Source: a virus. From it: a DNA stretch of 64,000 nucleotides. The position numbers and the translations under genes were made by a program. Positions 1 to 64,000 of this stretch are shown here, piece after piece (positions within the stretch are counted from its first letter, which is position 1; every line of letters starts with the position of its first letter). The stretch lies in IMG/VR virus record IMGVR_UViG_3300032893_000026; one strand, 5' to 3'. The notes under the pieces were generated by a model. That model was not told the origin of the DNA. It saw only the letters and a program-made list of their open reading frames with translations, and searched no databases.

Positions 1-428
1 TCCGGCTCCCGTAATCCGCCGTGCCCTGGCTGTTGACCTGCGCCGCGCTTCCGATGCAGTAGTCCTGGAATAGGGGCACGCCCGTGCAACTGTCGACCAC
101 CTGCACGAGCAGGTCCGAGGACTGTGTCGCGACGGGCGTCTGGTCGGGACTGGTGGCCGAAATGGTGTGGAAGTTGTACCCCCACAAGTACGCGCCGTCC
201 GCCGCCGCTATCTGGTAGAAGAACGTGTCGAAGGGGTTGACCGGCTCCCCCTGGTCATCCGGCACCACGTACCACCTCGCCCGGTGATTGACCGCTCTCC
301 GCAGGATGTCCATCTGGCCGAGGGCCTGGGGGAAGTATCTGCACGGGAGCAGTTGGAGCGCCGCGTTGTAGGTGAAGGCGTCGACAACCTGTTTGAGCAT
401 ATGTCTCTCCTCTCCTTGTCTCGACGCC

Positions 429-1310
429 TTACCTCGACGCCTTGCACGGGATTCGCCAGACCCCGTCGAGCATCACGTTGTAGGTGATCAGCGTGGAAGA
501 AGCGTTGGGCACCAACGAGGTGATGTCCATGATAATGGCTCCCCCCGCCGGGTAGATCATACTCGGCACTGGGAAAATGGCCTGATACGGCGGCCCCTGC
601 GCGGCGCTCACCCTCCCCGCGTTCAGGTATCCCTGCGGGAGCGGGAGATTGGAGAACTGCCTCTGGTTGGGGTCGTAGAGCGTGATCGAGAAGTCCTGGG
701 TGACGAGCGCCCCGGTGCCGGGCGTGGTGATGTCCGCGATCCTGATGCTCATCAACTCGAAGTCGTACTGCTCCATGATCTGGGAGATACGGGTCGGGGT
801 CTGACCAGCCGAGTAATCGACACTGTTCTGGAAGTTGAGCGAGTAGGAATACTTGACCTCGCGGTAGTCGTAAGGCGTGCGGTGGAAGATCGGGCTCGTC
901 CCCGCCGCGAATCTCTTGACTCCCATGAATGCGATGTAGGCGTAGTACACGCCCGAGTTATTGGCCCTGCTCACGGTGAACAAATCAAAACGGATGGAGT
1001 TATTCACGTCGTAGAGCTTCTCCGGTACGACAGGCCAGCAATTGGGCATGACCATGCCGGTGGTCGGACTGCCGTTCGCGTACGCGCCCGAGGCGTTCTT
1101 CAGATTGAACCTTCCCCCGTTGGCCGCCGTGTCCACCACATTCGGCACTCCGAGGACGCGCCTCAGGACGAACTGCGAATCTCCTTGCAGGGGCAGTGCT
1201 ATGTCGTTGTAGTTCGCGCCGTCCGCGAGGGAGGTCGCGTCATAGACGTAGGCGAAGGGATAATCGACGAACCCCGCCGGGGTTACATAAGGCTCTTCCG
1301 GGAACTTCAT
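429..1310 (-). CDS. Tandem two-domain jelly-roll-like capsid protein (293 aa)
   Basis: Both halves resemble each other and the 149-aa neighbour: DSQFVLRRV/DFELMSIRI/DFAWRAIV; VVPEKLY/FPVPSMIYPAGG/VFPEIIIPAGG; FMGVKRF/LDGVWRI/FRGVKRY. Fold call is inference. Repeated at 58270-59151. Confidence 0.6.
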   Translation of the reverse strand: MKFPEEPYVTPAGFVDYPFAYVYDATSLADGANYNDIALPLQGDSQFVLRRVLGVPNVVDTAANGGRFNLKNASGAYANGSPTTGMVMPNCWPVVPEKLYDVNNSIRFDLFTVSRANNSGVYYAYIAFMGVKRFAAGTSPIFHRTPYDYREVKYSYSLNFQNSVDYSAGQTPTRISQIMEQYDFELMSIRIADITTPGTGALVTQDFSITLYDPNQRQFSNLPLPQGYLNAGRVSAAQGPPYQAIFPVPSMIYPAGGAIIMDITSLVPNASSTLITYNVMLDGVWRIPCKASR

Positions 1311-1348
1311 CTCCAGTCTCCTTTCCTCTTCTTTGCCTTGAGGTCAGG

Positions 1349-1798
1349 CTACTTGGAGATATCCGCCAGCCGGTACCGCTTCACCCCGCGAAAGGCGATC
1401 TGAATCGTGTTCGACTGCCCGCTGATATCCTGAATGTCGATTCCGATCCTGCCGCCCGCCGGGATGATGATCTCCGGGAATACGGGCCAGGGACTCGCCG
1501 CGTCTGCCACGATGTTGGCCGAGGCCACAAACCCGTTGCTCAAATAGTATCCCTGCGAGTCGCTGAAGCGGATCGAAAACGCGCCGGTAGCCAGTCCTAT
1601 CACAATGGCCCTCCAGGCGAAGTCCGCGTCGTTGGTAGTCGCGACGGTCTGGTCGCTGAGCTTCTGGTTGGCGGTGAGGCTCACGTCATACGGGTACGTG
1701 AAGTCGACATCCGTGTACCCTTCCGGGCTGGCGTCCGTCACCCCGTTGAACACGGGAGCGGACTGGGGATTGAAGATCGGGGAATTGAGAGCGCCCAC
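1349..1798 (-). CDS. Single jelly-roll-like capsid protein (149 aa)
   Basis: GTG start with GGAG RBS; alternating beta-strand pattern; clear paralogue of both halves of 429-1310. Confidence 0.6.
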   Translation of the reverse strand: MGALNSPIFNPQSAPVFNGVTDASPEGYTDVDFTYPYDVSLTANQKLSDQTVATTNDADFAWRAIVIGLATGAFSIRFSDSQGYYLSNGFVASANIVADAASPWPVFPEIIIPAGGRIGIDIQDISGQSNTIQIAFRGVKRYRLADISK

Positions 1799-1840
1799 TT
1801 TTGTATCTCCTTCAGTGCCCGGGATCCAATAACCCCAGGC

Positions 1841-1857
1841 GATTTAGACTCTAAATC
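1841..1857. promoter_or_regulatory. 17-bp palindromic operator-like site GATTTAGACTCTAAATC
   Basis: Perfect odd-length palindrome 43 bp upstream of the 1798 start; one of 15 copies in the genome. Confidence 0.8.
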
Positions 1858-2067
1858 CTGCCGCCGCCGGGTGCGCTTCCGGTGCCTCTCCCTATCTGCC
1901 ACTGGCCCTGCTTCCCGCCCCCCGGTCCTGAAGGAGCAACCAGGGGGCGGGAGAGAAGCCATCAGGTACGGGAGCGGGACCGGCCCGGCCTTCGCGGCAC
2001 TTCGGATGGCGTATCGCGCGATGCGTGCCGTCGGCCTGCCGACCAGCCTGCCGATCCACCCGGCTCT

Positions 2068-2670
2068 CTACTGCACGCCGCGTGCGTACAGCCCGTCGAG
2101 CAGGCACACCAGGGTGAGCCCGGTGCCTCCCGAGGCGGAGGCGGTGAGCGTGGCGGAGGTGCCGTTCAACTGGCCGTAGAACGTCATCTGGTTCTCGATG
2201 ACGATAGGGATCGCGAGTTTGTGCATGGACTCGCGCCCCGGCTTGCCGTTGCCGAGGATCGTGGTGGACGAGGTGGTGATCGCGGCGTAGATTCCGCCGC
2301 CCGCATTGTAGTACCAGAGCGGGCCACGCTGATACGGCTTCTGTCCGAGATAGAACTCGAAGCAGAACCCGTTCAGGATGGTGATCAGATCCGTCAGGTA
2401 GATGTCCTCCGAATAACGGATGCGGAAGCCGAAGATCGAGAAGGCCTCCGGGGCGGCCAGTTTCTGCGACTGGGTGAGGTTCGTCAGGGCCAGGGTCTTG
2501 CTGCTGGCCGGGCCCACGTTGGTGAACAGGGCCGTGGTCAACACCGTCACGGACGAGCCCGCGTTGAGGGCCACCGTGTCGTAGAGCGGGGTGTGCTGCA
2601 CGTCCATCCGATTGTTCACGTACACTTCGGAGTTGAACGCATCGACGATCATCTGTTGCTGCGGAGTCAT
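2068..2670 (-). CDS. Candidate major capsid protein, single jelly-roll-like (200 aa)
   Basis: RBS AGAGGA; beta-rich (LYDTV, TNL, PEAFSIFGFRI, IPIVIEN, LLDGLYAR); C-terminus parallels LDGVWRI of 429-1310; follows the Arg-rich core gene. Confidence 0.6.
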   Translation of the reverse strand: MTPQQQMIVDAFNSEVYVNNRMDVQHTPLYDTVALNAGSSVTVLTTALFTNVGPASSKTLALTNLTQSQKLAAPEAFSIFGFRIRYSEDIYLTDLITILNGFCFEFYLGQKPYQRGPLWYYNAGGGIYAAITTSSTTILGNGKPGRESMHKLAIPIVIENQMTFYGQLNGTSATLTASASGGTGLTLVCLLDGLYARGVQ

Positions 2671-2814
2671 TAATTTTTCCTCTGCTGAAGCTGGTTGACC
2701 TACGTTGAATTCGAGGGGCCCGGATCACTTACCCGGGCCCCAGGTCCTAGCAAGGTGTCCAGCACCGGCATCGAGTCCCGGGTCATCCCCGGAACCCCGC
2801 TAAGACGCCGGGCG

Positions 2815-3696
2815 CTAGAAAGCGGTGCCGAAGGCCCGCGCGAGTCCGTTCATGGTGACACGGGCGTTGGTCGGCGTGGCAGGAGCCGGAGCCGGGATGG
2901 CGGCGCGGATCGGGTTCTGCGGAACCACGAACTGGCCGGGCATCAGGTCGCCGAGCCCAATCGGCACTCCCCCGACGGTGAAGCCGGGCAGGAAGGCGTT
3001 CAGGGCCACGGAGGCCACCTGCATGAGGCCGCCGAACATGACGCCGTTGCCGAACTCGGGATCGAGCTTTCCGGCGCCCCAACCGGACGCCACCGCAGCC
3101 ACGGCGGAGATGATCACGCGTCCAAACGTGGTGGAGCCGAACGATCCGGTGATCGAGGTGGGGATGAGGGTGGGGATGAACTTCGTCGCCGCCACGCCCA
3201 CCAGACCACCGCCGATCAGCTTGAGGCTGTCCTTGGAGGTGAACGGGTGTCCGAGCAAGCCCGGATTCCGGCGGCGGTGACTCACGCGCCTCCGGGGGTT
3301 CTTCGCGTAATGACGGCGGCGGTTCCTCCGCTTGGGTGCCACGAACACCACGCGGGTGGCGTTGCGTCGGCGGCGGCGGGCGTAGCGGCGCGGGTTGCGG
3401 GCAACCCGGCGGCGGCGCACGTTCTTCACTTTGCGTCTGCGTCTTACCATGGTGCTTCTCCTTATGGGATTGAGGGACCCGAGTGTCACCACCAGGGCCG
3501 GGTTGGTTCTGCGGGTTCTCCTTCGGCGTGTTTTGCGCGACACCTGGACCTTTCTCCGCTTGGGATTCGTCTTGCGACGTCGGAGGGCGGCCTTCTGCCG
3601 GGCAGTTCCGAAGAACTTGATTTGTTTTGCGGTCATCCGCCTCCGCTTCCGGTGGCGGGAATTAGCCAGCCGCTTGACTTTGGTTGTGACTGCCAT
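2815..3696 (-). CDS. Arg-rich DNA-condensing core protein with C-terminal hydrophobic helices
   Basis: About 145 N-terminal residues dominated by R/K with repeated NP motifs; then GG/A-rich hydrophobic segments; AAGGAG RBS at 3696 and again at an internal ATG (3450). Confidence 0.7.
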   Translation of the reverse strand: MAVTTKVKRLANSRHRKRRRMTAKQIKFFGTARQKAALRRRKTNPKRRKVQVSRKTRRRRTRRTNPALVVTLGSLNPIRRSTMVRRRRKVKNVRRRRVARNPRRYARRRRRNATRVVFVAPKRRNRRRHYAKNPRRRVSHRRRNPGLLGHPFTSKDSLKLIGGGLVGVAATKFIPTLIPTSITGSFGSTTFGRVIISAVAAVASGWGAGKLDPEFGNGVMFGGLMQVASVALNAFLPGFTVGGVPIGLGDLMPGQFVVPQNPIRAAIPAPAPATPTNARVTMNGLARAFGTAF

Positions 3697-3729
3697 CGTG
3701 ACTCCTTTGACTCAGGCCTCCTTAGGCCA

Positions 3730-4068
3730 CTAGGCCGCCAGGGAACAGGGCCGTTGCAGGACCACGATATAAGTCCCGGCGGAACCGGCCACGTTGCCTT
3801 TGCTGAAAGTGACGATATTGGAGTTCGTCAGTACAGCCGCGATGGTGCATACGGCTGTTCCCACCACGTTGGGGGTGATCGTGACGAGCGGGAAGTTGAA
3901 GGCCAACTGCGCCGTCGAGAGCCCCCAGTTGTGGGTCATCACAAAGCTGGTGTCGGTGTCCGCTCCGATTGCCACAGTAGCCGTGATGGTATTGCACTTC
4001 TTTGCCTGTGCGGCAGTGGGAGGCGTAACACCGGCCACCGGGTAAGCGTAAGTGACTGTGACTGCCAT
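3730..4068 (-). CDS. Small beta-rich virion protein (112 aa), possible capsid decoration
   Basis: T/V/A-rich beta pattern with THNWG motif; RBS AAGGAG; lies in the capsid operon. Confidence 0.45.
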   Translation of the reverse strand: MAVTVTYAYPVAGVTPPTAAQAKKCNTITATVAIGADTDTSFVMTHNWGLSTAQLAFNFPLVTITPNVVGTAVCTIAAVLTNSNIVTFSKGNVAGSAGTYIVVLQRPCSLAA

Positions 4069-4097
4069 TTCTTTCTCCTTTCCTTAGCCCTGTGGGG

Positions 4098-4853
4098 CTA
4101 CTGTCTTGCTTCGACTACATCCGTTGCATTCTGGTCCTCCTCCCCCTTGCAAGGGAGGTGGGCCACGGATCTCATGCCGGGCGCGACGGCCCGGACCTTA
4201 AGGTGCACGATCTCCAACCGGGGATCGACCTTGATTACCGCGCCCCCGTCCTTGGCGCGGTAACAGAAACTGATGTCCTCTCCCAAGAAGCCCATCTCTG
4301 TCCTCCCGTCCACAATCGGGCGGAAGGGCCTGTCGCCAGCCATGCGTCCGATCCGGCTGCGCATGAGCACGGCGGGGAACCCGGTCCAGTCCACGGAGAT
4401 CGGGATCTGTCCCAGGAGAGCCGTCACCCGGATCGGCTTGCACCGGATGCCGTCTTCGGAGGAGCGGTATCCACAACTGGGAACGGCGTGGATATCGTAG
4501 CCATCCGGCTGGCAATAGCACCATGCCGACACCATGTCGAGCATGGGATCGTCGAACATGTCGTTGAGCAGGATCTTGAACTGGTCGAAGGTGAGCAGGT
4601 TGTCATCGTCCATCCACAGGATGTAGTCCGCAACGACTCCGCCTTGCCCCTTCATGACCCCGTTCCAGATCGTGGACCTCGTCGCGTACACGTTGGACGA
4701 GTACCCGAGATAGAACTGCACGTTATAGGCGTAATCCGGGTCCATGATCAGTTGGGCCAGGAAAGTTGTCCAGTTACTCACCCACACATTCGGGAATTGC
4801 TCTCCCGGGATGCAGATGGCGAGATTCAATGGCTTCCGCTCGTTCTCACTCAT
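4098..4853 (-). CDS. GT-A (family 2-like) glycosyltransferase
   Basis: Likely start MSENERKP; LAICIPG N-terminal strand, WMDDD DxD motif, TGFPAVL and GEDISFC motifs. Confidence 0.8.
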   Translation of the reverse strand: MSENERKPLNLAICIPGEQFPNVWVSNWTTFLAQLIMDPDYAYNVQFYLGYSSNVYATRSTIWNGVMKGQGGVVADYILWMDDDNLLTFDQFKILLNDMFDDPMLDMVSAWCYCQPDGYDIHAVPSCGYRSSEDGIRCKPIRVTALLGQIPISVDWTGFPAVLMRSRIGRMAGDRPFRPIVDGRTEMGFLGEDISFCYRAKDGGAVIKVDPRLEIVHLKVRAVAPGMRSVAHLPCKGEEDQNATDVVEARQ

Positions 4854-5143
4854 ACGTCTTCCGCTCCTTCGCTTTGACTTGCTCCGCTCGTTCCGCTCGA
4901 TCTCCCCTTGCCGTAGTACTTCCGGTAGAGCCACCACCCCGCCCCCACGGCAAGCAGGAGGAGGATGACGGATTGCGACTGCGATTGCGATTGCGACTGG
5001 TTGGACTGGATCGGGATGCAGTCCCAGAACCCCGTGCTGGCGTCGAGCACCGCGTAGTAGCCCGCGCCGCACCCCGGGTCGACACCGATGCTCTCGGCGG
5101 TGACGCCACCGGCAGGCTGAGATACCAAGTCAGAGAGGTCCAT
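4850..5143 (-). CDS. Small single-pass membrane virion protein
   Basis: Cys pair, QSQSQS linker, hydrophobic VILLLLAVGAGWWLY segment followed by RKYYGKGR. Confidence 0.6.
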   Translation of the reverse strand: MDLSDLVSQPAGGVTAESIGVDPGCGAGYYAVLDASTGFWDCIPIQSNQSQSQSQSQSVILLLLAVGAGWWLYRKYYGKGRSSGTSGASQSEGAEDV

Positions 5144-5145
5144 AT

Positions 5146-6390
5146 CTAGTTCTCGATCCCCGGACTCACGCCGACGAGCGGCTGCTTGATGAAGTACTGC
5201 CCGCCCGTGATGTAGAGCTTCTGGTTCTGCGGCTCGTATTCGAGGTAAGGCCTCTCGCCCGTGTCCTCGCCCAAGTCGTGCTGATAGATGATCTCCTCGA
5301 AGTCATCGAACTTCTTCTTCGTCTTGTAAGCCAGATTCCAGTACCGCTTGTTGTTGGTGGGCTTCGCGCCGGGCTCCGGCTCACTGAATACGCCGAGCAC
5401 CATTCGGTCCTTCAGCCATTTCTTCTCGTCCATCTTGAGCGTCGCCAGATCCACCGACTGGTCGCCGCCCTCGATGTACAGTTGCCTGCCGTCCTCGCTC
5501 GAAGCCAGGAACGGAGGGTTCTTCTCGAAGTCGATTCGGACGCGGATCCTGGTTGGGGTGTCGACGTAGATCTCCGTCAGGGTGCCGAGAGCGGCCAGAT
5601 GCTCATGCTCGTGGTACTCCTCCTCGATCACCACCTCTTCCGTCGACGGAGCGCCGTGGAAGGACTCGTACAGATCGGCGGCGGCACCGGCAGGATTACG
5701 TTTGGCTCTGGGCTTGTAGTCCGAATAGAGGATGTAGTTCTGGCGCCCGGCCCGGTCTTCCTTGTATACACAGGTGGCCGCGTACCCCTTGGCCCGAATG
5801 CTTTGGACAAGCTGGTCCGCATACTGATCGTCTTCCGGGGTAACAGCAGGGAGCTTGAGACTGTATCTGTAACTCCTCCCCCTGAAGGAGAAGGATTTGG
5901 GATTCTTCTTCCAGTCCCACTTACTCCGCTTGTGGCCCCTGGCATACTTCTTTTCCATGGTGGCGCACACCGCTCCCGGATCATATTCCTTCCCTACTCC
6001 CGCCTCGCACCGCTCAAACCACCCTGGCCCCGACCCTGGCCGCGCACCCGAATGGTGCCCCGGATTTGCTTCCCCAAACATGCCCTGATACGGATTGCCC
6101 TTCGACTTACCGAATCCGTGGAGCTTGGCCCTGGCCGCCGCGTAGGCCTCCTCGCGCGTCTTGCCCCCCACTCCCATGGGCTCCCCGGTCTTGTTGAACC
6201 ACTCCCACCTGCCGTCCGACTGGGTGAGCCGGATCTCTTCCGTGCTTCCGTCATCCGTGGTATAGGTGGCCTTGTCCGGGTCCTGCTCGTCTGGAGTCGG
6301 GCCATCCGGGTTAGGCCTTCGTCCCCCGTGTCTCTCCAGCACGTCGAAGTAGGAGGTATCGTGCTGGCCCATCTCAAGGCTCGATGCCAT
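5146..6390 (-). CDS. NP-motif modular virion/core protein (414 aa)
   Basis: Five NP motifs, mostly in a basic context, separate distinct segments; a globular-looking C-terminal domain of about 185 aa starts at KRNPAGAAADLYESFHG. Confidence 0.55.
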   Translation of the reverse strand: MASSLEMGQHDTSYFDVLERHGGRRPNPDGPTPDEQDPDKATYTTDDGSTEEIRLTQSDGRWEWFNKTGEPMGVGGKTREEAYAAARAKLHGFGKSKGNPYQGMFGEANPGHHSGARPGSGPGWFERCEAGVGKEYDPGAVCATMEKKYARGHKRSKWDWKKNPKSFSFRGRSYRYSLKLPAVTPEDDQYADQLVQSIRAKGYAATCVYKEDRAGRQNYILYSDYKPRAKRNPAGAAADLYESFHGAPSTEEVVIEEEYHEHEHLAALGTLTEIYVDTPTRIRVRIDFEKNPPFLASSEDGRQLYIEGGDQSVDLATLKMDEKKWLKDRMVLGVFSEPEPGAKPTNNKRYWNLAYKTKKKFDDFEEIIYQHDLGEDTGERPYLEYEPQNQKLYITGGQYFIKQPLVGVSPGIEN

Positions 6391-6391
6391 G

Positions 6392-7948
6392 TTAGTTGCC
6401 CTCCTCCTTCTCAATGCGTGCGATGGCATTCTTGACCTTCTTCGCCCCGCCCGAGTGTGCGTCGAATGCAATCACAATACCCCTGGACCGCAGCCGGGCG
6501 TCATCGAGACACATGCCACACTTCTTGTGCCCCGGAGATCCCACGCACTGGATATTCTTGTCGATGGCCTCATTCGGGCATGGCTGAATCCACACGCCCG
6601 TCTCCTCGTCCTTGTAGAGTCCCTTCTGCTTGAAGTGATCCACAACCATGGCCGTGCCCCACCCCCGGCTCATGGCCTCCTTGGCATCCGCCGCCGTCTC
6701 GCACGAGGCGAGTACGGAGATCTTCGATCCCCACGAGGAGCGGGAGGTGTCGCGCCATGCGTGGGTATAAGCCCACACTTTCTCGCGCCATCCCTGGCAT
6801 GCATCCGCCAGCATCCGCACCGGTCCGTTGCCTACCGCGTCGCCGACCACATGCAGCCGGAGCGGGAGCCACTTACCCTTGCGCTCGTTGATCTCGATCT
6901 GGGTCTTGATGGCCTCCGCCTCCGCCCTGGCGCAGTCCTCCGCGTCCGCGCCCGAGGAGTTGGCCGCCCGATTGAGCCGGAGCCGGGTGATGTTAGTCGG
7001 CCCATACTCCGCATAACACCCATACCCTAAGAAGGGGCAGGGTCGCGACGAGTTCCCCTGGTTGGGGCACGAGGCGTTGCTCACATAGGTGGCCGAGGCC
7101 ATCCCCACCTTCGCGTTTGCACTGGACTCCGCGAGGGTGGCGAGGGATCCGGGCGCGGCGGAGGGATTGGGCATCGTCCTCTCTCCTGCGGCGGAGATGT
7201 GGGTGACGAGGTCGAATTTAGAATCTAAATCGTGATCCGGGTTGGACACATAGTGCCTCACCAGATGGGCGGGCAGGGTGACCATGTTGGTGGAGAGGGT
7301 GTCGTAGATATCCAGACCGGACTTGACCACGGACTTGGCGACCCTGGCGGCGCGGCGGGCATGGTGTTGGACGGAGGAGTTGTGCTTCTTGCGGCGGGTG
7401 GTGGCCCACTCGTCCAGAAATCTCTTGGCATCGTCGACGGTGTCGAATCGCGAGTAAGGATCGGAGGAGACGCGATAGTCTCCGGTAGGCGTGCGGAAGA
7501 TCTTCTTCCCGCGATATTCCATCACCGGGCCCTCATACTCCTTGCCCGTGCCCGAGGACTTGACTTTCGTACCGGTGCTGGCCCTGGTTGTTTGGGAGGG
7601 GGCCTGGGAAGATGGACTTCGCCCAGGAGCGGTCTGGGCGGCGGAAGACCCGGCCCCCGCATACCTCGACGCCGGGCGGCCAGCCAGCCGGTCATCGAAG
7701 CCTTGATCGTAAGCGGCACGCAGACGCTGGAGGACGGGCCTGCCGTGCGAGGCATACCCGTGGTCGCAGGCCCACTGGTCAAACAGGCCGGTGTCGGGAG
7801 ACTCGAATCCGGCGAGATAGGCCGAGTGGAGGGACTGGGGGAGTGCGCTCTTCGACTTGGCGGCACACTTCCGCGCTTCCTTCTTCCTCCCGAACCCGAG
7901 GAAGTTGGCCTTGCGCCGGATTATGACTCGCCGCTTCATGCCACTCAC
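6392..7948 (-). CDS. Basic NP-motif protein fused to a gp88/DUF7227-like Cys-rich domain
   Basis: C-terminal half: SCP..CPF..GCYA, LRLHVVGD, WAYTHAW, LASCET, CP..C..C.MC pattern. Family recognised by eye only. Confidence 0.55.
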   Translation of the reverse strand: MSGMKRRVIIRRKANFLGFGRKKEARKCAAKSKSALPQSLHSAYLAGFESPDTGLFDQWACDHGYASHGRPVLQRLRAAYDQGFDDRLAGRPASRYAGAGSSAAQTAPGRSPSSQAPSQTTRASTGTKVKSSGTGKEYEGPVMEYRGKKIFRTPTGDYRVSSDPYSRFDTVDDAKRFLDEWATTRRKKHNSSVQHHARRAARVAKSVVKSGLDIYDTLSTNMVTLPAHLVRHYVSNPDHDLDSKFDLVTHISAAGERTMPNPSAAPGSLATLAESSANAKVGMASATYVSNASCPNQGNSSRPCPFLGYGCYAEYGPTNITRLRLNRAANSSGADAEDCARAEAEAIKTQIEINERKGKWLPLRLHVVGDAVGNGPVRMLADACQGWREKVWAYTHAWRDTSRSSWGSKISVLASCETAADAKEAMSRGWGTAMVVDHFKQKGLYKDEETGVWIQPCPNEAIDKNIQCVGSPGHKKCGMCLDDARLRSRGIVIAFDAHSGGAKKVKNAIARIEKEEGN

Positions 7949-7963
7949 TCCTGCTGATCCACT

Positions 7964-8001
7964 TGTTACTTACCTGTTACTTACCTGTTACTTACGTTAC
8001 C
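7964..8001. repeat. 11-bp tandem repeat (TGTTACTTACC) x3 plus partial
   Basis: Read directly; AT-rich, in the intergenic gap upstream of 6392-7948. Confidence 0.9.
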
Positions 8002-8561
8002 TATGAGCCGTACTGGCCGACATACGATGCCGCCCGTTTGTATCCCCTGTATTGGGAGCGCAGGGCCGCGCGTTTCTGGCGGTACTCCGATCCGGACGGC
8101 TCAAAGATGAACCAGAGCACGAGCCCTCCCGCGATCCATCCCCATAACGGGATCTGGAAGCTACCGATCCCGTAGTCGGTGGTGAGGGTGTTCTCGATGG
8201 ACGTGAGCGTCGAGGAGAAGTCTCCCAGCCCCTTCAGCCCTCCCGCACACCCGCACCCGGCGAGGCCAGCGCACCCGCACCCCAGGCCGCTAAGGCCCTG
8301 CCCGGATCCGGCCACCGGGGATATGACGGAGGTGGAGGCGAGAGCGTCGCGGATCGGGTTCTGCGGCACGGCGAACGCGGCGGGGAGCAGTTCCCCGATG
8401 TGGGGCACGTAGGCCGCGTGGCCGCGCATCAGTCCCTGGACGGAGGGCACAAGCGCCGTGCCCGGGTCGTTGGCGTCCGCAATGGGGTTCTGCGGCACAA
8501 CGAAGTTTCCCGGCAACAGGTCGCCGAATCCGGGGGCCGGGTGGAAGTTGAGATGAGGCAT
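8001..8561 (-). CDS. Membrane virion protein with two VPQNPI repeats and GLSGLG motifs
   Basis: GDLLPGNFVVPQNPI and GELLPAAFAVPQNPI; GLSGLGCGCAGLAGCG; TM LWGWIAGGLVLWFIF; basic tail. Confidence 0.65.
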   Translation of the reverse strand: MPHLNFHPAPGFGDLLPGNFVVPQNPIADANDPGTALVPSVQGLMRGHAAYVPHIGELLPAAFAVPQNPIRDALASTSVISPVAGSGQGLSGLGCGCAGLAGCGCAGGLKGLGDFSSTLTSIENTLTTDYGIGSFQIPLWGWIAGGLVLWFIFEPSGSEYRQKRAALRSQYRGYKRAASYVGQYGS

Positions 8562-8574
8562 CGTCTGATATCTC

Positions 8575-8865
8575 CTATTTCGCAACCATGACTACCGCGA
8601 CAATCCCGATAGCCAGGACTGCCAGAAAGATCGGGCCGTTATAGTCGCCCATGACCAGACTGCATGTGGCCGAGGGGCCGAGCACGGAAGAGAGCGTGGG
8701 ATAGTTGGTCGAGGCATAATCCGCGCACTGGGCCTTGTTGATGGCCGCCGTGGCCGAGTCCGCTTCCGACACCGGAGCGCAGGCCGTAATCAGGGATCCG
8801 GAGGCGGGGATCAGGGAACACCACCAGGGGACCGAGGCAGTGCCCGAAGCCGATACGTTCGCCAC
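8575..8865 (-). CDS. Small Cys-containing single-pass membrane protein
   Basis: Four Cys, C-terminal hydrophobic helix ending in K; tightly coupled in the operon. Confidence 0.6.
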   Translation of the reverse strand: MANVSASGTASVPWWCSLIPASGSLITACAPVSEADSATAAINKAQCADYASTNYPTLSSVLGPSATCSLVMGDYNGPIFLAVLAIGIVAVVMVAK

Positions 8866-8868
8866 CGG

Positions 8869-9408
8869 TTACCTCCTCCCCTTCGAGGCGCTCACGCTCG
8901 TGAGCAGGACGAAGAACGCGCCGAATCCCAGAAGCCACCACACCACGGTCGAGGACGTGGGGGTCTGGTTGCCGCCCGTGCCGGATCCCGTGCCTGCCCC
9001 CACGCCCGAGCCGGAGCCCTTGGTGCCGATCCCGGTGCCCTGCGTGGTGGAGCCCCCGGTTGGGAGGCCGGTGCCGCCCGGCGTACCGGTGACTTGGCCG
9101 CCTCCGCCGGTAGAGCCGGTAGAGCCGGTAGAGCCGGTAGCGCCGCCCGTCGAGGGAGTGGTGGAAGTGGTGGTGCAATGGCCTGCCGAGTCGCAGGTGA
9201 TGTCGGGGCCGCACGCGCCGCCCGCACAGATCGTTCCGGCTTGCCCGGACTGGATGCCGGGGTCGACCGAGTTATCGACCGTCGCGATGTAAGTGCAATC
9301 GCCTCCCTGCCCGTCCGTGGCCGGGTCGATGGTGGTGAAGGAATTGCCGTTCACCGTGCAGGAGTAGACATCCACGGTATTGCCGAGTCCACCTAAGTGG
9401 ATCATCAT
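8869..9408 (-). CDS. Cys-rich single-pass membrane protein with G/S/T linker
   Basis: HLGGLG near the N-terminus, six Cys, (GST)n linker, TM VVWWLLGFGAFFVLL, KGRR tail. Confidence 0.65.
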   Translation of the reverse strand: MMIHLGGLGNTVDVYSCTVNGNSFTTIDPATDGQGGDCTYIATVDNSVDPGIQSGQAGTICAGGACGPDITCDSAGHCTTTSTTPSTGGATGSTGSTGSTGGGGQVTGTPGGTGLPTGGSTTQGTGIGTKGSGSGVGAGTGSGTGGNQTPTSSTVVWWLLGFGAFFVLLTSVSASKGRR

Positions 9409-9680
9409 ACGGTCTTCCTCCTCTCCCTATCTCCCACTCTCCGCACGCCTATCTTCGGAGGCCTGGGCCCGGCGCTTTGCCGGATCATGTTGCGGAGCTT
9501 CCGCATGGGCTCGTTGTGCGGGCCCAGGTTGGCCCTGCACACCAGTTCCAGTTCCGGCCTCAACTCGTGATAGATGTCCTTCGCGAGAGGGCTGGCCTTC
9601 ATCTCGACGATACGGTCCAGGACCTTCATCGCCAGGATGTCCAGGCGGCCAGTCGGATCGGTGCTGGTGCGTTTCGCCAT
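9405..9680 (-). CDS. Small basic hypothetical protein
   Basis: Start MAKRTS just after the stop of the 55-aa ORF; stop overlaps the next start. Confidence 0.45.
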   Translation of the reverse strand: MAKRTSTDPTGRLDILAMKVLDRIVEMKASPLAKDIYHELRPELELVCRANLGPHNEPMRKLRNMIRQSAGPRPPKIGVRRVGDRERRKTV

Positions 9681-9682
9681 GC

Positions 9683-9850
9683 CTACTTCTTCTTGGGCCT
9701 GCTGAACAGCACGGCAAGCCCCGCCCCCACCCAGAACCACCACGGCGTCTTGGCGCACTCGGACAATTGATCCGAGGTGGAGCCGGTCTGTCCCTGCGTC
9801 TCAGAGAGGTAACAGCTTTCCAGGGGCCGCCATCCTAACATCTGTGCCAT
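9683..9850 (-). CDS. 55-aa membrane protein missed by the ORF track
   Basis: Translated by hand: AGGAGG RBS, MAQMLGWRPLESCYLSETQGQTGSTSDQLSECAKTPWWFWVGAGLAVLFSRPKKK*. Confidence 0.7.
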   Translation of the reverse strand: MAQMLGWRPLESCYLSETQGQTGSTSDQLSECAKTPWWFWVGAGLAVLFSRPKKK

Positions 9851-9871
9851 CGCATCTCCTCCTTAGGTCAC

Positions 9872-10216
9872 TCACTCATTTACTGTCAGAGGCGGCACGG
9901 CACTGGACCAGGGCGGCACTGGCCCAAGCACCGGCACGCTGTAAGTCGAGATAGACGGAACCAACACGCCAGCCGGTCCCTGCACCGCTCCACCCTGCAC
10001 CGCCACGGGGATCACCGACGCGGCCACGGTGGGCGAGGTCACGGTGGGCTGCACCGTCCCTCCCACCACGCTACCGGCGGGGGCCACCTGGGCCGTGGGA
10101 GAAGTGGCCGTGGCATTGGGACTGGAGCTTGTGGCAGTCGTGGCGGTGCTCGACGATTTCTGGTTGTACAGGTAGTAGAGGAGCGCCGCTCCCCCGAGAA
10201 TCCATGCCCAGTTCAC
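9872..10216 (-). CDS. N-terminally anchored S/T/P/V-rich membrane protein
   Basis: WAWILGGAALLYYLY TM followed by low-complexity sequence; RBS present. Confidence 0.55.
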   Translation of the reverse strand: MNWAWILGGAALLYYLYNQKSSSTATTATSSSPNATATSPTAQVAPAGSVVGGTVQPTVTSPTVAASVIPVAVQGGAVQGPAGVLVPSISTYSVPVLGPVPPWSSAVPPLTVNE

Positions 10217-10240
10217 CGTTATTCTCCTTTCGCGTGGGCG

Positions 10241-10960
10241 CTAGGTGGCCCACCCTCCGTACACTCCGACCGGCCTGCGCCTGCGCCACCCGAGCCCGGC
10301 AAGCCCGCTCGATTGCAGGAACGGGAGCACGGCGGCCCACCAAGTCTGGAAAGTCACGGGCGCGTGGGCATCGCTGGCGTTGGGGAACATGGACTCCGGC
10401 GCGGGCGCGGTGTAGCCAGGGGTCACCTGCATCAGGAAGTAGTTCCAGGTGTCCGGAGACTGGGAGCCGGAGATGTAAGTGGAACTGACTCCCGAGGAGT
10501 TGATGAAGGCCACCACCTTCGCCTGCAACTGATCGGCCTTCGACTGCACGGCAATGGTGGTGGTGCTGGTGCCCTGCGCCGGGGTGGTGGTGGCGCCGGT
10601 TGTGCCGGTGGCGACGGTGGTGCCGGTGGAGGAGGCGAGGGGCTGCATCAAAGTGGGGTACTTGACCAGAGCGGCGTATATGCACGCGGCGGTAGTGGGG
10701 TCGATGTTACCGGACGCCTGGGAGACGAGGCTCTGGTATAGCTGCATGCCCGTCATTCCCTTGTCCGCCGCCGAGGTGTTGTAGGCCGCCGCGACGGTTT
10801 TCAGGTCCGCATCCGATGCCCCGCAGGTGGCAGTGCCCCCCGTGGTGCCCGTGCCGGTGCCGGTGCCGGTGCTGGTGGTGGAAGTCCCGAGCAGTCCCGT
10901 CTGTTTCATCAGAAAGTACGCGGCCACCCCGAGAATGAGGACTAACACTCCGTTCTTCAC
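10241..10960 (-). CDS. Membrane virion protein (N-terminal TM, T/G linkers, GLAGLG near the C-terminus)
   Basis: GTG start overlaps the upstream TGA; VLVLILGVAAYFLM TM; GLAGLG followed by WRRRRP. Confidence 0.6.
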   Translation of the reverse strand: MKNGVLVLILGVAAYFLMKQTGLLGTSTTSTGTGTGTGTTGGTATCGASDADLKTVAAAYNTSAADKGMTGMQLYQSLVSQASGNIDPTTAACIYAALVKYPTLMQPLASSTGTTVATGTTGATTTPAQGTSTTTIAVQSKADQLQAKVVAFINSSGVSSTYISGSQSPDTWNYFLMQVTPGYTAPAPESMFPNASDAHAPVTFQTWWAAVLPFLQSSGLAGLGWRRRRPVGVYGGWAT

Positions 10961-11259
10961 TTTCTCGCTCCTTTCTTGGGCTTGAGCAGGAGATACAGAC
11001 CCACCAGCCCGGCGGCGGCCATCAATGCATGGTTCTGCACCCAGAGATTGAAGTCGCAGAGCCACCCGGTAGCCGTATCAGCCACGGTGCCGGTCTTCGG
11101 CGGGGTGATACTCGGATAGACGGCAGTCAGTGTAATAGGGCCCATATCAGTGCCCGTAGCCGCCGCTTCGGACGGCGAGGAAGCCGGTGCCGAGTTATCA
11201 CCCGCGCCGAGGTATTGCGCGGCCAGCACGCTCTGCACATTCGGATCGGATACAGCCAT
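10957..11259 (-). CDS. Single-pass membrane protein
   Basis: C-terminal TM ALMAAAGLVGLYLLL followed by KPKKGARK. Confidence 0.6.
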   Translation of the reverse strand: MAVSDPNVQSVLAAQYLGAGDNSAPASSPSEAAATGTDMGPITLTAVYPSITPPKTGTVADTATGWLCDFNLWVQNHALMAAAGLVGLYLLLKPKKGARK

Positions 11260-11262
11260 AAC

Positions 11263-11667
11263 TCATCTCCTCTTATTCGCGACTAAGACGGCCACGATTC
11301 CAGCCGCCAGCAATAACGAGCCCCATCCCAACCCGCTCATCCCCGATCCGGACCCCGGGCTTGCGGCCTGGGATTGAGACTGGGACTGCGCCTGGGCTTG
11401 AGAGGACAAGGTCTGCGCCGTGCTCGACACGCCCGACCCCATGGGGACTGATCCCGGCTGATCGGACTGATCGGACTGATCGGACTGATCATATTGGTCG
11501 ACGAGCCCGGCGATGGTCACCGGCTTGGGGTGGTTGTGGAAATACCACGGCCCCCTGCCCTCCACCATGGTGGTGGGGTTCGATCCAAGCCTGTTCAGCA
11601 TCCGGCTGATCTCCATGTCCCACGTCGTGGAGTGCAGTTTGAAGGGAGAGATAGCTACCTGTGGCAT
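11263..11667 (-). CDS. Single-pass membrane protein with GMSGLG before the TM
   Basis: Likely start MPQVAISP; (DQS)n and QSQ linkers; TM; NKRR tail. Confidence 0.6.
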   Translation of the reverse strand: MPQVAISPFKLHSTTWDMEISRMLNRLGSNPTTMVEGRGPWYFHNHPKPVTIAGLVDQYDQSDQSDQSDQPGSVPMGSGVSSTAQTLSSQAQAQSQSQSQAASPGSGSGMSGLGWGSLLLAAGIVAVLVANKRR

Positions 11668-12581
11668 TACTTCTTTCCTCCCATGACCAGGAACAGGCCT
11701 ACCGCCGCCGCGCCGATGACTAACAGGCTGGTGGTCTGGCTCATGCCGAACAGGCTGAATCCCGCGCCGGATCCTGTTCCACTGGTGGAGCCGGTGCCGG
11801 AGGTCTGCTGGGTGGCCGTCTGCACAATCCCCCCGCCGTTGGACGTCGAGGTCCCTCCGCCCGTGCTGGTAGTAACAGGTATGCCAGTGCCCGTGCCCGC
11901 GCCTGCACCCGTGCCTGTGCCTGTGCTGGCGCCTGCGCCGGTCACAACCGTCCCCGTGGATGAGGGGAGGGTCTGCTGCGCCTGCTCCTGCGCCACCTGC
12001 TGCGCCGCCGCTTGGCTCTCGGCCACGTCTGCCTGCCAGTTGGCATCGAGTTGCGCGTTGAAACTCGTGTACCCCAATGCCTCGATCTTCGCCGCCCAGA
12101 CATCCGCCGGAGGCGCTACGAAGTGATGCACGGCGCGGGTCGCATCGCGGGCCACGAGATCTTGCAGGTAGGGGCTCCAGGACCGTTCCAGCGTGCCGTC
12201 CGGATTCACTATCATCAACGTTCCGGAACTCTCCACCGTGTAGGGCATCGAGTAACTCGGGTTGTACACGGCGTTGATCATCTGTGTGTACATGCCGGAA
12301 TAGTCGGGCGCGTAAACTGTCTGTCCACCCGCCGTCTGCCATTCCTGCCCGATGCTGCCGTAGAAGGCCGCGATGTTGGCGGCCAACGAGCCCTGGTCTT
12401 GTGGGACGAAGTTTCCCGCCCCGGCCACCACCCCCATCCCTCCGAATCCGTTGAGCCCCATTCCCGACATTCCCGAACCGGGGACGTTGATCTGTTTCAT
12501 CCCGAGCCGGGAGAACGGACTCCTGTCCATGCTATGTGGGTGCACTTGAAACTGGAACGGCCTTACCCGGATGTTAGCCAT
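11667..12581 (-). CDS. Membrane virion protein (304 aa) with GMSGMG leader motif
   Basis: Basic leader, GMSGMGLNGFGGMG, globular segment, T/G linker, C-terminal TM ending GGKK. Confidence 0.65.
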   Translation of the reverse strand: MANIRVRPFQFQVHPHSMDRSPFSRLGMKQINVPGSGMSGMGLNGFGGMGVVAGAGNFVPQDQGSLAANIAAFYGSIGQEWQTAGGQTVYAPDYSGMYTQMINAVYNPSYSMPYTVESSGTLMIVNPDGTLERSWSPYLQDLVARDATRAVHHFVAPPADVWAAKIEALGYTSFNAQLDANWQADVAESQAAAQQVAQEQAQQTLPSSTGTVVTGAGASTGTGTGAGAGTGTGIPVTTSTGGGTSTSNGGGIVQTATQQTSGTGSTSGTGSGAGFSLFGMSQTTSLLVIGAAAVGLFLVMGGKK

Positions 12582-12582
12582 G

Positions 12583-13434
12583 TTAGTTGTCCCCCATAAC
12601 CAGGACCAGGGCGATGGCCCCGAGTCCCAGGTAGGCCAGAGATTTAGAGTCTAAAGAAGTAGTGCCGCCGCTGGAGGCCGAGGTGGAAGTGGAGGTAGAG
12701 GCCGAAGTGGAGGTCGAGGTCCCGGAGTCGAGGGAGATATCGGCGGCCACCGTCTGGTCGTTGGCTACGATGTCGCGGTAGCCGTTGAACCAGTTCCAGC
12801 ACTGCCCGGGCTGAGGCTCACCGGGATAGGAGAGCAGGGGGGAGGTGGTGGTCTGAAGCCACTTGCAGGCCCCGGCCTGACGGTCCGCGATGCAGTTCTG
12901 TCCCGCCGTGCCGAGCCCCGCCTGACTGCACCTCTGCACCAGCCCCTGCCATGCCGCGTCGATGACTCCGAGCACGGCATTCTGCGCCGCCTGGGTGCGG
13001 GGAGCGGGGAGTGCGAAGTAGGCCTGGACGGCCTGCTTGATCGTGTCCTCGGCTTGGTTGGCCCATTCGGAAGTGACCACGCAAGTCTCGCCGCATCCCC
13101 TGCCGAGCAGGACGGTGATGGCAAGCATGGCCCCCGCGATGATGGGGCCGATGAAGGGCACGATGCCGGAGGCCGCGATGGCCGCGCCAAGTCCCGTGGT
13201 GGCTCCGGCGGCGGTGGCGGAGGCGGCCAGGGCACCGGCCACGGCGCCTGCGGAAGAGAGGGTAGCGCCCGCGATGGCGGAGGCCTGCTTCTCGGCGGGG
13301 CTCATATCACCCAATCCGGCAAGCCCGAGCCCGAGGCAAGGAAGACAACCCACCCCACTGCCGGTGCGGTAGCGCACGGGGCTACGCATGACTGCATATC
13401 CGTGGGCCGCGCGGTATGGGGTGAGTTGGCGCAT
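12583..13434 (-). CDS. Membrane virion protein (283 aa) with GLAGLG leader motif and Cys-rich domain
   Basis: Basic leader ending GLAGLG-D, Ala/Gly-rich hydrophobic hairpin, six further Cys, S/T linker, C-terminal TM. Confidence 0.65.
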   Translation of the reverse strand: MRQLTPYRAAHGYAVMRSPVRYRTGSGVGCLPCLGLGLAGLGDMSPAEKQASAIAGATLSSAGAVAGALAASATAAGATTGLGAAIAASGIVPFIGPIIAGAMLAITVLLGRGCGETCVVTSEWANQAEDTIKQAVQAYFALPAPRTQAAQNAVLGVIDAAWQGLVQRCSQAGLGTAGQNCIADRQAGACKWLQTTTSPLLSYPGEPQPGQCWNWFNGYRDIVANDQTVAADISLDSGTSTSTSASTSTSTSASSGGTTSLDSKSLAYLGLGAIALVLVMGDN

Positions 13435-13437
13435 GAG

Positions 13438-13740
13438 TTAGGAGATCTCCGTGGGCTTGGTGGCCGAGGCCGGAGCCGGAGCCGGAGCCGCAGAGCCGTA
13501 GCCGTGAGACTCCATCCAGGCCTCGATCAACTGGTCCGTCTCCTCGGCGGATTGGACCGCACCGTCCTGGATGGTCTGGATCTGGACGGTGATGTCGGAG
13601 GAGGAGGACTCGAAGAGAGCCTTGATCTTGAGCGCCGCCTCGATGCCGGTGGGGACGAGGGTGGCGAGGAGCGAGACACCCTGGAACACGAGAGCGATGA
13701 CGTTGGCCGCCGTACCGGTCGGAACAATCGGAGTCGCCAT
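13438..13740 (-). CDS. Small membrane-associated protein
   Basis: Hydrophobic N-terminal helix; directly coupled to 13741-14250. Confidence 0.5.
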   Translation of the reverse strand: MATPIVPTGTAANVIALVFQGVSLLATLVPTGIEAALKIKALFESSSSDITVQIQTIQDGAVQSAEETDQLIEAWMESHGYGSAAPAPAPASATKPTEIS

Positions 13741-14250
13741 TTACTTTGCTCCCTGGGCAGTGGTTACCGCCACGGTGATGGACTGCACGATGGTCTGGAT
13801 CGAGCGCACCAGCGAGATCACGAGCGGAGGAGTGGCCGTGGTCTGCGCGAGGTAGGGCTTGACCGAGTCGGGCAGGCTCATGCGGTTGAGGTCTGCCTGG
13901 ATCTGGATGACGAAGGTGGGCCAGTCGATGGACTTCGCGGTCACGGCTTTGAGCGTGATCTCGGACGCCTCGACGGCCAGGGCCACGTTGCGGCTCCAGT
14001 CGAGGATCGCCTTGGCCTCCGCCTGGGAGATGAGATTGGCGGCCTGCACAGAGATGACACCCTGCGCCACGGCTTCGTTTCCCGTGCTGATCGCAGCCAC
14101 GGTCTGGTTGATGGTGAGGAGCGCCTTGGTCTGCGCGTCCGTCGAGTTGATGGTGGCCGAATGCATACAGCTAATGGATGTGAGTACGCCCGCCAGGAGC
14201 AGGACCACTGCCGCGCGGGCGAGTTTCGCTTGTGTGGTCATAGAAGTCAT
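13741..14250 (-). CDS. Signal-peptide or lipoprotein-like helical protein
   Basis: KLARAAVVLLLAGVLTSISC, a weak lipobox-like Cys; amphipathic helical body. Confidence 0.5.
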   Translation of the reverse strand: MTSMTTQAKLARAAVVLLLAGVLTSISCMHSATINSTDAQTKALLTINQTVAAISTGNEAVAQGVISVQAANLISQAEAKAILDWSRNVALAVEASEITLKAVTAKSIDWPTFVIQIQADLNRMSLPDSVKPYLAQTTATPPLVISLVRSIQTIVQSITVAVTTAQGAK

Positions 14251-15026
14251 ACTCGTTGGTACTGGAACCTCTCCTCCTGGGTCATGCCCGGCTCCCCGGC
14301 TGCTTTGAGCAACTTGTTGGTGAGCGGAGGGAGGAAGTGGGAGATGATGGCAGTCCGCAGGGAGCCGTGCTTGGCCTCTGAATCGACCTGATGTAACGCG
14401 CCCATGTAGTGGCCGAGGGCATAGTGGTTGTAGTAGGGCTTGGCCGATTGCTTGCGGTCATACTCCGTCAACACATGAAGCAGTTTGGCGTGCGTGCGCT
14501 CATCGATTGGATTGGAGCGCACCCACTTCTGCAAAGCCCGCGCGATGCGCTTCGTCTTCGACGGGTTTTGTCTTCGCGCCCTCCGCTTCGAGGAGGACTT
14601 GGACTTGGTGCGCCGCTTGGTGGCCGAGCGCCTGCCGCGTGCCGTCTTGCGTCTGGTTTTGGCTTTGGGCTTGGTCCCGGCGTATACGACACGCTTGCCG
14701 CCCGGCCCCTTGCGCGTCAGGTAGCGCGGGCCCATCTGATCGGTGCGGGCGCCGTACTCGTCGCCTGCCCGCTCCTCGTCGTAGTCTGCGCTCCGGCGCA
14801 GGGGGTGGAACTTTCCACCGGCCCAGAACCCGGCCTGCACGTTCCGGCGCACCGGATTGTGCTTACTGCGGTTGGCCTTGATCTCCACCCGCATGTGCAG
14901 CTTGTTGGCGAGTTTCTGCGCGTAGGTGCGGGCCGCCGAGTCCGACTTGAGATAACGTCCGTCCGTGGCGTGGGGACTGCCGCCCGCGACTCCCACCGGG
15001 TATGCGTTGAATGTGTACCAGCCCAT
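14247..15026 (-). CDS. Basic NP-motif core protein (259 aa)
   Basis: KHNP, RRQNP and RSNP separate segments; central K/R-rich tract. Confidence 0.6.
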   Translation of the reverse strand: MGWYTFNAYPVGVAGGSPHATDGRYLKSDSAARTYAQKLANKLHMRVEIKANRSKHNPVRRNVQAGFWAGGKFHPLRRSADYDEERAGDEYGARTDQMGPRYLTRKGPGGKRVVYAGTKPKAKTRRKTARGRRSATKRRTKSKSSSKRRARRQNPSKTKRIARALQKWVRSNPIDERTHAKLLHVLTEYDRKQSAKPYYNHYALGHYMGALHQVDSEAKHGSLRTAIISHFLPPLTNKLLKAAGEPGMTQEERFQYQRV

Positions 15027-15036
15027 GACGCTCTCC

Positions 15037-15705
15037 TTACTTCTTGCTCATCATGAAAATGAATAACAGCAGCCCGCCGCCGATCAACAGGACGGTGGTT
15101 CCACTGAGCACGGTGGATCCGATCTTGACCGTCCCCGTCTGGGAGGTGATCGGGTAGCCTGTGGTCTGCCGCGAGGTAGCTCCCGTGGACGTCTGCACCG
15201 TGCCGGGCTGGATGGCCTCCAGCTTGGCGACATCGAGGATGCCCTGCGTGGCGGCGGTGATGACGGGGGTCCAGTTGGTGGAAGTCGTACCGGAAGGAGT
15301 GGAGGCCGGAGTGCCGGTGCTCGATCCGCCCCCGGTATAAGTCACCGTGCCGGTTGGCATGCCGGGATAGTTGAGGACGGTAGTCGAGGTTCCGCCGCCC
15401 GATCCTGTCGATCCGCTGCCGGAGCAGGGGTCCGGGTCCATGCATGCGCCGCTCTCGTCCACCATCGAGCAATCGCATCCCAGTCCCGAGATTCCGAGAC
15501 GGGACTTGATTCTCTGGATCGCGGCGCGGCGGCGGGCCAGCACCTGCGGGCGCACCACGCGCCTGACGGGCGCTGCACGCACTCCCAGGCCTCCCAGGCC
15601 TCCCAAGTCTCCGAGCCCGGCCATGGACTTCGACGCGAACAGATCCTGGACCTGGGAAGGCGAGAGCATCGAGTCCGGGACCACGGTATAGGACGGAAGC
15701 ATCAT
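15037..15705 (-). CDS. Membrane virion protein with repeated GLG motifs and a Cys-rich mini-domain
   Basis: ATGA overlap with the upstream stop; MAGLGDLGGLGGLG and ISGLG-CDC; G/S/T linker; TM; MSKK tail. Confidence 0.65.
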   Translation of the reverse strand: MMLPSYTVVPDSMLSPSQVQDLFASKSMAGLGDLGGLGGLGVRAAPVRRVVRPQVLARRRAAIQRIKSRLGISGLGCDCSMVDESGACMDPDPCSGSGSTGSGGGTSTTVLNYPGMPTGTVTYTGGGSSTGTPASTPSGTTSTNWTPVITAATQGILDVAKLEAIQPGTVQTSTGATSRQTTGYPITSQTGTVKIGSTVLSGTTVLLIGGGLLLFIFMMSKK

Positions 15706-16391
15706 ACGGGCAATCCTTTCGCTAACAGGTATGCCGCGCCCCCCACTGCCGCAACCAGGGCCAGCACGTTGATTGAAGACTCCGTGGACACGGGGACATC
15801 CACGGACCATTCCCTGCGCCGGTAGACTCCCTCCGTCACCTCCCACCCGACGTAGGGCCCATGCGAGAAGTCGACGGGCGTGCGCTGGCCGCCGGGATAG
15901 GCGACGCAGTAAACGTGGGACCAGTTGCGGGGAAGCTGGGGATCGGCGGCCACGGTGCAGAAGTTGATCTTGATGCCCGAAGCACGGAGGAGCGCCGCGC
16001 CGTACATCACGTAGTCATCGCAGTCTCCCTGGGCCCGCGAGGCCACGCTCATGTCGCGCGGGCGGATCAGCACCTCCGCCACGTCCTCGTTGCTGCCAAC
16101 CAGGGAGGCGACCGGCCTGCCGGTGTCCTCGTCGCGTACGAAGTGCATCCGGCTGCGCACCCAGTTGAACACTCCGGCGACGGGATCCGCGCCCATGTTC
16201 GCGTCGCGGAGGAAGGCCGCGTCCATCCGTATCTCCGGGCTTGCCGTATCGGTGCGGACGTAGGAGGCCATCAACGCGAGGACCTGGGCGCACTGCGTGT
16301 CGGGATCGTCGCTCACCACGTCGATGCGGTAATGCAGTTGTTGCCCGAAGCCGGGATGGTAGAGAGTGCCGGTGAGGCCGCTCAATTCCAT
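15702..16391 (-). CDS. Transglutaminase-like cysteine protease with C-terminal membrane anchor
   Basis: GDCDD (Cys), SHVY (His), PVD (Asp) triad pattern; upstream FNWVR..F..D; C-terminal TM; first gene of the virion operon. Confidence 0.8.
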   Translation of the reverse strand: MELSGLTGTLYHPGFGQQLHYRIDVVSDDPDTQCAQVLALMASYVRTDTASPEIRMDAAFLRDANMGADPVAGVFNWVRSRMHFVRDEDTGRPVASLVGSNEDVAEVLIRPRDMSVASRAQGDCDDYVMYGAALLRASGIKINFCTVAADPQLPRNWSHVYCVAYPGGQRTPVDFSHGPYVGWEVTEGVYRRREWSVDVPVSTESSINVLALVAAVGGAAYLLAKGLPV

Positions 16392-16724
16392 CCGGCGCAC
16401 CTCATATAAGGAAGGCCGGGACGGGGATCGGCGGGACCGGCGGGGAGGATCTCCACCGGGCAACAACGAGGACTAGCGAGGCCACTGGTTGGCAATCCGG
16501 CTTGCCCCGGCCCGGCCCCCAGGTGACTCGCCCGAGCACCTGGAGCTTGGGATCTCAGCACGGGCCCCACCATAACGCCATGCCGTTTGCCGCGCCATAC
16601 ACGGTGTTGTGGAAGCCCATTAAGTATTACCGGCGGAGCGCATCGATCCCCGGGCAGGAGGCCGAGTGCGGGTACAATCGCCATATCAGGACACATTCCA
16701 AACGTGGAACAGGAGGCAATTATC

Positions 16725-19247
16725 GTGGCAAGCAACAGATACAACAGGCCCACCAAACTACCAAAATCGACCACTCACGAGATGCTGGACCTCAACCAGT
16801 CGGTCTATCCCGAGGATTCGCCCGCTTCGCCCTCTCCTCCCGTGGCCGTGGCCGATCCCACGCCGTCCAATGCCGGGATCCAGGGAGTGGAGGCGGCGGC
16901 CCCCATGCCTGAGCCGGGCGGTGATCCGGAAGGTGAGCCGGAACAGGACCCGGAGGATCCAGTAAGGCCTATACGGGCCCCAGATCCAGGCCCCGGACCT
17001 CACCCGGACAAAGACAGGGAGCCAGGACCGGCTACAGGCCCGATCCCTGTGGCGCAGAGCCCGGCCAGAGCCTCCCAGGCCAGGGGGGAGGTGGTATCAG
17101 ACCCCCCGGCGCCCCGAGAGCCTGTAGGGCCAGCCACGGGGCCTGCTGCAGGGCCTGCTACAGGGCTTGATACGAGGCCGGGAGCGGGGTACTCCAAGCC
17201 CCGTCCCGGGGCAGGCCTGGACACCCCTACAGTCAGGGCGGAGGCCCGCCATAGGGGCGAGGTGACCGGGCCTGGGGCCAGGGAGCGCAGGCAGGAGCCA
17301 AAACAGAGCCCGAGGACGGAAACGCCTCAGCCGGGCATGACCGACATCGGCTCTCCCTTCCCCACGCCGAAGCAGTTTGACCTCTCGCCCGAAGACTTCT
17401 TCACGTACTGGAGAGATCTCCGTCCGAGCGACCAGGACCGGGTGATGGTGTACGCCTACCGGTTGTGGCCGGTGTGCGACGTGTTGCAAAATCTCCCGCC
17501 GGAGGAGATCGAGGCCATCGCGCGGAAGGAGAAGCCCAAGCCCCCGGTCAACATCGCCAAGTTCGTCTCGCCGTGGGGCACCGCCCAAACCTACCGGCAG
17601 GACATCCTGCACCGCTTCGGGAGCGGGGATTACAATTTCAGGCTGAACGACACCTCCGCGCCCCTGCCGAGCGGCAAGCGGGGGAGCCGCACCGTCTGCA
17701 TGACCACGGTGAGCGGGCTGCGCGACTTCGATCATTACCCTCCCGTACTGGACGTGAGCGAACTGGTGGTGGCAGACCCCGCCAACCAGAGTTACGTGCG
17801 GTGGAGGCAACTCAAGGGTCTTAAGACGCCCGGCGCGGAGAGTGACCGGATGGAAGGAGATGACGAAATGGCGGGAGCCGAGGCAGTCAAAGCACTCACG
17901 GGCACCGTGGCATCGCTCACGGAGAAGCTCACCAACCAGAAGATGGATCCCAACATGGCCGCGACGGGCCGCGCGGCGGAGGTGGTGGCCGATGCCGCCA
18001 AGCAAGGACAGCAGATTATTGCGGAGGCAATGCGGGTGGCGCGGGAGACTGCCGCCGCCAGCCAGAACCCCCACGCCTATCACGAGGACATCATGAACGC
18101 AGCCAAAACTCTCACCCCGCCTCCTCCGCCGCCCGGATCCTCCATCGGGGTCGCCGAGATCCTGGGCATCTTCCAGACCTTCATCGCGTCGCAACAGACC
18201 CAGTTCTCCTCGATGCTCTCGCTCGTTCAGGAGAACGCACGCACACAAATGGAGGAGATGCGGACGCGTCTCAAAATCACCGAAGAGCGGCTCACTGCGG
18301 CCCTCACTCCCAAAACTGAATCCAACTCCGGCAACTCCGGATCCTCCACCAGCAACCCGAAGCCGAAGGGATTGCTGGAACAGTTGAAGGAGATGAAAGA
18401 GGTGGTGGACATGTTTGGGGGCCTGAACGAGGCCTCCGAGAAATCCGGCATGCCGGGGTGGGTGCCGATTGCGGCCCAGGCGGCCCAGGGAGTCCTGGGC
18501 AACTTGGCTACGCTCGTCTACAACATGAAGCTCCAACCGGGCCAAGCGCCCATGGCTCCCATGCCTCCTGCCCAGGTGGGCGAGACGGAGGAGTTGGAAC
18601 CCGAGCCGGGGCAGGAAGAGGAGACGGAAATGGGAATGGTACTGAATCTGGTGAAACAGCTAGAAGCCCCCCTGTTGAACGCCTTGCAGCAGGGCAAGAC
18701 GGGCTATCAATTCGGCGCGGAGTTCCTGTTGCAGCAGGGAGACATGGCGTACTCATGGATGTGCGAACAGGGATCCGACAAACTGCTTACCTACCTGCAA
18801 CTGCACCCGCCGCTCTGGGCTCAGTTGATCCGCATCCCGGACCGCTTCGCGCAGTTCCTCAACCAGTTCCTGGAGAGGGACAAGGTGCTCTCCCTGGCGC
18901 AGAGGATGCGCATGGCGGCCTCCGGTGTCCGCGTCCCCCAGCCCATTCACCAATCCGCCCAGGCTCCCCCACCTCCGGCCAGACCCATGACCCAGGCTCA
19001 CCCGGCTTACCCGCCCCCGCCTCAAGCCCCATCCCCGGCTCCAGCCCCCACCCCAGCCCCCACTCCAGCCCCCACTCCCGTCTCCGGCTCCAACACCACC
19101 GTCATCCGCCCCGAGGTGCAGACCGTGATCATGGACCCGGCGCAACGGATGGGCCCGGGCCGGGGGGTGTCCAGACCGAAGGTTGTGACGGTGGAGGGTG
19201 TGGAGAGCACGGAGGGAACGGCTCAAGGAGGAGAGCCCGCCAAATAA
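16725..19247 (+). CDS. Large Pro-rich/helical protein of unknown function (about 840 aa)
   Basis: GTG start with AGGAGG RBS; P-rich termini, central HRFGSGDYNFRL domain, long predicted helices; own terminator. Confidence 0.7.
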   Translation: MASNRYNRPTKLPKSTTHEMLDLNQSVYPEDSPASPSPPVAVADPTPSNAGIQGVEAAAPMPEPGGDPEGEPEQDPEDPVRPIRAPDPGPGPHPDKDREPGPATGPIPVAQSPARASQARGEVVSDPPAPREPVGPATGPAAGPATGLDTRPGAGYSKPRPGAGLDTPTVRAEARHRGEVTGPGARERRQEPKQSPRTETPQPGMTDIGSPFPTPKQFDLSPEDFFTYWRDLRPSDQDRVMVYAYRLWPVCDVLQNLPPEEIEAIARKEKPKPPVNIAKFVSPWGTAQTYRQDILHRFGSGDYNFRLNDTSAPLPSGKRGSRTVCMTTVSGLRDFDHYPPVLDVSELVVADPANQSYVRWRQLKGLKTPGAESDRMEGDDEMAGAEAVKALTGTVASLTEKLTNQKMDPNMAATGRAAEVVADAAKQGQQIIAEAMRVARETAAASQNPHAYHEDIMNAAKTLTPPPPPPGSSIGVAEILGIFQTFIASQQTQFSSMLSLVQENARTQMEEMRTRLKITEERLTAALTPKTESNSGNSGSSTSNPKPKGLLEQLKEMKEVVDMFGGLNEASEKSGMPGWVPIAAQAAQGVLGNLATLVYNMKLQPGQAPMAPMPPAQVGETEELEPEPGQEEETEMGMVLNLVKQLEAPLLNALQQGKTGYQFGAEFLLQQGDMAYSWMCEQGSDKLLTYLQLHPPLWAQLIRIPDRFAQFLNQFLERDKVLSLAQRMRMAASGVRVPQPIHQSAQAPPPPARPMTQAHPAYPPPPQAPSPAPAPTPAPTPAPTPVSGSNTTVIRPEVQTVIMDPAQRMGPGRGVSRPKVVTVEGVESTEGTAQGGEPAK

Positions 19248-19262
19248 TTTAGAATCTAAAAG
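19246..19262. promoter_or_regulatory. Palindromic site copy (1 mismatch)
   Basis: AATTTAGAATCTAAAAG overlapping the stop codon of 16725-19247. Confidence 0.65.
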
Positions 19263-19286
19263 AGGGTCTTTGCTTCCATCAAGCAG

Positions 19287-19335
19287 GGGCGGCCTCCTCC
19301 CCACTGGAGCGTGGGAGAGGAGGCCGCCCTTTTTT
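19287..19335 (+). terminator. Rho-independent terminator
   Basis: 13-bp stem GGGCGGCCTCCTC/GAGGAGGCCGCCC with an inner CCCAC/GTGGG extension, followed by T6. Confidence 0.85.
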
Positions 19336-19358
19336 ATTGCGGGAGAGACGAGGGAGAG

Positions 19359-19928
19359 CTAGTCGGGAATCGTCAGGGTGTCGGAGCCGGGGTCAGAAGC
19401 GGGGATGCCAAGGGTGGCGTCCACGATAGTGACGGCGGGATCTCCGATGGAGACAGCCAAAGGGTTTCCGGGAGGCCCGTCGAAGTTGAGTTGGAACGAG
19501 TAGTTGGGGAGGGCCGTGCCGTTCGCGTCCGTCGCCATGAGGGTCACCGTGCATGGGGTTGTCTGGCCGGAAGGCAGGGTGACCTTCCGGGCAATGTAGA
19601 TGTCGCCGTGCCCGGCATCCAGGCCCGCGAAGAAATTGGTGTAGTCGCTTACCTGCACCTTGCGGCCCTTGAGTTGCGCCGGGTTGGAGTTGGTGTCGAC
19701 TCCGGTGGGGAATGAGAACTTCGCCGCGTGCCCATTCGGGACAGTTAGTGGTGAAAGTGGCATGATCGTTTCCGTGTCCTTTGCTGGTTGATGTTGATGT
19801 TGGTATTGGTGTTGGTACTGCTGGTGCACCGGGCGGGCCATCTCGCTTATCGCCGTGGCCGCCGCGAGGGTAAGCAGGGAAGGAATCAGCAGGAGGATCA
19901 GATTGCAGAGGTGGGTGACAGGGTCCAT
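19359..19928 (-). CDS. Secreted-looking beta-sandwich protein
   Basis: Hydrophobic N-terminus, QHQYQH linker, beta-rich C-terminal domain; start could instead be 19763. Confidence 0.45.
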   Translation of the reverse strand: MDPVTHLCNLILLLIPSLLTLAAATAISEMARPVHQQYQHQYQHQHQPAKDTETIMPLSPLTVPNGHAAKFSFPTGVDTNSNPAQLKGRKVQVSDYTNFFAGLDAGHGDIYIARKVTLPSGQTTPCTVTLMATDANGTALPNYSFQLNFDGPPGNPLAVSIGDPAVTIVDATLGIPASDPGSDTLTIPD

Positions 19929-20036
19929 GGATCCGTCCGGGCACCCATGAGATTAACACGGCGCCTGAGTCAGGGCCTGAGGTTAGGGCCTGGGGCCAGG
20001 GACTGGCGCCCGGACGGCAAACTGCGGATACTGCGG

Positions 20037-20399
20037 TTAGCGCCTGCGGGACTGGGTGCGGGGGCGGCGGGTCTGGATGAACTCGCGGTACTGCATTTCC
20101 TGCAATGCCCGGTCTGCCGCCAGGGCCGCCAGCCGCACGGCCTCCTCGATCTGTTCCTGGGAAGGGAGCGTGCGGAACATGGTGGAGTTGTCCCCCTGCT
20201 CGATGGTGTCTTCGCCAACCAGGGCCGCCACCATCGCGCCCGAATAGTCTTGCAGGAGGTCCGTCCAGATGTCCCGGTACTCGATGCCCCAACGGGGGAG
20301 AGGGAACCGTTGCGGGTCCCTGTCGGGCAGTTGCCGCGCCTCCTCCCTCTCCCTGCGTTCGCGATCCCGATCCCGATCCTTGGTGCCGTCGCCGTTCAT
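20037..20399 (-). CDS. Hypothetical protein
   Basis: Start MNGDGTK just after the ParB stop; plausible globular core. Confidence 0.45.
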   Translation of the reverse strand: MNGDGTKDRDRDRERREREEARQLPDRDPQRFPLPRWGIEYRDIWTDLLQDYSGAMVAALVGEDTIEQGDNSTMFRTLPSQEQIEEAVRLAALAADRALQEMQYREFIQTRRPRTQSRRR

Positions 20400-20415
20400 A
20401 AGAGTGCTCCTGTGT

Positions 20416-21315
20416 CTATTTCTTCGAGCAGAGGTCCGCCAGCTTGGAAAGAATGCTGCGGGCGGAGACTTTTCCGGTGCAGAAGCGGCAGAAATCCTGG
20501 CACCAGATCTGCCACGGCTCCGCCTCTCCGCCTTCCGGAATCTTCGCAAAGGCCTCCTCGAAGGGCAACCGGATTTCCTTCGCCGTGCGGGCCTTCTGCG
20601 CGGCCTCCGGCTTCTGCTTGCTTTTCTGTTTCCGCACCGCCGTGCGCGTGACTTTGCCGCCGCCCGTCTGGGCCGCCTTGAGGGCCTTGGCCCGCTCCTC
20701 CGGCTCCAGGTCCGCAAGCTCGTATGCCGTGGCGACTGCGATGCCCTTCTTGCCGCCCGTCTCCTCATGCTGCGCGACGAGCTTCTGCTCCGAGGGGGAG
20801 AGCTTGGTCAGCTTCAGCGTCTGCGTGACCCAACCCTCCGACACGTTCATCGAGCGGGCGATCTCCTTGCCGGTCATCTCGAATCCGCCCTCCGCGATGG
20901 GAGCTTTCATGCGGGAGATGTTGTGGGCCTTGTCCACGCTCGTGAGTTCCTTGCGGTGCAGGTTCTCCACGGCGTTGGCGAGAAAGGCCAGCTTGGGATT
21001 CCACGGCATGTCCTCGTAACGCAGGGCAAAGTAATCCTCGCCCTCCGGCATGAGCCCGTCTTCGGTTATCTTGACGGCGGCCAGAGCCCGGCGGAATCCG
21101 AAGATCACGTACCGCTTGCCGTCCTCCGGGTTGACCGAGGTCCTGATCGGGCTCTCCTGCCCGTGCTCCAGCAGGGAGGCCATCATGTCTTCGATCTTGC
21201 CCGGATACCGGCGGCCATTGCGCTCCAGGTCGATGACCAGGGTACGGGGGTCGATGGACGGGGCCAGGGCCGTAGCCTGGGCCGCGCTTTCGGTTACTGC
21301 TTCCACTTTCGGCAT
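20416..21315 (-). CDS. parB: ParB/Spo0J-family protein
   Basis: NGRR, GQESPI, GFRR (GxRR-like), ENLHRKEL motifs, then an HTH (TGKEIARSMNVSEGWVTQTL). Confidence 0.8.
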   Translation of the reverse strand: MPKVEAVTESAAQATALAPSIDPRTLVIDLERNGRRYPGKIEDMMASLLEHGQESPIRTSVNPEDGKRYVIFGFRRALAAVKITEDGLMPEGEDYFALRYEDMPWNPKLAFLANAVENLHRKELTSVDKAHNISRMKAPIAEGGFEMTGKEIARSMNVSEGWVTQTLKLTKLSPSEQKLVAQHEETGGKKGIAVATAYELADLEPEERAKALKAAQTGGGKVTRTAVRKQKSKQKPEAAQKARTAKEIRLPFEEAFAKIPEGGEAEPWQIWCQDFCRFCTGKVSARSILSKLADLCSKK

Positions 21316-21362
21316 TTTGCTAGTCCTCGTTCTTCAAAAGTTTTTTCTGCATCGTGCCACAA

Positions 21363-21407
21363 TACGGGCGCGTACAGGGACTACAAAATTCCTGTCCCGC
21401 GCCCGTA
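21363..21407. promoter_or_regulatory. Intergenic hairpin upstream of parB
   Basis: TACGGGCGCG...CGCGCCCGTA outer stem with an ACAGG/CCTGT inner stem. Confidence 0.55.
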
Positions 21408-21422
21408 CTGCAACGGCTGTAA

Positions 21423-21833
21423 TCAATTGATCTCATCGTCCCCGGATCCGGGCTCTCCGTCATCCACGATGACGGCGCTCTCGTCTTCCGGTTCGTCCTC
21501 GTAATCGGGGACCTCGACTTCCGCCTCCTCCTCCTCGAAATCGTCCTCCTCCTCATCGTCGCCTTCGTCGCCTTCGTCGCCTTCCTCCACGTCGCCTTCC
21601 TCCACCTCCACTTCCTCGTGGACGGTTTCGACGGGTCCGACAAAGGCGTACTTATCGACGGCGGGGAAAGTATCGGCGTCCGGGTCCTCGATCAATACGC
21701 TGTACATGTCGTTTCCAATCAGCAGGCAAGCCCGCTCCCCGTACGGGACGAAGTCTCCCTCGTCCCCGGTCGGGCTGGTGATGCGGTACTCCTCGTCTCC
21801 TAATTCGGTTGTGAATTCCGTGGGCGTGGGCAT
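21423..21833 (-). CDS. Extremely acidic protein (136 aa)
   Basis: C-terminal half is mostly D/E (EEGDEGDEGDDEEEDDFEEEE). Confidence 0.7.
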   Translation of the reverse strand: MPTPTEFTTELGDEEYRITSPTGDEGDFVPYGERACLLIGNDMYSVLIEDPDADTFPAVDKYAFVGPVETVHEEVEVEEGDVEEGDEGDEGDDEEEDDFEEEEAEVEVPDYEDEPEDESAVIVDDGEPGSGDDEIN

Positions 21834-22252
21834 AAGCGGTCCTCAGTCTGAGAGCGTACCACGGCTCACAGGATGACCCGTTCCCTCTCTCCCTCAAATC
21901 TCTGCTCCAATGCCTCGCTCACCTCCCAGGCGTCGCGCCCGGCGGCGGCCACCAGGATCATTTTTGGGACGGGGGATCCCCTCTGAATCATGGAGACGGC
22001 GATGACAGACCGTTCTTCGGCCTCCTCCGCCTCCCGCATCGCCTGCCAGAGACGGAGGCACAACCGCAGATAGTACAAGAAGTCCAGAGACATAGACAGG
22101 GACAGCTTCATTTGATCCTCCAGTCGAGCGGATACCGCATCTGGCATTTCACACACTCGTAGTGCCCGAAGTGCGGCCTCGACAGATACCTGTCTCCATG
22201 CCAGACGATGCACCAATACCTGCGCACGATGTAGACGAGCCTGATCATGAGA

Positions 22253-22669
22253 TCACCCCGCGCTCGTGTAGCCGAGGCTCTGGAGGGCCGCGCGGGTGAG
22301 GGTGTCGAGATTGACCGTGCCCCGGTTGGCCCTGACGGTGGCCGAGGCCATCCGCATCGCATGCGTGCGCGATACGCCGGAGGCCGCGTCCTGGATGCAG
22401 GAGGCCAGGGCACGCACCAGATCGAGCGGCACTGCCTCCGCGTTCGAGGGGCTGCCCTCCACGTCCAGCCCCCCGGAAGCCGCTTGGCGCCTGCGGTGTC
22501 CGTAGGCCTCGCGCCCGGCGTCTACGGACCACGCCAGGGCCCACAGGGCCTCGCAGAACCGGCGGATAAGGCCGGGGGCGGCCACCAGGGCCACCCCCGA
22601 GATCGACGCCATGGCGGCCAGCGTGAGGCCCGCCACGGCCAAATCATGAGCGAGTCGCATACCCTGCAT
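22253..22669 (-). CDS. Hypothetical membrane-associated protein
   Basis: Start MQGMRL coupled to the upstream stop; N-terminal hydrophobic helix. Confidence 0.4.
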   Translation of the reverse strand: MQGMRLAHDLAVAGLTLAAMASISGVALVAAPGLIRRFCEALWALAWSVDAGREAYGHRRRQAASGGLDVEGSPSNAEAVPLDLVRALASCIQDAASGVSRTHAMRMASATVRANRGTVNLDTLTRAALQSLGYTSAG

Positions 22670-22671
22670 GG

Positions 22672-23631
22672 TTACTCCTCCTCCCCCTCTTTCCCGTCGC
22701 CGGTATCGAGGTTCCAGGTGCTGGTGATGTGATCGGCAACATCCGGCCACTTGTCCGACGCCACCGTTAGGACTTTGCGGTCCTCCTCCTGGCGTTCCTT
22801 GCGCGTCTCAAACATCTCCATGTCGAGTGCGCCGATGATGTGTTCGCGCACCAGATCCTGGATGAACTCCGGCGTGAGTGCGTCCAACTCCCAGGACTCT
22901 TCGCCATGCTCCTCGATGTAAGCCGCCGCGCGGGAGTCGGTCACTTTCGCTGGATTGGGCGGCAGGCCGAGCGTATCAACCTGCTGCCGCGTAAGCGCAA
23001 TCCTCCGCACTTCGAGATAGGGAGCCAGCCACCGCATAAAAATAGCCATGCGGTCCCGGATATCTCGCGTCATGTCGAGGCCCGAGGGATCGTGGTCCCC
23101 GAGATGCAAAATGAGCGCCCGCTTGTGGTCGCGTCGTATCTTGTACAGGATGCGCTGGGCCGCTCCCCACATCTCCGTGGCACTGGTGTATCCCCTGCAA
23201 CTGAAGTGGGGCACGTCCCACTCATAGCACACACCTTCGAGCACTCCCACCAGTGCGTCCTTCTCGATCCACGCCTCGACATACAGCGGTTGGCCCCTCC
23301 ACAGATTGATGTGATAGGATTGCGCCGCACTCTCGATGATGGAGGCCGGATTCTCCCAGGCGCTCAACGTGCGCAGATTGCGCGTGCGGTCCTCCAGCGA
23401 CTCCCAGTCCACCAAGCCCGCGTACCGGGCATCGTTGATCAGCGCACCCAGATTGTCGTACTCCTTGGGCTTGTTCGCGATGATGTTCTGGCTGACCAGC
23501 TGGTAGTAGAGTTGCCTGAGGGTGAGCGTGAATCCCGCCGCAGTGTACTGCGCAATAATCGCGTTGGATTTATCGATCAGTTCCAGGCTGCGTCCCCGGA
23601 ACGCCTTCTCGATGTAGCAGATTTTCGGCAT
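22672..23631 (-). CDS. Topoisomerase VI subunit A/Spo11-like TOPRIM protein
   Basis: TLRQLYYQL (putative catalytic Tyr), WIEKDAL, RGYTS, GDHDPSG, ELDAL motifs. Confidence 0.8.
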   Translation of the reverse strand: MPKICYIEKAFRGRSLELIDKSNAIIAQYTAAGFTLTLRQLYYQLVSQNIIANKPKEYDNLGALINDARYAGLVDWESLEDRTRNLRTLSAWENPASIIESAAQSYHINLWRGQPLYVEAWIEKDALVGVLEGVCYEWDVPHFSCRGYTSATEMWGAAQRILYKIRRDHKRALILHLGDHDPSGLDMTRDIRDRMAIFMRWLAPYLEVRRIALTRQQVDTLGLPPNPAKVTDSRAAAYIEEHGEESWELDALTPEFIQDLVREHIIGALDMEMFETRKERQEEDRKVLTVASDKWPDVADHITSTWNLDTGDGKEGEEE

Positions 23632-23646
23632 ATGTCCAGTCCTTTG

Positions 23647-23663
23647 AATTTAGAGTCTAAATC
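23647..23663. promoter_or_regulatory. Palindromic site copy
   Basis: AATTTAGAGTCTAAATC; supplies the stop of 23657-23935 and lies 16 bp upstream of the next start. Confidence 0.75.
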
Positions 23664-23935
23664 CTTCCACGGTTGACCGCGTTGCGGAGGGCGCGGGCCG
23701 CGTCCCTCACGCGCTTCTGTTGCAGGGCCTGCTGCGCCTTTTCGAGGGCTTGCTGGCGGGCCAGGATCTTGTACCCGAGCGTGAGCACCGACTCATAGTC
23801 GACCGAGACGGTGTGAGAGGAGCGTTTGGTGCGGAGCGTGAGGTACTTGGCGTGGAGTTCGATGATGATCGGCTTGCCGCGAAACAGGGAGTCCGTCTCG
23901 CGGCGCACGAGCGAAGAGGTGGAGATGCGCGTCAT
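23657..23935 (-). CDS. Small hypothetical protein
   Basis: RBS present; start overlaps the upstream stop. Confidence 0.5.
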   Translation of the reverse strand: MTRISTSSLVRRETDSLFRGKPIIIELHAKYLTLRTKRSSHTVSVDYESVLTLGYKILARQQALEKAQQALQQKRVRDAARALRNAVNRGRI

Positions 23936-24252
23936 TGGACTGTACCCCCTCCCTCTCCCCCTCCGGATATCGGGTTGAGCTTGTTCAGTCTTGCTCTAGA
24001 GGCCTTTTCATTCATGCCCTCGACAACGTGATTGTACCGGACAACTAGAGCACAGATGAGATCCAACAACGTGTCCGGTTCACCAATGTAAGCAGTGGTG
24101 CTACCAATCAGTCCCTTATCATCAGCGATGCGTATCTCCATCACATAAGGCTCACCCTGGATGAATTCGATGGCCCACTGATCGGCGACTCCCACCCACG
24201 CGGATGGGAATAACTTCATCAGGTCGCTTTTAGGATCGGGTGTCCGAGGCAT
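23932..24252 (-). CDS. Small hypothetical protein
   Basis: GAGGT RBS; non-repetitive globular sequence. Confidence 0.5.
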   Translation of the reverse strand: MPRTPDPKSDLMKLFPSAWVGVADQWAIEFIQGEPYVMEIRIADDKGLIGSTTAYIGEPDTLLDLICALVVRYNHVVEGMNEKASRARLNKLNPISGGGEGGGTVQ

Positions 24253-24586
24253 GTTACCTCACTCCCTTCGAGTTATGGGTCATGACGAAGGCCGATAAGC
24301 ACAGGAAGAAGAGGATGCCGTAGAGGGCCCAGTCAAGGGCCCCCCACGTTCGCAGTTGCGCGAGGAAATGCGGGTACCATCCGCGCAGAAGGGCGAGTAG
24401 GTGAGACATGAGTTACTTGTCCTCCTTGGTGGAATGATGCTTGGGGTGGATGATAGCCTCCTCCCAGTAGCGGACCGGATTGCCCTGCGCGTCGTAGTTG
24501 TTGGACTTGCAGATCGAGCAGTAGAGGAACTTACTGCCGATGTTATGGCGGCTCATCTGGCCGCAGTGGCCGCACCACCGTGTCAT

Positions 24587-24835
24587 CTACTTGTCCTCCC
24601 ACCAGTCGAAGTAGAAACGCGGGGAGTGCTGGAAGGTGAGCGTGCCACGGCAGCGGTCCGACTTGCGGCGCACGATCACGAAGGGTGAGGCGAAACCCAT
24701 AACCTCATATTCGAGGGTGAGTTCATGGGTGTCCCAGACTTTGCCGTACTGGGCCTCCAACGCGGCGCGACTGCCCGGCTCCGCGTTGATCTCGGCCACC
24801 AACCGGCGGCGGATGTCTTCCGTCTCGTCGGCCAT
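24587..24835 (-). CDS. Small conserved-looking phage protein (82 aa)
   Basis: WDT.EL...GFASPFV.VRRKSD..GTL.FQHSPRFYF pattern; coupled to its neighbours. Confidence 0.6.
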   Translation of the reverse strand: MADETEDIRRRLVAEINAEPGSRAALEAQYGKVWDTHELTLEYEVMGFASPFVIVRRKSDRCRGTLTFQHSPRFYFDWWEDK

Positions 24836-25117
24836 CTACTTGTCCCCCTTCAGTAGCCGCGTGGCCTGGAACTCGATGTCTAGGGCGGCGCTCCTCAGTG
24901 ATCCGAGGGCGGAGGAGATGGCGCGGGGATCGGATCCGCCGATGAGTTGCTCCATGGCCGTGCCCAGTAAGTCGAGATCAACCCTGAGTTTGTTGATCGT
25001 GATGATTACCCGGCTGGAGGTAAGGCGTCCCTCGCCGTTCTCCTGATCGGCGGCAGGCTTTTGCCCCTGCCCCTGCCCCTGCCCCTGCGTCAAGATCGCG
25101 TCTAAGTTGCTTGCCAT
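24836..25117 (-). CDS. Small hypothetical protein
   Basis: RBS AAAGGA; GQ repeat then a helical body. Confidence 0.45.
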   Translation of the reverse strand: MASNLDAILTQGQGQGQGQKPAADQENGEGRLTSSRVIITINKLRVDLDLLGTAMEQLIGGSDPRAISSALGSLRSAALDIEFQATRLLKGDK

Positions 25118-25204
25118 TGTGCGTTGTCCTTTCGTATCCCTCTACCTTATGTAGGTGGAGGCGGAGCCCCCTCCGCATGGGAGAGGGACCGTCACCACCT
25201 ACAG

Positions 25205-25777
25205 CTATCTCTCGTCCCTGTCCTTCCAGATCTGGAGAGCCTTGTCTATAGTGAGGTTGGGGTTGGTCCGCCGCATGGCCCTGATCACCTCGTCCCGGGC
25301 ATTCTCATCGTCCTCCGGAGTTACGACGAGAACGATGCCATCGAGGTAGTACTGGATGTATCTGGGGTATCCGGGGGCGGTCCGTATCCAGGAGTATGTC
25401 AGCCGGGGTCTGCTTGCCAGGGCCTGGGCCCAAGCCAGGGCGACTGCCTGGGCCTCATCCCGAGCCCTGGCCTCCCTCTCTATGGCCTTGCCCCAAGCCA
25501 GGAAGGCCTGGGACGGGCCGTTGGCCTGGGGGGTGCCGGAGGCCGGGGACTGGGGATCCGGATTGCTGGCGGCCTCCGCAGGCCCTTCCGTATGGCTGTT
25601 ATCGCAGACCGGGCATGCCGTACGTCTGTTATCCCAGTCCCATGCCTTGGCCCGGAGACTCTCGTAGGCCTTCCGCTGGGGGCTGGAGGGCGGGTACAAA
25701 TGCTGCGTCAGTATAAGAGCTTGGCAAATCAGATCCGCCTCCTCCTGCGTGACGCTGAGATTGAGTGTCGTTTCCAT
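25205..25777 (-). CDS. Hypothetical protein
   Basis: Start METTLN with GGAG RBS. Confidence 0.45.
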   Translation of the reverse strand: METTLNLSVTQEEADLICQALILTQHLYPPSSPQRKAYESLRAKAWDWDNRRTACPVCDNSHTEGPAEAASNPDPQSPASGTPQANGPSQAFLAWGKAIEREARARDEAQAVALAWAQALASRPRLTYSWIRTAPGYPRYIQYYLDGIVLVVTPEDDENARDEVIRAMRRTNPNLTIDKALQIWKDRDER

Positions 25778-25848
25778 TTCTGCATCTCCATTTCCAGGCC
25801 GGGCCGGGCCCCCTGAGATAGAGGGCCCGGTCAACCGGGTATCGGATG

Positions 25849-26970
25849 CTACGCGGCCTTGAGCGTGTCCGCGTACTCCATCATCAGGTCGAGGGCCTGC
25901 CGCTTCACTTGGGCGCCTTCGCCAAAGAGTGCCGCGTTGAGCCCCGAATCGGCATTGCGTCCCCGCTCGTGGTCGACATAGTAAGTCACCGCGTTGAATG
26001 CGTTCCACACGGTGTTGGGGGCCATGGCCGCGCCGGGCTGATTGGGAATCAGTTCGATGACGCGATTGGTCGAACGCGCGAACATATCGGGAGTAATCAA
26101 ACGCTCGTCGCGCCCCACGATCTCCTCCAACAGGCCCGCCGCGTTGTAGCCGTTGATCAACTCATGTCCGCCGCCGTACTCGCCGGGGTCCTGCACGCGG
26201 GCGGTCAGTCTGCCCTGCGACACCATATCGTCGAGCAGCTTGGGCTGGAGTAACTGGATCACGGCTAACTCGGACTCGCGCCTGTCCATCTTGACCTCGC
26301 GCATTACCCGAGCCTTGGCCTCGTAGACGGCAAACTGCGACTTACTGCGGTCCAGGATTGCAGCCACCTGCTGGCGCTTGTCATCGTCCCACCGAGTCGA
26401 GTGGACCATGCGGAACTTGCCAACCTGCTCCGAGATTTTCGCGCCGTTGGTACAGATCAGCCGCTCCGCCAGGAACTCGATGGTCAACGCCATTCCCGGC
26501 ACGTGGCCGGAGCCCACCAAAATCTTGAGCACGGTGGCGTCGCCTTTGACCCAACTGGTATCTCCGCCGTGCGGGGTCTGCATCCTCCGCTCCCACTCCG
26601 GCGACACCGGCAGGCTGAACCCGGAGTCAGGCACGGTCCCTATCGCCCACACGCGGCGCCCCTCGTCGAGAGTACCGGCCCTGTCGAGCACGACATTGAC
26701 CGAGCCAGCCGCCGCCCGCATGGCCTCGATCAACTGGTAGTTATGCACGGGGGAGTAGTCATCCGTGCAGCACCCGAGTTCAACGCCGTTGTCCGAGCGG
26801 ACGAGCGACCTGAACTGCGAGGGCCGCCTCTCACGCTTGCCGACAATCTCAAGGGGCAGCTTGATCGTCTTCCAGTCCATGCCTGCCTTCTGTAGCGCGT
26901 CCGTGTTGTTGAGGCCCGCGATGTTAGCGCCGAGCCCGCGATATTGAGTCGAAGTTCCGTCTGCGAACAT
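25849..26970 (-). CDS. DUF932/DUF945-family phage/plasmid protein
   Basis: AGMDW, VRSDN..LG...Y.P.HN, AGTL.EGRRVW, RLICTN, TVWNAFNAVTYYVDH, LFGEG..K motifs. Confidence 0.8.
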   Translation of the reverse strand: MFADGTSTQYRGLGANIAGLNNTDALQKAGMDWKTIKLPLEIVGKRERRPSQFRSLVRSDNGVELGCCTDDYSPVHNYQLIEAMRAAAGSVNVVLDRAGTLDEGRRVWAIGTVPDSGFSLPVSPEWERRMQTPHGGDTSWVKGDATVLKILVGSGHVPGMALTIEFLAERLICTNGAKISEQVGKFRMVHSTRWDDDKRQQVAAILDRSKSQFAVYEAKARVMREVKMDRRESELAVIQLLQPKLLDDMVSQGRLTARVQDPGEYGGGHELINGYNAAGLLEEIVGRDERLITPDMFARSTNRVIELIPNQPGAAMAPNTVWNAFNAVTYYVDHERGRNADSGLNAALFGEGAQVKRQALDLMMEYADTLKAA

Positions 26971-27027
26971 ATGAGTTACTTCCTTTTGGAGTTAGTGGCC
27001 AATCCCGTGGCAGGGACGGTCGGTGTG

Positions 27028-27044
27028 GATTTAGAGTCTAAATC
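27028..27044. promoter_or_regulatory. Palindromic site copy (perfect)
   Basis: GATTTAGAGTCTAAATC, intergenic, 58 bp upstream of the DUF932 start. Confidence 0.8.
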
Positions 27045-27122
27045 GGTGGTTGAGGGTTTCCCGGCTTTGCCCGGCTGGGGCCGGGCTTGGCGCGGGGCAA
27101 TCCGTTGCGCGAGGATCATGAC

Positions 27123-27482
27123 TTAGACCATCTCCTCCATGCCGGAGGCCTGGATAGCGGAGGTCGCCCCCGCATCATTATTAATGATGGCCGTTTGGGC
27201 CAACCGCTCCTGCGCCTCGTTGTGCCGGGCGGCATACTTCTCCGCTTCGGCAACGGCCTTACCCAGGGAGGAGCGGGGGCCGGTGTGCCGGGAGTAGCCC
27301 TCGCCGAAATAGTGGATCTCGATGCCCCGCTTTTCGAGGATGTCCCGGCGGAGATAGGGAGGAAGCGCGACTCCCTCCGGGGTGATAGTGACCGCGACAT
27401 AGGTATCGGGTCCGCGATCTCCGGAGAGGCTGGTTTTGGCGTGTTGCGAACGGGTGTGGACTGTTGCGTAAGTGCGTGGCAT
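27123..27482 (-). CDS. Hypothetical protein
   Basis: GGAG RBS; plausible composition. Confidence 0.5.
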   Translation of the reverse strand: MPRTYATVHTRSQHAKTSLSGDRGPDTYVAVTITPEGVALPPYLRRDILEKRGIEIHYFGEGYSRHTGPRSSLGKAVAEAEKYAARHNEAQERLAQTAIINNDAGATSAIQASGMEEMV

Positions 27483-27747
27483 GTTAGTTAGTCTCCTTGA
27501 TTACAAATGAGCAGTTATCCGGGTTAGGATAGTTGAAATTCATTTCAGTCCACTCCTCTGTTGTCTCGTCTTGACTGGAGTGCTCCACCCGCATCCGCCG
27601 CAATACCGATATTGCAGACCCTCGAATCCACCAATATGCTTCCCGTCCACGATCTCGGTACTGGTAGCCCCACATTTTCCGCACCGCATGTTGCGGATGC
27701 GATTGCTTTGTTGGATGGCCTCGCGGCCCTCGTCACTTAGTGCCATG

Positions 27748-28068
27748 TTACTTGACCTCCGATTGATTGATATACACTGCGTCCACCCAGGAGCGGCCTG
27801 TCTCGCGCGAGGTGAAGATGTGGTACACGGTGTCGCTGCAAGCATGCACGTAGTAGGCCCGCGAGAACCTGCTCGTGGGTGTGTTGAGCTTTTTGCTTGA
27901 GATGCGTTGTGCAAAGACCATTACGGCAGGAATCCATCTGCCCTGCACTTGCGTTGCTTTGCCGTTCAGCCAGTAGCCATGTTTCGAGCGTTCGATGGTC
28001 ACGTTCTGCTGGTAGGCCAGCCGGGTGGTGGCCACGTTGTCGGTGCTGGTGTTGCGTTCGTCCTTCAT
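27748..28068 (-). CDS. Hypothetical protein
   Basis: Start MKDERN with AAAGGA RBS. Confidence 0.45.
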   Translation of the reverse strand: MKDERNTSTDNVATTRLAYQQNVTIERSKHGYWLNGKATQVQGRWIPAVMVFAQRISSKKLNTPTSRFSRAYYVHACSDTVYHIFTSRETGRSWVDAVYINQSEVK

Positions 28069-28350
28069 GTCCTGTCCTTTCATTGGGCCCCCCGAAGCAG
28101 GGGGGCTTGATCCAAGAATAAGACTTTGCGGACATGGTATGGGGGAAGCCCGACATCTGTTCTCCAACGATAGGTACTGGGGGAGTACCAATTCCCCCCA
28201 CATGGGGGTAAAAAACAGTTAACGATGGGTAGCGGTCAGGCCCCGGCGGCGGGCCTGGCGGCGGGCCTCCTGGCAGGCCTCCCGGCAGGCCCCCTGGCGA
28301 GGGGCCTGCGCCCTGGTGAAACAGGAGGTCCATTGTCCTGATTGATCTGG

Positions 28351-28704
28351 TTATGACTTCGGTTGGGGTACGGAGCCGGGGACTGGGCTGGCACGTTGGC
28401 TGGTAGGTTGGTTGGTACGTTGGCTGGTACGTTGGCTGGCGTATCGGTTGGCGACCTCTCCCTTTCCTCTCTCCACCTCCTCCAGGATGGCCGTCTTCAG
28501 ATCTCTCGCGAACTTGTCGGCCAGCCGTTGGATGGTGGCGTCCAGCCGGGCTCCACTGATCCAAAACCCTCTCCGCGCGTGCCGGGCTTCGAGCTTGCAC
28601 TTTTTCTGGCAGTATATCTGCCAGGGGCGGGTGGGGATGAACTGCGATCCACAGTGTTCACAACAGATAGGATTGTACGAGTGCACCACCCGTTCCTTGG
28701 GCAT
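28351..28704 (-). CDS. Small Cys-motif protein
   Basis: CEHCG..F.P....Q.YC..KC zinc-binding pattern; C-terminal 12-bp tandem repeat. Confidence 0.5.
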   Translation of the reverse strand: MPKERVVHSYNPICCEHCGSQFIPTRPWQIYCQKKCKLEARHARRGFWISGARLDATIQRLADKFARDLKTAILEEVERGKGEVANRYASQRTSQRTNQPTSQRASPVPGSVPQPKS

Positions 28705-28770
28705 AAGTCACCTACGGTTGATGTCCGAGCCCACCCCCCGTCCGAATAACTCCACCGCTGCCTCCCGTAC

Positions 28771-29223
28771 TTATCCCCTGCCTCTGCCTCTGCCCCTGCC
28801 CCTGCCACTCTCGAGTTCCGATTCGGGCTTGCTGGCCTCGCGGACGGACACCCCGGTCCAGTCCTCGCGGCAGGTCCCGGCCTCGATCTGATCCGGCAGC
28901 ACCCCGGCATTCAGGAGCATCACCTTCTCCAACCAGACCGCAGTCCCCCGGATCTTGTACACGTTGAACTCGCCCGTGCGGACGCCGTCGATCACCCCCT
29001 GCGGCAGGGCCTCCAGGAGTTCCTGGAACCGATCCTTTATGCCCGGGTGTCTGACACCCTGCGAGTCCTTGTACCCCTCCTCCTCATCGAGGCCCTTCCG
29101 CTCGATCTGGATCTGCACCAGCCGGGCCGCGATCTCGTTCAACTCCAGAGCCACTTCGACGGGAATATCATCTCTGCCGAGCATCGACTCCAGACTGAGA
29201 TACACCTTCGTCTTCGCCGCCAT
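28771..29223 (-). CDS. Hypothetical protein
   Basis: Plausible start and composition. Confidence 0.5.
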   Translation of the reverse strand: MAAKTKVYLSLESMLGRDDIPVEVALELNEIAARLVQIQIERKGLDEEEGYKDSQGVRHPGIKDRFQELLEALPQGVIDGVRTGEFNVYKIRGTAVWLEKVMLLNAGVLPDQIEAGTCREDWTGVSVREASKPESELESGRGRGRGRGRG

Positions 29224-29962
29224 CTTTCCGTCCTTTCTCCGCCACGCTCTTCTCCAGCTTGTTCAACAACGCAGTGAACCTCGCGTGCCAACCACAATAG
29301 AACTGCTCCTGCCTATGATCGATCCCCTTCCACTGCGCCACGCCGTCCTGACAGGTCCTCCGCGCCACATTGAGCGCCCGGATCACCGTCTCCCAATCCT
29401 CTCCCTCCCCCACGATGATTCCCTTTCCCGAATCGCCCGTCTTGTCGCCCGTCTTGTCGCCCGTCTTGTCCGAGTAACTCTTCGCCTCCGCTCCTGCTCC
29501 CGACCCCGACCCCGACCCCCTTTGTTCCATCACCGACATCCTGGCAGCCTCCACATGGGACATTCCGTGAAACTGTATCCTGTGCCTGTTCGCCGCCGCC
29601 CATTGCCGATAACTCGCCGACTTGAATCCTTCACTCATGTTGTATCTCCTTCGACACCGGATCCTTCCACCCCTCCTCCCCGCACAACATAAACCCCACC
29701 CCGATCTTCTCTCTGGCCTTATCCGCCAACCCCAGATCTCTTATCTCCGCGTCCGTCTTTCCCTTCATCTTGTGGGCCATCTTGGACAGCGTGTACAATC
29801 CCCCCATCGCATCCGCCAGCCACCCGGACACCCTGTTGTATTGGGCACTGAGTGCATCGAACTCCTTTCTCCAGTGATGGAGCGCCATCCTCTGTGCCTC
29901 GATAACTACTTTCATCCGGGCTATCTCATTATCCTCCTCCCCCTCCCGACTTACCTCCCGGC

Positions 29963-30262
29963 TCATATTCCCAACACTCCCTGTATTCTCGATATCAACG
30001 GCCCCTGCCACGTTTTGGTGAAGTATCCACCACTCGACTTATTCAGTATCTCCCTGAGAATCAACTCATATGTCTCGACCTTCTCCTGTAACAACAGCGT
30101 GTTCCCCGACTCCGGCAGGACAGCATCGATGACCTTCTTGAGCGAGGCCAGCCGGTCAGCCACATCCGCCAACCTCTCCTGGCACGCGGCCACCCGCGAC
30201 ACCAGTATCTCATTCCTACCTTGGATCACCACTCCTACAGCCATACCGGTATTCGTACTCAT
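29963..30262 (-). CDS. Coiled-coil hypothetical protein
   Basis: Heptad-like composition; palindromic site 26 bp upstream. Confidence 0.45.
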   Translation of the reverse strand: MSTNTGMAVGVVIQGRNEILVSRVAACQERLADVADRLASLKKVIDAVLPESGNTLLLQEKVETYELILREILNKSSGGYFTKTWQGPLISRIQGVLGI

Positions 30263-30287
30263 ACTCTATCTTTCACCTCGTTTCCTC

Positions 30288-30304
30288 AATTTAGACTCTA
30301 AATC
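30288..30304. promoter_or_regulatory. Palindromic site copy
   Basis: AATTTAGACTCTAAATC, intergenic. Confidence 0.75.
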
Positions 30305-30559
30305 CCTGGACCTTACCTATCGAATCTCATTGCACCGCCCCGGAACCACCGGTATGGAGATCGGAGGTTTCGCCAATAACTTGGTAGAAGCGGTGAATTT
30401 TTCCACCCCGAATTATGGCATACGCATCGTAGGCGAGTGTTGCACCAATGCTGTCGCCTTCGTCGGGCCGGTACAAAGCACCTTCGGTCATCTGCTCGTT
30501 TCCCCAAAAAATCAGCGGAATGCCGTGCAGCGTCACATCAGTTTTTATTTCTCTCCCCA

Positions 30560-30970
30560 TTACTTCATCTCTCCCCACTTCTCGGCCAACGGGTTCCTCC
30601 GCCACCCGGACGGATCCTCCCCGCCGGATATCCCCACCCGGCGCATCTTGCTCCGCATCTTGTGTTTGCGGAGATAGGCACGCCACAGGGTCTTAGGCTT
30701 GATCGGAGGCCTCCCCGGACGTGGCTTGGGGTTGATGATAGCCCCCAGTTTGATTACCCATGCCATATCACTCTCCCTTGGCCAGATGTGCCACTCTCCA
30801 TCAATTCCCTTGACGATAGCCCTGCGGCATACGAGGCATTCCATCCTCGACTGGTTGTAGATTGGGACGGAGACGTTGCAGCATACCACCAATCCCACCT
30901 GATCGGAGTAGTCCCCGTGTCCGGTAGTTACTAGTCCAAAGGTATACTCACATGCTGATCGGAAAGTCAT
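30560..30970 (-). CDS. Cassette-like hypothetical gene between 29-bp direct repeats
   Basis: Start MTFRSA with GGAG RBS; ends with the same AEKWGEMK* as the polymerase. Confidence 0.5.
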   Translation of the reverse strand: MTFRSACEYTFGLVTTGHGDYSDQVGLVVCCNVSVPIYNQSRMECLVCRRAIVKGIDGEWHIWPRESDMAWVIKLGAIINPKPRPGRPPIKPKTLWRAYLRKHKMRSKMRRVGISGGEDPSGWRRNPLAEKWGEMK

Positions 30971-31022
30971 ATCTTCTCCATACCCCTTATGTCTTACTTC
31001 ATCTCTCCCCACTTCTCGGCCA
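30560..31022. repeat. 29-bp exact direct repeat TTACTTCATCTCTCCCCACTTCTCGGCCA
   Basis: Copies at 30560-30588 and 30994-31022. Confidence 0.9.
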
Positions 31023-32403
31023 CGTCCGAGCTACTGTCTACAGGCACGTCGAGCCTGACTGCGTTCTGCATCACGTACCTCACCTCGTGTCCGAAGTCCT
31101 CCGCCAGATCGTCCTGCACCTCGAAGATCAACTCATCGTGTATCTGTAACAGGGGTAACACGAGATACTGCTGCGACTGGTAGTAAGTCACCAGATTGTA
31201 CACCTCCCCCATAACCAGCTTGATCACACCTTGGGCCGAGGCCTGGATCGGCATATTCCCCGCCTCCCTCAGCCCCTCGTTGACCTTGGCCGGGATGACT
31301 GACCTTACTTCGGGGATAAGTCTGGTCCTGCCAAACATATCCCACACCATCTCTTCCGCCTTGGCCCTCCGGTACTGCTCCTCCATCCAGTCCCGGATCC
31401 CGGGATAGGCGTCGAACCAAGCGTCAATGTACTTCTGGCACTCCTCCTCGCTCAGTTCCGGCCCGCCTTCGGCCATGATGTTGGCCCTCAGTCCCGGGGC
31501 GGTAAGCCCATACAACACACCGAATCCCAAGTTCTTGGCCGGGGCCCGCTGATTCTGCTTGAAGTTCTTCCACTCAGCCGCTTCCTCGGGAGTTAGCGTC
31601 TTGGACTCGTTCTTCTGCGCGAGATAGTTGATCCTCTCTATGGACAGCTTGAACAGGGCGCAGGCCGTGCGGTTGTGGATGTCGAGCCCCTGGATGAAGA
31701 TCTGCTGCATGGCCTGATCGCCACTCAGGTGGGCGGCTATCCGCATCTCGATCTGGCTGAGATCGCCTCCTACCAGCTTGGTGCCTCTTGAACCGACGAA
31801 GGCATTCCTGATCAGCTTGCCGTAGTCCCCCCTTATCGGGATGTTCTGCAAGTTGGGCAAGCCCTGCTTCCTGTCCCCCGAGCTAAGTCTCCCCGTGGTA
31901 GTGCGGGTGGCCTTGAATACCGTCCTCAGCCTTCCGTCCGCTCCCACCAGCAGGGGCAGGGGGCCGGTGTAAGTACTTCTCAACTTGGTGATCTCGCGGA
32001 AGTCCTGGATGCTCTTGATGACGGGGTGGAGGTTGACCATCGAGGCCAGCACTTCGTCTTCCGTGGTGTATCTCCCGCTCTTGAGTTTCCTCGGATCCCC
32101 CGGCGGCTTGAGTTCCATCCGTTCAAACAACAGATTGGCGACCTGATCCGGCGACCCCGGGCTGAATCCGGGGTATATGTCGTTCGTCCACAACCGGATC
32201 TCGTCGACTATCTCCGCCTCGCGGACGGAGAATTTAGAGTCTAAATCCAGGAGGTAGGGGACATCGATCCGGATGCCGTGCCGGTGCATCTGCGCGATCA
32301 TGGGCCACGCCATGCGGTCCAGCCTCGCGACGTTGGAGAGGGAGGGGCTGTCGACGAGCCGCACTCCCCCGAAGCATTTCTGGCCTACCCAATGAGGAAC
32401 CAT
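30994..32403 (-). CDS. polA: Family A DNA polymerase, polymerase domain only
   Basis: TGRLSS, PNLQNIP, motif A DLSQIEMR, motif B RAPAKNLGFGVLYG, motif C QIHDEL; own GGAGG RBS before ATG 32403; no exonuclease motifs. Confidence 0.92.
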   Translation of the reverse strand: MVPHWVGQKCFGGVRLVDSPSLSNVARLDRMAWPMIAQMHRHGIRIDVPYLLDLDSKFSVREAEIVDEIRLWTNDIYPGFSPGSPDQVANLLFERMELKPPGDPRKLKSGRYTTEDEVLASMVNLHPVIKSIQDFREITKLRSTYTGPLPLLVGADGRLRTVFKATRTTTGRLSSGDRKQGLPNLQNIPIRGDYGKLIRNAFVGSRGTKLVGGDLSQIEMRIAAHLSGDQAMQQIFIQGLDIHNRTACALFKLSIERINYLAQKNESKTLTPEEAAEWKNFKQNQRAPAKNLGFGVLYGLTAPGLRANIMAEGGPELSEEECQKYIDAWFDAYPGIRDWMEEQYRRAKAEEMVWDMFGRTRLIPEVRSVIPAKVNEGLREAGNMPIQASAQGVIKLVMGEVYNLVTYYQSQQYLVLPLLQIHDELIFEVQDDLAEDFGHEVRYVMQNAVRLDVPVDSSSDVAEKWGEMK

Positions 32404-32795
32404 CTGTACCTCCGGGGGACAGGTCTGCGCTCCTCGCGGCACAGGTAGCAGAGTATCCGCCCACCCGTGTAGCGGGGAGACACGTAAGTCCTGCGCCCGC
32501 ACTTGGAGCATTTGGAAGAATCGCGTGATCCGTCTTCCGGATTGTCTTCAGTCTTGTGACTCATGCATGTGCCACTTTCTCTTCTCCTCTTCGGAGATAG
32601 AACGGATCTGGTAGGAGTACTTGGCATTGGTCCTCCAATGGTGAAGGCAACGCAGACACACGAGGGCCGAATAGTCGGACGGGGTGGTGTGATAACCGTT
32701 GAATGCCGAGTGGTTGCACTTCCAATCCACCACGCGCCAGTACTTGCGGTCACATTCGCAATGGCCGTGTATTCCGGACCTGCTGATAGGTGTGC

Positions 32796-33197
32796 TCATT
32801 CGACCTCCCACCTGGATTTCTCTCGCGGGCTGAGGTCCCACACAATCCTTCTCCTTCCGCTACTCGCCACCCTCCTCTCGCCTGTGTCTACCACATACCC
32901 TTTCCGGCATAGCGGGGCCAACCGGGGGCTGGAGGTAGGGATGTCGAGGGCCAGCTTGATGGAAATCTCCTCCACGGTCAGGCCCGGCTTGCCCCCTTCC
33001 TTGTGGATGGGAAGCCCGGTGCGGTATAGGCGGATGCAATGAAAGACAATATCCTCCAACCCCCTGACATCGATGGACTCGGCGGCCTCAAGGGAGGTGT
33101 CGGGATCATCTTTCCTGCACCCCCCTATTTCATGTATCCCCGTCCCGCGTTTCTCGTGTTGCTCGTGTTGCTCGTGTTGCTTGTAATCGGGATTCAT
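32796..33197 (-). CDS. Winged-HTH-like phage protein
   Basis: DPDTSLEAA...GLT.EE...SPRL..L...G.V.D.G.RR...SGR...VW pattern. Confidence 0.6.
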   Translation of the reverse strand: MNPDYKQHEQHEQHEKRGTGIHEIGGCRKDDPDTSLEAAESIDVRGLEDIVFHCIRLYRTGLPIHKEGGKPGLTVEEISIKLALDIPTSSPRLAPLCRKGYVVDTGERRVASSGRRRIVWDLSPREKSRWEVE

Positions 33198-33655
33198 TCG
33201 ACCCTCCGCAGCACAATCATCGGAACCCCTCCTAACGACTGGGGATCGAATCCCGGATCGTGGGCGCACTGGGGGCTCAGATTGGCGTGCTGGTTGAGCG
33301 CCTGCCTCACCGCCGCCATGAGGTGGTCGAACATGGATGAGTGCAGATCGGAGGATAGGAGATAAAGCTCTCCCCCAGCCCCGCACTCCGCGCACGTCCA
33401 ACAGACCGCCTTGTCCATCCTCAAAGACCTCTCCAGCGTGTCCCACAACCTGCCGCACACCCTCATCCAGTACTCCGTCTCCAGGAGTTCTCCCTCAAAC
33501 GCCTCCGTGGACTTAGGCATGGACTTAGGCGTGGGCGTAGGCATGGTCCTGGATATAGTCCTAGACTCGTGTCCCGGGACTATGTCCATGGCTGGTTGGG
33601 GAGATTTAGAGTCTAAATTTCCGGGAGAGGATTTAGAGTCTAAATTGTCTGGCAT
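33194..33655 (-). CDS. Hypothetical protein starting with two palindrome-encoded LDSK repeats
   Basis: MPDNLDSKSSPGNLDSKS; CxxC motif. Confidence 0.45.
   Translation of the reverse strand: MPDNLDSKSSPGNLDSKSPQPAMDIVPGHESRTISRTMPTPTPKSMPKSTEAFEGELLETEYWMRVCGRLWDTLERSLRMDKAVCWTCAECGAGGELYLLSSDLHSSMFDHLMAAVRQALNQHANLSPQCAHDPGFDPQSLGGVPMIVLRRVE
33603..33646. promoter_or_regulatory. Tandem pair of palindromic sites
   Basis: GATTTAGAGTCTAAATT at 33603-33619 and 33630-33646 (27-bp period). Confidence 0.8.
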
Positions 33656-34104
33656 CAGTTCTCCTTGCTCCGCTGTTTGTCGGCTCTGCCCTTGCGGCGG
33701 GGGATGTAGTCGATGCTCTTCTTGTGGAACTTGTGCGATCCCCGCCGGTAGGCTCCGGCGCGGGCCACGGCCCGATGGTACTCGGGGTCGTTCCAGTAAG
33801 CCGATTGATGAACCTGCTTGGTGCAGTCCCGGCAGGTTGACCGGTGGCCGTGGAGGCGGGATCTGTCGACTGAGAAATTGGATATGGTCATCCAACGGGA
33901 GCAACGGGGACAGTATAAGAGGTCGAAGTCGAAGGCCTCCCGGATGTCCCGCTCTATGGCTTGGCGCAGGGTGCCCGACCTGCGTTCGCCGTCGATCCGC
34001 TTGGCCGAGCGCACGATGAGCAGGACCTTGGATATGATGGACTCCTGCTCTTTGATCCGTTTGTCCAGTTCCGCCATTTCCGGGTCTATGTCCAGTGACG
34101 CCAT
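33655..34104 (-). CDS. Zn-ribbon protein
   Basis: CPRC....ISNF..DRSRLHG..STCRDC pattern. Confidence 0.55.
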   Translation of the reverse strand: MASLDIDPEMAELDKRIKEQESIISKVLLIVRSAKRIDGERRSGTLRQAIERDIREAFDFDLLYCPRCSRWMTISNFSVDRSRLHGHRSTCRDCTKQVHQSAYWNDPEYHRAVARAGAYRRGSHKFHKKSIDYIPRRKGRADKQRSKEN

Positions 34105-34106
34105 GC

Positions 34107-34514
34107 TTATCTCTCCCTGTCCTTGTATTCCGGGCTTGCCGGTATGGGCCTGGGGTGGGATTCCTGTGAGCCTTCCTTCTCGCGGCGCATATGGCTCAGG
34201 AGGAGGTTGGGGGAGGGCTTCGAGTAGTAGGCTACGTGGAGGTAGGCCGTAGCCATGGAGCAGGTGAAGAGGATGCCGAAGTCCGACTTGGTGACTCCGT
34301 CCTCGATGGAGGAGAGAGACTCGGACCAGTAGGTCCCGTAGTTGCGGGCTGATATCCCGACGCCGAACAGTCCCAGGCGGTATATGACCTGGGAGGTGTC
34401 CTTGGCGCGGATGCAGAAGTGGACCCGGCCATGCATGTCCGCGTCCGGGTGGTTGGGCCAGTAGACGATGCCGGAGTAGACCCGGCGCTTGGCGGGCTGT
34501 TCAGGTATTGGCAT
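34107..34514 (-). CDS. Hypothetical protein
   Basis: Coupled in the gene run; plausible composition. Confidence 0.45.
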   Translation of the reverse strand: MPIPEQPAKRRVYSGIVYWPNHPDADMHGRVHFCIRAKDTSQVIYRLGLFGVGISARNYGTYWSESLSSIEDGVTKSDFGILFTCSMATAYLHVAYYSKPSPNLLLSHMRREKEGSQESHPRPIPASPEYKDRER

Positions 34515-34757
34515 CCACGCTTCTCCTTTCGAGGATGGACCTCATGATGCGCTGGGGTATGTCGGACACGGTGCCATCTTCCCGCAAATGGTGTTGGCTG
34601 CAAGGGAACTCGATCACCTCCCGGACACAAGCGGTGACTCCGGGATTGTTGAGGACATAGATGGCGGCCCATTCGAGAGCACCCTCCTGGGTTGCGTGGT
34701 AGGTGTGGACTTCCCGTTCAACGGGTTGGGGTTCGATGTAGCAGTGGTATTTGAGCA

Positions 34758-35135
34758 TCAGAGCTTGCCTCCTTTGGCGTAAGTCTCGAATTGGGAATGC
34801 ATGGCCTGCTCCGCGAGATAGTTGGCGACGTAAGTCAGTCCTTTCGCGCGGGCCACCTCCGCCAGAGCGTTCAACGTGGTCTTGGATGAGCGGGGAGTTC
34901 GCCCAACCGCGAGATTGGTGATTGTGTCGAGGCTCACTCCGGCGGCGCGGGCCAGCATGGACCGGCTGCCCATACGCTCCACCAGCCGCTTGACGGCGTC
35001 TTCGGTGTAGAGAACGGGCTTGTCGGAGAGGAGGCGGCGGCGCATGTGATCCAGGTATAGCTGTCGGATGTGCGCCTGCGTCTCCGGCGAAGTGGGACTG
35101 ATGATCGGATTGATGTCGCCGAAAGGATTGCTCAT
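34758..35135 (-). CDS. XRE-like HTH protein
   Basis: SRSMLARAAGVSLDTITNLAVGRT..S..TLNALA; GGAGG RBS. Confidence 0.65.
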   Translation of the reverse strand: MSNPFGDINPIISPTSPETQAHIRQLYLDHMRRRLLSDKPVLYTEDAVKRLVERMGSRSMLARAAGVSLDTITNLAVGRTPRSSKTTLNALAEVARAKGLTYVANYLAEQAMHSQFETYAKGGKL

Positions 35136-35449
35136 GCTTCCTCCCGGGATTGCACAGTCAGGTTCATCGCATGGATCATCTCCGCCTCCACGGCGGTCCT
35201 GATCACCGCCGCGAGTACGGGGGTGAGGCGCGTGGTGTAACTGCCTTTGTGTTTCCACGGTATGATGACGGCTTCCCGTTCCCAGACCTCGTGGTGACTG
35301 TAAAGCACCTTGACCGACTGGGGATCCGAGAAGTCGATGTCGCAGACAATGACGGACCGGCTGCCGAATCCGGTCAACTCATCCGGCTGGTCCACGTTGA
35401 AGGCCGGGCACCGCATCTTCAGGACCTGTTTATTAGGCGATAGCTCCAA

Positions 35450-35705
35450 CATCCTTTCCTGCCTTTCCAGGCTTTTACACCAGCTTCTTCCGGTGATCGA
35501 AGCCCTGTATTTATATATAGTCAAAACGGCTTTCGTTACGTAACGAATGCTGAAGAACAATACTGAAAATCAAAAACGTACTTTTCCACAGGCTAAGTGG
35601 GGGTACTCCACCCCATTTAATTTTTTCAGACTCGTATGTCAAAAACGGAGTAAAAAAGGGCAAAAACTCGCTATAAGTGGGGCTGGGTATGTAACCCATG
35701 AGTAA
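35450..35705. promoter_or_regulatory. AT-rich divergent promoter / candidate origin
   Basis: The most conspicuously AT-rich stretch by eye; perfect 16-bp palindrome TTCGTTACGTAACGAA (35532-35547); TTTTCCACA DnaA-box consensus (35582-35590); CAAAA(A)C x4. Confidence 0.6.
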
Positions 35706-35708
35706 AAC

Positions 35709-36122
35709 ATGGTGTATTATGTTGGACGAGAAAGGAAGCCAATCGTGCCCTTCAAAGTGTGGTTCAACCCCCGGAAGCGGAAGCCCCGCTACCTGATCCT
35801 CGACTGCATGTGCTGCGCCTACCACTGGACGAAAAGCCAGTTGAAACTGCCGAAGGTCTGCCCCCGGTGCCGGAACCGCCGATGGAACGACCCCACCTTC
35901 CGGTGGATCGATTATGTCTGCTCCCTGTGCGGCCACAAATGGCGCTCCAGCCACCCCAACCGGCCCCGCAAGTGCCCGAAGTGCTCCCGGTACATGTGGG
36001 ATGTCGATCAGGCCCTCGCCGTAACTCAAGGGCCCCTGTCCGAAATGGGTGTGCCGGATGAGGACCAAAGCCTCCCGGACGGCACCCCACCCTACGATCC
36101 AAATCCGGTCAAGCTGGATTAG
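35709..36122 (+). CDS. Double Zn-ribbon protein
   Basis: Two copies of C-x2-C-x-[YH]-x-W-x7-P-x2-CPxC-x4-W. Confidence 0.75.
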   Translation: MVYYVGRERKPIVPFKVWFNPRKRKPRYLILDCMCCAYHWTKSQLKLPKVCPRCRNRRWNDPTFRWIDYVCSLCGHKWRSSHPNRPRKCPKCSRYMWDVDQALAVTQGPLSEMGVPDEDQSLPDGTPPYDPNPVKLD

Positions 36123-36256
36123 TAGGCGCCTGGGCCTTCCCGGACTCCCAGGACTACTCCCAGGCTCACCCAGGCCTCTCCGGCCTCCTGGCGGGCCTGG
36201 GAGCGGCCTCAGAACCGATCCTGGCGAGGCTTTAGACCCTGAATCTCCGGACTGCC

Positions 36257-37750
36257 TCATGCCTGGGCCCTCCTCACCCTCCTGCCCCTCTCGGCCATCC
36301 GGGCCACCAAAGGGGACTTAATTCGTCTGGTTGCGTCCGCGTCCCGGCAGGCGTACCAGATGACTTTCTGCTCCGGCACCTGGGTGATCGAGGGCTTCTG
36401 CATAGTCCCGATACTGGCCTCTACAGGGGATCGATCCTCCGCCGGTATCGCCGCCCACCGCTTGATCGGATCGGAGTTCTTGGCCTCCACGTCGCGCAGG
36501 ATGGCGGCGGCCCTGTCCCACGGGTACTGCTTGCCCTCCTTGTCGCGTTCCATCTTGCTGCCGTCCTCCTCGAAGGGCTTGCCGCATTCGATGCAGTGCT
36601 GCACTCCCGGCTGGTCGAACAGAACCGGAGTCGAGGGATGCTTGCCGCCGTAGAATTTCCCTCCCGAGCAATGCCTCACCTTCAATTTCCACGGCTGGGC
36701 CTCGACGATCTCCGGCCACCTCAGCTTGCTGACCGCCTGGAGATACTCGATTGCCATCTCCCGCGCGTAGGGCAGCACCAGATCCTCATACTCCTGCATC
36801 TCCATGCCGAGATTTCTCCACGCCAGCACCTTCAGGCTCTGCGCCACATCCCCCAGCGTGTAGGCGTCCTCCATGGTGTCGTGCCACCTGTAGTCCACGA
36901 TCCCGGCCCCCTCCTCCAACATGGGAGCGTCGTACAACCAGTTGTGGAACACGAGCAGGGGCCTCTCGCGCCGGGCCCAGGAGTACCACTTCTGCATGAG
37001 CGGATTGTCCGCGCGGATCATATACCCGGTCCCCGGCGCCGGGCTCCAGGTCATGCACCACAGTTTCCCCCTGTCCGTCTCCGTATCCACTCCTACTTCC
37101 ATCCCGCGTACATCGAATCCCTCGCGGTAGACTACCCGCTCCAGCACATTCAACAGATCGTCTTCCGTCCTGAGGTGCCGGTAGTCGGGCTTGGGGAACC
37201 TGTCGTAGGGCAGCACCAGCTTGCCATGCCTCCACAACCACAACCGGCGGAAGTCCTCCTGGATCCGAATCATGAAGCTCGATTCCCTCAGCCCCGCCGC
37301 CGGGTGATAACACGGAAACACCGTGCCCTGCCACCCTCCGTAGTACTGCTCTTCCAGCGGGAACCCGTGCACCATCTCCAAGTCCACGTCCGTGTTGAAT
37401 ATCCGGAGGGCCACCGCTCCCAGCGTCACCACGTACTGCGGGTCCGTCTCGCAGAGTTCCCTCGGCAAATGGTGTCTTGCGCAGGCCTCCACGTCCTCCG
37501 GGTAGGGATCGTCGCCGTCCTTCGCCCCCTGCCTGCAATGGATGGCGTTGTCGATTCTCACGTCGCTCCTGGTGACCCCCGCCATGGGCATGTACTGGTA
37601 AGTCAACTCCCTGCCGCTCCTCCCCACGAACGGCACCCCCCTTCTGTCCTCCTCCTGCCCCGGCCCCTCTCCCAACCACAGGGAATTGCAAGGCTGCGGC
37701 CCGACTGCGGGGACCGGCCTCCGGCGTCTGCATCTCTCGCAACAGTCCAT
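36257..37750 (-). CDS. Family-4 uracil-DNA glycosylase fused to a PolA-type 3'-5' exonuclease
   Basis: CCERC, GEGPG..E...G.PFVG.SG, NAIHCR, YHPAAGLR; then ExoI DTET, ExoII HNWLYD, DTM, ExoIII YACRDAD. Confidence 0.9.
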   Translation of the reverse strand: MDCCERCRRRRPVPAVGPQPCNSLWLGEGPGQEEDRRGVPFVGRSGRELTYQYMPMAGVTRSDVRIDNAIHCRQGAKDGDDPYPEDVEACARHHLPRELCETDPQYVVTLGAVALRIFNTDVDLEMVHGFPLEEQYYGGWQGTVFPCYHPAAGLRESSFMIRIQEDFRRLWLWRHGKLVLPYDRFPKPDYRHLRTEDDLLNVLERVVYREGFDVRGMEVGVDTETDRGKLWCMTWSPAPGTGYMIRADNPLMQKWYSWARRERPLLVFHNWLYDAPMLEEGAGIVDYRWHDTMEDAYTLGDVAQSLKVLAWRNLGMEMQEYEDLVLPYAREMAIEYLQAVSKLRWPEIVEAQPWKLKVRHCSGGKFYGGKHPSTPVLFDQPGVQHCIECGKPFEEDGSKMERDKEGKQYPWDRAAAILRDVEAKNSDPIKRWAAIPAEDRSPVEASIGTMQKPSITQVPEQKVIWYACRDADATRRIKSPLVARMAERGRRVRRAQA

Positions 37751-37770
37751 ACCCCTGCCTCTTCTGCTTC

Positions 37771-38166
37771 CTACTGCCGCCCTTCCGTGCCCTGCTCCTG
37801 GACACGTACTACCGGCCCCTTGCACTTGGGGCACACGTACACGGCCTCCTCGCCGTCGTATTTCGGCGCCCTGATCCTGAGATAGGCCCCTAATGTCTTG
37901 AGCCTGCACTTCTCGTTCATGCACTGCCACACGGCCTTCACGTCAACCAACAGCCGCGCCCGCACGTTCCTGAACTTCTCCCTCGCCGCATTGAGTTGCT
38001 CCGGCGATATTCCCACCAGACTCTGGTAATCCTCCGGCTTCTGGCCCGGCAGCCGGAACTTGCCCTCCTTGATCGCCAACTCGTCCGCAGTCAGGTCCGA
38101 CAGGCTTAGGTTGCTTGTTTTTCCTCTTACCGGGACGCTGAACTTCTTTTTGGTGAAGTCGCTCAT
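37771..38166 (-). CDS. Small Zn-binding protein
   Basis: CMNEKC and CPKC motifs. Confidence 0.5.
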   Translation of the reverse strand: MSDFTKKKFSVPVRGKTSNLSLSDLTADELAIKEGKFRLPGQKPEDYQSLVGISPEQLNAAREKFRNVRARLLVDVKAVWQCMNEKCRLKTLGAYLRIRAPKYDGEEAVYVCPKCKGPVVRVQEQGTEGRQ

Positions 38167-38337
38167 GCAATTCCTTTCTCGCCTCTCTCATGGAGGTGAC
38201 ATACACTCTAACGTTGGGGTAATCGTAGGGGCTCGATGCCTCCCACGTGTTGTTGTAATCCCTCACTCCGTCATCGCGGAACCCTGCGCCGAGCAGATCG
38301 AACGTCTCCTCGCCGCCGAGTGGATCAACCATACTTT

Positions 38338-39150
38338 TCAGTCCGATTTAGACTCTAAATCATCACCGGCATCCCAGTCCGTCTGGGAGTCGAGGTCCTT
38401 CTCTCCGTGGATCCAGTTCAGGATTTTCCTCGCCGTCTTGGGGCCCACGCCGGGAAGAGACTGCCAGTCTTCGGAGGTGGACATGGCGATCATGTCGAAG
38501 GGAGATCGCCACTTCATCTGGCAGGCGAGAGACTTCTCGACGCCGATGCCGGGCAGTTCCCGCGCGACGGATCGAACCGGGTTCTCGCGGGATTGCAGGG
38601 GGATCACGTTCCATGGGTCGAAGTACATCGTCCTCAGGGATTTGTGATCTTTCCACTCGCGTTGGTGGTAGGAGTGGAGGGAAATGATGTTGCGGACGGT
38701 GTTGGCCTCGCCGGTAGTGCGGCGCACACGGACAGGAGTCCACTCAAGACTACACAAGAAATGATCGAAGTGCTCCCACATGAAACGCTGGCGCCCGAGC
38801 GTGACCTCGCGCCACCAGATGCGCTTGTGGTCCTTGGCGTCCTCGCACGCCTCCTCCAGCATCCCCGTCCAGGGATTGGCCCGGCACAGGCCCTCCACGA
38901 TCAGGTAACTGCGGTCGTAGAGATCCAGCATGCGGGGTATCTGCACGTCCACCAACCGGCCCGACTGCATGGACTGGAGGAGGTCGCGGATCGTCTTGCG
39001 CTCGACCCCCAGGCGCGAGGGGCCTTTGGGGGTGTTGCCGTCGAAGGCGAAGTCCCCGGCCTCCAACTGGCCCAGGGTGTACTTGGCCCCGATCTGCTCG
39101 AAGAGCGGGGCCAATTCCTTCGATCCCGTGCGGCTGTCAATCACGATCAT
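38338..39150 (-). CDS. ERCC4/XPF-family nuclease with HhH motifs
   Basis: IDSR, GDF, VERKT..DL..S...GRL, LIVEG; PGIG and LPGVGPKTA HhH; ends in a palindrome copy (38345-38361). Confidence 0.85.
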   Translation of the reverse strand: MIVIDSRTGSKELAPLFEQIGAKYTLGQLEAGDFAFDGNTPKGPSRLGVERKTIRDLLQSMQSGRLVDVQIPRMLDLYDRSYLIVEGLCRANPWTGMLEEACEDAKDHKRIWWREVTLGRQRFMWEHFDHFLCSLEWTPVRVRRTTGEANTVRNIISLHSYHQREWKDHKSLRTMYFDPWNVIPLQSRENPVRSVARELPGIGVEKSLACQMKWRSPFDMIAMSTSEDWQSLPGVGPKTARKILNWIHGEKDLDSQTDWDAGDDLESKSD

Positions 39151-39160
39151 CCGGAGGCCC

Positions 39161-39943
39161 TCAGTTCTTCATCCCTTGTATGTCGAACATGTGGGCCAAC
39201 TGCCGGGTCTGTTGCGTCTGACTTATGTCCACGGCGGTGATGCACCCGATCAGCATGCCCATGGTGAAGTACTGGACGAGACACCCCAGTAATCTTTCGG
39301 AAAACATACTGGGTTCCTTGACAGCGGACTCCAGCATGAATGGGGCAAGCCTGTCGAACACGGAGTTGTGGTGTGGATCACCCGACAACTTGGACTCGAC
39401 CGTGGTGAGGTTGGAGATACCGAGAAATCCGGCGCTCAGCACCAAGTCCCAATTGGTGGCGAAGGTGGGAGACTGCATGAGCATATTGATGGACATGCCA
39501 ATCCCCCTCTCGATGGCCTCCTGAGACAGCCCTTTCGCGTCGAGCCAATCCATCCCTTCCAGTCCCCCTTCCATCCGCACCGTACCCTCCGGCCCCGGCC
39601 CGTCGTGGAGAGTGTTGCAGAGAGCGTCGGCTAGGGGGATGACCAGTAAGTTGTAGGCCATGAGCGGGCAATTGGGCTTGCCGTCCGGGCGAGTTCCATG
39701 GCACTTGCATCCGGGGCCTCTCTCCCGCTCCTTCACGGCCTCCTGTTTGCTGCGGTAGATCTTGGCATGGAACGGATCGGATGTCAGCACCAGCCTGCCC
39801 CCCTTGTAAGTGCCGTCCGGTTCATGGATGGATGGATCGTAATCCTGGATGAACAGCCACCCAAGGTAGGGTATGGGTTTGCCGGAGGCAAGCCCTGCGA
39901 TGTGGATCAGAAACCCGGCGTTGTCCTTGTTCTCTTCGGGCAT
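39161..39943 (-). CDS. Hypothetical protein (260 aa)
   Basis: Coding-like composition, coupled in the gene run. Confidence 0.5.
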   Translation of the reverse strand: MPEENKDNAGFLIHIAGLASGKPIPYLGWLFIQDYDPSIHEPDGTYKGGRLVLTSDPFHAKIYRSKQEAVKERERGPGCKCHGTRPDGKPNCPLMAYNLLVIPLADALCNTLHDGPGPEGTVRMEGGLEGMDWLDAKGLSQEAIERGIGMSINMLMQSPTFATNWDLVLSAGFLGISNLTTVESKLSGDPHHNSVFDRLAPFMLESAVKEPSMFSERLLGCLVQYFTMGMLIGCITAVDISQTQQTRQLAHMFDIQGMKN

Positions 39944-40341
39944 TAGTGTGTCCTCCCTTCATAGTCCATCCCCCGTAACTCGAATTGCTTCTCGATACGG
40001 CGAACTAACTTGGCGATGGATCTCTCGCTCATGCGGTCCTTCACCGCCAGCTTTTCCAGTGCGTTGCACAAGAAGTAGATTCCCGCCTTTCTCGGCAGGG
40101 TGTGGGGAGGCAGTATGCACACAACGATCCTGGTTGCCTCCGAGTCGTGGTCGGGATGGCCCTCTTCATCGATGAACAGGGGGCACGCAAACAGCAGGGG
40201 GAAGGTGTTGCACGTCGTTTTCGGCCACTTCTCCATGAGCAACGTCTGAAGAGTCTTGTACTCCACCCGCTTCGGGTCCTCCGGTGTGGGGGATGGCCGT
40301 ATTTGGAACTTGATCTGTAGGATCGCTTCGGATGCTTTCAT
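39943..40341 (-). CDS. Hypothetical protein
   Basis: Stop overlaps the next start. Confidence 0.45.
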   Translation of the reverse strand: MKASEAILQIKFQIRPSPTPEDPKRVEYKTLQTLLMEKWPKTTCNTFPLLFACPLFIDEEGHPDHDSEATRIVVCILPPHTLPRKAGIYFLCNALEKLAVKDRMSERSIAKLVRRIEKQFELRGMDYEGRTH

Positions 40342-40613
40342 ATATCTTCCTTGGAGCGGACCTGTACTTGGCGTAGTATCTGTTTCTTCTGTATCCCATT
40401 AGGTCCTCAGGTCTTTTGGCTGCAAGTTGTCGAACACCTCCTGCGCCTTCTCACGAGTCGGGTAGTAGCCCGTCTCGCGCGAGTACGGGCCGCAGTTGCA
40501 GTAAGTGCCGATGTAGTAACCGGCGGGGGAGTGATAGATTCCCATCCGCACGCTCACACCACATTCAGGGCAGGTGGGCGATGCCCCGCTGGCGATTGTT
40601 TCTCCAGGCAGCA

Positions 40614-41141
40614 TTATCGTATCCCCCATGACTCCCCGGTCATCAGGAAATCCGGGGAGTAGATACCCTCCACCATGCGGAGGGCCCGGCACTGGGCGCA
40701 CCAGTTACCATCGTTGAGCGTGGGATCGGTGTTGTGCCGATCCGTGCCGTGAGCCTTGAGCAACGTCCGGTAGAGCAGGTGGATGAGCTTATCCTTGTTC
40801 TCCTCTTTATGTTTGTCCACAACCAATGAGCGCAACTCCTGGATGGTCTGACCAGTGGTCTGACCGGCGGTCTGACCGTGACCGACCGTCTGACCGTAGT
40901 CGTGCTGGCTCCATTCGGGCTTGTTGCACAGAAGGCGATGCACCTGCGCGATCATGGATTCCAACTCGTCCAGCTTTTGTCCGTTCTTCTCCACCATCTG
41001 AGATATGGTCAAGATGGGATTGGTGCGGGCCGAGATGGTGTTCAACTCCCGCATGACGTAGTTAGCGTGCGCCGCGTGCTCGTTGTGAAAGGAGCGCAGA
41101 CGCCGCAGCATTTTCTTCAGCAGCTTCTTCAGTTCTTCCAT
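40614..41141 (-). CDS. Coiled-coil hypothetical protein
   Basis: GAGG RBS; heptads; GQT tandem repeat. Confidence 0.45.
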   Translation of the reverse strand: MEELKKLLKKMLRRLRSFHNEHAAHANYVMRELNTISARTNPILTISQMVEKNGQKLDELESMIAQVHRLLCNKPEWSQHDYGQTVGHGQTAGQTTGQTIQELRSLVVDKHKEENKDKLIHLLYRTLLKAHGTDRHNTDPTLNDGNWCAQCRALRMVEGIYSPDFLMTGESWGIR

Positions 41142-41205
41142 GTTTGCTCAACTCCTCAGATCCTCGGGCCTCAAGTTGTCGAATCCGAGTCTCCTTTCCT
41201 TTCCG

Positions 41206-42090
41206 CTACTCCCAGAACCCCGCCCCCATGGTTTCGGGGAACATCGATTCCGCCATCATGGCGAAGTTACAGAGTTCTCCCTCCAGCCGCAGTCCCACTA
41301 CCGACAGCATGTTGACGCGGGAGTCGATGATCTCGATGCCGAAGCGGGCCTCCTCGATCAGGTTGTCTCCCTCCATGACCGCCTTCTGGAAGAAGTGCTT
41401 GACGTTGACATCCACGATGTAAGGCAGATCTCCGAATCCGGCCCTCTCCCATTTCCCGGTGAACACTTCCTTGCCGTCCTTGCCGAGCGCCTTGTACTCT
41501 TTTTTGACCTTGTGGATAAGTATGACGTTCAGGTCCTCCCTGTCGTAGGCCTTGTTGATGAGGGCTTTGAACTCGGCGTTGACCGGGCCGTAGTGGTGCG
41601 GCATCACTTGAGTGAGCTTCCCGAATCTGGCGAGGCGGCATAACTCCCACATCTCCGTCGCCGTGTCCACCACCATGGAACGGAAGCGGGTGTCCTCGAT
41701 GACCTGGGTGTAAGAGGCCTTCATCCGCTCCCATTCCCTCTCGGCGGCGGCCTGGGCCTTCTTCTCCTCGTTCTCGATGATCTCGTTGGCGGGGCGGAAC
41801 TGGTTGAGCACAATCTTCCTCCCCTTCCGCCGGAATCCCTTGGCGATCTCTATCGTCCCCGCATCCGTCGAGATGGCCGCAATCGGAGTCGGGGCGGTGA
41901 GGGCAAAGGTGGTCTTACCGGATTTCTCGGAGGCCGTGGTGCAGACCACCAAGCGGTAGGCCACGGAGTCGGTCACCTCCTCGAAGCCCAGCTTGGTGAG
42001 GGGGGCCGTCTTGGGGTTACCGGCCACCAGCAGACCGGTAGGGACCAACGAGTTGCCCACACTGCTCGAATTACTCGCGTTACTCGCCAT
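41206..42090 (-). CDS. Sak4-like (AAA_24) ATPase / strand-annealing protein
   Basis: SEKSGKTT Walker A, MVVDTATE Walker B, LNVILIHK; adjacent to an exonuclease gene. Confidence 0.7.
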   Translation of the reverse strand: MASNASNSSSVGNSLVPTGLLVAGNPKTAPLTKLGFEEVTDSVAYRLVVCTTASEKSGKTTFALTAPTPIAAISTDAGTIEIAKGFRRKGRKIVLNQFRPANEIIENEEKKAQAAAEREWERMKASYTQVIEDTRFRSMVVDTATEMWELCRLARFGKLTQVMPHHYGPVNAEFKALINKAYDREDLNVILIHKVKKEYKALGKDGKEVFTGKWERAGFGDLPYIVDVNVKHFFQKAVMEGDNLIEEARFGIEIIDSRVNMLSVVGLRLEGELCNFAMMAESMFPETMGAGFWE

Positions 42091-42571
42091 TGTGATCCAC
42101 CTTCGGCCTGGGCTCCGTGCTCTGCGACTTCAGCCCGGCCAGCCACTTGCCAACCCGCACCGACCACCTCCGGCGCTCGATCATCAAGTGGTGGATGGCC
42201 CACTCCGTCACCGTGCTGAACTTTCCCGCCGTGTCCGGATAGTTGGTGAACATGAACGTGGAGAGGGTGGCCTCCCGCATCCTCAGGTCCATGTACTGGT
42301 CCCAGTTGATTTTCTGGATGGCATTCGAGTCGCCGCTGGCGTTCACCAGATCCTTGATGCTCTGTTCCATCAACTCCACGGCTTTGTCGGCGTCATCCGC
42401 CTGAACTCTCGCCACCTGCACCTTCCTCTGGCTGATCAGCGTGAGGTTGTAGACCGTGTCTCCCGCAACGGCCCCCGATACAAAGTGGCCTTCGGCCTGG
42501 AACTGCGTCTTGTTGGCTATCTCCAGGTCGCACACAAACTCGACTAACACACTCATTGTGCGTTTCTGCAT
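42080..42571 (-). CDS. Hypothetical protein
   Basis: Overlapping coupling on both sides. Confidence 0.5.
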   Translation of the reverse strand: MQKRTMSVLVEFVCDLEIANKTQFQAEGHFVSGAVAGDTVYNLTLISQRKVQVARVQADDADKAVELMEQSIKDLVNASGDSNAIQKINWDQYMDLRMREATLSTFMFTNYPDTAGKFSTVTEWAIHHLMIERRRWSVRVGKWLAGLKSQSTEPRPKVDHNGE

Positions 42572-43260
42572 CTTTCCTCCATCAGTCTCTTTCCGACAAT
42601 CTGCATCTGTTTCCAGGTAGTCAGTATTTCCTTGGGCATGAACTTGAGCAGATAAGTGCGGTACTCCGGGCCGGATCCCTTATAATTGCCGTTGACCCAC
42701 ATTACGTGCAGCATGGCCCGCGTACATATATCTCCGGGAAGAGAAGCGAGGTAGCAGTAACTCTTGCACTGCGCGGGCCAGAGCCACTCCGTGCTGAACC
42801 TTTCCTGCGCCGATTCCCGATCCGAGCGGGATGACTTCCACGTCAGTTTGATCTCATGCACCAGCGGACCCCACTCGTCGAACTGCAATCCGTCGAGAGA
42901 TCCTATAATCCCGTCCCTCTCCAATTCCCCCAACCCGTGGAATCCGAACTCCGGGTGCCTCGCGCCGAGCCACTCCTCCCACGCCAGCCCCAACGCCACG
43001 CGATAGATGGCAGCCGGATAGAGAGACACAAAATCCTCGCCCCTCTGGAGCTTGTATCTGGCGAGAGTCCAGTCAAGCTCGTTGCTGTCCTCCCTCTTCA
43101 AAATCCCCACTCCCGTGGCTATCTCGCGAATGATCTCGCTGACATGCAGTCCCTCAGACCTTACTCCGGGCTCATATCTCCTGATCTCGGAATCCTGATA
43201 TCCGATCCACTTGCCCTGCATTTCGAGATCAAAATCGCTCTGTATCTCGATTACTTCCAT
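42553..43260 (-). CDS. PD-(D/E)XK (Cas4/RecB-like) exonuclease
   Basis: LHVSE, GSLDG, HEIKLT, QCKSY motifs. Confidence 0.8.
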   Translation of the reverse strand: MEVIEIQSDFDLEMQGKWIGYQDSEIRRYEPGVRSEGLHVSEIIREIATGVGILKREDSNELDWTLARYKLQRGEDFVSLYPAAIYRVALGLAWEEWLGARHPEFGFHGLGELERDGIIGSLDGLQFDEWGPLVHEIKLTWKSSRSDRESAQERFSTEWLWPAQCKSYCYLASLPGDICTRAMLHVMWVNGNYKGSGPEYRTYLLKFMPKEILTTWKQMQIVGKRLMEERCRNAQ

Positions 43261-43571
43261 GGCGCCCCCGTCGTATGCCCCAACAGCCTCCACAGGACTT
43301 CCAGGTCCTCATACTCGGACATCATGAGCTTCCTTACGCCCTCGTCCTGCATCGCCCGCTTGAGCATCCTGCCCGTCAGGTCGAAATGCGTTCCTCCCCT
43401 CCCCTCCCTCCTCTGCACCCACTCCGGCTTCGCGCCGAGCACCCCTACCGCGTAACTCAGCAGTTCCTCCTCCGTGTCCGCGAACAGGTGGGCCGCCAGC
43501 CTCCCGCGAAAGCAGACGGGGGCCCGCAGATCGGTCTTGCTTATGCGCCTGGGTTGGTCCATGTACATCAT
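43251..43571 (-). CDS. DUF4031-family protein
   Basis: YMD, HLFADTEEEL..A..LG....W.Q, HFDL motifs; palindrome variant immediately upstream (43575-43591). Confidence 0.75.
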   Translation of the reverse strand: MMYMDQPRRISKTDLRAPVCFRGRLAAHLFADTEEELLSYAVGVLGAKPEWVQRREGRGGTHFDLTGRMLKRAMQDEGVRKLMMSEYEDLEVLWRLLGHTTGAPWK

Positions 43572-43692
43572 AGGAATTTACACTCTAAATTGGCCGGGCC
43601 CCCTCGCCCTTGCCCCTTGCTGTACGGGAGCAGGAGAGGACCCGGCCTGGGGGGTGGGGGACTGGACTACCCCAGACCCCCGAATCGGGTGG

Positions 43693-44574
43693 CTAGGACT
43701 CGATGGTGATGCCCGCGTCCGACACCGACACCTTGTTGGCGGTGAGCCACGCCGTGTTCTTCAACAGTGCCATGGCCTCGTTGACCATGACGTTGCGCTT
43801 GGAAGCCGGAGCATTCTGCAAGGCCTGGAAGACCCGGACCTTGAGGTCGGTGGGCTTGGCGATAACCGTGTTCTCCTCGATGATCTTGAGAACCAGGGCT
43901 CCGACTTCGTCCGCGCCCGCCGCCGAGCCGTTCGCGCCTTCGCTGGCCGGAGCCGCAGCCGTATCCGCCGCCGCCGCCGGAGTTGCAGCCGCAGCCGCAG
44001 CCGGAGCCGCGTTGGCCGCCTGCGCCGGGGGCCTGATCGCCTGGGTGCGTCCCTGTCCTCTCGCCCACGGAGCGGAGATGATCTTGTTGGCGATGAGGAT
44101 CTGGTTGTCCCTGCCGTCATCCCTGGCGCGGGTGGAGACGAGCCCCTCGCGCTTCGGAGGAGCGGTGCGGATGCAGTGGAACTTAAGGTTCTGGAGGTGG
44201 GAGAGGGATCCGTCCGCGAGGAAGTCATCCGGCATGCCCAGCCCCCACAGGGAGGAGAGGAAGAGATAGAAGTTGCTGCCGATGGTCAGGGCCGTCTTCG
44301 ACCCGGGCATGAGTTTGTAACCGTCCTGCGAGATGATCACTTCGCTCTCCTTCGGACCGCAGGACCAGTACTGCTGCACTACCGCGACTTCGGCGTTCTC
44401 CTTGCCCTTCTCGTCGAGGGTGCCGAGTTCCATCATGACCGCCAGGACATTGTCCGCAACCGCTCCCTGGTAGTCCCACCCCACATACTGGATGGACTTG
44501 ATGATCACGTCCACGTCGTTGATAAGCCCGCCTTGGACGAAGTCCTTCTTGGCAAGGCCGATGAATTCTGCCAT
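43693..44574 (-). CDS. Possible ssDNA-binding protein
   Basis: Beta-rich N-terminal domain, Ala/Pro linker, small C-terminal domain; sits beside Sak4, the exonuclease and the helicase. Context-based guess. Confidence 0.35.
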   Translation of the reverse strand: MAEFIGLAKKDFVQGGLINDVDVIIKSIQYVGWDYQGAVADNVLAVMMELGTLDEKGKENAEVAVVQQYWSCGPKESEVIISQDGYKLMPGSKTALTIGSNFYLFLSSLWGLGMPDDFLADGSLSHLQNLKFHCIRTAPPKREGLVSTRARDDGRDNQILIANKIISAPWARGQGRTQAIRPPAQAANAAPAAAAAATPAAAADTAAAPASEGANGSAAGADEVGALVLKIIEENTVIAKPTDLKVRVFQALQNAPASKRNVMVNEAMALLKNTAWLTANKVSVSDAGITIES

Positions 44575-44616
44575 GTTCGTTTACCTTTCTTTGACCTTTC
44601 TGTGCTGAGTTATGAG

Positions 44617-46386
44617 TTATGCCCCGGACTCCATACCCTGGGATAACTGTTTGGAGAGCGGAGGCGGAGGTTGCGGGACGGTACTGCGCCGCTGATAGAG
44701 GCGGCGGAACCAGCCCGGGAATTCATTGCGACAGGAGTTCCACACCCACTGCATGTTGTTGTCGAGAACGAACGTCTCGCCCTGGTCGAACTCGCTTCGC
44801 ATGATGCGACCACAGGACTGCACCAGTCGCATGATCATGAGGTGGTCCCGGTACTTGGGGTCACCGCCCTTCTTTTTCAGACACCGGGCTTCCATGATCC
44901 TGGACCCCTTGACTGCGGGGAAGGGGAGCTTGGGAATGATTTGATACTCGGCCACCCGTCCGGGGAAGTCCCAACCGGTATCCACGCTGGGAGAGACGAA
45001 CAGGGCGGGCGGCAGAGCGTGCTTGAAATTTCGGACCTCTTCGGTGGTGGAGTCGGAGTTGCGCTCATGCGAGAGACACCACTGGGAGAAACTGGTATCC
45101 TTCATGATCTTGTCTCTCAGCTTGTAACTCACCGAGTGGATGATGCCCTTGCGGTCGGTCCTGGGATAGACGATCTCTCCCATGCGCTTATAGAGATCGT
45201 CGTAGTCCTCCCAGGTCGAGTCGTAGTTCAGTCCGACTGTCGGAATGAAATACACCGGACAGCGGCGGATCGGGAAGATGAAAGGGTATTCGCGGAAGAT
45301 GTAGTCCTGCGGATCGAGTCCGAGCAGGTGCATGGTGTAGCGCGTGATGGTGGCCGAGGTGAGATACACGCGCGGGATTCCGCAGAACAGCTTGTCGCGG
45401 TACTCTCCCGGCCATAGCGGCTCGATCAGGTACCCGGCATCCCTGTCCTCCCTCTCGGCCCTCCGCCTCTCGCTGGCCCACGGTCCATGAGCGCCCGCCA
45501 GGGTGGTTAGCTTGTGGGTGAGCGCCTTCCAGCCCCTCGACTTGCGCAACAGATCGGAGTCGGGCACGCCCCCTCTCAACGCGATGGCTTGGCCTACCAC
45601 CTCCAACTCCTGCATGGCACGCGGCAGCATGGCCTGCGACCAATACCTCCAGGTGTTGATGGAGGCATCGTCCGCGTCATCCGGCCACCTCGTGTGCAGC
45701 ATGTTGTAGCACTCGTGTCCCGATATCCCCACGCTCATCAGGGAGGTGATCTCCGCCGGGGCCTCGTGTGCCTCGTCGATCACCAGTAAGTCAAACTCCC
45801 CGAGCCCCTCTCCATACATGTTCGCCAACATGAAGTAGGCCGGGTTGGTGACTACCAGCTTGGCCGCCAGCATCTTGTCCCTGGCCTTGCGGTAGGGGCA
45901 CGTACAGCCCATGAACTCATGCCGCTGGCCGTAGGCGCATTTGGCGTGCCCGCCGTCCTCGCACGTCAATCCCTCCGCCATGTGGCAGGCATAGTTGGCT
46001 CGTCCCCGGATATCGACCAATCCGATGCCGCCGAAGTCATCGAGCAACTGGTCCTGCAATCCCTTGGTGGAGGTGAGTACGCAGACGCGGTATCCGAGCA
46101 GAAGGGCAAGGGCCACGTAAGTGACCGACTTACCCGTGCCGACCGGGCTGCAATTCACCACCACTCCCCTTTGCTGTAAGTCATCGATGGCGTTAGTGAT
46201 GGCAGACCACTGGTTGGGACGCCACACCTGGAATTTCGGAGGCAGGCCCAACTCCTCGGGAGTGAACTCCACCTGCGACTCGGACAAATCGCTCTGCAAT
46301 TCGTCCTGCGAATCCGCGTCGAAGTTGAAGGCGGCCTGCTGTTCCTGATCCTCTTCCGGCTCTCTCTGCTCTTCCTGCTCGTCCAT
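44617..46386 (-). CDS. dinG: DinG/XPD-family SF2 helicase with Fe-S Cys cluster
   Basis: WRPNQ Q-motif, PVGTGKS, TKGLQDQL, RGRANYAC..C..C..CPY, IDEAH, SAT, QSCGRIMRS. Confidence 0.9.
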   Translation of the reverse strand: MDEQEEQREPEEDQEQQAAFNFDADSQDELQSDLSESQVEFTPEELGLPPKFQVWRPNQWSAITNAIDDLQQRGVVVNCSPVGTGKSVTYVALALLLGYRVCVLTSTKGLQDQLLDDFGGIGLVDIRGRANYACHMAEGLTCEDGGHAKCAYGQRHEFMGCTCPYRKARDKMLAAKLVVTNPAYFMLANMYGEGLGEFDLLVIDEAHEAPAEITSLMSVGISGHECYNMLHTRWPDDADDASINTWRYWSQAMLPRAMQELEVVGQAIALRGGVPDSDLLRKSRGWKALTHKLTTLAGAHGPWASERRRAEREDRDAGYLIEPLWPGEYRDKLFCGIPRVYLTSATITRYTMHLLGLDPQDYIFREYPFIFPIRRCPVYFIPTVGLNYDSTWEDYDDLYKRMGEIVYPRTDRKGIIHSVSYKLRDKIMKDTSFSQWCLSHERNSDSTTEEVRNFKHALPPALFVSPSVDTGWDFPGRVAEYQIIPKLPFPAVKGSRIMEARCLKKKGGDPKYRDHLMIMRLVQSCGRIMRSEFDQGETFVLDNNMQWVWNSCRNEFPGWFRRLYQRRSTVPQPPPPLSKQLSQGMESGA

Positions 46387-46420
46387 CTTTCCGCTCCGCT
46401 TCTGTTCTGTTCCCGCTTCT

Positions 46421-46437
46421 GCTTTAGAGTCTAAATT
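46421..46437. promoter_or_regulatory. Palindromic site copy (1 mismatch)
   Basis: GCTTTAGAGTCTAAATT; forms the stop of 46431-47048 and lies 35 bp upstream of the helicase start. Confidence 0.65.
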
Positions 46438-47048
46438 TCGCTCTGGTCCTCTTGCTGCTCCGTGGTGGCGGCTTCCTCCGCGCGGGCCTTCATCCGCCCA
46501 TAGAGTTGCTCATACTTGCGGCTGAACGTCTCCAGCCACTGCCGTTTCCATCGGCTGTCGGGCAGGTTGATCATCTTGCTCCTGGCGGCCTGCAACATCT
46601 TGATGGCCTCCGTCTCGTCGTTGGTGGCTACCAGGACGTCGACCATATGATCCAGTTGCTTGAATGTGTCCTGCATCAACGTGCGCGTCTGGGTGTCGGC
46701 GACTACTTCGAGGATGGCGTGCATGGCCGTGTTGTAGTGCCGGGGGATGTCGGGCTCCAGACGATGCAGCCAGTTGGAGTGGCGGTAGAGCGCATGGCGC
46801 ACGATGTCCGTCGTGGTGCGGTACGGGAACTTGCGCGACTGAACCAGGATTTCCAACTCCCGCTCGATGGCGGGAGGGATGCGCACGGTGAGACGTGCGC
46901 TGGCCCCGCGATCATCCTGGCCCGGCGCCAGAAATTCCTGGAGGTCGTACTTCCAGTCCTGCGCGTCGAACGTGATCGGCGGCCTTCCCCGGCGGGGCTT
47001 GTCGCCCGCCCCATTACTAGGCAAATCTTTCTCTTTGCTCTGCGCCAC
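46431..47048 (-). CDS. Ribbon-helix-helix-like regulator
   Basis: RLTVRIPPAIERELEILV..KFPYRTTTDIVRHAL RHH pattern. Confidence 0.6.
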   Translation of the reverse strand: MAQSKEKDLPSNGAGDKPRRGRPPITFDAQDWKYDLQEFLAPGQDDRGASARLTVRIPPAIERELEILVQSRKFPYRTTTDIVRHALYRHSNWLHRLEPDIPRHYNTAMHAILEVVADTQTRTLMQDTFKQLDHMVDVLVATNDETEAIKMLQAARSKMINLPDSRWKRQWLETFSRKYEQLYGRMKARAEEAATTEQQEDQSEI

Positions 47049-47191
47049 CGTGGGTGTCCAGTCCTAAGTGCGCTGAATGCCCCGGCCAACAATCCGTAGT
47101 CCGGGCCGTGGCCCATCCTGCCGACCGCTCCGGGGCACTCACCAATTTACCCCCGCTCGTCCTGCTGAGGTAGTCTAAATCACGTTGTAAA

Positions 47192-47923
47192 TCAGGCCCG
47201 GGTAACATCCTTGGATGGTACTGGTACTTCAATACCTACTTTGGTGCCCCAGGCCGGAGCCCCGGGAGACGAGTCCATCTCCCTTACCAGCCGCTTGGTG
47301 TCGTATACCGTGGTGCGGGAGCAGTTGAAGAGCTTCATCAGGCCTTTGACGTCATAGAGCTTCATGGCCTCGCGGAACCGGTTGAGGTCATCGATGGCGC
47401 GGGGCTTGGGCTTCCAGGTCCCGGCGGCCTTCGAGCGGGCAAGCCCGGCCTTGACCCGCGCCGAGATCCTCTCCCGCTCCTGTTTGGCGATGACAGCCAG
47501 GATCGCGACTATCGCATCCTTGAATACGCCGCAGGTGTCGAGATACTGCTCCGTGTATGAACAGTAGGAGACGCCGTGCGTGGAGAGTTGGTTGAGGTAG
47601 TTGAGGGTCTGGAGGGCGCCTTCGCGGGTGAGCCGGTCGAGGGCCCAGAACACGAGCACGTCGAACTTGCCCTCCTTGGCGTCCTGCATCATGCGGCGGA
47701 ACATGGGACGGTCCGATTTGGCGCCGGATCCGTACTCGGCGTATTCGCGGGTATGGATCCAGTCCTTGTGCATGTCCATCAGGGTCTGGAGTTGGGCCCG
47801 CTGATTTTCCACGTCCTGGCGGGATTCGAGGGACCTTTCTCCGGTCACCCGGCTTCTCACGTTGCGCTCCGGGTCCGAGCACCGCAGGTAGGTGACCACG
47901 CGCAGGGCTTCGAGGGATGCCAT
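47192..47923 (-). CDS. Small serine recombinase (resolvase/invertase)
   Basis: YLRCS catalytic Ser, Q..QL, GSG...DRP, LDRLTR, ERERIS.R.KAGL; short C-terminal HTH, no large recombinase domain. Confidence 0.92.
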   Translation of the reverse strand: MASLEALRVVTYLRCSDPERNVRSRVTGERSLESRQDVENQRAQLQTLMDMHKDWIHTREYAEYGSGAKSDRPMFRRMMQDAKEGKFDVLVFWALDRLTREGALQTLNYLNQLSTHGVSYCSYTEQYLDTCGVFKDAIVAILAVIAKQERERISARVKAGLARSKAAGTWKPKPRAIDDLNRFREAMKLYDVKGLMKLFNCSRTTVYDTKRLVREMDSSPGAPAWGTKVGIEVPVPSKDVTRA

Positions 47924-47924
47924 A

Positions 47925-48857
47925 CTACCGCCCTATCCCCGGATCCGTCCTCTGGCCCATGCCCCGGATCTGGGAGCACCACTCCTCATCCAACCAGTTG
48001 TCGGCGAAGTATGCGGGGTTCATGCCGTCGGACACCCACCTCTCGGCCTCCTCGATCTGTTCCGGCCAGTAGACGTGGTACGGCGTGCAGGAAACGCTGG
48101 CCCAAAGCGTCACGTTGGTCACGATTGCCCTGGTGCAGAAGTACCTGTCCTCCCCCATGGGCGGCAGGTTGCCGAGCGGGCTGTAGTTCACGTACCCCTC
48201 TTCGAGCACCCGGCGCGGAATCAGCGAACACGCCCCCAGGCCTCCGACATGGTATCTGCCGGGCGTGACCAGTTGCAGGATGTGATCGCTCGACGCGAAG
48301 GCGTATGGATGCTGTTCCCACACGTTGGGCAGGTAGGGAGTGAGCCCTCCCCGGCCATCCGGCCAGCGGCTCCAGAAGACCTCACAGACCACGTCCTTTT
48401 GGTAAGGAGCGATTCCGTGCAGCGACGTGCCGTCTATGCCAATGCTCCCCCCAGCGAGGCACTCAAGCAAATCGTTCCTCATCCACACGTCCGCGTCGAC
48501 GGAGAACAGAAATGAGCAGTCGGATTCGAGGAACCTCTGGATGGCCGCGTTGCGGATCCTCGACAGCCTCTCGGTCTTGTTCCAATCCCACACATGGAAC
48601 TCCGACCGGTAACTGGAGGGATCAACCACCGGGCATCTGAGCAGGTGGAAGGGCCGCCCCTCCCCCGCCGCCTGTACTTCAGTCTCGGCTATCAGGTCCC
48701 GGCACTGTTGGTCCTCCTCGTCGTTGTAGTAGAGAAACTCGTCCACGCCCCTCAGTTGAGAATGCAGCCGCAGGCTCATCCCCAAGATGAGCGGGTTGCC
48801 GGTGCGCAGGGGCGAGAAGAGCATCGTTTTGTGATTGCCGTACTCGTTCTGTACCAT
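47925..48857 (-). CDS. GT-A glycosyltransferase
   Basis: RIRNAAI..FL, FSVDAD DxD motif, VGGLGACSLI, GEDRYFC.RA. Confidence 0.8.
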   Translation of the reverse strand: MVQNEYGNHKTMLFSPLRTGNPLILGMSLRLHSQLRGVDEFLYYNDEEDQQCRDLIAETEVQAAGEGRPFHLLRCPVVDPSSYRSEFHVWDWNKTERLSRIRNAAIQRFLESDCSFLFSVDADVWMRNDLLECLAGGSIGIDGTSLHGIAPYQKDVVCEVFWSRWPDGRGGLTPYLPNVWEQHPYAFASSDHILQLVTPGRYHVGGLGACSLIPRRVLEEGYVNYSPLGNLPPMGEDRYFCTRAIVTNVTLWASVSCTPYHVYWPEQIEEAERWVSDGMNPAYFADNWLDEEWCSQIRGMGQRTDPGIGR

Positions 48858-48894
48858 ATGGCCTCGCTTGTCCCTCCCGTTGATCTCAGGTCAC

Positions 48895-48943
48895 AAAAAA
48901 ACGGGGTGCAGACCGCCTCCCGGAGGAAACGGCACTGCACCCC
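48895..48943 (-). terminator. Rho-independent terminator
   Basis: GGGGTGCAG/CTGCACCCC stem followed on the minus strand by G-T7. Confidence 0.8.
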
Positions 48944-48998
48944 ATCCCGGCCCAGCCCCCTGTCGTTGGATCGCAGGGGGCGGAGCCCGTGCCAGGGA

Positions 48999-49523
48999 CT
49001 AGCTCGTAGCGGACGGCGTCTTGGGCTGCACCTGATTCAGCACGTTCGCAATGGAGGTGGTGGCCGTCGCCAGCACCTGCATCAACTGCTCGATGGCGGA
49101 GGTGACGGACGCGGGGATGGTGGAGGCCACCCCGGCGGAGGCCACGTCGGTGGCGCGGTTGGCGGGGACGGCGCCAGCGGTGAGATTCATGCCGGTCCCG
49201 GCGCTCACCGGGTTCCAGTACGAATCGTGGGCGAGGTTGTTGTGCTCCAGGTAGCTCTTCGCCGCCAGATTCGCGTTCTCCACGGCGTTTTGCAAAGCCT
49301 GCACCATGATGCCGTGGACCGGGCTGGTGCCCAACTGGCCCTGGATCAGAGCCATGGTGTCCAGCGTCTGGTGCAGGTCATAGGTGCGCTTGAGATTGGA
49401 GAAATTCAAACGCTGATTCTCCGCGTGCGCCCCCATGCCCTGCCCGGTGGTGGCGTTGAAGAACTCGTCCTGCGTGTCTGCCGTCTGATCGGCCTGCGTG
49501 GCTGCTACTTTTTCGGGGTCCAT
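48999..49523 (-). CDS. Ala/Thr/Gln-rich helical protein
   Basis: AAAGGA RBS and own terminator; no family assigned. Confidence 0.6.
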   Translation of the reverse strand: MDPEKVAATQADQTADTQDEFFNATTGQGMGAHAENQRLNFSNLKRTYDLHQTLDTMALIQGQLGTSPVHGIMVQALQNAVENANLAAKSYLEHNNLAHDSYWNPVSAGTGMNLTAGAVPANRATDVASAGVASTIPASVTSAIEQLMQVLATATTSIANVLNQVQPKTPSATS

Positions 49524-49603
49524 GTTCGCTTTCGTTCCTTTCGTTTCGTCTGTATTGCTATTGGTGCCAACTGCTAACCACGATTATTGTATCCCCCGGC
49601 ACG

Positions 49604-50083
49604 TCACTCCCCCGTGTAGCTCAAACGAGTGCTACCGGGGCGTGGAGGATCGTCCGGTCCTGTTGCCTGTGATTCCGGCTGCGATTCCGCCTCGTCTTCA
49701 AACTCGGCATCGATCTCGATACCGAGGTCGACGCCGAAGCCATCAGGGAACGGGATGCCATGATTCCCGGCGTACATCACAAAATCCCGCGCCGCCTCTC
49801 CGGTGAGTGTCCGCTTGCCATATTTGAAGGATATGGTGTACCCATCGTTGTCTTTCCGAATGGAAGTGCGCTCCGCACCCTCGAACAGCTTCCAGAGATT
49901 GACGATCTCGATCTCCGTGGGCGAGGCCGTTATAACCGAAAATCCGGAGCGTACCGGACCGGCAAACTTCAACTCCATGACCGGAGTTTGCGGAGGCGGC
50001 GGAGGCTCCAGTATTTCGTTTATCAGTGCGGACCACGCTTCGATCAGTTTGGCCCGCGTTTCCGGTTTCAAGTTCATGAACAT
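49604..50083 (-). CDS. Hypothetical protein
   Basis: GGAGG RBS; shares SQPESQATG with the upstream gene. Confidence 0.5.
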   Translation of the reverse strand: MFMNLKPETRAKLIEAWSALINEILEPPPPPQTPVMELKFAGPVRSGFSVITASPTEIEIVNLWKLFEGAERTSIRKDNDGYTISFKYGKRTLTGEAARDFVMYAGNHGIPFPDGFGVDLGIEIDAEFEDEAESQPESQATGPDDPPRPGSTRLSYTGE

Positions 50084-50153
50084 TCGTCGAATTCCTCCCT
50101 TTGGTCAACGTCTTTTGTATCCACACCTGTTGCTTGTGATTCCGGCTGCGATT
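49659..50153. repeat. 28-bp direct repeat (1 mismatch)
   Basis: CCTGTTGC(C/T)TGTGATTCCGGCTGCGATT at 49659-49686 and 50126-50153. Confidence 0.85.
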
Positions 50154-51249
50154 TAGAGTCTGAATTCTCATTCAGCTTTTCGAGGATCAGGCGGCAGTAA
50201 TCCATGATCTGGGAGAGGTATCTGAGGCCTATCGGGGCCTCCTCCATACGGGCTATCAACTGCGCAGTGCCATGCATCAGGAGCACGTAGAGCAGTTCCA
50301 ACTCGGAGGGGACGGGGAAGGGAAAGTCGGGCAAGCCCATCGGGGCGTGGGAAACCTCCGGGGGATCCGGCTCCGGCGCACTTGCTGGCTCTGGCCACAA
50401 CCCGACAGGCTGGCCGTGCTCCTGGGAGTAAGGCTGGCGCGGATTGAACTCCTCCTCGTCGAAAAGGCCGGAGGGGGTGTTGTAGCCAAGGAAGCCCACC
50501 ACCAGATTCTGGAGCAAGGCGTCCGGGTCGAGGTCCACCTCGGTGCCATTCATCGTGGCGCACCGGAGCGCATACTTCCCGGCGGCGCGGAGGGCTTCGG
50601 ACCACCACTGGCGCCCGGGGTGGTTGGTGCCCTGGAGGAGCGGGATCGGCGGGACGTTTTGGCCGGGCTGGGTAAGCCAATGACTCTTCGGCAGGGGGAA
50701 GGAGGCGGTAATGAAGCCCGAGTCATCCGGCAGGACCACCGGTCCGTCGACCACCTCGCCGCCGAGGTCGTGGATCAGATTCCTGACAGCCTCCTCCACC
50801 GGCAGAGCGTGGACGGCGGAAATGCCTTCAGACTGCCGCCGCCCGGAACTGTCCGTGCTCTCCCCGCCCGCGCTCTTCTCGTCTGTGCTCTTCTCGTCCG
50901 TGCGTTCCCCCTGCATGCGCTCCTCACGCATATGCTCCCCGTCTTCGCGCATGGTGATGCCGGGCTGCTTCATGAGATGGTTGTAACCGACAAAGAAGTC
51001 GCTGAACCCGGCTATGACTCCTATGAGCGCCTGTATCTGCTCCTGGGTGCAGCGGTCCTCCTCGCACAGGGACAGGTACTTGTGGAGCAGGGGCAGGGCC
51101 AGCCGGTCCCTGGCGCGGAGCAGGAAAAGCGGCTCCCAGTCGGGGATGGCAACCCCGGTTGCTGTCTTGACAATTTCCGGCCGTTCCTCTCCGTCGAGGC
51201 GTTCGCGGACCTCGATGTGGTACTTGGCGTCGATCCTGCGTCTGAGCAT
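50074..51249 (-). CDS. Multi-module hypothetical protein (391 aa)
   Basis: EPLFLLRARD module and ATMNG..DLDPDALLQNL module joined by low-complexity linkers. Confidence 0.55.
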   Translation of the reverse strand: MLRRRIDAKYHIEVRERLDGEERPEIVKTATGVAIPDWEPLFLLRARDRLALPLLHKYLSLCEEDRCTQEQIQALIGVIAGFSDFFVGYNHLMKQPGITMREDGEHMREERMQGERTDEKSTDEKSAGGESTDSSGRRQSEGISAVHALPVEEAVRNLIHDLGGEVVDGPVVLPDDSGFITASFPLPKSHWLTQPGQNVPPIPLLQGTNHPGRQWWSEALRAAGKYALRCATMNGTEVDLDPDALLQNLVVGFLGYNTPSGLFDEEEFNPRQPYSQEHGQPVGLWPEPASAPEPDPPEVSHAPMGLPDFPFPVPSELELLYVLLMHGTAQLIARMEEAPIGLRYLSQIMDYCRLILEKLNENSDSKSQPESQATGVDTKDVDQREEFDECS

Positions 51250-51491
51250 CCATCCTCGCTTTCCGGCCCGTCATCCCCGTCCGACTAACAGGTGTCATTC
51301 GGAGGGGATCCCGGACCAGAAAAGCGTACCACCAGTGCCGTTGGATTGGAGGGCCTTAGCGGGCCTCCAGGCGGGCCATGTGATCCGGACGGGGCGATTC
51401 CATGGCCGGAGACCTCCCGGCCCCGTGGAGGCCCGGGAAACGCCGGGAATCGAGCCTACAAGCGATTGAGGGGGCGGTAAGGACGGGGGAA

Positions 51492-51529
51492 TGGTCTTAG
51501 GGGCTGGTCTTAGGGGCTGGTCTTAGGGG
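51492..51529. repeat. 13-bp-period tandem repeat TGGTCTTAGGGG(C) x3
   Basis: Read directly, inside the 51250-51831 noncoding gap. Confidence 0.9.
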
Positions 51530-51717
51530 TAGGGGTAAGGATCGAGTCGGAGGCCCCCTGGGTCAGGAGAGGGCCTCCATACTCTGTGCCCTGGCAACTC
51601 CATTGTCGGGCACCTGCCCCAGGCCCAAGGAAGGAAGCCTGGGGTTTCGCGAGTAGAACCATGGTAGATCCCAGGCTGTCGGGGAGATGTCGAATCGGGC
51701 AAGCCTGAATTGATTGA

Positions 51718-51758
51718 GTGTGGCCGGGCACCGCCTCAAAAGGGGCACCCGGCCACAC
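51718..51758. terminator. Hairpin at the end of the virion operon
   Basis: 11-bp perfect stem GTGTGGCCGGG/CCCGGCCACAC; no clear U-tract. Confidence 0.45.
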
Positions 51759-51831
51759 CGGACAAGCAGCCCAGAAAGGAATCTTTGTGGTGCTGCGGAC
51801 TGGACACACTGATGATAACCAGTTGACGGCG

Positions 51832-52497
51832 TTAGGTCAACGCATAGATGAGGAGCAGGACTCCACCGGCCAGAGCGAGTATCTCGGGTGTGCCGATAGT
51901 ACCCTCGCCGCCGTCATCGTCGGAATTATCTGTGCCTTGTGCCACACTACTGGCTGGTAGTGTGTCACCGGAAGTATCACCTCCGGCGCCTCCGGATCCA
52001 CTTCCAGCACTACCCCCGGTACTTTGGTCCCCTGTGCTTTGTCCGGTACTGTCTGTATTGCCTGATACCAGATCGCTCAGCGGGGTGTTGGGATCGATGC
52101 CCAATTGGCTGGCTACGAAGGCCGCGTACTGGTTGGGGTTGTTGGAGTCGGCCTGGGGCGCATAGCCGGGGTAGACGCCCGGCTTGCCCGCGAAGAACTC
52201 TTCGAGCGTGAGGCCCTTATTGATGTTGAGTTGGATCTGATTGTCGAGCGCCGCCCACCCCGTAGCCAGATCGGGAAAGACGGCGTACCCGCCGCTCGTC
52301 CCCGTCTGCCCCACGCCCGCTCTCAGATTCCCGGGGTTGTTGTTGCGGACGGCGATGGACGATGCCCCGGAAGTGAAGCCCTCGAATTGGGCTATCGACT
52401 GGGCCATGTCCGTCACCAGGGTCGAGTACCCCAGGCCCAAGCCCCCGAGTCCGGGCCTGCCCCACCTGTATCGGGATGGAATCCTTCCGGTCAACAT
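51832..52497 (-). CDS. Lysozyme-like virion protein (RNNNPGN family) with C-terminal TM
   Basis: IAQFEG, RNNNPGNLR, YAVFPD..TG..A, YAP..DSNNP..Y; GLGGLG leader; S/T/G linker; TM. Confidence 0.75.
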   Translation of the reverse strand: MLTGRIPSRYRWGRPGLGGLGLGYSTLVTDMAQSIAQFEGFTSGASSIAVRNNNPGNLRAGVGQTGTSGGYAVFPDLATGWAALDNQIQLNINKGLTLEEFFAGKPGVYPGYAPQADSNNPNQYAAFVASQLGIDPNTPLSDLVSGNTDSTGQSTGDQSTGGSAGSGSGGAGGDTSGDTLPASSVAQGTDNSDDDGGEGTIGTPEILALAGGVLLLIYALT

Positions 52498-52501
52498 AGG
52501 A

Positions 52502-52720
52502 TTAGGTGGCCCACGGGTTGAACCTGACCATTCTGTCGAGAGCGTCTCTCCTCTGCTTGCACCCGCCGCAGGGCTCTATCCCGAGGGCCCTGGTGAATCT
52601 CTCGATTGCGCTCCCCGCCCCTATCGCGCTATGCAGGCCCGGCACCGGAATGGCAAACCTGGGATCCTGCCCCTGGCTCTGGGCTTGTTGGGCTTGCCCG
52701 GAATTCAAGTCGATTTGCAT
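52502..52720 (-). CDS. Small CGGC-motif protein
   Basis: T.ALGIEPCGGCKQRR..L pattern; start lies within a palindrome variant (52712-52728). Confidence 0.55.
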   Translation of the reverse strand: MQIDLNSGQAQQAQSQGQDPRFAIPVPGLHSAIGAGSAIERFTRALGIEPCGGCKQRRDALDRMVRFNPWAT

Positions 52721-52753
52721 TCTAAATCCTCCCTCTCCCGCCTCAGTCTTATT

Positions 52754-53251
52754 CTACCTGCCGAGTACCTTGAGCAGGATGGCGATGACCCAACCGATGA
52801 TAGCCACAAAGGTCATGCCGGTCTTCCAACTCCACCGGAAGCCCGTCTCGGCGGCGGCCTTCTCGGCCTTCAGCACGTTGACCTCTTCCTGAATCTCCTT
52901 CACCTCCCGCGCGATGTTGGCGGCGGTAGTTTCCGCCATGACAATCTTGGCCGCCATGTTGGAAAGGGAATCGAGTTGACTCTGCGCCGCCACCCGCGCG
53001 TCTCCCCGCATGTCTTCGAGGATCTTCCGCATCTGCCGCCGGTCCTCCCTGCTTTCTTCCTTGAAACCGGAGAAATCGAGGGCCTCGAAGCGGGCTTCCA
53101 GCTTGGTGATCCGCGCGTCGTTCTCGCGCACGGTGCCCATGCCGTCGATCACCGTGCTCACCTGTGCCTCCAGCCGGGCCAGAGCTTTGTGTAGCTCCTT
53201 CTCGAAGGTCACACAGTAGGGGCTGAATGGGGGGTTGTCAGACTCCGACAT
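52754..53251 (-). CDS. Coiled-coil protein with C-terminal TM (holin-like)
   Basis: Long heptad region, then MTFVAIIGWVIAILLKVL. Confidence 0.5.
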   Translation of the reverse strand: MSESDNPPFSPYCVTFEKELHKALARLEAQVSTVIDGMGTVRENDARITKLEARFEALDFSGFKEESREDRRQMRKILEDMRGDARVAAQSQLDSLSNMAAKIVMAETTAANIAREVKEIQEEVNVLKAEKAAAETGFRWSWKTGMTFVAIIGWVIAILLKVLGR

Positions 53252-53322
53252 GCGGCGCTCTCCACTCTCCTCAGAGCGGGGTGATCGAACCATCTTCACC
53301 ACGGCTCCCATACATCTTCTCC

Positions 53323-54621
53323 TCACACACTGTACAAGGTCAGGTAGCGCGGCCAGAAGAATCCATACAGGGCGGCGGTGACCTTGCTGGTGCCCACCTG
53401 GATCGATCCCGAGGTGTTGGGCACGTTGACGATGGCGTTGACTGTCCAGTGACTGAGCAGGACCTGCCCCTCAGTGAGCGGAAACGGGCTTGCCGGGCTT
53501 CCCAGCAGGAACGGGCAGTTGCCCAGGTCCTTGAGGTAGCGCCGGTTGATCTGGATGCGGGTGAGAATGTCTCCTCCACCCTGCACAAAGCCGGTGCCCG
53601 AGTACTCCCACCAGAACCCCGTCAGAATTCCGTCGTACCCGGTGGGCACGGTGAGGGAGCAGATGAGATTGTCGCCGGAGGCCGCCGTCGGGGTGGTGAT
53701 CGACTGGGATATGCGGAACGGGACGGCCTGTGGAGGCACGGCGGAGAACTCGTCCTCCCACGGCAGGAGGTTGCGCCACTGGGCGGGGATCGAGCACAAG
53801 TCCAGGAATCTCACTCTCTTCCACCGGGCCTTCTCGATGGCGAGGCAGTTGTCGTAGAGGTTGGGGCGGAAGCAGTTCGCGCGGGGAGCGGGCGGCCCCC
53901 CGGGAGAGACGGGATTGTCGACGGGATTGATCGGCGGCGGGGGCGTGGGCCCCGGCAGCACCAGGATCTCGATCACCGACTGATCCACATCCGCCGGGGT
54001 GTGGGTCAGGGCCACCGTTTCGATCACCGACTGGTCCACGTCTCCCGGCGGAGTGACGTAGGAGAGGACCTCGATTACGGATTGGTCCACGTCCCCCGGC
54101 GAGTGGGGCAGGACGGTGGCCTCGATGGACGAATAATCCACGCGGATGCGGTTGGTGGTGGCTGTAGATTCCCCACGGGCTACCGCCACTCCCTCCGCCT
54201 TGATGAACTGCACGGCCACTGCGCCGCCGCCGGGCGAGGCGTTGCCCTCCGCAGTCACCAGGATGACCGCATAGGCTTCCCCATATGCCTGCGCCAGACC
54301 TTCTGCGGTGGGGGAGTAGACAAGCTGTTTGATGCGGAACGGGATGGGCCCGAAATAGTATCCGTTGCCACCCCATTCCGTGAAGTCAATCCCGAGCCCA
54401 CCCATGGGGGTGTCTGTGTAAGACCCGGTGGGGGCGTAGGCAAACTGCCCGATCTCAACCAGCCCGTACCCTCCCGGGTCGGGGAGATAGGACACGATCT
54501 CCGGCTGGAAGGACCCCTGGGCCATCGCGACAAACGAAATGGCAAGCCCCGTCATGAGCACCTGGGAGGGGGCCCCTGTGTGCTCGACCTGCGCCGCGTA
54601 TTGGATGATGGTCTGCGCCAT
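53323..54621 (-). CDS. Spike-like protein with C-terminal jelly-roll-like domain
   Basis: Three DVDQSVIE repeats, PTPPPP hinge; C-terminal region of about 190 aa paralogous to 57055-57693. Confidence 0.6.
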   Translation of the reverse strand: MAQTIIQYAAQVEHTGAPSQVLMTGLAISFVAMAQGSFQPEIVSYLPDPGGYGLVEIGQFAYAPTGSYTDTPMGGLGIDFTEWGGNGYYFGPIPFRIKQLVYSPTAEGLAQAYGEAYAVILVTAEGNASPGGGAVAVQFIKAEGVAVARGESTATTNRIRVDYSSIEATVLPHSPGDVDQSVIEVLSYVTPPGDVDQSVIETVALTHTPADVDQSVIEILVLPGPTPPPPINPVDNPVSPGGPPAPRANCFRPNLYDNCLAIEKARWKRVRFLDLCSIPAQWRNLLPWEDEFSAVPPQAVPFRISQSITTPTAASGDNLICSLTVPTGYDGILTGFWWEYSGTGFVQGGGDILTRIQINRRYLKDLGNCPFLLGSPASPFPLTEGQVLLSHWTVNAIVNVPNTSGSIQVGTSKVTAALYGFFWPRYLTLYSV

Positions 54622-54655
54622 ACCCGGGTCCTCAGGCCCGAGGCCTTACGTCAGT

Positions 54656-55561
54656 CTACGATGTGGCGATCCAGAGCGAAACTTTGGTCTGCGAGGTGTT
54701 GGAGTCCGTGATGCAGACCCAGTTATGAGTGTCGAACGCAGTGACCGTGTCCATCGCGAACGGCCCACAGATCAGGAGCGCGTCCCAAAGCTGGCAGGCA
54801 ACTTTTGGCTCGTCTCCGAAAGCCGTGAGCCCCCAAGCCAGCATGGCGTCCATGGAGAACAGGTTGCCGTTCTGGTAGCGGTAGAATCGTTCGCTGCCCG
54901 CAGTCACGTTGGCGTTCCCGCCCCAGGCCGATATCGGAGTAACGAAGAGCGGCATGGAGGGGTAGTTGGAATTGTTCCATCGATTGTTGGCATTCTCCCA
55001 TATTGAAGTCCCGAATAAGCAGACGAAATTCGGAGCCGCGTTCTGCCCCCAGTCGACGGCTGAGTACCGGAAGTTGTTCTGCGGATCGTCCGTGCTCGAA
55101 TCCGACAGCGTGTTGGTATGCAGGATCCCGATGTATTGCGGCATGGGAAGGAAGAATGAGGGGACGTAGGGGCACGAGAACAGGCAGAACTCGCGGGCCA
55201 CCGTCGAATCCCCCGGCACCCACAGGACAAACTGGTAAGGGTTGGCTACAATCTGCCACACCTTAGCCACGCCGGGCAGGAGCGAGGCGCCATAAGCGGT
55301 CCCCACCGTGCTTGCCTTGGCCCCGTCCGTGGTGACCATGCTGACCTGAATGCAGGTCCCCCCATTGTCCTTGAAGTGGGCGCGTAGCGCATATCCCTGC
55401 GAGGTGGTACCGGTCTGCAACACCATGTCGGTGGTGCCGTGGCCGCTGATCGTGCTCCAGCCAGCCGCGTTGAGGGCCGCCTCGACCCCGGCGCAGATGT
55501 TGGCCTTGGTGTCCCCAGTGAAGGTGGTGGTGTATCTGGTGGTTGCGTATTGGACTGCCAT
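54656..55561 (-). CDS. Virion spike/fibre-like protein
   Basis: T/G/N/aromatic beta-rich; LNAAGWSTISG N-terminal motif; lies in the spike cluster. Confidence 0.5.
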   Translation of the reverse strand: MAVQYATTRYTTTFTGDTKANICAGVEAALNAAGWSTISGHGTTDMVLQTGTTSQGYALRAHFKDNGGTCIQVSMVTTDGAKASTVGTAYGASLLPGVAKVWQIVANPYQFVLWVPGDSTVAREFCLFSCPYVPSFFLPMPQYIGILHTNTLSDSSTDDPQNNFRYSAVDWGQNAAPNFVCLFGTSIWENANNRWNNSNYPSMPLFVTPISAWGGNANVTAGSERFYRYQNGNLFSMDAMLAWGLTAFGDEPKVACQLWDALLICGPFAMDTVTAFDTHNWVCITDSNTSQTKVSLWIATS

Positions 55562-55565
55562 GGCA

Positions 55566-55997
55566 TCACTCCTTGAACACGAGATTGCCCGCCGCGATGC
55601 TCAACTGGGCACCGTTGGCGAGGCTGTAGGTTACCGGGGCGGCCCACGATCCGAACGCGGCCACGCGCCCGAAGTTGCCGCCCGTCGGCGCGTCGAACAA
55701 CGCGATGCCCGCCACTGTGATCGGAGAGGTGAGCCCGGCCACTATCGCGAACGTGACGCTCGTCCCCACCACAACCGTCTCCACACCGGACACCACCGAA
55801 GGCGGGGGGAAGTTTCCGGAATTATTGGTTATGGGAATACGGGCAAGCCCGGTGTAGGAGGCCTGCACCAGTCCCGTCCCATCCCCGGCGGTAGGCAGGG
55901 AGACGAGCAGCTGCGCGTACCACGTCGCCGGAGCCCCCGATCCCAGGTCCTGCTGCAAGTTCGCGGACGCATAAGTGTTTCCGATTCCTGCGCTCAT
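55566..55997 (-). CDS. Tail-fibre-associated-type beta protein
   Basis: YTG.ARI...GIALFDAPTGGN...G.L.F pattern familiar from phage tail modules. Confidence 0.6.
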   Translation of the reverse strand: MSAGIGNTYASANLQQDLGSGAPATWYAQLLVSLPTAGDGTGLVQASYTGLARIPITNNSGNFPPPSVVSGVETVVVGTSVTFAIVAGLTSPITVAGIALFDAPTGGNFGRVAAFGSWAAPVTYSLANGAQLSIAAGNLVFKE

Positions 55998-56020
55998 GTG
56001 TTGCTCCTATACCTCTACCT

Positions 56021-57037
56021 CTATACCTCTACCTTCGGACCGAACGGGACCGTGGCGAAGTCCGATATGTCCCACGGATTGCCGCTCACCGGGTTGATGT
56101 CGTAAGGCGCCCAAAGCATGTGGTACGTGGTGGTGAGCGCCATGCCCGCCATACCCGTGCCGTTGGCGCACACCGAACTCACCTTCCGCACGCCCACCGT
56201 GTCCACCTGTGCGTTGAGCACATGCTGTACCGCTTTGATGGTGCTGGTGACCGGAACGGCACTGACCGAATGGATGTACTGATCCACGTCTCCCACCGTG
56301 GCGTCCGTCACGTAGGTGGCCGGGTTGGGCGGGATCGAGGACACCAGATTGAAGTGCGTCGCCCCGGCGGATGTGATCCATTGCAGGGGAGTCGAGTCGC
56401 TGACCGGAGGCCCCGAGTACACTCGCACCGGCCCGAGGAAGTCATCGTTCACCCCGCCCGAGGTGTCGCAGATGTAGTAATCGTCGATGGCCACGCTCAG
56501 CCCGCTGCCAGGACCCGAGAGCTGCACCGTGTTGGGGCTGCCGTAGCCGAACGGATCCGTGTTGATGCCCGTATAGTGAAGCACCTGGAATCCGTTGACG
56601 TTGACCGTGATGTGTCCGCCCGAGGTGGCGAACTTGATCTTGACCTCCAGGTAGTTCCAGTTATTGCTCTGAACGACTCCGGGGGCCGATGGGCCATAGT
56701 AGAGGTTGGCGGGATCCGGCCCGATCTGGACAAACACGGACCCATCCGAGTTGACTCTGAGGGAGCCGCACTTATTGCCCGTGGTGCCTCCCGCCAGAAA
56801 GATGATGAAATTGCCTGCGCTCACCCCGGTGACGTACTTGGCGCCCGCTCCGGCAATCCAGGTATCGCGTGCGGTGAACGATACCGCAGGCCCAATCGGC
56901 CCTCCCTCATAGCACTGAGGACCGGTCCTCGCGAGTCCCGGCGTGGCTACGATGGAGCCGCACCCAATCGGCACTTCGGTGTATTTCTGGCCGAGATCGA
57001 TGTAGTGATCGAACGAGTCCGTAAACAGTAAGGCCAT
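56021..57037 (-). CDS. ConA/laminin-G-like receptor-binding virion protein
   Basis: MALLFTDSFDHY, W.YLEVK, DDYYICD.SG..NDDFLG.VRV, NP.SG.PW motifs. Confidence 0.65.
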   Translation of the reverse strand: MALLFTDSFDHYIDLGQKYTEVPIGCGSIVATPGLARTGPQCYEGGPIGPAVSFTARDTWIAGAGAKYVTGVSAGNFIIFLAGGTTGNKCGSLRVNSDGSVFVQIGPDPANLYYGPSAPGVVQSNNWNYLEVKIKFATSGGHITVNVNGFQVLHYTGINTDPFGYGSPNTVQLSGPGSGLSVAIDDYYICDTSGGVNDDFLGPVRVYSGPPVSDSTPLQWITSAGATHFNLVSSIPPNPATYVTDATVGDVDQYIHSVSAVPVTSTIKAVQHVLNAQVDTVGVRKVSSVCANGTGMAGMALTTTYHMLWAPYDINPVSGNPWDISDFATVPFGPKVEV

Positions 57038-57054
57038 GGCAGTCTCCTCGTCTC

Positions 57055-57693
57055 CTATCTCGGATAGAACCAGCCGAACAGGGCGCACACGATCCTGCCG
57101 CCTACCAGTGCGCTCGTCGCCGCGTGATTGACCAGATACCTCACGATCTGTCCCGACTGCAATCGGATCGCGCCGGAATTGATGGCGTAAGGAGTAGTGA
57201 GGGATCCGAGCGTGGTGTTGATCGCGCCGTAGTCTTTGGCGTAGCGGCGGTTGATCTGTACCCGCCAAGTCAAATCCCCTCCGCCTTCCACAAACCCCGT
57301 CCCGGTCCACAGATTGACGTTGGAGATGATCACCCCATCATGCCCTACAGGCACCTGGAAACTGAGCACCTGCACGTCCGTGCCGGAGGCCGCAGGCAGG
57401 GGTATGGAGGAGATCTTCGAGTATCTCTGCCCCTGCAAGGGCTGCTTGACCCACGGCGGCTCCGGGTATCTGTGGCCGGGACAGAGATTCGCCAGCCCCC
57501 CGCACCGCACGATCTCCATCCACAGGGCGTACTCCTGCATGAGCATCCAGTTGAACTCATTGGGAGGCCACACCCGTTGCAGCAGGTTGCGCGGCACAGG
57601 CGTCCCCTGCGGCCCGTCCTGGCCCCACATGAGCCCGGAGTAGAGGTCCGCAGAGTAGTTGGTGAGCTTGGGAGTCAGCAAAGGTCTGGGCAT
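57055..57693 (-). CDS. Jelly-roll-like minor capsid/vertex protein (212 aa)
   Basis: VPVGHDGVI..WTGTGFVEGGGDL..RVQINRRY.KD.G..ALFGWFYPR matches the C-terminus of 53323-54621. Confidence 0.6.
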   Translation of the reverse strand: MPRPLLTPKLTNYSADLYSGLMWGQDGPQGTPVPRNLLQRVWPPNEFNWMLMQEYALWMEIVRCGGLANLCPGHRYPEPPWVKQPLQGQRYSKISSIPLPAASGTDVQVLSFQVPVGHDGVIISNVNLWTGTGFVEGGGDLTWRVQINRRYAKDYGAINTTLGSLTTPYAINSGAIRLQSGQIVRYLVNHAATSALVGGRIVCALFGWFYPR

Positions 57694-58241
57694 TTGGCTT
57701 TCTCCTCGACTAACAGGCACGGCTCCGTGAACATGAGCAGAAGCTGGCAGTAGATCGTGTTGGCCGTGCGATTCGAGATGTACACGTTGACCAGGGCCGG
57801 GTCCAGTATCAACCGTGGCTGAGTGAGCAGAACCGGGCTCATCCGGCTCCCGTAATCCGCCGTGCCCTGGCTGTTGACCTGCGCCGCGCTTCCGATGCAG
57901 TAGTCCTGGAATAGGGGCACGCCCGTGCAACTGTCGACCACCTGCACGAGCAGGTCCGAGGACTGTGTCGCGACGGGCGTCTGGTCGGGACTGGTGGCCG
58001 AAATGGTGTGGAAGTTGTACCCCCACAAGTACGCGCCGTCCGCCGCCGCTATCTGGTAGAAGAACGTGTCGAAGGGGTTGACCGGCTCCCCCTGGTCATC
58101 CGGCACCACGTACCACCTCGCCCGGTGATTGACCGCTCTCCGCAGGATGTCCATCTGGCCGAGGGCCTGGGGGAAGTATCTGCACGGGAGCAGTTGGAGC
58201 GCCGCGTTGTAGGTGAAGGCGTCGACAACCTGTTTGAGCAT
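57675..58241 (-). CDS. Jelly-roll-like minor capsid protein (188 aa); 5' part duplicated at 1-400
   Basis: LLVQVVDSCTG..LFQ and LLTQPRLILDPALVNVYISN echo FSIRFSDSQG and FPEIIIPAGG.I.IDI of the 149-aa protein. Confidence 0.5.
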   Translation of the reverse strand: MLKQVVDAFTYNAALQLLPCRYFPQALGQMDILRRAVNHRARWYVVPDDQGEPVNPFDTFFYQIAAADGAYLWGYNFHTISATSPDQTPVATQSSDLLVQVVDSCTGVPLFQDYCIGSAAQVNSQGTADYGSRMSPVLLTQPRLILDPALVNVYISNRTANTIYCQLLLMFTEPCLLVEEKAKCPDLC

Positions 58242-61200
58242 ATGTCTCTCCTCTCCTTGTCTCGACGCCTTACCTCGACGCCTTGCACGGGATTCGCCAG
58301 ACCCCGTCGAGCATCACGTTGTAGGTGATCAGCGTGGAAGAAGCGTTGGGCACCAACGAGGTGATGTCCATGATAATGGCTCCCCCCGCCGGGTAGATCA
58401 TACTCGGCACTGGGAAAATGGCCTGATACGGCGGCCCCTGCGCGGCGCTCACCCTCCCCGCGTTCAGGTATCCCTGCGGGAGCGGGAGATTGGAGAACTG
58501 CCTCTGGTTGGGGTCGTAGAGCGTGATCGAGAAGTCCTGGGTGACGAGCGCCCCGGTGCCGGGCGTGGTGATGTCCGCGATCCTGATGCTCATCAACTCG
58601 AAGTCGTACTGCTCCATGATCTGGGAGATACGGGTCGGGGTCTGACCAGCCGAGTAATCGACACTGTTCTGGAAGTTGAGCGAGTAGGAATACTTGACCT
58701 CGCGGTAGTCGTAAGGCGTGCGGTGGAAGATCGGGCTCGTCCCCGCCGCGAATCTCTTGACTCCCATGAATGCGATGTAGGCGTAGTACACGCCCGAGTT
58801 ATTGGCCCTGCTCACGGTGAACAAATCAAAACGGATGGAGTTATTCACGTCGTAGAGCTTCTCCGGTACGACAGGCCAGCAATTGGGCATGACCATGCCG
58901 GTGGTCGGACTGCCGTTCGCGTACGCGCCCGAGGCGTTCTTCAGATTGAACCTTCCCCCGTTGGCCGCCGTGTCCACCACATTCGGCACTCCGAGGACGC
59001 GCCTCAGGACGAACTGCGAATCTCCTTGCAGGGGCAGTGCTATGTCGTTGTAGTTCGCGCCGTCCGCGAGGGAGGTCGCGTCATAGACGTAGGCGAAGGG
59101 ATAATCGACGAACCCCGCCGGGGTTACATAAGGCTCTTCCGGGAACTTCATCTCCAGTCTCCTTTCCTCTTCTTTGCCTTGAGGTCAGGCTACTTGGAGA
59201 TATCCGCCAGCCGGTACCGCTTCACCCCGCGAAAGGCGATCTGAATCGTGTTCGACTGCCCGCTGATATCCTGAATGTCGATTCCGATCCTGCCGCCCGC
59301 CGGGATGATGATCTCCGGGAATACGGGCCAGGGACTCGCCGCGTCTGCCACGATGTTGGCCGAGGCCACAAACCCGTTGCTCAAATAGTATCCCTGCGAG
59401 TCGCTGAAGCGGATCGAAAACGCGCCGGTAGCCAGTCCTATCACAATGGCCCTCCAGGCGAAGTCCGCGTCGTTGGTAGTCGCGACGGTCTGGTCGCTGA
59501 GCTTCTGGTTGGCGGTGAGGCTCACGTCATACGGGTACGTGAAGTCGACATCCGTGTACCCTTCCGGGCTGGCGTCCGTCACCCCGTTGAACACGGGAGC
59601 GGACTGGGGATTGAAGATCGGGGAATTGAGAGCGCCCACTTTTGTATCTCCTTCAGTGCCCGGGATCCAATAACCCCAGGCGATTTAGACTCTAAATCCT
59701 GCCGCCGCCGGGTGCGCTTCCGGTGCCTCTCCCTATCTGCCACTGGCCCTGCTTCCCGCCCCCCGGTCCTGAAGGAGCAACCAGGGGGCGGGAGAGAAGC
59801 CATCAGGTACGGGAGCGGGACCGGCCCGGCCTTCGCGGCACTTCGGATGGCGTATCGCGCGATGCGTGCCGTCGGCCTGCCGACCAGCCTGCCGATCCAC
59901 CCGGCTCTCTACTGCACGCCGCGTGCGTACAGCCCGTCGAGCAGGCACACCAGGGTGAGCCCGGTGCCTCCCGAGGCGGAGGCGGTGAGCGTGGCGGAGG
60001 TGCCGTTCAACTGGCCGTAGAACGTCATCTGGTTCTCGATGACGATAGGGATCGCGAGTTTGTGCATGGACTCGCGCCCCGGCTTGCCGTTGCCGAGGAT
60101 CGTGGTGGACGAGGTGGTGATCGCGGCGTAGATTCCGCCGCCCGCATTGTAGTACCAGAGCGGGCCACGCTGATACGGCTTCTGTCCGAGATAGAACTCG
60201 AAGCAGAACCCGTTCAGGATGGTGATCAGATCCGTCAGGTAGATGTCCTCCGAATAACGGATGCGGAAGCCGAAGATCGAGAAGGCCTCCGGGGCGGCCA
60301 GTTTCTGCGACTGGGTGAGGTTCGTCAGGGCCAGGGTCTTGCTGCTGGCCGGGCCCACGTTGGTGAACAGGGCCGTGGTCAACACCGTCACGGACGAGCC
60401 CGCGTTGAGGGCCACCGTGTCGTAGAGCGGGGTGTGCTGCACGTCCATCCGATTGTTCACGTACACTTCGGAGTTGAACGCATCGACGATCATCTGTTGC
60501 TGCGGAGTCATTAATTTTTCCTCTGCTGAAGCTGGTTGACCTACGTTGAATTCGAGGGGCCCGGATCACTTACCCGGGCCCCAGGTCCTAGCAAGGTGTC
60601 CAGCACCGGCATCGAGTCCCGGGTCATCCCCGGAACCCCGCTAAGACGCCGGGCGCTAGAAAGCGGTGCCGAAGGCCCGCGCGAGTCCGTTCATGGTGAC
60701 ACGGGCGTTGGTCGGCGTGGCAGGAGCCGGAGCCGGGATGGCGGCGCGGATCGGGTTCTGCGGAACCACGAACTGGCCGGGCATCAGGTCGCCGAGCCCA
60801 ATCGGCACTCCCCCGACGGTGAAGCCGGGCAGGAAGGCGTTCAGGGCCACGGAGGCCACCTGCATGAGGCCGCCGAACATGACGCCGTTGCCGAACTCGG
60901 GATCGAGCTTTCCGGCGCCCCAACCGGACGCCACCGCAGCCACGGCGGAGATGATCACGCGTCCAAACGTGGTGGAGCCGAACGATCCGGTGATCGAGGT
61001 GGGGATGAGGGTGGGGATGAACTTCGTCGCCGCCACGCCCACCAGACCACCGCCGATCAGCTTGAGGCTGTCCTTGGAGGTGAACGGGTGTCCGAGCAAG
61101 CCCGGATTCCGGCGGCGGTGACTCACGCGCCTCCGGGGGTTCTTCGCGTAATGACGGCGGCGGTTCCTCCGCTTGGGTGCCACGAACACCACGCGGGTGG

Positions 61201-64000
61201 CGTTGCGTCGGCGGCGGCGGGCGTAGCGGCGCGGGTTGCGGGCAACCCGGCGGCGGCGCACGTTCTTCACTTTGCGTCTGCGTCTTACCATGGTGCTTCT
61301 CCTTATGGGATTGAGGGACCCGAGTGTCACCACCAGGGCCGGGTTGGTTCTGCGGGTTCTCCTTCGGCGTGTTTTGCGCGACACCTGGACCTTTCTCCGC
61401 TTGGGATTCGTCTTGCGACGTCGGAGGGCGGCCTTCTGCCGGGCAGTTCCGAAGAACTTGATTTGTTTTGCGGTCATCCGCCTCCGCTTCCGGTGGCGGG
61501 AATTAGCCAGCCGCTTGACTTTGGTTGTGACTGCCATCGTGACTCCTTTGACTCAGGCCTCCTTAGGCCACTAGGCCGCCAGGGAACAGGGCCGTTGCAG
61601 GACCACGATATAAGTCCCGGCGGAACCGGCCACGTTGCCTTTGCTGAAAGTGACGATATTGGAGTTCGTCAGTACAGCCGCGATGGTGCATACGGCTGTT
61701 CCCACCACGTTGGGGGTGATCGTGACGAGCGGGAAGTTGAAGGCCAACTGCGCCGTCGAGAGCCCCCAGTTGTGGGTCATCACAAAGCTGGTGTCGGTGT
61801 CCGCTCCGATTGCCACAGTAGCCGTGATGGTATTGCACTTCTTTGCCTGTGCGGCAGTGGGAGGCGTAACACCGGCCACCGGGTAAGCGTAAGTGACTGT
61901 GACTGCCATTTCTTTCTCCTTTCCTTAGCCCTGTGGGGCTACTGTCTTGCTTCGACTACATCCGTTGCATTCTGGTCCTCCTCCCCCTTGCAAGGGAGGT
62001 GGGCCACGGATCTCATGCCGGGCGCGACGGCCCGGACCTTAAGGTGCACGATCTCCAACCGGGGATCGACCTTGATTACCGCGCCCCCGTCCTTGGCGCG
62101 GTAACAGAAACTGATGTCCTCTCCCAAGAAGCCCATCTCTGTCCTCCCGTCCACAATCGGGCGGAAGGGCCTGTCGCCAGCCATGCGTCCGATCCGGCTG
62201 CGCATGAGCACGGCGGGGAACCCGGTCCAGTCCACGGAGATCGGGATCTGTCCCAGGAGAGCCGTCACCCGGATCGGCTTGCACCGGATGCCGTCTTCGG
62301 AGGAGCGGTATCCACAACTGGGAACGGCGTGGATATCGTAGCCATCCGGCTGGCAATAGCACCATGCCGACACCATGTCGAGCATGGGATCGTCGAACAT
62401 GTCGTTGAGCAGGATCTTGAACTGGTCGAAGGTGAGCAGGTTGTCATCGTCCATCCACAGGATGTAGTCCGCAACGACTCCGCCTTGCCCCTTCATGACC
62501 CCGTTCCAGATCGTGGACCTCGTCGCGTACACGTTGGACGAGTACCCGAGATAGAACTGCACGTTATAGGCGTAATCCGGGTCCATGATCAGTTGGGCCA
62601 GGAAAGTTGTCCAGTTACTCACCCACACATTCGGGAATTGCTCTCCCGGGATGCAGATGGCGAGATTCAATGGCTTCCGCTCGTTCTCACTCATACGTCT
62701 TCCGCTCCTTCGCTTTGACTTGCTCCGCTCGTTCCGCTCGATCTCCCCTTGCCGTAGTACTTCCGGTAGAGCCACCACCCCGCCCCCACGGCAAGCAGGA
62801 GGAGGATGACGGATTGCGACTGCGATTGCGATTGCGACTGGTTGGACTGGATCGGGATGCAGTCCCAGAACCCCGTGCTGGCGTCGAGCACCGCGTAGTA
62901 GCCCGCGCCGCACCCCGGGTCGACACCGATGCTCTCGGCGGTGACGCCACCGGCAGGCTGAGATACCAAGTCAGAGAGGTCCATATCTAGTTCTCGATCC
63001 CCGGACTCACGCCGACGAGCGGCTGCTTGATGAAGTACTGCCCGCCCGTGATGTAGAGCTTCTGGTTCTGCGGCTCGTATTCGAGGTAAGGCCTCTCGCC
63101 CGTGTCCTCGCCCAAGTCGTGCTGATAGATGATCTCCTCGAAGTCATCGAACTTCTTCTTCGTCTTGTAAGCCAGATTCCAGTACCGCTTGTTGTTGGTG
63201 GGCTTCGCGCCGGGCTCCGGCTCACTGAATACGCCGAGCACCATTCGGTCCTTCAGCCATTTCTTCTCGTCCATCTTGAGCGTCGCCAGATCCACCGACT
63301 GGTCGCCGCCCTCGATGTACAGTTGCCTGCCGTCCTCGCTCGAAGCCAGGAACGGAGGGTTCTTCTCGAAGTCGATTCGGACGCGGATCCTGGTTGGGGT
63401 GTCGACGTAGATCTCCGTCAGGGTGCCGAGAGCGGCCAGATGCTCATGCTCGTGGTACTCCTCCTCGATCACCACCTCTTCCGTCGACGGAGCGCCGTGG
63501 AAGGACTCGTACAGATCGGCGGCGGCACCGGCAGGATTACGTTTGGCTCTGGGCTTGTAGTCCGAATAGAGGATGTAGTTCTGGCGCCCGGCCCGGTCTT
63601 CCTTGTATACACAGGTGGCCGCGTACCCCTTGGCCCGAATGCTTTGGACAAGCTGGTCCGCATACTGATCGTCTTCCGGGGTAACAGCAGGGAGCTTGAG
63701 ACTGTATCTGTAACTCCTCCCCCTGAAGGAGAAGGATTTGGGATTCTTCTTCCAGTCCCACTTACTCCGCTTGTGGCCCCTGGCATACTTCTTTTCCATG
63801 GTGGCGCACACCGCTCCCGGATCATATTCCTTCCCTACTCCCGCCTCGCACCGCTCAAACCACCCTGGCCCCGACCCTGGCCGCGCACCCGAATGGTGCC
63901 CCGGATTTGCTTCCCCAAACATGCCCTGATACGGATTGCCCTTCGACTTACCGAATCCGTGGAGCTTGGCCCTGGCCGCCGCGTAGGCCTCCTCGCGCGT
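57842..64000. repeat. Wrap-around duplicate of 1-6159 (circular genome overlap)
   Basis: Start, end and all ORF translations match at an offset of 57841. Confidence 0.95.

Follow-up and report, generated by a model that had tools for sequence, protein, structure and literature searches.

Jelly-roll viruses without a packaging ATPase are known among prokaryotes: SPV1, FLiP and the metagenomic Odin group have none, and assembly around the genome has been proposed for all three (PMC8812541; PMC5894146); for the Odin and FLiP-like viruses the "conspicuous absence" of the enzyme has been put down to this mode of assembly (PMC5894146; PMC8812541). The preliminary description of the DNA analyzed here had presented the portogloboviruses as the known ATPase-less jelly-roll case, which was too narrow, since FLiP-like viruses and the Odin group also lack the enzyme (PMC8812541; PMC5894146). 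The genomes of these viruses are small (7 to 20 kb): SPV1 (Portogloboviridae) is archaeal, with a 20-kb genome, while the Odin viruses (7 to 11 kb) and FLiP (Finnlakeviridae; ~9 kb, ssDNA) have canonical double-jelly-roll capsid proteins.

HHIV-2, HCIV-1 and P23-77, of the Helvetiavirae/Halopanivirales type, have an FtsK/HerA packaging ATPase and genomes of 17 to 31 kb. PRD1 and PM2 (Tectiviridae/Corticoviridae; 10 to 15 kb) have a P9-type ATPase adjoining the capsid gene and replicate through PolB or a rolling circle. Known double-stranded DNA phages fill their capsids by an ATP-driven motor.

The reading that we favor for the present DNA, at about an even level of confidence, is that of a closed 57.8-kb virus of a widespread family, with a jelly-roll shell and no motor, that assembles around condensed DNA. 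The ATPase-less principle is already known; genome size and the bacterial dsDNA context are new, the genome being five to six times larger than those of Odin and FLiP. The family (45 to 62 kb) has no sequence similarity to SPV1 and no close structural homology to its capsid or core proteins, and differs from it in a tandem jelly roll, its own PolA module and a protamine-like protein in place of SPV1-type core proteins. With PRD1 and PM2 it shares the features of a bacterial non-tailed dsDNA virus with many small membrane proteins and candidate jelly-roll shell or vertex proteins, but neither their ATPase nor their modes of replication were found here. From the Helvetiavirae/Halopanivirales-type viruses it differs in lacking the ATPase, in having two jelly rolls fused and in showing no sequence similarity to them. 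The FtsK/HerA packaging ATPase of Bamfordvirae, usually encoded beside the capsid gene, is absent from the window and from six relatives; Odin and FLiP are the exceptions among described viruses (PMC5894146).

Genome closure and relatives

The window, a stretch of 64,000 nucleotides, contains one 57,841-bp unit wrapped on itself, positions 57842 to 64000 being a letter-for-letter copy of 1 to 6159. The junction of 57841 with 1 is crossed by a minus-strand ORF (57675 to 58241; GC3 0.86) that is kept in all relatives, and a 30.6-kb Logan contig from a wetland metagenome, which may derive from the source sample, bridges the junction by matching 56631 to 60000 without a difference. Direct terminal repeats are flagged for related IMG/VR records. 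The closed unit of the preliminary description is thus borne out by the overlap, the ORF and the contig alike, and is best explained as the complete genome, closed into a circle or circularly permuted, of a bacterial virus that is uncultured and known from wetland metagenomes.

1 to 57841, no strand: complete virus genome unit (exact overlap, junction ORF, bridging contig, direct terminal repeats in relatives)

Six further sequenced relatives (49 to 62 kb, most with terminal repeats) have the same structural gene order: the C-terminal domain of the 441-aa protein, (a glycosyltransferase-like gene), a 112-aa protein, the protamine-like protein, and the 200-, 149-, 293-, 188- and 212-aa proteins. 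An integrated copy with a different replication module is present in a Bryobacteraceae (Acidobacteriota) genome. The family is widespread and apparently undescribed, with genomes of 45 to 62 kb and at least one member that integrates in a Bryobacteraceae chromosome.

Shell, membrane and basic proteins

The conserved 25-kb late operon encodes candidate jelly-roll-type shell proteins (the 293-aa protein, its 149-aa paralogue and a 200-aa beta protein), several very basic proteins, roughly 12 small membrane proteins, a putative transglutaminase-like protease and fibre-like proteins.

57675 to 58241, minus strand: 188-aa conserved structural-module protein across the genome junction (syntenic in all relatives)
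429 to 1310, minus strand: 293-aa tandem jelly-roll protein, candidate shell protein or capsomer (confident structure model)
1349 to 1798, minus strand: 149-aa protein with a single domain, paralogous to the 293-aa protein; candidate for a vertex protein or a second shell protein (BLASTP, synteny)
2068 to 2670, minus strand: 200-aa beta-rich protein, candidate major shell protein (conservation)
2815 to 3696, minus strand: protamine-like protein (sequence, charge and TM scan, orthologues)
5146 to 6390, minus strand: 441-aa protein with a variable basic N terminus and a conserved C-terminal domain of ~170 aa (14 relatives)
6392 to 7948, minus strand: 518-aa basic protein with a C-terminal Cys-rich DUF7227 domain (Pfam PF23872, E 1.7e-14; phrog_2554)
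8001 to 16466, minus strand: head of the late operon (TM scan, Pfam, conservation)

In an unbiased search of the 293-aa model against 48,161 PDB chains, capsid proteins ranked highest (HHIV-2, SPMV, P23-77 VP17, PBCV-1 and HCIV-1, together with the STIV turret protein), and the best Foldseek matches in the PDB were double-jelly-roll capsid proteins, PRD1 P3 among them. The 149-aa protein, whose gene is syntenic in all relatives, matches the two halves of the 293-aa protein by BLASTP (E 9e-10 and 3e-5). The 200-aa protein is the product of the most conserved gene of the family, with 44 to 74% identity across relatives compared with 27 to 33% for the 293-aa protein; its gene is flanked by spacers of 144 and 269 nt and followed by a hairpin of -41 kcal/mol, and the nearest neighbor of its Atlas model outside the family is NCLDV Capsid_N (TM 0.48). 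The 188-aa junction protein has no family match. Any assignment to a capsid type is tentative: the 293-aa protein is built as a tandem jelly roll, yet its two-domain arrangement matches no solved double-jelly-roll capsid protein.

The protamine-like gene lies directly upstream of the shell genes. The basic N-terminal region of its product (~160 aa) is 40% Arg plus Lys, the C-terminal half is hydrophobic, and the net charge of the whole protein is +67; from its sequence, the protein is predicted to be membrane anchored. Across 16 orthologues, Arg plus Lys stays at 32 to 41% and Asp plus Glu at or below 3%, and each orthologue has 5 to 9 NP dipeptides (~1 expected), many at conserved positions. 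The head of the operon encodes a membrane-anchored, transglutaminase-like protein (15702 to 16466; a putative protease with a weak Transglut_core match, E 0.0067), ~10 small membrane proteins and a basic 259-aa protein (14247 to 15026; net charge +38); from this stretch, 8001 to 8585, 12583 to 13434 and 15702 to 16466 are kept in relatives. A TM-like segment occurs in 14 of the 31 late-operon proteins, which, together with the +67 protamine-like protein, would suggest a virion with an inner membrane and a nucleoprotein core. The virus is known here from its genes, and both the icosahedral shape and the internal membrane are assumptions.

The same proteins could instead form a pleomorphic, enveloped or vesicle-like virion, a membrane-wrapped nucleoprotein with the jelly-roll proteins as spikes or matrix, in principle like the particles of plasmaviruses or pleolipoviruses. 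The very large proportion of proteins with a C-terminal membrane anchor and the failure of the 293-aa arrangement to match any capsomer are consistent with such a particle, for which a motor would be unnecessary. However, each jelly roll is structurally closest to shell proteins from icosahedral membrane viruses, conservation of the 200-aa protein is extreme, the 293/149-aa pair recalls hexon-plus-penton sets, and lysozyme-like lysis genes suggest lytic release; we regard this alternative as rather improbable.

51832 to 53326, minus strand: probable lysis or entry genes (phrog_2276 and phrog_873 domain matches; TM scan)
53323 to 57693, minus strand: fibre or host-recognition block (PHROGs, conservation, repeats)

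The former encode a lysozyme-like protein that has a TM helix at its C terminus, a protein of 72 aa and a TM-anchored coiled-coil protein. The fibre block encodes a 212-aa protein (57055 to 57693), a phrog_2448 protein (56021 to 57037), proteins of 143 aa (phrog_240) and 301 aa, and one of 432 aa that carries DVDQSVIE repeats and whose C terminus is a paralogue of the 212-aa protein; three 51-nt repeats lie at 53956 to 54099.

Packaging, replication and maintenance genes

The ~60 ORFs scanned with PHROGs and/or Pfam HMMs, every ORF of at least 200 aa included, yielded no head, packaging, portal or tail-structure family.

16587 to 19247, plus strand: 886-aa protein (840 aa from the ATG at 16725), conserved in every relative
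19359 to 30262, minus strand: early and maintenance region (Pfam, PHROGs, NCBIfam)
30994 to 37930, minus strand: split family A DNA polymerase (Pfam, phrog_17)
38338 to 39150, minus strand: structure-specific nuclease with ERCC4 and helix-hairpin-helix domains (Pfam ERCC4, E 1.9e-10; HHH)
41206 to 42090, minus strand: Sak4-like RecA-fold ATPase with a P-loop (AAA_24, E 1.6e-11; phrog_124, E 2e-12)
44617 to 46386, minus strand: DinG/Rad3/YoaA-family helicase with a P-loop (Pfam Helicase_C_2, ResIII, DEAD; NCBIfam YoaA/DinG)
47192 to 47923, minus strand: serine recombinase or invertase (phrog_95 and phrog_125, E ~1e-30)

No terminase was found by Pfam or PHROGs in ORFs of at least 200 aa, nor was there a spare P-loop protein; no HK97 capsid or portal matched the scanned ORFs, and the two proteins that were folded (293 aa and 840/886 aa) have neither an HK97 nor a portal fold. 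An FtsK/HerA ATPase was found neither in the window nor in the six relatives, and PF01580 is absent from five related records, while it was detected in all 14 control genomes. In six-frame Walker-A scans, only the Sak4-like (ASEKSGKT) and DinG-like (motif I, SPVGTGKS) ORFs were recovered. These results agree with the preliminary description, which had listed no terminase, portal, HK97 capsid or FtsK/HerA ATPase and no P-loop proteins beyond these two. Its question of whether relatives also lack a packaging ATPase can be answered for the six relatives and the visible part of the provirus, where none is recognizable; the additional P-loop proteins of relatives are all of replication type (D5-like, SNF2 or SF1-helicase motifs) and lie outside the structural block.

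A tailed phage with undetected head genes, or a plasmid-like element, is the account that we find least probable. Fibre-region ORFs do match PHROGs of tailed phages, although only phrog_2448 and phrog_240 (the latter a "head protein" family weakly matched by the 143-aa ORF, E 4e-5), and the sole "tape measure" match is the lysozyme-like domain of a 221-aa protein, a kind of domain that tape-measure proteins can have as well; among ORFs of at least 200 aa, none matches a terminase, portal, capsid, tail-tube or baseplate family. ParB, the serine recombinase and DUF932 would fit a plasmid, but no conjugation genes were found, and a virus is indicated by the capsid-like jelly rolls of the conserved late operon (25 kb), by lysis genes and by closed genomes of uniform size with direct terminal repeats.

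A motor may also be present in unrecognizable or moonlighting form, the 886-aa protein, the C-terminal domain of the 441-aa protein or a membrane protein acting as a new translocase or vertex channel, or Sak4 or DinG also packaging DNA; we consider this unlikely, though more plausible than the other alternatives. The 886-aa gene, the only large one on the plus strand, adjoins the start of the structural operon; homologues (568 to 745 aa) occur in the examined relatives as well as in the provirus, which has a different replication module. Its AF2 model (pLDDT 59) consists of an alpha/beta N-terminal domain, a coiled coil and a helical C-terminal domain, with no meaningful match to any fold and none to an ATPase, portal or HK97 fold, and the family has no conserved Walker or other NTP-binding motif. 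The protein thus does not look like an NTPase. The 441-aa protein, of which only the C-terminal domain is conserved, has no Pfam, PHROG or PDB sequence match. Neither of these ORFs (16725 to 19247 and 5146 to 6390), both previously named as possible hidden motors, looks like one.

Sak4 is universal in the episomal genomes (orthologues in six of six relatives) and might conceivably serve a second function, which counts against motor-less assembly. However, both Sak4 and DinG clearly match families of replication type and are located among replication genes (Sak4 between replication and recombination genes), and no strict Walker-A ORF occurs in the visible structural module and integrase arm of the provirus, which is cut by the contig end. 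The absence of a motor rests wholly on negative evidence, with two proteins folded, and a very divergent or non-P-loop translocase is conceivable.

Finally, a host DNA translocase (e.g., an FtsK-like pump) or the motor of a helper element might be borrowed to fill a preformed shell. A large genome that encodes no motor may invite the idea; no phage is known to do so, the existence of at least nine independent genomes, similar in size, speaks against a satellite, and the virus supplies its own polymerase, helicase, nuclease and topoisomerase and is in other respects self-sufficient. We judge borrowing to be very unlikely. PolA is indeed encoded by the virus, as had been described, although as a split gene: the polymerase domain (30994 to 32511; Pfam DNA_pol_A, E 8e-93) is separated by small genes from a part with UDG and 3'-5' exonuclease domains (36257 to 37930; UDG, E 7e-19). 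The early region includes a ParB-like gene (20416 to 21315), a topoisomerase-like phrog_6247 gene (22672 to 23631) and a DUF932/TIGR03299 gene (25849 to 26970).

Proposed assembly around condensed DNA

The data are best read, we infer, as assembly without a motor around condensed DNA. No motor of the virus's own would drive the genome into a preformed shell; rather, the membrane-anchored protamine-like protein and other Arg-rich proteins would condense the DNA, and the membrane and jelly-roll shell would assemble around the resulting nucleoprotein, a route like that proposed for SPV1 and the small ATPase-less Odin- and FLiP-type viruses. The co-assembly suggested in the preliminary description, though conjectural as to how the DNA gets into the particle, fits the strongly conserved, membrane-anchored protamine-like protein encoded beside the shell genes. 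To our knowledge, motor-less condensation of 58 kb would be unprecedented for a phage, which counts against this reading. More tentatively, the family may be a deep, unnamed lineage of membrane-containing bacterial dsDNA viruses of 45 to 62 kb that encapsidate DNA without any NTP-driven motor, the membrane-anchored protamine-like protein, with its conserved and repeated basic-NP motif, condensing the DNA and the jelly-roll shell closing around it. If so, motor-less assembly reaches beyond tiny genomes, and a "large-genome, no-ATPase" stage would exist in jelly-roll virus evolution.

In the adenovirus core, Arg-rich proteins (protein VII, mu) likewise condense DNA inside a jelly-roll shell. The likeness is by analogy: adenoviruses infect eukaryotes, have a packaging ATPase of their own (IVa2) and show no homology to the present family. 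On first reading of the sequence, [LMI]xGxG motifs were also noticed that are reminiscent, again by analogy, of adenain cleavage sites.

Gene content and packaging functions

The preliminary description had read this genome as that of a 58-kb non-tailed virus without a recognisable packaging motor, and at the level of motifs and HMM profiles this was borne out, because the only credible P-loops are those of a Sak4-like protein and a helicase. Scans with Pfam, PHROGs and NCBIfam covered about 60 ORFs, among them all ORFs of at least 200 aa, and gave no family match to terminase, portal, capsid, scaffold, tail-tube, sheath, baseplate or FtsK/HerA proteins. Across all six frames, Walker-A scans at strict and relaxed settings left ASEKSGKT (Sak4) and SPVGTGKS (helicase) as the two credible sites; the Sak4-like protein had no match among PDB sequences. 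The genes assigned by the scans make up a replication and maintenance module.

Predicted replication and maintenance genes (HMM scans; topoisomerase-like protein from phrog_6247)
20416-21315, ParB-like protein
22672-23631, topoisomerase-like protein
25849-26970, DUF932/TIGR03299 protein
30994-32511, split family A polymerase, polymerase domain
36257-37930, split family A polymerase, UDG and 3'-5' exonuclease
38338-39150, ERCC4 and HhH nuclease
41206-42090, Sak4/AAA_24 ATPase
44617-46386, DinG/Rad3/YoaA-type helicase
47192-47923, serine recombinase

Two unassigned ORFs had been singled out as places where a divergent packaging ATPase or HK97 fold might hide, and neither is recognisable in them. 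For the 886-aa ORF (16587-19247, plus strand; 840 aa from the ATG at 16725), an alignment of 11 family members contains no Walker A or B motif; aromatic residues, Pro and Gly occupy the conserved positions. In the model (pLDDT 59), the alpha/beta N-domain and the helical C-domain are confident, and between them lies a long low-confidence coiled coil carrying a TM-like segment. Fold searches with the whole model returned coiled-coil look-alikes only, nothing in the PDB at E below 0.29, and the AlphaFold DB look-alikes are exclusively uncharacterised proteins (best E 2e-9); the Atlas holds no model of this protein. Lacking Walker motifs and a fold match, it is not recognisable as an ATPase, portal or HK97 protein. 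In the 441-aa protein (5146-6390, minus strand), just ~170 C-terminal residues are conserved (14 relatives), a domain too small to form an HK97 fold and devoid of a P-loop; sequence searches of Pfam, PHROGs and PDB sequences gave no match, and the Atlas model is of very poor quality. Profiles of the 886-aa protein and of the 441-aa C-domain against PDB sequences yielded rows at chance level only. GK[ST] also occurs twice where the 441-aa protein is disordered and basic, at its N-terminus; neither string is conserved or preceded by a hydrophobic strand, and both were rejected as P-loops. A less likely rival reading is that a motor is present, and is either unrecognisable or moonlighting. The 886-aa protein is universally conserved in the family, at 600-890 aa, and is transcribed divergently from the late operon.

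Two side matches do fall in structural categories: a lysozyme-like domain (51832-52497) of a kind also found in tape-measure proteins, and a weak match of a 143-aa fibre-region ORF to phrog_240 ('head protein', E 4e-5). An unlikely rival reading holds that this is a non-viral element, or a tailed phage that escaped detection; against it stand the empty scans for terminase, portal, capsid and tail families and the capsid-like jelly rolls of the late operon. Atlas clusters of the family's proteins are at present Uroviricota wherever a phylum is stated.

Genome closure, relatives and an integrated copy

The final 6,159 bases of the window are an exact copy of the first 6,159, so the window comprises a single 57,841-bp sequence and then runs on into its own beginning. 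Window construction does not account for the join, since a 188-aa ORF (57675-58241, minus strand) with strong coding bias, kept in all relatives, crosses it, a wetland-metagenome contig of 30.6 kb from Logan (the sample possibly identical to the source) covers 56631-60000 with zero differences, and direct terminal repeats are the class assigned to related IMG/VR records. GC content is 62%. The minus strand carries almost every gene, the 886-aa ORF being the sole large exception; the window contains no tRNA genes. An AT-rich palindrome, ATTTAGAGTCTAAAT, occurs in 15 mostly intergenic copies within 1840-52729 (e.g., 23646-23664 and 32230-32248); a factor encoded by the virus probably uses it as an operator, promoter or terminator. 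Scanning 1-4200 for sigma-70 and terminator consensus sequences gave nothing exceeding shuffles.

Pattern-based scans identified 12 related IMG/VR contigs of 25-62 kb, and the full sequences of six (G002, G003, G005, G010, G011 and G013) were examined. Structural-block gene order is identical in all six; each has an 886-aa homologue, which diverges from the late-operon start where its position was checked (G002 and the provirus described below). The relatives, too, proved to be without a recognisable packaging ATPase: their P-loop proteins are Sak4, a DinG-like helicase and lineage-specific replication NTPases, none of them in the structural block. As the extra NTPases differ, the replication module turns over modularly around a constant structural block.

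Extra NTPases of the relatives
G002:485-1711, D5-like motif
G003:2305-4350 and G005:26485-28623, SNF2 ('DEMGLGKT')
G011:46278-47963 and G013:2890-4584, SF1-helicase motif

PF01580 (FtsK_SpoIIIE), detected in 14 of 14 control genomes, is absent from five records. The absence of a recognisable packaging motor is family-wide. To our knowledge, all dsDNA phages in culture that have an icosahedral capsid encode an ATP-driven packaging enzyme. A motor borrowed from the host is an unlikely rival reading.

On a 358-kb Bryobacteraceae MAG contig (G006:C13:1-40000, loci L051-L053), the structural module lies at 2-24.4 kb, followed by an 886-like gene (24.7-26.4 kb) and a tyrosine integrase (35982-37523), beyond which the genes are ordinary host ones, PurU-like and GH30 among them. 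The element is an integrated provirus and points to Acidobacteriota as hosts. No viral PolA, Sak4, DinG or strict Walker-A ORF was found ahead of the host genes, in an element that is cut by the contig end and whose gene set is incomplete. The replication and maintenance module has been swapped, which shows the structural module to travel with differing replication modules. Five matches in MAG bins of discordant phyla look like mis-binned viral contigs. Acidobacteriota are a dominant yet phage-poor soil phylum, and because the integrated copy sits in it, the family would offer a tractable system for protamine-like DNA condensation in phage. The glycosyltransferase-like gene of the provirus is enlarged to 1004 aa and includes a methyltransferase domain.

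Candidate shell proteins of the jelly-roll type

A 149-aa protein (1349-1798, minus strand) is homologous to each half of a 293-aa protein (429-1310, minus strand; E 9e-10 and 3e-5), so the latter is a tandem duplication. Its AlphaFold2 model, built on an 82-sequence alignment, is confident and all-beta (pLDDT 92.4, pTM 0.91). In Foldseek searches of the PDB, the lead rows were the double-jelly-roll capsid proteins of SGIV, PBCV-1, PRD1 (P3) and STIV, with E down to 4e-6 and probability up to 1.0 at a TM of just 0.2-0.3; PHM, a cellular double-jelly-roll protein (PMC8812541), was also among the matches. We read each half as a probable capsid-like jelly roll on the strength of this model; membership among canonical double-jelly-roll capsid proteins is not established. 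The family is large, with 308 relatives at E<1e-3 when 1.84 billion cluster representatives at 50% identity were searched exhaustively with HMMER; its distant members sit on contigs too short for neighbour genes. Some members reach 370-700 aa and match in two stretches (e.g., P0079, P0084, P0086, P0088 and P0089), on contigs likewise too short for gene context; extra jelly rolls, through expansion or fusion, may account for them.

Within the virus family, conservation is highest for the gene of a 200-aa protein (2068-2670, minus strand; 44-74% identity, versus 27-33% for the 293-aa protein), which we rank first among candidates for the major shell protein. Among non-family neighbours of its Atlas model, the N-terminal jelly roll of NCLDV capsid proteins comes closest (TM 0.48); its family profile gave chance-level rows only against PDB sequences. 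The spacers around this gene (269 and 144 nt) are unusually long for an otherwise tightly packed operon, and a GC-rich hairpin (1905-1960, minus strand; -41 kcal/mol, z -3.5) lies ~100 nt downstream, features that together form a high-expression or terminator signature. The 'weaker echoes' earlier perceived among the 200-aa, 188-aa and 293-aa proteins are not supported, since hhalign found no significant similarity among these families.

None of 50,697 GenBank phage records carries the 200-aa or 293-aa protein by tblastn, and 20 kb of the window had no megablast match among them; PolA matches phage records distantly only. Non-tailed jelly-roll viruses without a packaging ATPase are already known as a category; what is new, by sequence and scale, is a large and apparently undescribed family, through which the non-tailed virosphere would gain a large group.

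The late operon and a possible route of DNA entry

On the minus strand, the late operon starts at 16466, passes through position 1 and continues to about 51800.

Late operon, in order (minus strand)
15702-16466, membrane-anchored transglutaminase-like protein (weak Pfam match, E 0.0067; conserved in all relatives)
within 8001-15846, ~10 small single-TM proteins whose linkers are rich in Ser, Thr and Gly
basic 259-aa protein, net charge +38
DUF7227 protein
5146-6390, 441-aa protein, C-terminal domain conserved
glycosyltransferase-like protein and 112-aa protein
2815-3696, protamine-like 293-aa protein, net charge +67
beta-rich proteins of 200, 149, 293, 188 and 212 aa
fibre-like proteins
coiled-coil TM protein and lysozyme-like TM protein

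The protamine-like gene is conserved directly upstream of the shell genes. In 16 of 16 orthologues (e.g., L018:647-1591 and L021:9014-9889), the first 118-245 residues are 32-41% Arg+Lys with at most 3% Asp+Glu; the second half is hydrophobic. Against an expectation of about one, there are 5-9 Asn-Pro dipeptides, and many occupy conserved sites: R[LVI]ANPRR near the N-terminus, RRNPALVxTLGAxNPxRR centrally and, where the basic region ends, RRRRNPxxFG. Such a protein would tether and condense the genome on the virion membrane, after which the shell would close around the nucleoprotein; as a mechanism, motor-less assembly around condensed DNA is plausible. The rival reading of a pleomorphic, enveloped particle would suit the TM-like segments present in 14 of 31 late proteins at a fairly strict threshold; the jelly-roll models speak for a shell.

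Portogloboviruses had been taken as the only jelly-roll viruses without a packaging ATPase; such enzymes are absent not just from SPV1 but also from FLiP-like viruses and the Odin group. According to Yutin et al., P-loop ATPases are unlikely to be overlooked, and small viruses without a motor are assembled around the genome (PMC5894146, PMC8812541). The genomes of these groups measure 7-20 kb, and the present one is three to eight times larger. The few earlier cases fitted the idea that motor-less assembly serves small genomes only, a size limit that a widespread 45-62 kb bacterial family with its own replication machinery and no packaging enzyme would challenge.

[KR]xNP motifs of a similar kind occur in the 441-, 259- and 518-aa proteins, and NP motifs could be a processing or targeting signal. 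An [LMI]xG[LM]G motif proposed in the preliminary description, linked to the transglutaminase-like and membrane proteins of 8001-15846, resembles adenovirus protease sites. Three 51-nt tandem repeats (53956-54099) code for PGDVDQSVIE units of a 432-aa fibre-like protein, whose C-terminal domain is paralogous to the free-standing 212-aa protein (57055-57693) and turns up again in several of the relatives' fibre genes.

Follow-up and report, generated by a model that had tools for sequence, protein, structure and literature searches.

What reads a short palindrome that recurs around the whole genome of an uncultured virus? The window analysed here, a stretch of 64,000 nucleotides, represents a virus with a jelly-roll-type capsid and a genome of 57,841 bp that is circular or permuted; comparison of the sequence within the window showed 57842-64000 to be identical to 1-6159. 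The palindrome has the consensus (R)ATTTAGA-N-TCTAAAT(Y) and occurs in 15 unique copies, nine perfect, five with one mismatch and one with two. A preliminary description of this DNA had given the same number and the same mismatch classes; its coordinates refer to a 17-bp form and begin one base before those of our 15-mer. The exact 15-mer, ATTTAGANTCTAAAT, gave ten matches in the window versus none in 100 dinucleotide shuffles, and with up to two mismatches it gave 16 versus a shuffle mean of 0.05. The match at 59683 duplicates 1842, since the end of the window repeats its beginning. At the measured GC content of 61.7%, base composition predicts 1.3e-5 perfect cores per genome, in agreement with the earlier estimate of about 1e-5 made at about 63% GC. 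Position weight matrix (PWM) scores ranged from 22.7 to 32.4 bits across the 15 sites. Two degenerate or half copies had also been noted: that at 36229 is a weak candidate for a sixteenth site (36230..36244; three mismatches, 16.6 bits), located in the gap where 35745-36122(+) and 36257-37750(-) converge, and that at 47171 is a half-site only.

The sites are real and non-random, spread evenly, and concentrated at gene boundaries. With the tandem pair (27 bp) set aside, the gaps between them measure 1.37-6.97 kb, as the 1.4-7 kb of the preliminary description had indicated, and the spacing is evener than random (CV 0.39, p ~3e-4; largest gap, p ~1e-3). Eleven of the 15 are intergenic or lie within 15 bp of a gene end (p = 3e-6 with heuristic gene calls), against a background in which 83% of positions are deep inside genes. 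At least eight sites lie 4-60 bp upstream of minus-strand starts, rather than the six at 4-58 bp counted earlier, and one more does overlap a start, as had been noted. The frame L-D/E-S-K previously read from the in-gene copies, including that in the PolA polymerase gene, was confirmed, with S-D-S-K as a variant at 50151. The sites are symmetric, show no orientation with transcription, and form the main AT-rich islands of this 62% GC genome. A promoter search of the window placed no sigma-70-like promoter at any site, no conserved flanking promoter element was visible, and the AT-rich divergent control region at 35453-35744, beside a gene for an XRE-type protein, carries no site. A role in direct repression is therefore unsupported.

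Several perfect sites are intergenic: 1842..1856, about 43 bp upstream of the start of a 149-aa capsid-module gene (1349-1798(-)) and matched by a site at the syntenic position in the related genome V3; 27029..27043, 58 bp upstream of a DUF932 gene (25849-26970(-)); 30289..30303, 26 bp upstream of 29963-30262(-); and the tandem pair at 33604..33645, whose members (33604-33618 and 33631-33645) have centres 27 bp apart and precede 33194-33544(-) by 59-86 bp. The perfect site at 23648..23662, which overlaps the stop of 23657-23935(-) and precedes the start of a phrog_6247 gene (22672-23631(-)) by 16 bp, stands at the head of a gene string whose last gene encodes a ParB-family protein. The remaining perfect copies are coding. 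Those at 7216..7230, within a DUF7227 gene (6392-7939(-)) and about 42 bp upstream of an internal ribosome-binding site and ATG, and at 32232..32246, within the gene for the PolA polymerase domain (30994-32403(-)), both read D-L-D-S-K-F; that at 38346..38360 encodes the C-terminal tail (L-E-S-K) of an ERCC4/HhH nuclease (38338-39150(-)), 13 bp upstream of an ATG. Single-mismatch sites occur at 12642..12656, in the 3' end of 12583-13305(-) and about 60 bp upstream of the next start (12581); at 43576..43590, 4 bp upstream of the start of a DUF4031 gene (43251-43571(-)); at 46422..46436, overlapping the stop of 46431-47048(-) and 35 bp upstream of a helicase gene (44617-46386(-)); and at 50151..50165, in the 3' end of 50074-51249(-) and 67 bp upstream of the start of 49604-50083(-). 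The fifth, 19247..19261, abuts the stop of 16704-19247, the sole large plus-strand gene, at its convergent junction with the ParB operon, a position conserved in V3, G003, G004 and V5. The two-mismatch site, 52713..52727, overlaps the start codon of a 72-aa gene (52502-52720(-)).

The ParB-family protein, an orphan of 299 aa encoded at 20416-21315(-), is our proposed reader of the palindrome. It has the ParB/Noc/KorB fold, with an N-terminal CTPase-type fold (GFRR, ENxxR), a helix-turn-helix domain and a helical C-terminal domain. The profile of its subfamily matched Spo0J, Noc and ParB at E = 1e-32 to 1e-28 and KorB at 7e-11. The best matches of an AF2 model (pLDDT 86) were Noc 7nfu, KorB 8qa9 and ParB 6t1f, and the GxRR and ENxxR motifs align with their counterparts in Noc and ParB. 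Because Leu takes the place of the third Arg of GERRxR, the CTP chemistry of the protein is uncertain; the Glu of GERR is replaced as well, as it is in KorB, which has GARRYR (PMC11790492). The N-terminus is disordered in the model, and neither the model nor a reading of the sequence revealed a Noc-like amphipathic helix in it. Neither a ParA gene nor a ParA-binding motif was found in the window. Modelling supports dimerisation through the C-terminal domain (222-299): the predicted homodimer scored 0.44, with 0.00 for the best of three controls; among solved proteins, 21 of 30 one-chain pairs attain this value, compared with none of 23 single chains. The dimer runs share at least 88% of contacts, with a partner pLDDT of at least 67.

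Palindrome and ParB co-occur among the relatives. The ParB subfamily was found by hmmsearch in the window, V3, G003 and G004, which carry 12, 7, 5 and 5 copies of TTTMGA-N-TCKAAA, respectively. In the complete relatives G001 and G002, hmmsearch found neither the subfamily, even at E<=10, nor Pfam ParB_N, and the motif is present in 0 copies (shuffle means <=0.03). Relatives without dispersed palindromes, which the preliminary description would have held against a function for the sites, are thus limited to G001 and G002, and since both also lack ParB, they do not contradict a ParB-based reading. V3, which combines near-identical contigs of two samples, has a replication module entirely different from that of the window, so that ParB is among the very few non-virion proteins common to the two. 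G003 and G004 have only five unevenly spaced sites each, so that coverage of the whole genome may be a peculiarity of the window and V3. The phyletic support is thin, being drawn from few independent lineages: short contigs, V5, the clade of V3, G003 and G004, and the window itself. ParB is also not alone in following the palindrome, since a small serine recombinase and a 72-aa protein are present and absent in the same genomes.

The two also co-vary. A palindrome lies downstream of the stop of every ParB gene examined: at the convergent junction in the window (19247), V3 (25478), G003 (42297) and G004 (20666), as two tandem sites 10 bp past the stop in L061, overlapping the stop in L062, and about 50 and 91 bp beyond it in L090 and L091. 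In the window this nearest downstream site is 1.17 kb away, with two small genes between. The ParB helix SE..(T/S)Q(T/S)LKL pairs with TTTAGA sites. In V5, the helix SVSWISMTMKL pairs with a dispersed TTTCAGA-N-TCTGAAA, found in four copies in 30 kb of V5 but in none of the other six genomes compared; V5 has no palindrome of the window type. In L063 and L064, the helix DKSWVSKTLRL pairs with GTTTCCA-A-TGGAAAC. Related genomes thus carry their own palindromes tracking one helix-turn-helix protein, a pattern that the preliminary description had proposed to look for. Together with the co-occurrence and the site downstream of parB, this supports its suggestion of a parS-like array for the orphan ParB, and we consider it probable that the 15, perhaps 16, palindromes are the cognate sites of this protein.

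Could a different protein encoded by the virus read them, with ParB unrelated to the sites? The candidates are the XRE-type protein (34758-35135), which weakly matches HTH_31/HTH_3, a proposed wHTH (32796-33197), a proposed RHH (46431-47048), or one of the many small early proteins lacking a family assignment, any of which might act as a dimeric regulator in the manner of the phiC31 repressor on its inverted repeats or of cluster A stoperators. The position of most sites just upstream of gene starts would suit such an operator or roadblock network. However, the XRE, wHTH and RHH proteins, all named earlier as potential binders, have no homologue in V3, G003 or G004, which bear the palindrome; the control region adjoining the XRE gene has no site; and on short contigs without such a regulator the palindrome downstream of parB still tracks the ParB helix. 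Nor are the sites stoperator-like in mechanism, as had been proposed, because they are symmetric and not oriented with transcription. We therefore regard another viral regulator as unlikely. An element read by the host (a promoter core, UP-like AT island or nucleoid-protein site) or a weak RNA hairpin near ribosome-binding sites would account for AT-rich islands near starts, and by eye TTTAGA is loosely similar to a -35 hexamer and CTAAAT to a -10 hexamer. Yet the promoter search favoured no such core, the distance from site to start codon varies from overlap to 67 bp, and in RNA a 7-bp arm cannot as such close over a 1-nt loop, while a shortened AU-rich hairpin would probably be weak. A host-read element, moreover, would not co-vary with a viral ParB helix, and the palindrome is missing from the ParB-less relatives; this explanation seems highly improbable.

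The suggestion that the sites serve condensation, membrane tethering or packaging in place of a packaging ATPase, perhaps with ParB as adaptor, draws on a virion module without a Walker-A ATPase, the sole clear Walker-A protein (AAA_24, 41206-42090) being in the replication region. Even spacing is expected of whole-genome coverage, and the ParB relative Noc tethers DNA to the membrane (PMC8429893). Against this, G001 and G002, both complete, encode the same virion module, with capsid-module proteins 31-69% identical, but lack palindrome and ParB alike; neither is therefore needed for packaging in this virus family. Nor was a Noc-like helix seen in the disordered N-terminus of ParB. The packaging signal of the preliminary description is accordingly disfavoured, and we rate it as very unlikely. 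A small serine recombinase with a Resolvase domain (47192-47923(-)) has the same presence and absence as the palindrome in six genomes: it is encoded in the window, V3, G003 and G004, all complete or nearly so, and not in G001 or G002. Some sites also lie near its gene. Crossover sites of serine resolvases and invertases measure about 26-30 bp, with half-sites of 12-13 bp around an even, 2-bp centre. The palindromes, in contrast, span 13-17 bp around one central base, recombination at fifteen active sites would leave the genome scrambled or deleted, and site position relative to the recombinase gene varies among genomes, unlike the constant position downstream of parB. It is exceedingly improbable that these are its recombination or resolution sites; the recombinase is likely a plasmid-type stability partner, acting in multimer resolution, and not the site reader.

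Among known systems, the closest likeness to the proposed ParB sites is offered by KorB of the IncP plasmid RK2, which has 12 OB sites on a replicon of about 60 kb. Its operator, TTTAGC-S-GCTAAA, shares TTTAG arms with TTTAGA-N-TCTAAA, each having a single central base (G/C in OB), and in both replicons multiple sites are dispersed near and far from promoters. KorB 8qa9 is among the best fold matches, although in sequence the viral ParB is nearer chromosomal ParB/Noc (E = 1e-32) than KorB (7e-11). No IncC/ParA and no recognisable clamp-locking partner of the KorA/TrbA type were found in the virus; the KorB replicon is a conjugative plasmid and ours a virus with a jelly-roll-type capsid, where repression is a proposed output. 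The outer TTT...AAA arms of OB and the viral site recur in parS (TGTTTCAC-GTGAAACA) and in the Noc-binding site, NBS (TATTTCCC-GGGAAATA). Noc of Bacillus subtilis is, like the viral protein, an orphan without ParA whose many palindromes are scattered and unclustered; it is the best structural match (7nfu), and NBS and the viral site share ATTT...AAAT arms. NBS differs, however, in its even centre and Noc in its membrane-targeting N-terminal helix, which is not evident in the viral ParB, and the cell-division control exerted by Noc has no relevance for a virus. The partition systems of plasmid-prophages, P1 ParB-parS and N15 SopB, also have a phage-borne ParB-type protein with a site downstream of parB, but they include a ParA/SopA ATPase and 1-4 sites, compared with no ParA and 15 sites here. 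N15 has several separate palindromic centromere sites, IR1-4, and SopB spreading silences nearby promoters (PMC7205306). Cluster O mycobacteriophages such as Corndog carry more than 30 genome-wide copies of a 17-bp repeat with 7-bp inverted arms, many intergenic and some genic, for which a dimeric binder was predicted, and they encode a protein with a ParB-like domain (PMC4351075); no link between the two is proposed there. Their repeat, TGTTCGG-NNN-CCGAACA, has a different sequence and a 3-bp centre, and these are tailed phages. Cluster A stoperators, too, are many dispersed copies of one protein-binding site with a proposed role in genome-wide silencing of transcription, but, as PMC4351075 summarises, they lack symmetry, follow the direction of transcription and are targets of the immunity repressor, whereas the viral sites are symmetric and co-vary with a ParB-family protein.

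If ParB is indeed the reader, the palindromes would play in this virus the part that parS and Noc-binding sites play elsewhere, with the 13-bp OB operators of KorB as their nearest counterpart. In a ParB dimer joined through the C-terminal domain, each helix-turn-helix domain would contact one TTTAGA half-site. If the protein behaves as ParB, Noc and KorB do, occupancy of the site together with nucleotide (CTP) would then shut the N-terminal gate, and the clamp would slide onto flanking DNA. With sites no more than about 7 kb apart round the circle, mostly just upstream of starts, the whole 58-kb genome would thus come within clamp reach. The output would most likely resemble that of KorB, with viral operons silenced or tuned across the genome and a circular episome stably maintained; a repressor network is compatible with ParB reading in this form. 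Direct binding, CTP dependence, sliding and a regulatory or maintenance output are what we infer for this protein. We found no published description of arrays that combine ParB with such palindromes. If our reading is true, it would place a plasmid-style system of genome-wide control or maintenance in a virus group for which none has been described.

A search of the window with ATTTAGANTCTAAAT returned ten exact matches and 16 at two mismatches or fewer, against 0 and 0.05 in shuffled sequences. One of the 16 is a wrap-around duplicate. The end of the window (57842-64000) exactly repeats its beginning (1-6159), and the genome is therefore a circular or circularly permuted unit of 57,841 bp, with a GC content of 61.7% and 15 unique palindromes, nine of them perfect, five with one mismatch and one with two. 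From base composition, 1.3e-5 perfect copies would be expected. A symmetrised weight matrix extends the site to 17 bp through a flanking R and Y (at -1 and +1), beyond which the flanks contain no conserved element; scanning with this matrix adds one weak site at 36229, and position 47171 holds a half-site only. All 29 TTTAGA/TCTAAA hexamers of the genome, when tallied against the site sequences, fall in full, weak or half sites.

The sites are spread more evenly than random positions, with gaps of 1.4-7.0 kb when the tandem pair is merged (CV 0.39, p ~3e-4; largest gap, p ~1e-3). By heuristic gene calls, which place 83 of the 87 genes on the minus strand on the basis of coding potential, 11 of the 15 sites are intergenic or lie within 15 bp of a gene end, as compared with 83% of positions that lie deeper inside genes (p = 3e-6). 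Measured in the direction of transcription, some sites overlap a start codon and others precede one by up to 67 bp. Copies within genes all use the single open frame, L-D/E-S-K, including those in the PolA polymerase gene and in the C-terminal tail of the ERCC4 nuclease. The preliminary description of the sites was accurate in every respect that we checked. Whole-genome scans for sigma-70 promoters and intrinsic terminators revealed neither enrichment nor coincidence with the sites, and the AT-rich divergent control region at 35453-35744 is site-free.

Several other local features were noted. A strong ribosome-binding site, GGAGAGAGG, with an ATG at 7170-7190 lies about 42 bp downstream of site 7216, inside the gene at 6392-7939(-) and at the start of its DUF7227 domain. 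The frame may have an internal start or yield two products, so that site 7216 may also precede a start. The family A polymerase is split into a gene for UDG and 3'-5' exonuclease domains (36257-37750, minus strand) and a separate polymerase-domain gene (30994-32403, minus strand) 3.9 kb apart, and both the tandem pair 33604/33631 and site 32232 fall either between these genes or within one of them. Perfect short tandem repeats at 51492-51529 (13 bp x 2.9), 29433-29470 (12 bp x 3.2) and 7964-7995 (11 bp x 2.9) sit in intergenic gaps of 582, 407 and 61 bp, none of which contains the palindrome; these repeats are candidate origins or other protein-binding arrays. As for the palindromes themselves, they are too long for restriction or homing targets and are over-represented rather than avoided, their dispersed instead of clustered arrangement speaks against iterons or a replication origin, and their size and symmetry are wrong for serine-recombinase sites.

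When 44 kb of the window were compared by Megablast with 50,697 phage records, no nucleotide match emerged; most of the virion proteins could not be assigned to a PHROG or Pfam family, and the helicase used as a probe of viral contigs found no match. About 78 relatives of the 293-aa protein encoded at 429-1310(-) come from metagenomes, and several of these are on contigs of 50-68 kb. Its model is all-beta (pLDDT 83), and its best Foldseek matches are the double jelly-roll capsid proteins of iridovirus, PBCV-1, PRD1 (P3) and STIV (E ~1e-4, probability 0.9-0.99, with low TM-scores). Based on these structural matches, the setting is an uncultured, probably non-tailed virus family, which to judge by sample names comes mainly from soil and peat metagenomes.

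The palindromes coexist with an orphan ParB-family protein of 299 aa, encoded at 20416-21315(-). It matches PHROG ParB-like families (E = 4e-17), and the profile of its subfamily matches Spo0J, Noc and KorB in the PDB (5.6e-32, 2e-31 and 7e-11, respectively). The top Foldseek matches of its AF2 model (pLDDT 86) are Noc, KorB and ParB, all at probability 1.00. As expected of this superfamily, an N-terminal ParB-type (CTPase) fold is followed by an HTH DNA-binding domain. The segments GFRRALAA and VENLHRKEL align with GERRwrA and ENLqReeL of Noc and ParB; the subfamily shows no variation at G73, R76 and R121, and conservation reaches at least 90% at R75 and N118. In the putative nucleotide-binding motif of the window protein the Glu of GERRxRA is replaced and the third Arg is Leu. 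KorB has the same catalytic Glu replaced and retains CTP hydrolysis (PMC11790492). When predicted as a homodimer, the C-terminal residues 222-299 scored 0.44 against 0.00 for the best of three controls; of 30 proteins whose structures are pairs of one chain, 21 reach the homodimer mark, compared with 0 of 23 that were solved as single chains. The runs share at least 88% of contacts, with partner pLDDT of at least 67. These predictions support dimerisation through the helical C-terminal domain.

Word-based searching yielded only three homologues of this ParB, and we defined its subfamily, with the characteristic C-terminal domain, by exhaustive profile search. The closest homologue, P0080, is 59% identical; the A4, P0089 and P0083 scans of viral contigs gave no match. 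Relatives of the virus were gathered via the capsid protein family, and whole genomes were then assembled or fetched. Two of them, the complete viral contigs G001 and G002, have direct terminal repeats, the virion module in common with the window (capsid-module proteins 31-69% identical) and early and replication regions very unlike those of the window. Neither contains a single copy of the palindrome. A more distant relative, V3, is a composite circle of 56,127 bp, which we joined where loci overlapped on near-identical contigs of two samples. Its capsid protein is 31% identical to that of the window and it replicates by a primase-helicase rather than PolA. The 13-bp core of the window recurs in V3 at 7-11 scattered positions, mainly just upstream of gene starts. 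Apart from virion proteins, V3 and the window have in common only the ParB-like protein, a phrog_6247 protein, a small serine recombinase and a 72-aa protein. The two ParB proteins are 28-29% identical over their full length, and the HTH segment is the best conserved.

Two further complete viral genomes encoding the ParB subfamily, G003 and G004, contain the palindrome in the relaxed form TTTMGA-N-TCKAAA, which occurs 12 times in the window, seven times in V3, five times each in G003 and G004, and not at all in G001 or G002 (shuffle means at most 0.03). Of these six genomes, the subfamily HMM detected ParB in precisely the four that have the palindrome; G001 and G002 were negative at E<=10, and a Pfam ParB_N search agreed. 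The serine recombinase and the 72-aa protein follow the same pattern, so that by distribution alone either could also be the reader. The latter (52502-52720, minus strand), which has a conserved GIxPCxxC...R...L motif, is present in all four complete or near-complete genomes with the palindrome and missing from both relatives that lack ParB; it may act together with the ParB system or just be linked to it. All five G003 sites (5498, 33313, 42297, 48084 and 55743; loci L084-L086) are hybrids of one TTTAGA and one TTTCGA arm, and none is symmetric.

Each of the nine lineages or contigs that we examined has a palindrome downstream of parB, a layout familiar from classical parB-parS loci. In the window, V3, G003, G004 and V5, an incomplete genome, this copy occupies the one convergent junction of the genome, between the ParB operon and a single large gene on the opposite strand; in V5 it directly follows an intrinsic terminator. 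On short contigs the palindrome is found 10 bp after the parB stop codon (L061, two tandem copies), overlapping it (L062) or about 50 bp after it (L090).

Furthermore, the palindrome changes together with the DNA-reading helix of ParB. The helix SE..(T/S)Q(T/S)LKL of the window, V3 and L061, which reads SEGWVTQTLKL in the window, goes with TTTAGA arms, and SEPLISRSLKL of L062 and G004 with TTTAGA and TTTCGA arms. In V5, whose ParB is 42% identical to that of the window, the helix SVSWISMTMKL accompanies TTTCAGA-N-TCTGAAA, and in the contigs L063/L064 (ParB 44% identical) DKSWVSKTLRL accompanies GTTTCCA-A-TGGAAAC. The latter palindrome lies 10 bp after the parB stop, and its half-site is near those of parS and NBS, the Noc-binding site. 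The V5 type, too, is dispersed, and the available 30 kb contain four copies; the window type is absent from V5 and the V5 type from the other genomes compared. This comparison includes a small number of independent lineages, with incomplete sequences for V5 and the short contigs; within it, ParB is singled out as the probable reader because the site lies downstream of every parB examined and because the palindrome changes with the helix.

Several other readers were considered. The XRE (34758-35135), wHTH (32796-33197) and RHH (46431-47048) proteins had been put forward as binders, but none of them is common to the window and V3, which has the palindrome. The phrog_6247 protein at 22672-23631(-) matches a 'DNA topoisomerase' family (E = 5e-107) and no Pfam family; homologues occur in V3 and V5, and it is not the reader because it is absent from the palindrome-bearing G003 and G004. 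Both proteins encoded next to parB, at 21423-21833 and 20037-20399, have homologues in the palindrome-less G001. A network like the stoperators of cluster A mycobacteriophages, also envisaged at the outset, would have asymmetric sites that follow the direction of transcription and are bound by the immunity repressor, whereas the arms here are near-perfectly symmetric around a central C, G, T or A and the orientation is not fixed. Not every relative carries a dispersed palindrome of its own: there is none in G001, and in G002 an asymmetric motif takes its place. This motif of about 30 bp, GGGAT-AAACCGCCGTTCAC-CAG...AAGGTTTCC, occurs in 13 copies of nearly uniform orientation (loci L048-L050; e.g. 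17527, 21861, 25319, 27492, 36550, 38471 and 40533), often with a GC-rich motif, likewise repeated, about 40 bp away, and looks like a repeated promoter or intergenic cassette rather than a palindrome. In G001 (locus L047), six perfect tandem 20-bp repeats at ~40195-40315, each unit containing ATTGTGGGACGCGG, look like iterons and may mark the replication origin of a relative that has neither the palindrome nor ParB.

A packaging signal that substitutes for a motor had likewise been proposed. The whole genome gave no signal of a terminase, portal or FtsK/HerA-type packaging ATPase, and its only clear Walker-A proteins, an AAA_24 protein (41206-42090) and the helicase (44617-46386), are both in the replication region. 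An obligatory packaging role is unlikely, since the sites are missing from relatives that share the virion genes but have no ParB. We also regard it as improbable that, by way of the evenly spaced sites, the orphan ParB clamp coats the whole viral chromosome as a physical rather than transcriptional device, for instance tethering or compacting the DNA for enclosure in the virion of a family in which no packaging ATPase is recognisable, or shielding a small circular episome from SMC-type host defences that scan DNA; such a coat, if real, would be a new viral use of the CTP-clamp principle. Some phage ParBs that lack a DNA-binding domain activate thymine dioxygenases; such a role does not suit the window ParB, because it has an HTH and no dioxygenase is found among the proteins scanned.

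Reading of the palindrome by ParB agrees with the build of sites known for this protein family, parS (TGTTTCAC-GTGAAACA) and NBS (TATTTCCC-GGGAAATA). The KorB operator OB of plasmid RK2, TTTAGC-S-GCTAAA, differs from the window core at one position per arm and likewise has a single central base (G or C in OB). As in the KorB-OB regulon, the sites are dispersed, with 15 around 57.8 kb, and they are so in V3, G003, G004 and V5 as well. Gene boundaries hold 11 of the window sites, but no promoter consensus coincides with them and no KorA/TrbA-type clamp-locking partner was identified. The system shares site adjacency with ParABS but has neither its ParA partner nor its ParA-stimulating motif: no deviant Walker-A frame (KGGxGK[ST]) occurs anywhere in the genome, and the ParA-binding motif (L/F/I)G(K/R)G(L/F/I), as defined in PMC12704722, occurs in 0 of 20 subfamily members. 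Elsewhere, RK2 (KorB-OB) and Bacillus (Noc-NBS) have dispersed sites for a ParB-family protein, and the plasmid-prophage N15 has a few (PMC7205306). Cluster O mycobacteriophages have more than 30 dispersed copies of a 17-bp palindrome with TGTT...AACA ends whose reader is not known, and also encode a ParB-like protein, gp90 (PMC4351075); by analogy, the pairing of ParB with a palindrome may extend to them, and their repeats merit a second look.

By the mechanism we propose, a ParB dimer would read the two TTTAGA arms of each site, and site binding together with nucleotide would close a clamp that then slides, as in KorB, Noc and ParB. With sites no more than 7 kb apart, clamps could reach every gene. 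We infer that the likeliest outputs would be the silencing or tuning of operons, as by KorB, and the stable maintenance of a circular episome, for which the co-travelling resolvase would resolve multimers, as on plasmids.

In conclusion, our study provides a concrete candidate pairing for an orphan ParB, in which one subfamily is matched to one palindrome and the palindrome differs from lineage to lineage as the DNA-reading helix does. Orphan proteins of the ParB fold are common in phages and mobile elements; a 2025 survey records many of them in phages and gives neither sites nor roles (PMC12704722), and we found no published account of a virus-wide array of ParB sites. Judged from sequence, the novelty would lie in a KorB/Noc-like system that belongs to a jelly-roll-capsid virus family and comes with a natural specificity series. 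If ParB indeed binds the palindrome, genome-wide clamp systems of the KorB/Noc type would reach beyond plasmids and chromosomes to non-tailed viruses, and the series TTTAGA, TTTCGA, TTTCAGA and GTTTCCA could be used to study how ParB recognition evolves. The palindrome would then also be a simple sequence marker predicting which members of the family persist as regulated episomes.

Follow-up and report, generated by a model that had tools for sequence, protein, structure and literature searches.

Adenoviruses, whose virion belongs to the jelly-roll lineage, carry arginine-rich DNA-condensing precursors that are trimmed to basic peptides by a virion cysteine protease; pVII, pX/mu and other core precursors are cut by adenain at (M/I/L)XGX-G. 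In phage T4, internal proteins bear an N-terminal capsid-targeting sequence, which is removed by gp21 at the motif L/I-x-E. The polyvalent proteins of phages and conjugative elements described by Iyer, Burroughs, Anand, de Souza and Aravind in 2017 combine two to fifteen distinct domains in variable architectures; the prediction is that they accompany the DNA and are freed by proteolysis (PMC5512222). Among asparagine peptide lyases, Asn-Pro is cut in FlhB/YscU (between N and PTH) and in reovirus mu1 (between N42 and P43), and in mu1 and picobirnavirus the released peptide remains in the particle (PMC3207474). LapG/BTLCP enzymes are periplasmic cysteine proteases acting on adhesin substrates (PMC3032545, PMC4359373, PMC13090378). 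In LapG-family substrates, the scissile motif comes after an Asx-Pro ('DP') turn, itself preceded by a docking element, and in the enzymes, acidic residues flank the catalytic Cys at a calcium site, as D-C-E in DvhG (PMC13090378).

Here, we analyzed a window of 64,000 nt, the whole stretch of DNA under study, which corresponds to a circular genome of 57,841 bp read beyond its end. Its source is an uncultured virus of approximately 58 kb from a membrane-type, non-tailed group. No tailed-phage genes are recognisable in this genome, no close cultured-phage relatives were found in INPHARED by megablast and tblastn, and the capsid-like protein, used as query, had no close relative in IMG/VR. The original prediction for this DNA was that Asn-Pro (NP) marks the sites at which packaged basic polyproteins are cut or docked. 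The NP seam pattern is present in this virus and in well over a thousand relatives; a literature search retrieved no paper on Asn-Pro seams in phage proteins.

Asn-Pro counts in four minus-strand proteins

All the NP tetrapeptides on which the original prediction was built were located, on the minus strand, in the ORFs 2815-3696 (P0001), 5146-6390 (P0002), 6392-7948 (P0003) and 14247-15026 (P0004). Together with SLNP (residue 76) and PQNP (residue 261) in 2815-3696 and EKNP (residue 291) in 5146-6390, which had not been listed, they amount to 18 NPs. When the four ORFs were pooled, NP occurred at 18 of 1480 positions vs. 40 of 14450 in the other 67 ORFs (odds ratio 4.4, p = 2.9e-6). Expectations for each ORF were derived from composition-preserving shuffles, and Poisson values were also computed. 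The anticipated enrichment over the proteome held for the pool and, individually, for 2815-3696 (7 observed, 1.02 expected, p = 5e-5 by shuffles) and 5146-6390 (6 observed, 0.84 expected, p = 1.5e-4); it was marginal for 14247-15026 (3 observed, 0.46 expected, p = 0.007), being lost after correction for 71 genes, and failed for 6392-7948 (2 observed, 0.83 expected, p = 0.2, not significant). In line with the proposal that NP usually follows K/R, one of these residues was found at -1 or -2 in 13 of the 18 sites. The description of the proteins as basic applies to P0001 (net charge +67), P0003 (+24) and P0004 (+38), but not to P0002, which is net acidic (-8).

Conserved seams and exchangeable modules

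P0001 (2815-3696, minus strand) is a protamine-like membrane protein of 293 aa with a hydrophobic C-terminal half, and belongs to a family of more than 500 proteins with a 12-aa N-terminal leader. Five of its NP sites are family-wide seams, retained in at least 105 of 110 homologues. N76-P77 (nt 3466-3471) and N144-P145 (nt 3262-3267) were found in all 110, N65 of N65-P66 (nt 3499-3504) and N261 of N261-P262 (nt 2911-2916) in 109; N12 (nt 3658-3663), which is followed by S13 here and by Pro in 105 of the 110 relatives, was kept in 106. The seams recur in relatives at 31-38% identity and the invariant ones sit inside drifting low-complexity sequence, while additional NPs at residues 44, 101 and 133 vary among relatives. 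Residues 66-76 (3469-3501) form a conserved 11-residue hydrophobic strand, P-A-L-V-V-T-L-G-x-x-N, with NP on either side and with L72 and G73 conserved at 87% or more. Across the 110 homologues, NP was 6.2 times as frequent as expected, and the other X-Pro dipeptides tested (DP, SP, TP, GP, RP, KP and QP) were depleted.

At the end of the membrane domain, P0001 residues 247-262 read G-D-L-x-P-G-x-F-x-V-P-Q-N-P, with the seam between the last two residues. The protein encoded at 8001-8585 (minus strand) contains two copies of this motif, whose NPs (nt 8484-8489 and 8355-8360) represent a second NP context, and the motif is also present in the orthologues of four relatives.

P0002 (5146-6390, minus strand) is a modular protein of 414 aa. 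Its 27-aa leader ends at the seam N27 (nt 6307-6312), which is followed by N99 (nt 6091-6096), N109 (nt 6061-6066), N163 (nt 5899-5904) and N232-P233 (nt 5692-5697), the latter preceding a conserved C-domain (residues 233-414; 5149-5694; pLDDT > 90). This domain defines a family of 1,494 clusters, is always C-terminal, and its usual ending is ...G-I/V-x-Asn. In the N-terminal regions of 180 relatives, NP reached 7.15 times the expected frequency, and 40% of all Asn preceded Pro. The seam Asn before the C-domain was kept in approximately 179 of the 180, with D, S or T never in its place, and the residue after it was P in approximately 169, S in 8, T in 1 and G in 1. Since Asn is almost always kept and Pro is occasionally replaced, Asn is, as judged from these alignments, the more important of the two; the degenerate seams of this genome are likewise N-S (P0001 N12-S13 and P0003 N190-S191). 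Further, the last residue of the family members is Asn in 83% and Asp in 10%, and a leader of at most 25 aa ending in NP opens 44 of 170. Such Asn termini and short NP-ended leaders suggest that module ends resemble mature ends. Stand-alone Met-Pro starts, which might mirror the C-terminal Asn, were only mildly frequent (27 of 170), with no trend in neighbouring genes.

Each polyprotein contains 3-8 NP-bounded modules with a median length of 67 aa, with matches to HNH/EndoVII-like, DUF7227, DUF6582 and, weakly, RMF-like domains. Module families recur in differing orders, NP-flanked beside different neighbours, as expected from the proposed shuffling at NP boundaries. NP positions are conserved in the 110 protamine-like and the 180 polyprotein sequences. 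In the P0002 model, the seams lie in linkers with pLDDT < 50 or cap the first helix of the C-domain, and so coincide with domain boundaries; the exception is NP291 (nt 5515-5520), a non-conserved loop NP that is not a seam and is freely swapped in relatives (EP, DP, NA, DT and others). Conservation and placement at domain boundaries, the two computable points at which the original prediction was open to refutation, were thus both found. At the seams, Asn was encoded by both of its codons and Pro by all four, and AAYCC was equally frequent on either strand, which ruled out a DNA-level motif. Since seam codons vary and the non-seam loop NP varies freely, selection acts on the protein.

The C-domain had no convincing match in Pfam or PHROGs, in Foldseek searches of PDB or BFVD, in the ESM Atlas by shape or by features, or in VIA wide, where the best hit (Z 5.7) fell on another module. 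A zincin metalloprotease, considered for an H-E-H-E-H stretch resembling HExxH, was dropped because the histidines are only 42-87% conserved.

P0003 (6392-7948, minus strand; 518 aa, C-terminal Asn) starts with 'module 2' of the polyprotein family, followed by the degenerate seam N190-S191 (nt 7376-7381), by 'module 5' ending at N236-P237 (nt 7238-7243), by 25 aa and, after the seam N261-P262 (nt 7163-7168), by a DUF7227 domain (6422-7138). P0003 and P0002 together are the counterpart of one undivided polyprotein in relatives, of which P0007 is an example. As its own NP statistics are insufficient, P0003 is supported only through modules homologous to those of the polyprotein family. No homologue of P0004 (14247-15026, minus strand; 259 aa) was detected. 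It carries NPs at residues 57 (nt 14853-14858), 154 (nt 14562-14567) and 172 (nt 14508-14513), and has a single 32-aa motif in common with the tail of the protein L005:8986-9723.

A candidate protease and the possible roles of the seam

The ORF 15702-16391 (minus strand), first gene of a conserved operon, encodes a candidate protease with a transglutaminase fold, LapG/BTLCP-like, with no signal peptide and with a C-terminal TM helix as membrane anchor. Foldseek matched it to 3isr (E = 3e-4), the LapG complex 4u65 (E = 5e-4), TglA and PNGase, and Pfam Transglut_core scored 17.5 bits, below the cut-off of 23 bits. C124, H159 and D174, as well as D123-C124-D125, are invariant in 8 of 8 relatives, and the fold together with the intact triad makes it a credible candidate protease. 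The gene was recovered from every genome region in which its position was searchable (loci L001, L004 and L005 and four further genomes), and no other peptidase family was detected at E <= 0.001 among the 71 proteins of the genome. The LapG scissile motif [T/A/P]AAG is absent from P0001-P0004 and from the 8001-8585 protein.

A complex of P0001 with this product was predicted with a score of 0.76 (best of three controls, 0.00), a mark attained by 58 of 80 solved complexes and 2 of 110 mismatched pairs, a calibration that is only rough because our own alignments were used for the complex prediction. The runs agreed in at least 58% of contacts; partner pLDDT was at least 40 and the partner fold is uncertain. 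In the model, P0001 residues 64-78, that is, the strand between N65-P66 and N76-P77, lie on protease residues 17-28 and 102-117, which include the invariant E106 and L108. The catalytic residues are not among the confident contacts. Interface conservation, at 0.47 vs. 0.61 for the rest of the protease, was rejected as support for the complex. With no catalytic contacts and unremarkable interface conservation, the model may show a structural partnership rather than an enzyme with its substrate; the predicted docking on an NP-flanked element would be compatible with cut and with docked seams alike.

Judged from the sequences, the Asn-Pro pair at module joints most likely signals cutting or docking. 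We tentatively propose, at slightly less than even probability, that it is a selected punctuation signal of proteins likely located in the particle interior, which are most likely matured by cutting at or near the seam. NP would separate short N-terminal leaders from the units that follow, arginine-rich DNA-condensing peptides and a membrane anchor within the protamine-like protein, and small independent cargo modules ahead of the conserved C-terminal domain of the polyprotein, whose cargo string would be split here between 6392-7948 and 5146-6390. Such cutting, at the seam or beside it, would yield Pro-started, Asn-ended modules that retain a basic C-terminal tail, and the best candidate enzyme would be the virus's own membrane-anchored LapG-like cysteine protease. 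In this proposal, cleavage, the choice of bond, packaging and module function are inferred; the variable small modules fit the earlier idea of packaged modular cargo. An NP maturation code shared by a very large clade of uncultured, membrane-containing viruses, in which a virion-anchored LapG-like cysteine protease or Asn-driven self-scission would cut at the seams to give protamine-like peptides from one protein and, from another, Arg-tailed effector modules that enter the host with the DNA, is possible but rather doubtful. Some points count against cutting by this enzyme. Most endopeptidases cleave X-Pro bonds poorly, and it is P2 that papain-clan enzymes usually recognise, whereas in these seams R, K, W, Y, L or Q may stand before the Asn. 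The absence of the LapG scissile motif from the candidate substrates also speaks against it. NP is also compatible with a helix N-cap or an Asx-Pro turn.

Uncut, the seam would be an Asx-Pro hinge or docking frame within proteins that, like strung beads, hold cargo, DNA and inner membrane together: NP would end a basic DNA- or membrane-binding arm and frame short strands or helices plugging into partners, such as the 66-76 strand on the transglutaminase-fold protein or the ...F-x-V-P-Q-N-P strands of membrane proteins. This is somewhat unlikely, but agrees with several results, as N232-P233 directly caps helix 234-245 in the P0002 model, the predicted complex is a strand docking without catalytic residues, Asx-Pro in LapG substrates is a turn and not the scissile bond, and the second NP context lies in conserved hydrophobic strands; the NP followed by K/R-K/R in P0001 presumably resembles SPKK-type minor-groove turns. 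However, caps and turns normally accept Ser, Thr or Asp for Asn, which was never so in the 110 and 180 sequences, the structural loop NP291 of the same family varies freely, and the short NP-ended leaders and conserved C-terminal Asn would be left unexplained. Enzyme-free Asn-Pro cleavage by asparagine cyclisation, slow or triggered in the assembled particle, would suit an invariant Asn followed by a residue without strict identity, and module and protein ends at Asn, but without catalysis an Asn-Pro bond breaks slowly, over a matter of weeks. Precedents from viruses and bacteria are cut after Asn, and two of these at Asn-Pro (PMC3207474); known lyases, however, need a dedicated fold and one site, whereas many seams in variable contexts predicted to be disordered are found here, and we consider this route improbable. 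Self-cleavage of the FlhB/EscU type, invoked in the original prediction, gained no support, with neither NPTH nor an FlhB-type Pfam match in the four proteins, and is a poor model since most seams, instead of sharing a single dedicated fold, are located in linkers that vary and are probably disordered.

Even less probable is NP as a by-product of cassette exchange, a shared recombination junction with no role in the protein. The recurrence of NP-flanked modules beside different neighbours speaks for it, as does VENN, an Asn-containing junction motif that marks swappable toxin tips in CdiA; nevertheless, five bases are too short for homologous exchange, seam codons vary, the five protamine-like seams are invariant although P0001 is not shuffled, and neither the leaders nor the C-terminal Asn would be accounted for. 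That NP is common only through Asn/Pro richness or low complexity might be argued from 6392-7948, unenriched on its own, and the marginal 14247-15026. Against this stand the composition-preserving shuffles and a 6-7-fold enrichment at fixed positions in hundreds of relatives; chance is refuted for 2815-3696 and 5146-6390, and its overall probability is negligible.

If the seams are cut, this would be a prokaryotic virus group with adenovirus-style core maturation by a different enzyme at a different site, a two-residue rule would suffice to predict, from their sequences alone, what mature products arise from uncharacterised viral polyproteins numbering well over a thousand, and the swappable 30-130-aa modules would form a catalogue of candidate injected effectors. 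The maturation code, if true, would add a protease specificity and a mode of packaging swappable cargo that are both new. If they are uncut, the strict Asn requirement would still indicate an unrecognised short linear recognition motif.

Comparison with known systems

Like LapG/BTLCP enzymes, the 15702-16391 product has a transglutaminase-like fold, a C-H-D triad and acidic residues flanking Cys, and the predicted P0001 grammar, in which a hydrophobic element docks on the beta-sheet of the protease and is accompanied by an Asx-Pro turn, is that of LapG substrates. The product differs in lacking a signal peptide and being C-terminally membrane-anchored, the substrates lack [T/A/P]AAG, and the Asx-Pro of LapG substrates is not the cut bond. 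With the asparagine peptide lyases, the NP-seamed proteins share a possibly scissile Asn-Pro in which Asn is essential, but many sites per protein in variable linkers replace the one site in a dedicated fold, and no sequence or fold match to reovirus mu1 was found by Pfam, Foldseek (PDB/BFVD) or VIA wide. The short N-terminal leaders ending at a fixed motif recall T4 internal proteins, although motif and protease are others and the signal is repeated internally here. As for adenovirus core precursors, the layout of P0001 suggests an arginine-rich precursor giving small basic peptides. In contrast to adenovirus, the motif is N-P, the candidate protease is transglutaminase/LapG-like and not adenain, with no Peptidase C5 family in the genome at E <= 0.001, and the processing of P0001 is a proposal.

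Polyvalent proteins are also virus-encoded strings of unrelated domains whose architecture varies among relatives, and nuclease and Zn-ribbon-type modules occur here too. Here, however, modules are much smaller (median as above), a single conserved domain without a fold match follows the variable part, the virus has no recognisable tailed-phage genes, and the seam is a strict Asn-Pro, absent from the text on processing in PMC5512222. Pfam searches of P0001-P0004 and ten long relatives returned only weak HNH/EndoVII, DUF6582 and DUF7227 matches and none of the polyvalent hallmarks (zincin-like MPTase hub, ArdC, MTase-helicase dyad or LPD), nor did Pfam detect an embedded zincin, assemblin or LonC peptidase in the NP-seamed proteins. 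Taken together, we read the NP-seamed proteins as a variant of the polyvalent or polyprotein architecture.

Asn-Pro pairs and their genomic setting

The window covers a single circular genome of 57,841 bp and then runs on into it a second time, with positions 1-6159 recurring as an exact repeat at 57842-64000. GC content is around 62%, and the minus strand carries nearly all genes. Pfam recognised replication genes (a split family A polymerase, UDG, a helicase and a resolvase (serine recombinase, Resolvase)) and detected no terminase, portal, HK97-type capsid or peptidase family in the genome. The block at 2815-16391 encodes many small proteins with a single hydrophobic helix and, as judged from sequence, fits a putative inner-membrane virion module. 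Relatives of the virus were also encountered on very long contigs (329,723 bp for locus L003; 358,486 bp, in a Bryobacteraceae MAG, for L009), which suggests integrated copies.

The original prediction held that basic polyproteins encoded in this block are packaged and then cut, or docked, at Asn-Pro (NP) pairs, and every tetrapeptide on which it was based was found in the sequence. Compared with shuffled sequences, NP was observed seven times against 1.02 expected in P0001, a protamine-like membrane protein (2815-3696, minus strand; p = 5e-5), six against 0.84 in P0002, a modular polyprotein (5146-6390, minus strand; p = 1.5e-4), three against 0.46 in the basic protein P0004 (14247-15026, minus strand; p = 0.007) and two against 0.83 in P0003 (6392-7948, minus strand; p = 0.2). 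Taken together, the four ORFs have a 4.4-fold higher NP density than the remaining 67 of the proteome (p = 2.9e-6). The codons at seams, i.e., NPs at module boundaries, vary (AAT or AAC for Asn, all four CCN for Pro), so that selection takes place at the protein level. The description as basic had to be narrowed for P0002, which is net acidic and basic only in its linkers.

The rarer AAT codon is used more often by seam Asn than by other Asn of the same genes, both in the window (10/18 vs. 6/37, p = 0.004) and in relatives (27/51 vs. 30/90, p = 0.03); this could reflect codon-pair preferences or a pausing of translation where modules end. A G-x-F-H-P-[LI]-R-x-S-x-D-Y-D motif is common to P0004 (residues 61-91), where it directly follows an NP, and to the L005:8986-9723 product (residues 199-230), two basic proteins that are otherwise unrelated. 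Between the P0002 and P0001 genes, 4098-5072 (minus strand) encodes a glycosyltransferase-like protein (phrog_1574, with a weak GT2 match), whose homologous domain in relatives is either stand-alone or fused within a 508-aa protein.

Seams in the protamine-like and polyprotein families

P0001 matched more than 500 metagenomic proteins. In 110 near-full-length family members, NP occurred 809 times vs. 130 expected, and the other X-Pro dipeptides tested were depleted. Five sites are essentially fixed within drifting arginine-rich surroundings: N12-P13 (Asn in 106/110, Pro in 105/110, the window alone carrying Ser), N65-P66 (109/110; Pro replaced by Ser in four), N76-P77 and N144-P145 (both 110/110) and N261-P262 (Asn in 109/110, Pro in 110/110). 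Relatives with 31-38% identity, whose sequences had been binned into MAGs of Acidobacteriota, Actinomycetota, Methylophilaceae and Saccharibacteria, showed this layout too. If cut, P0001 would yield a 12-aa leader, a 53-aa basic peptide, a conserved hydrophobic 11-mer, an arginine peptide of about 68 aa, a 117-aa membrane domain ending in F-x-V-P-Q-N and, lastly, a 32-aa tail.

P0002 homologues have only their last ~185 residues in common. An exhaustive search with this C-domain retrieved 1,494 cluster representatives; among 150 matches listed, it was always C-terminal, in proteins of 129 to 1,493 aa. At the position aligned to N232, Asn was found in ~179 of 180 sequences, followed by Pro in ~169, Ser in eight, Thr in one and Gly in one. 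In the variable N-terminal regions of these relatives, NP reached 7.15 times its expected frequency, with 40% of all Asn preceding Pro. Cutting these regions in silico at N|P gave segments of 67 aa (median), which clustered into recurrent families, including a 31-aa two-Cys module, a ~70-aa module and HNH/EndoVII-like pieces. In relatives, each recurrent module is NP-flanked beside different neighbours; the residue preceding the seam Asn can be R, K, W, Y, L or Q. P0003 contains two modules of this family plus DUF7227, and P0003 and P0002 together thus correspond to the single polyprotein of relatives. One module of a further relative, P0050 (L003:10001-11071), weakly matched ribosome modulation factor (PF04957) and, if the match is genuine, might be an effector acting on host translation.

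AlphaFold modelled P0002 with a mean pLDDT of 77. In this model, NP27, NP99, NP109 and NP163 lie in stretches of pLDDT <50 separating confident small domains, and the helix that opens the C-domain (pLDDT >90) is directly capped by N232-P233. Structure searches gave no convincing fold match for the C-domain. NP291, in a loop within the C-domain, is freely replaced in relatives (EP, DP, NA, DT and others) and therefore serves as an internal control.

A candidate protease and its predicted complex with P0001

The product of 15702-16391 (minus strand) shares its fold with bacterial transglutaminase-like cysteine proteases, matching 3isr, TglA and the LapG complex 4u65 (E = 3e-4 to 5e-4); LapG itself is a proven endoprotease (PMC3032545, PMC4359373). 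C124, H159 and D174, together with a D-C-D signature, are invariant across eight relatives, and the protein carries a C-terminal membrane helix. Its gene is the first of a conserved operon at loci L001, L004 and L005 and was present in all four distant genomes that could be searched. Between this gene and that of P0004 lies an ORF (15037-15700, minus strand) whose Gly/Ser/Thr-rich product contains G-L-G repeats, an L-S-G-L-G-C motif and, at the C-terminus, a hydrophobic helix; L-x-G-L-G-C is also found in the 8001-8585 protein and in orthologues of that protein.

A complex predicted for the protease and P0001 residues 52-160 scored 0.76, compared to 0.00 for the best of three controls. This mark was reached by 58/80 solved complexes and 2/110 mismatched pairs, counts that hold only approximately because alignments made in this analysis were used. 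Runs agreed in at least 58% of contacts, with a partner pLDDT of at least 40 and an uncertain partner fold. The confident interface comprises P0001 residues 64-78, the strand between the invariant N65-P66 and N76-P77, which forms an antiparallel pair with protease strand 19-26 and packs against residues 102-117, including the invariant E106 and L108. As no catalytic residues are listed among the confident contacts and the protease interface residues show no unusual conservation, the model supports binding but does not demonstrate catalysis.

Proposed cutting or docking at the seam, and known systems

We propose, at somewhat below even odds, that an enzyme processes these proteins at the seam or close to it, which would release the NP-bounded modules, with the 15702-16391 product as candidate enzyme. 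The NP observation of the original prediction was confirmed and its interpretation is supported in part, cutting itself being a proposal. An uncut hinge or dock, which we consider rather unlikely, would also accommodate the precedent of LapG-family substrates, in which a hydrophobic element docks on the protease sheet ahead of a conserved Asx-Pro turn, with the scissile motif coming last (PMC13090378); by analogy, this order fits both readings, and the LapG-type scissile motif is absent from the candidate substrates here. A signal is favoured over a plain hinge by the seam Asn never being replaced by Asp, Ser or Thr, whereas Pro occasionally gives way to Ser or Thr (the degenerate seams of the window are N-S). 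A hinge would likewise leave unexplained the short NP-ended leader in a quarter of polyprotein relatives and nearly all protamine-like proteins, as well as the C-terminal residue of polyprotein relatives, Asn in 83% and Asp in 10%, by which the last module has the same end that cutting after Asn would give all the others. Self-scission at Asn-Pro, for which the only known cases are folds that cleave themselves at a single site (PMC3207474), appears improbable, and that the seam between shuffled modules is a by-product of recombination seems more improbable still.

No description of NP seams in phage proteins was found in the literature. The closest architecture is that of polyvalent proteins (Iyer et al., PMC5512222), for which processing is likewise predicted only; the proteins described here differ in lacking their hallmark domains and in having a strict NP seam. 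The protamine-like layout of P0001 recalls adenovirus core precursors. What is new is the scale of both families (>500 proteins for P0001; 1,494 cluster representatives for the P0002 C-domain), the unequal conservation of Asn and Pro at seams, the C-terminal Asn, the N-terminal leaders and the prediction that a strand flanked by NPs docks on a LapG-like protease.
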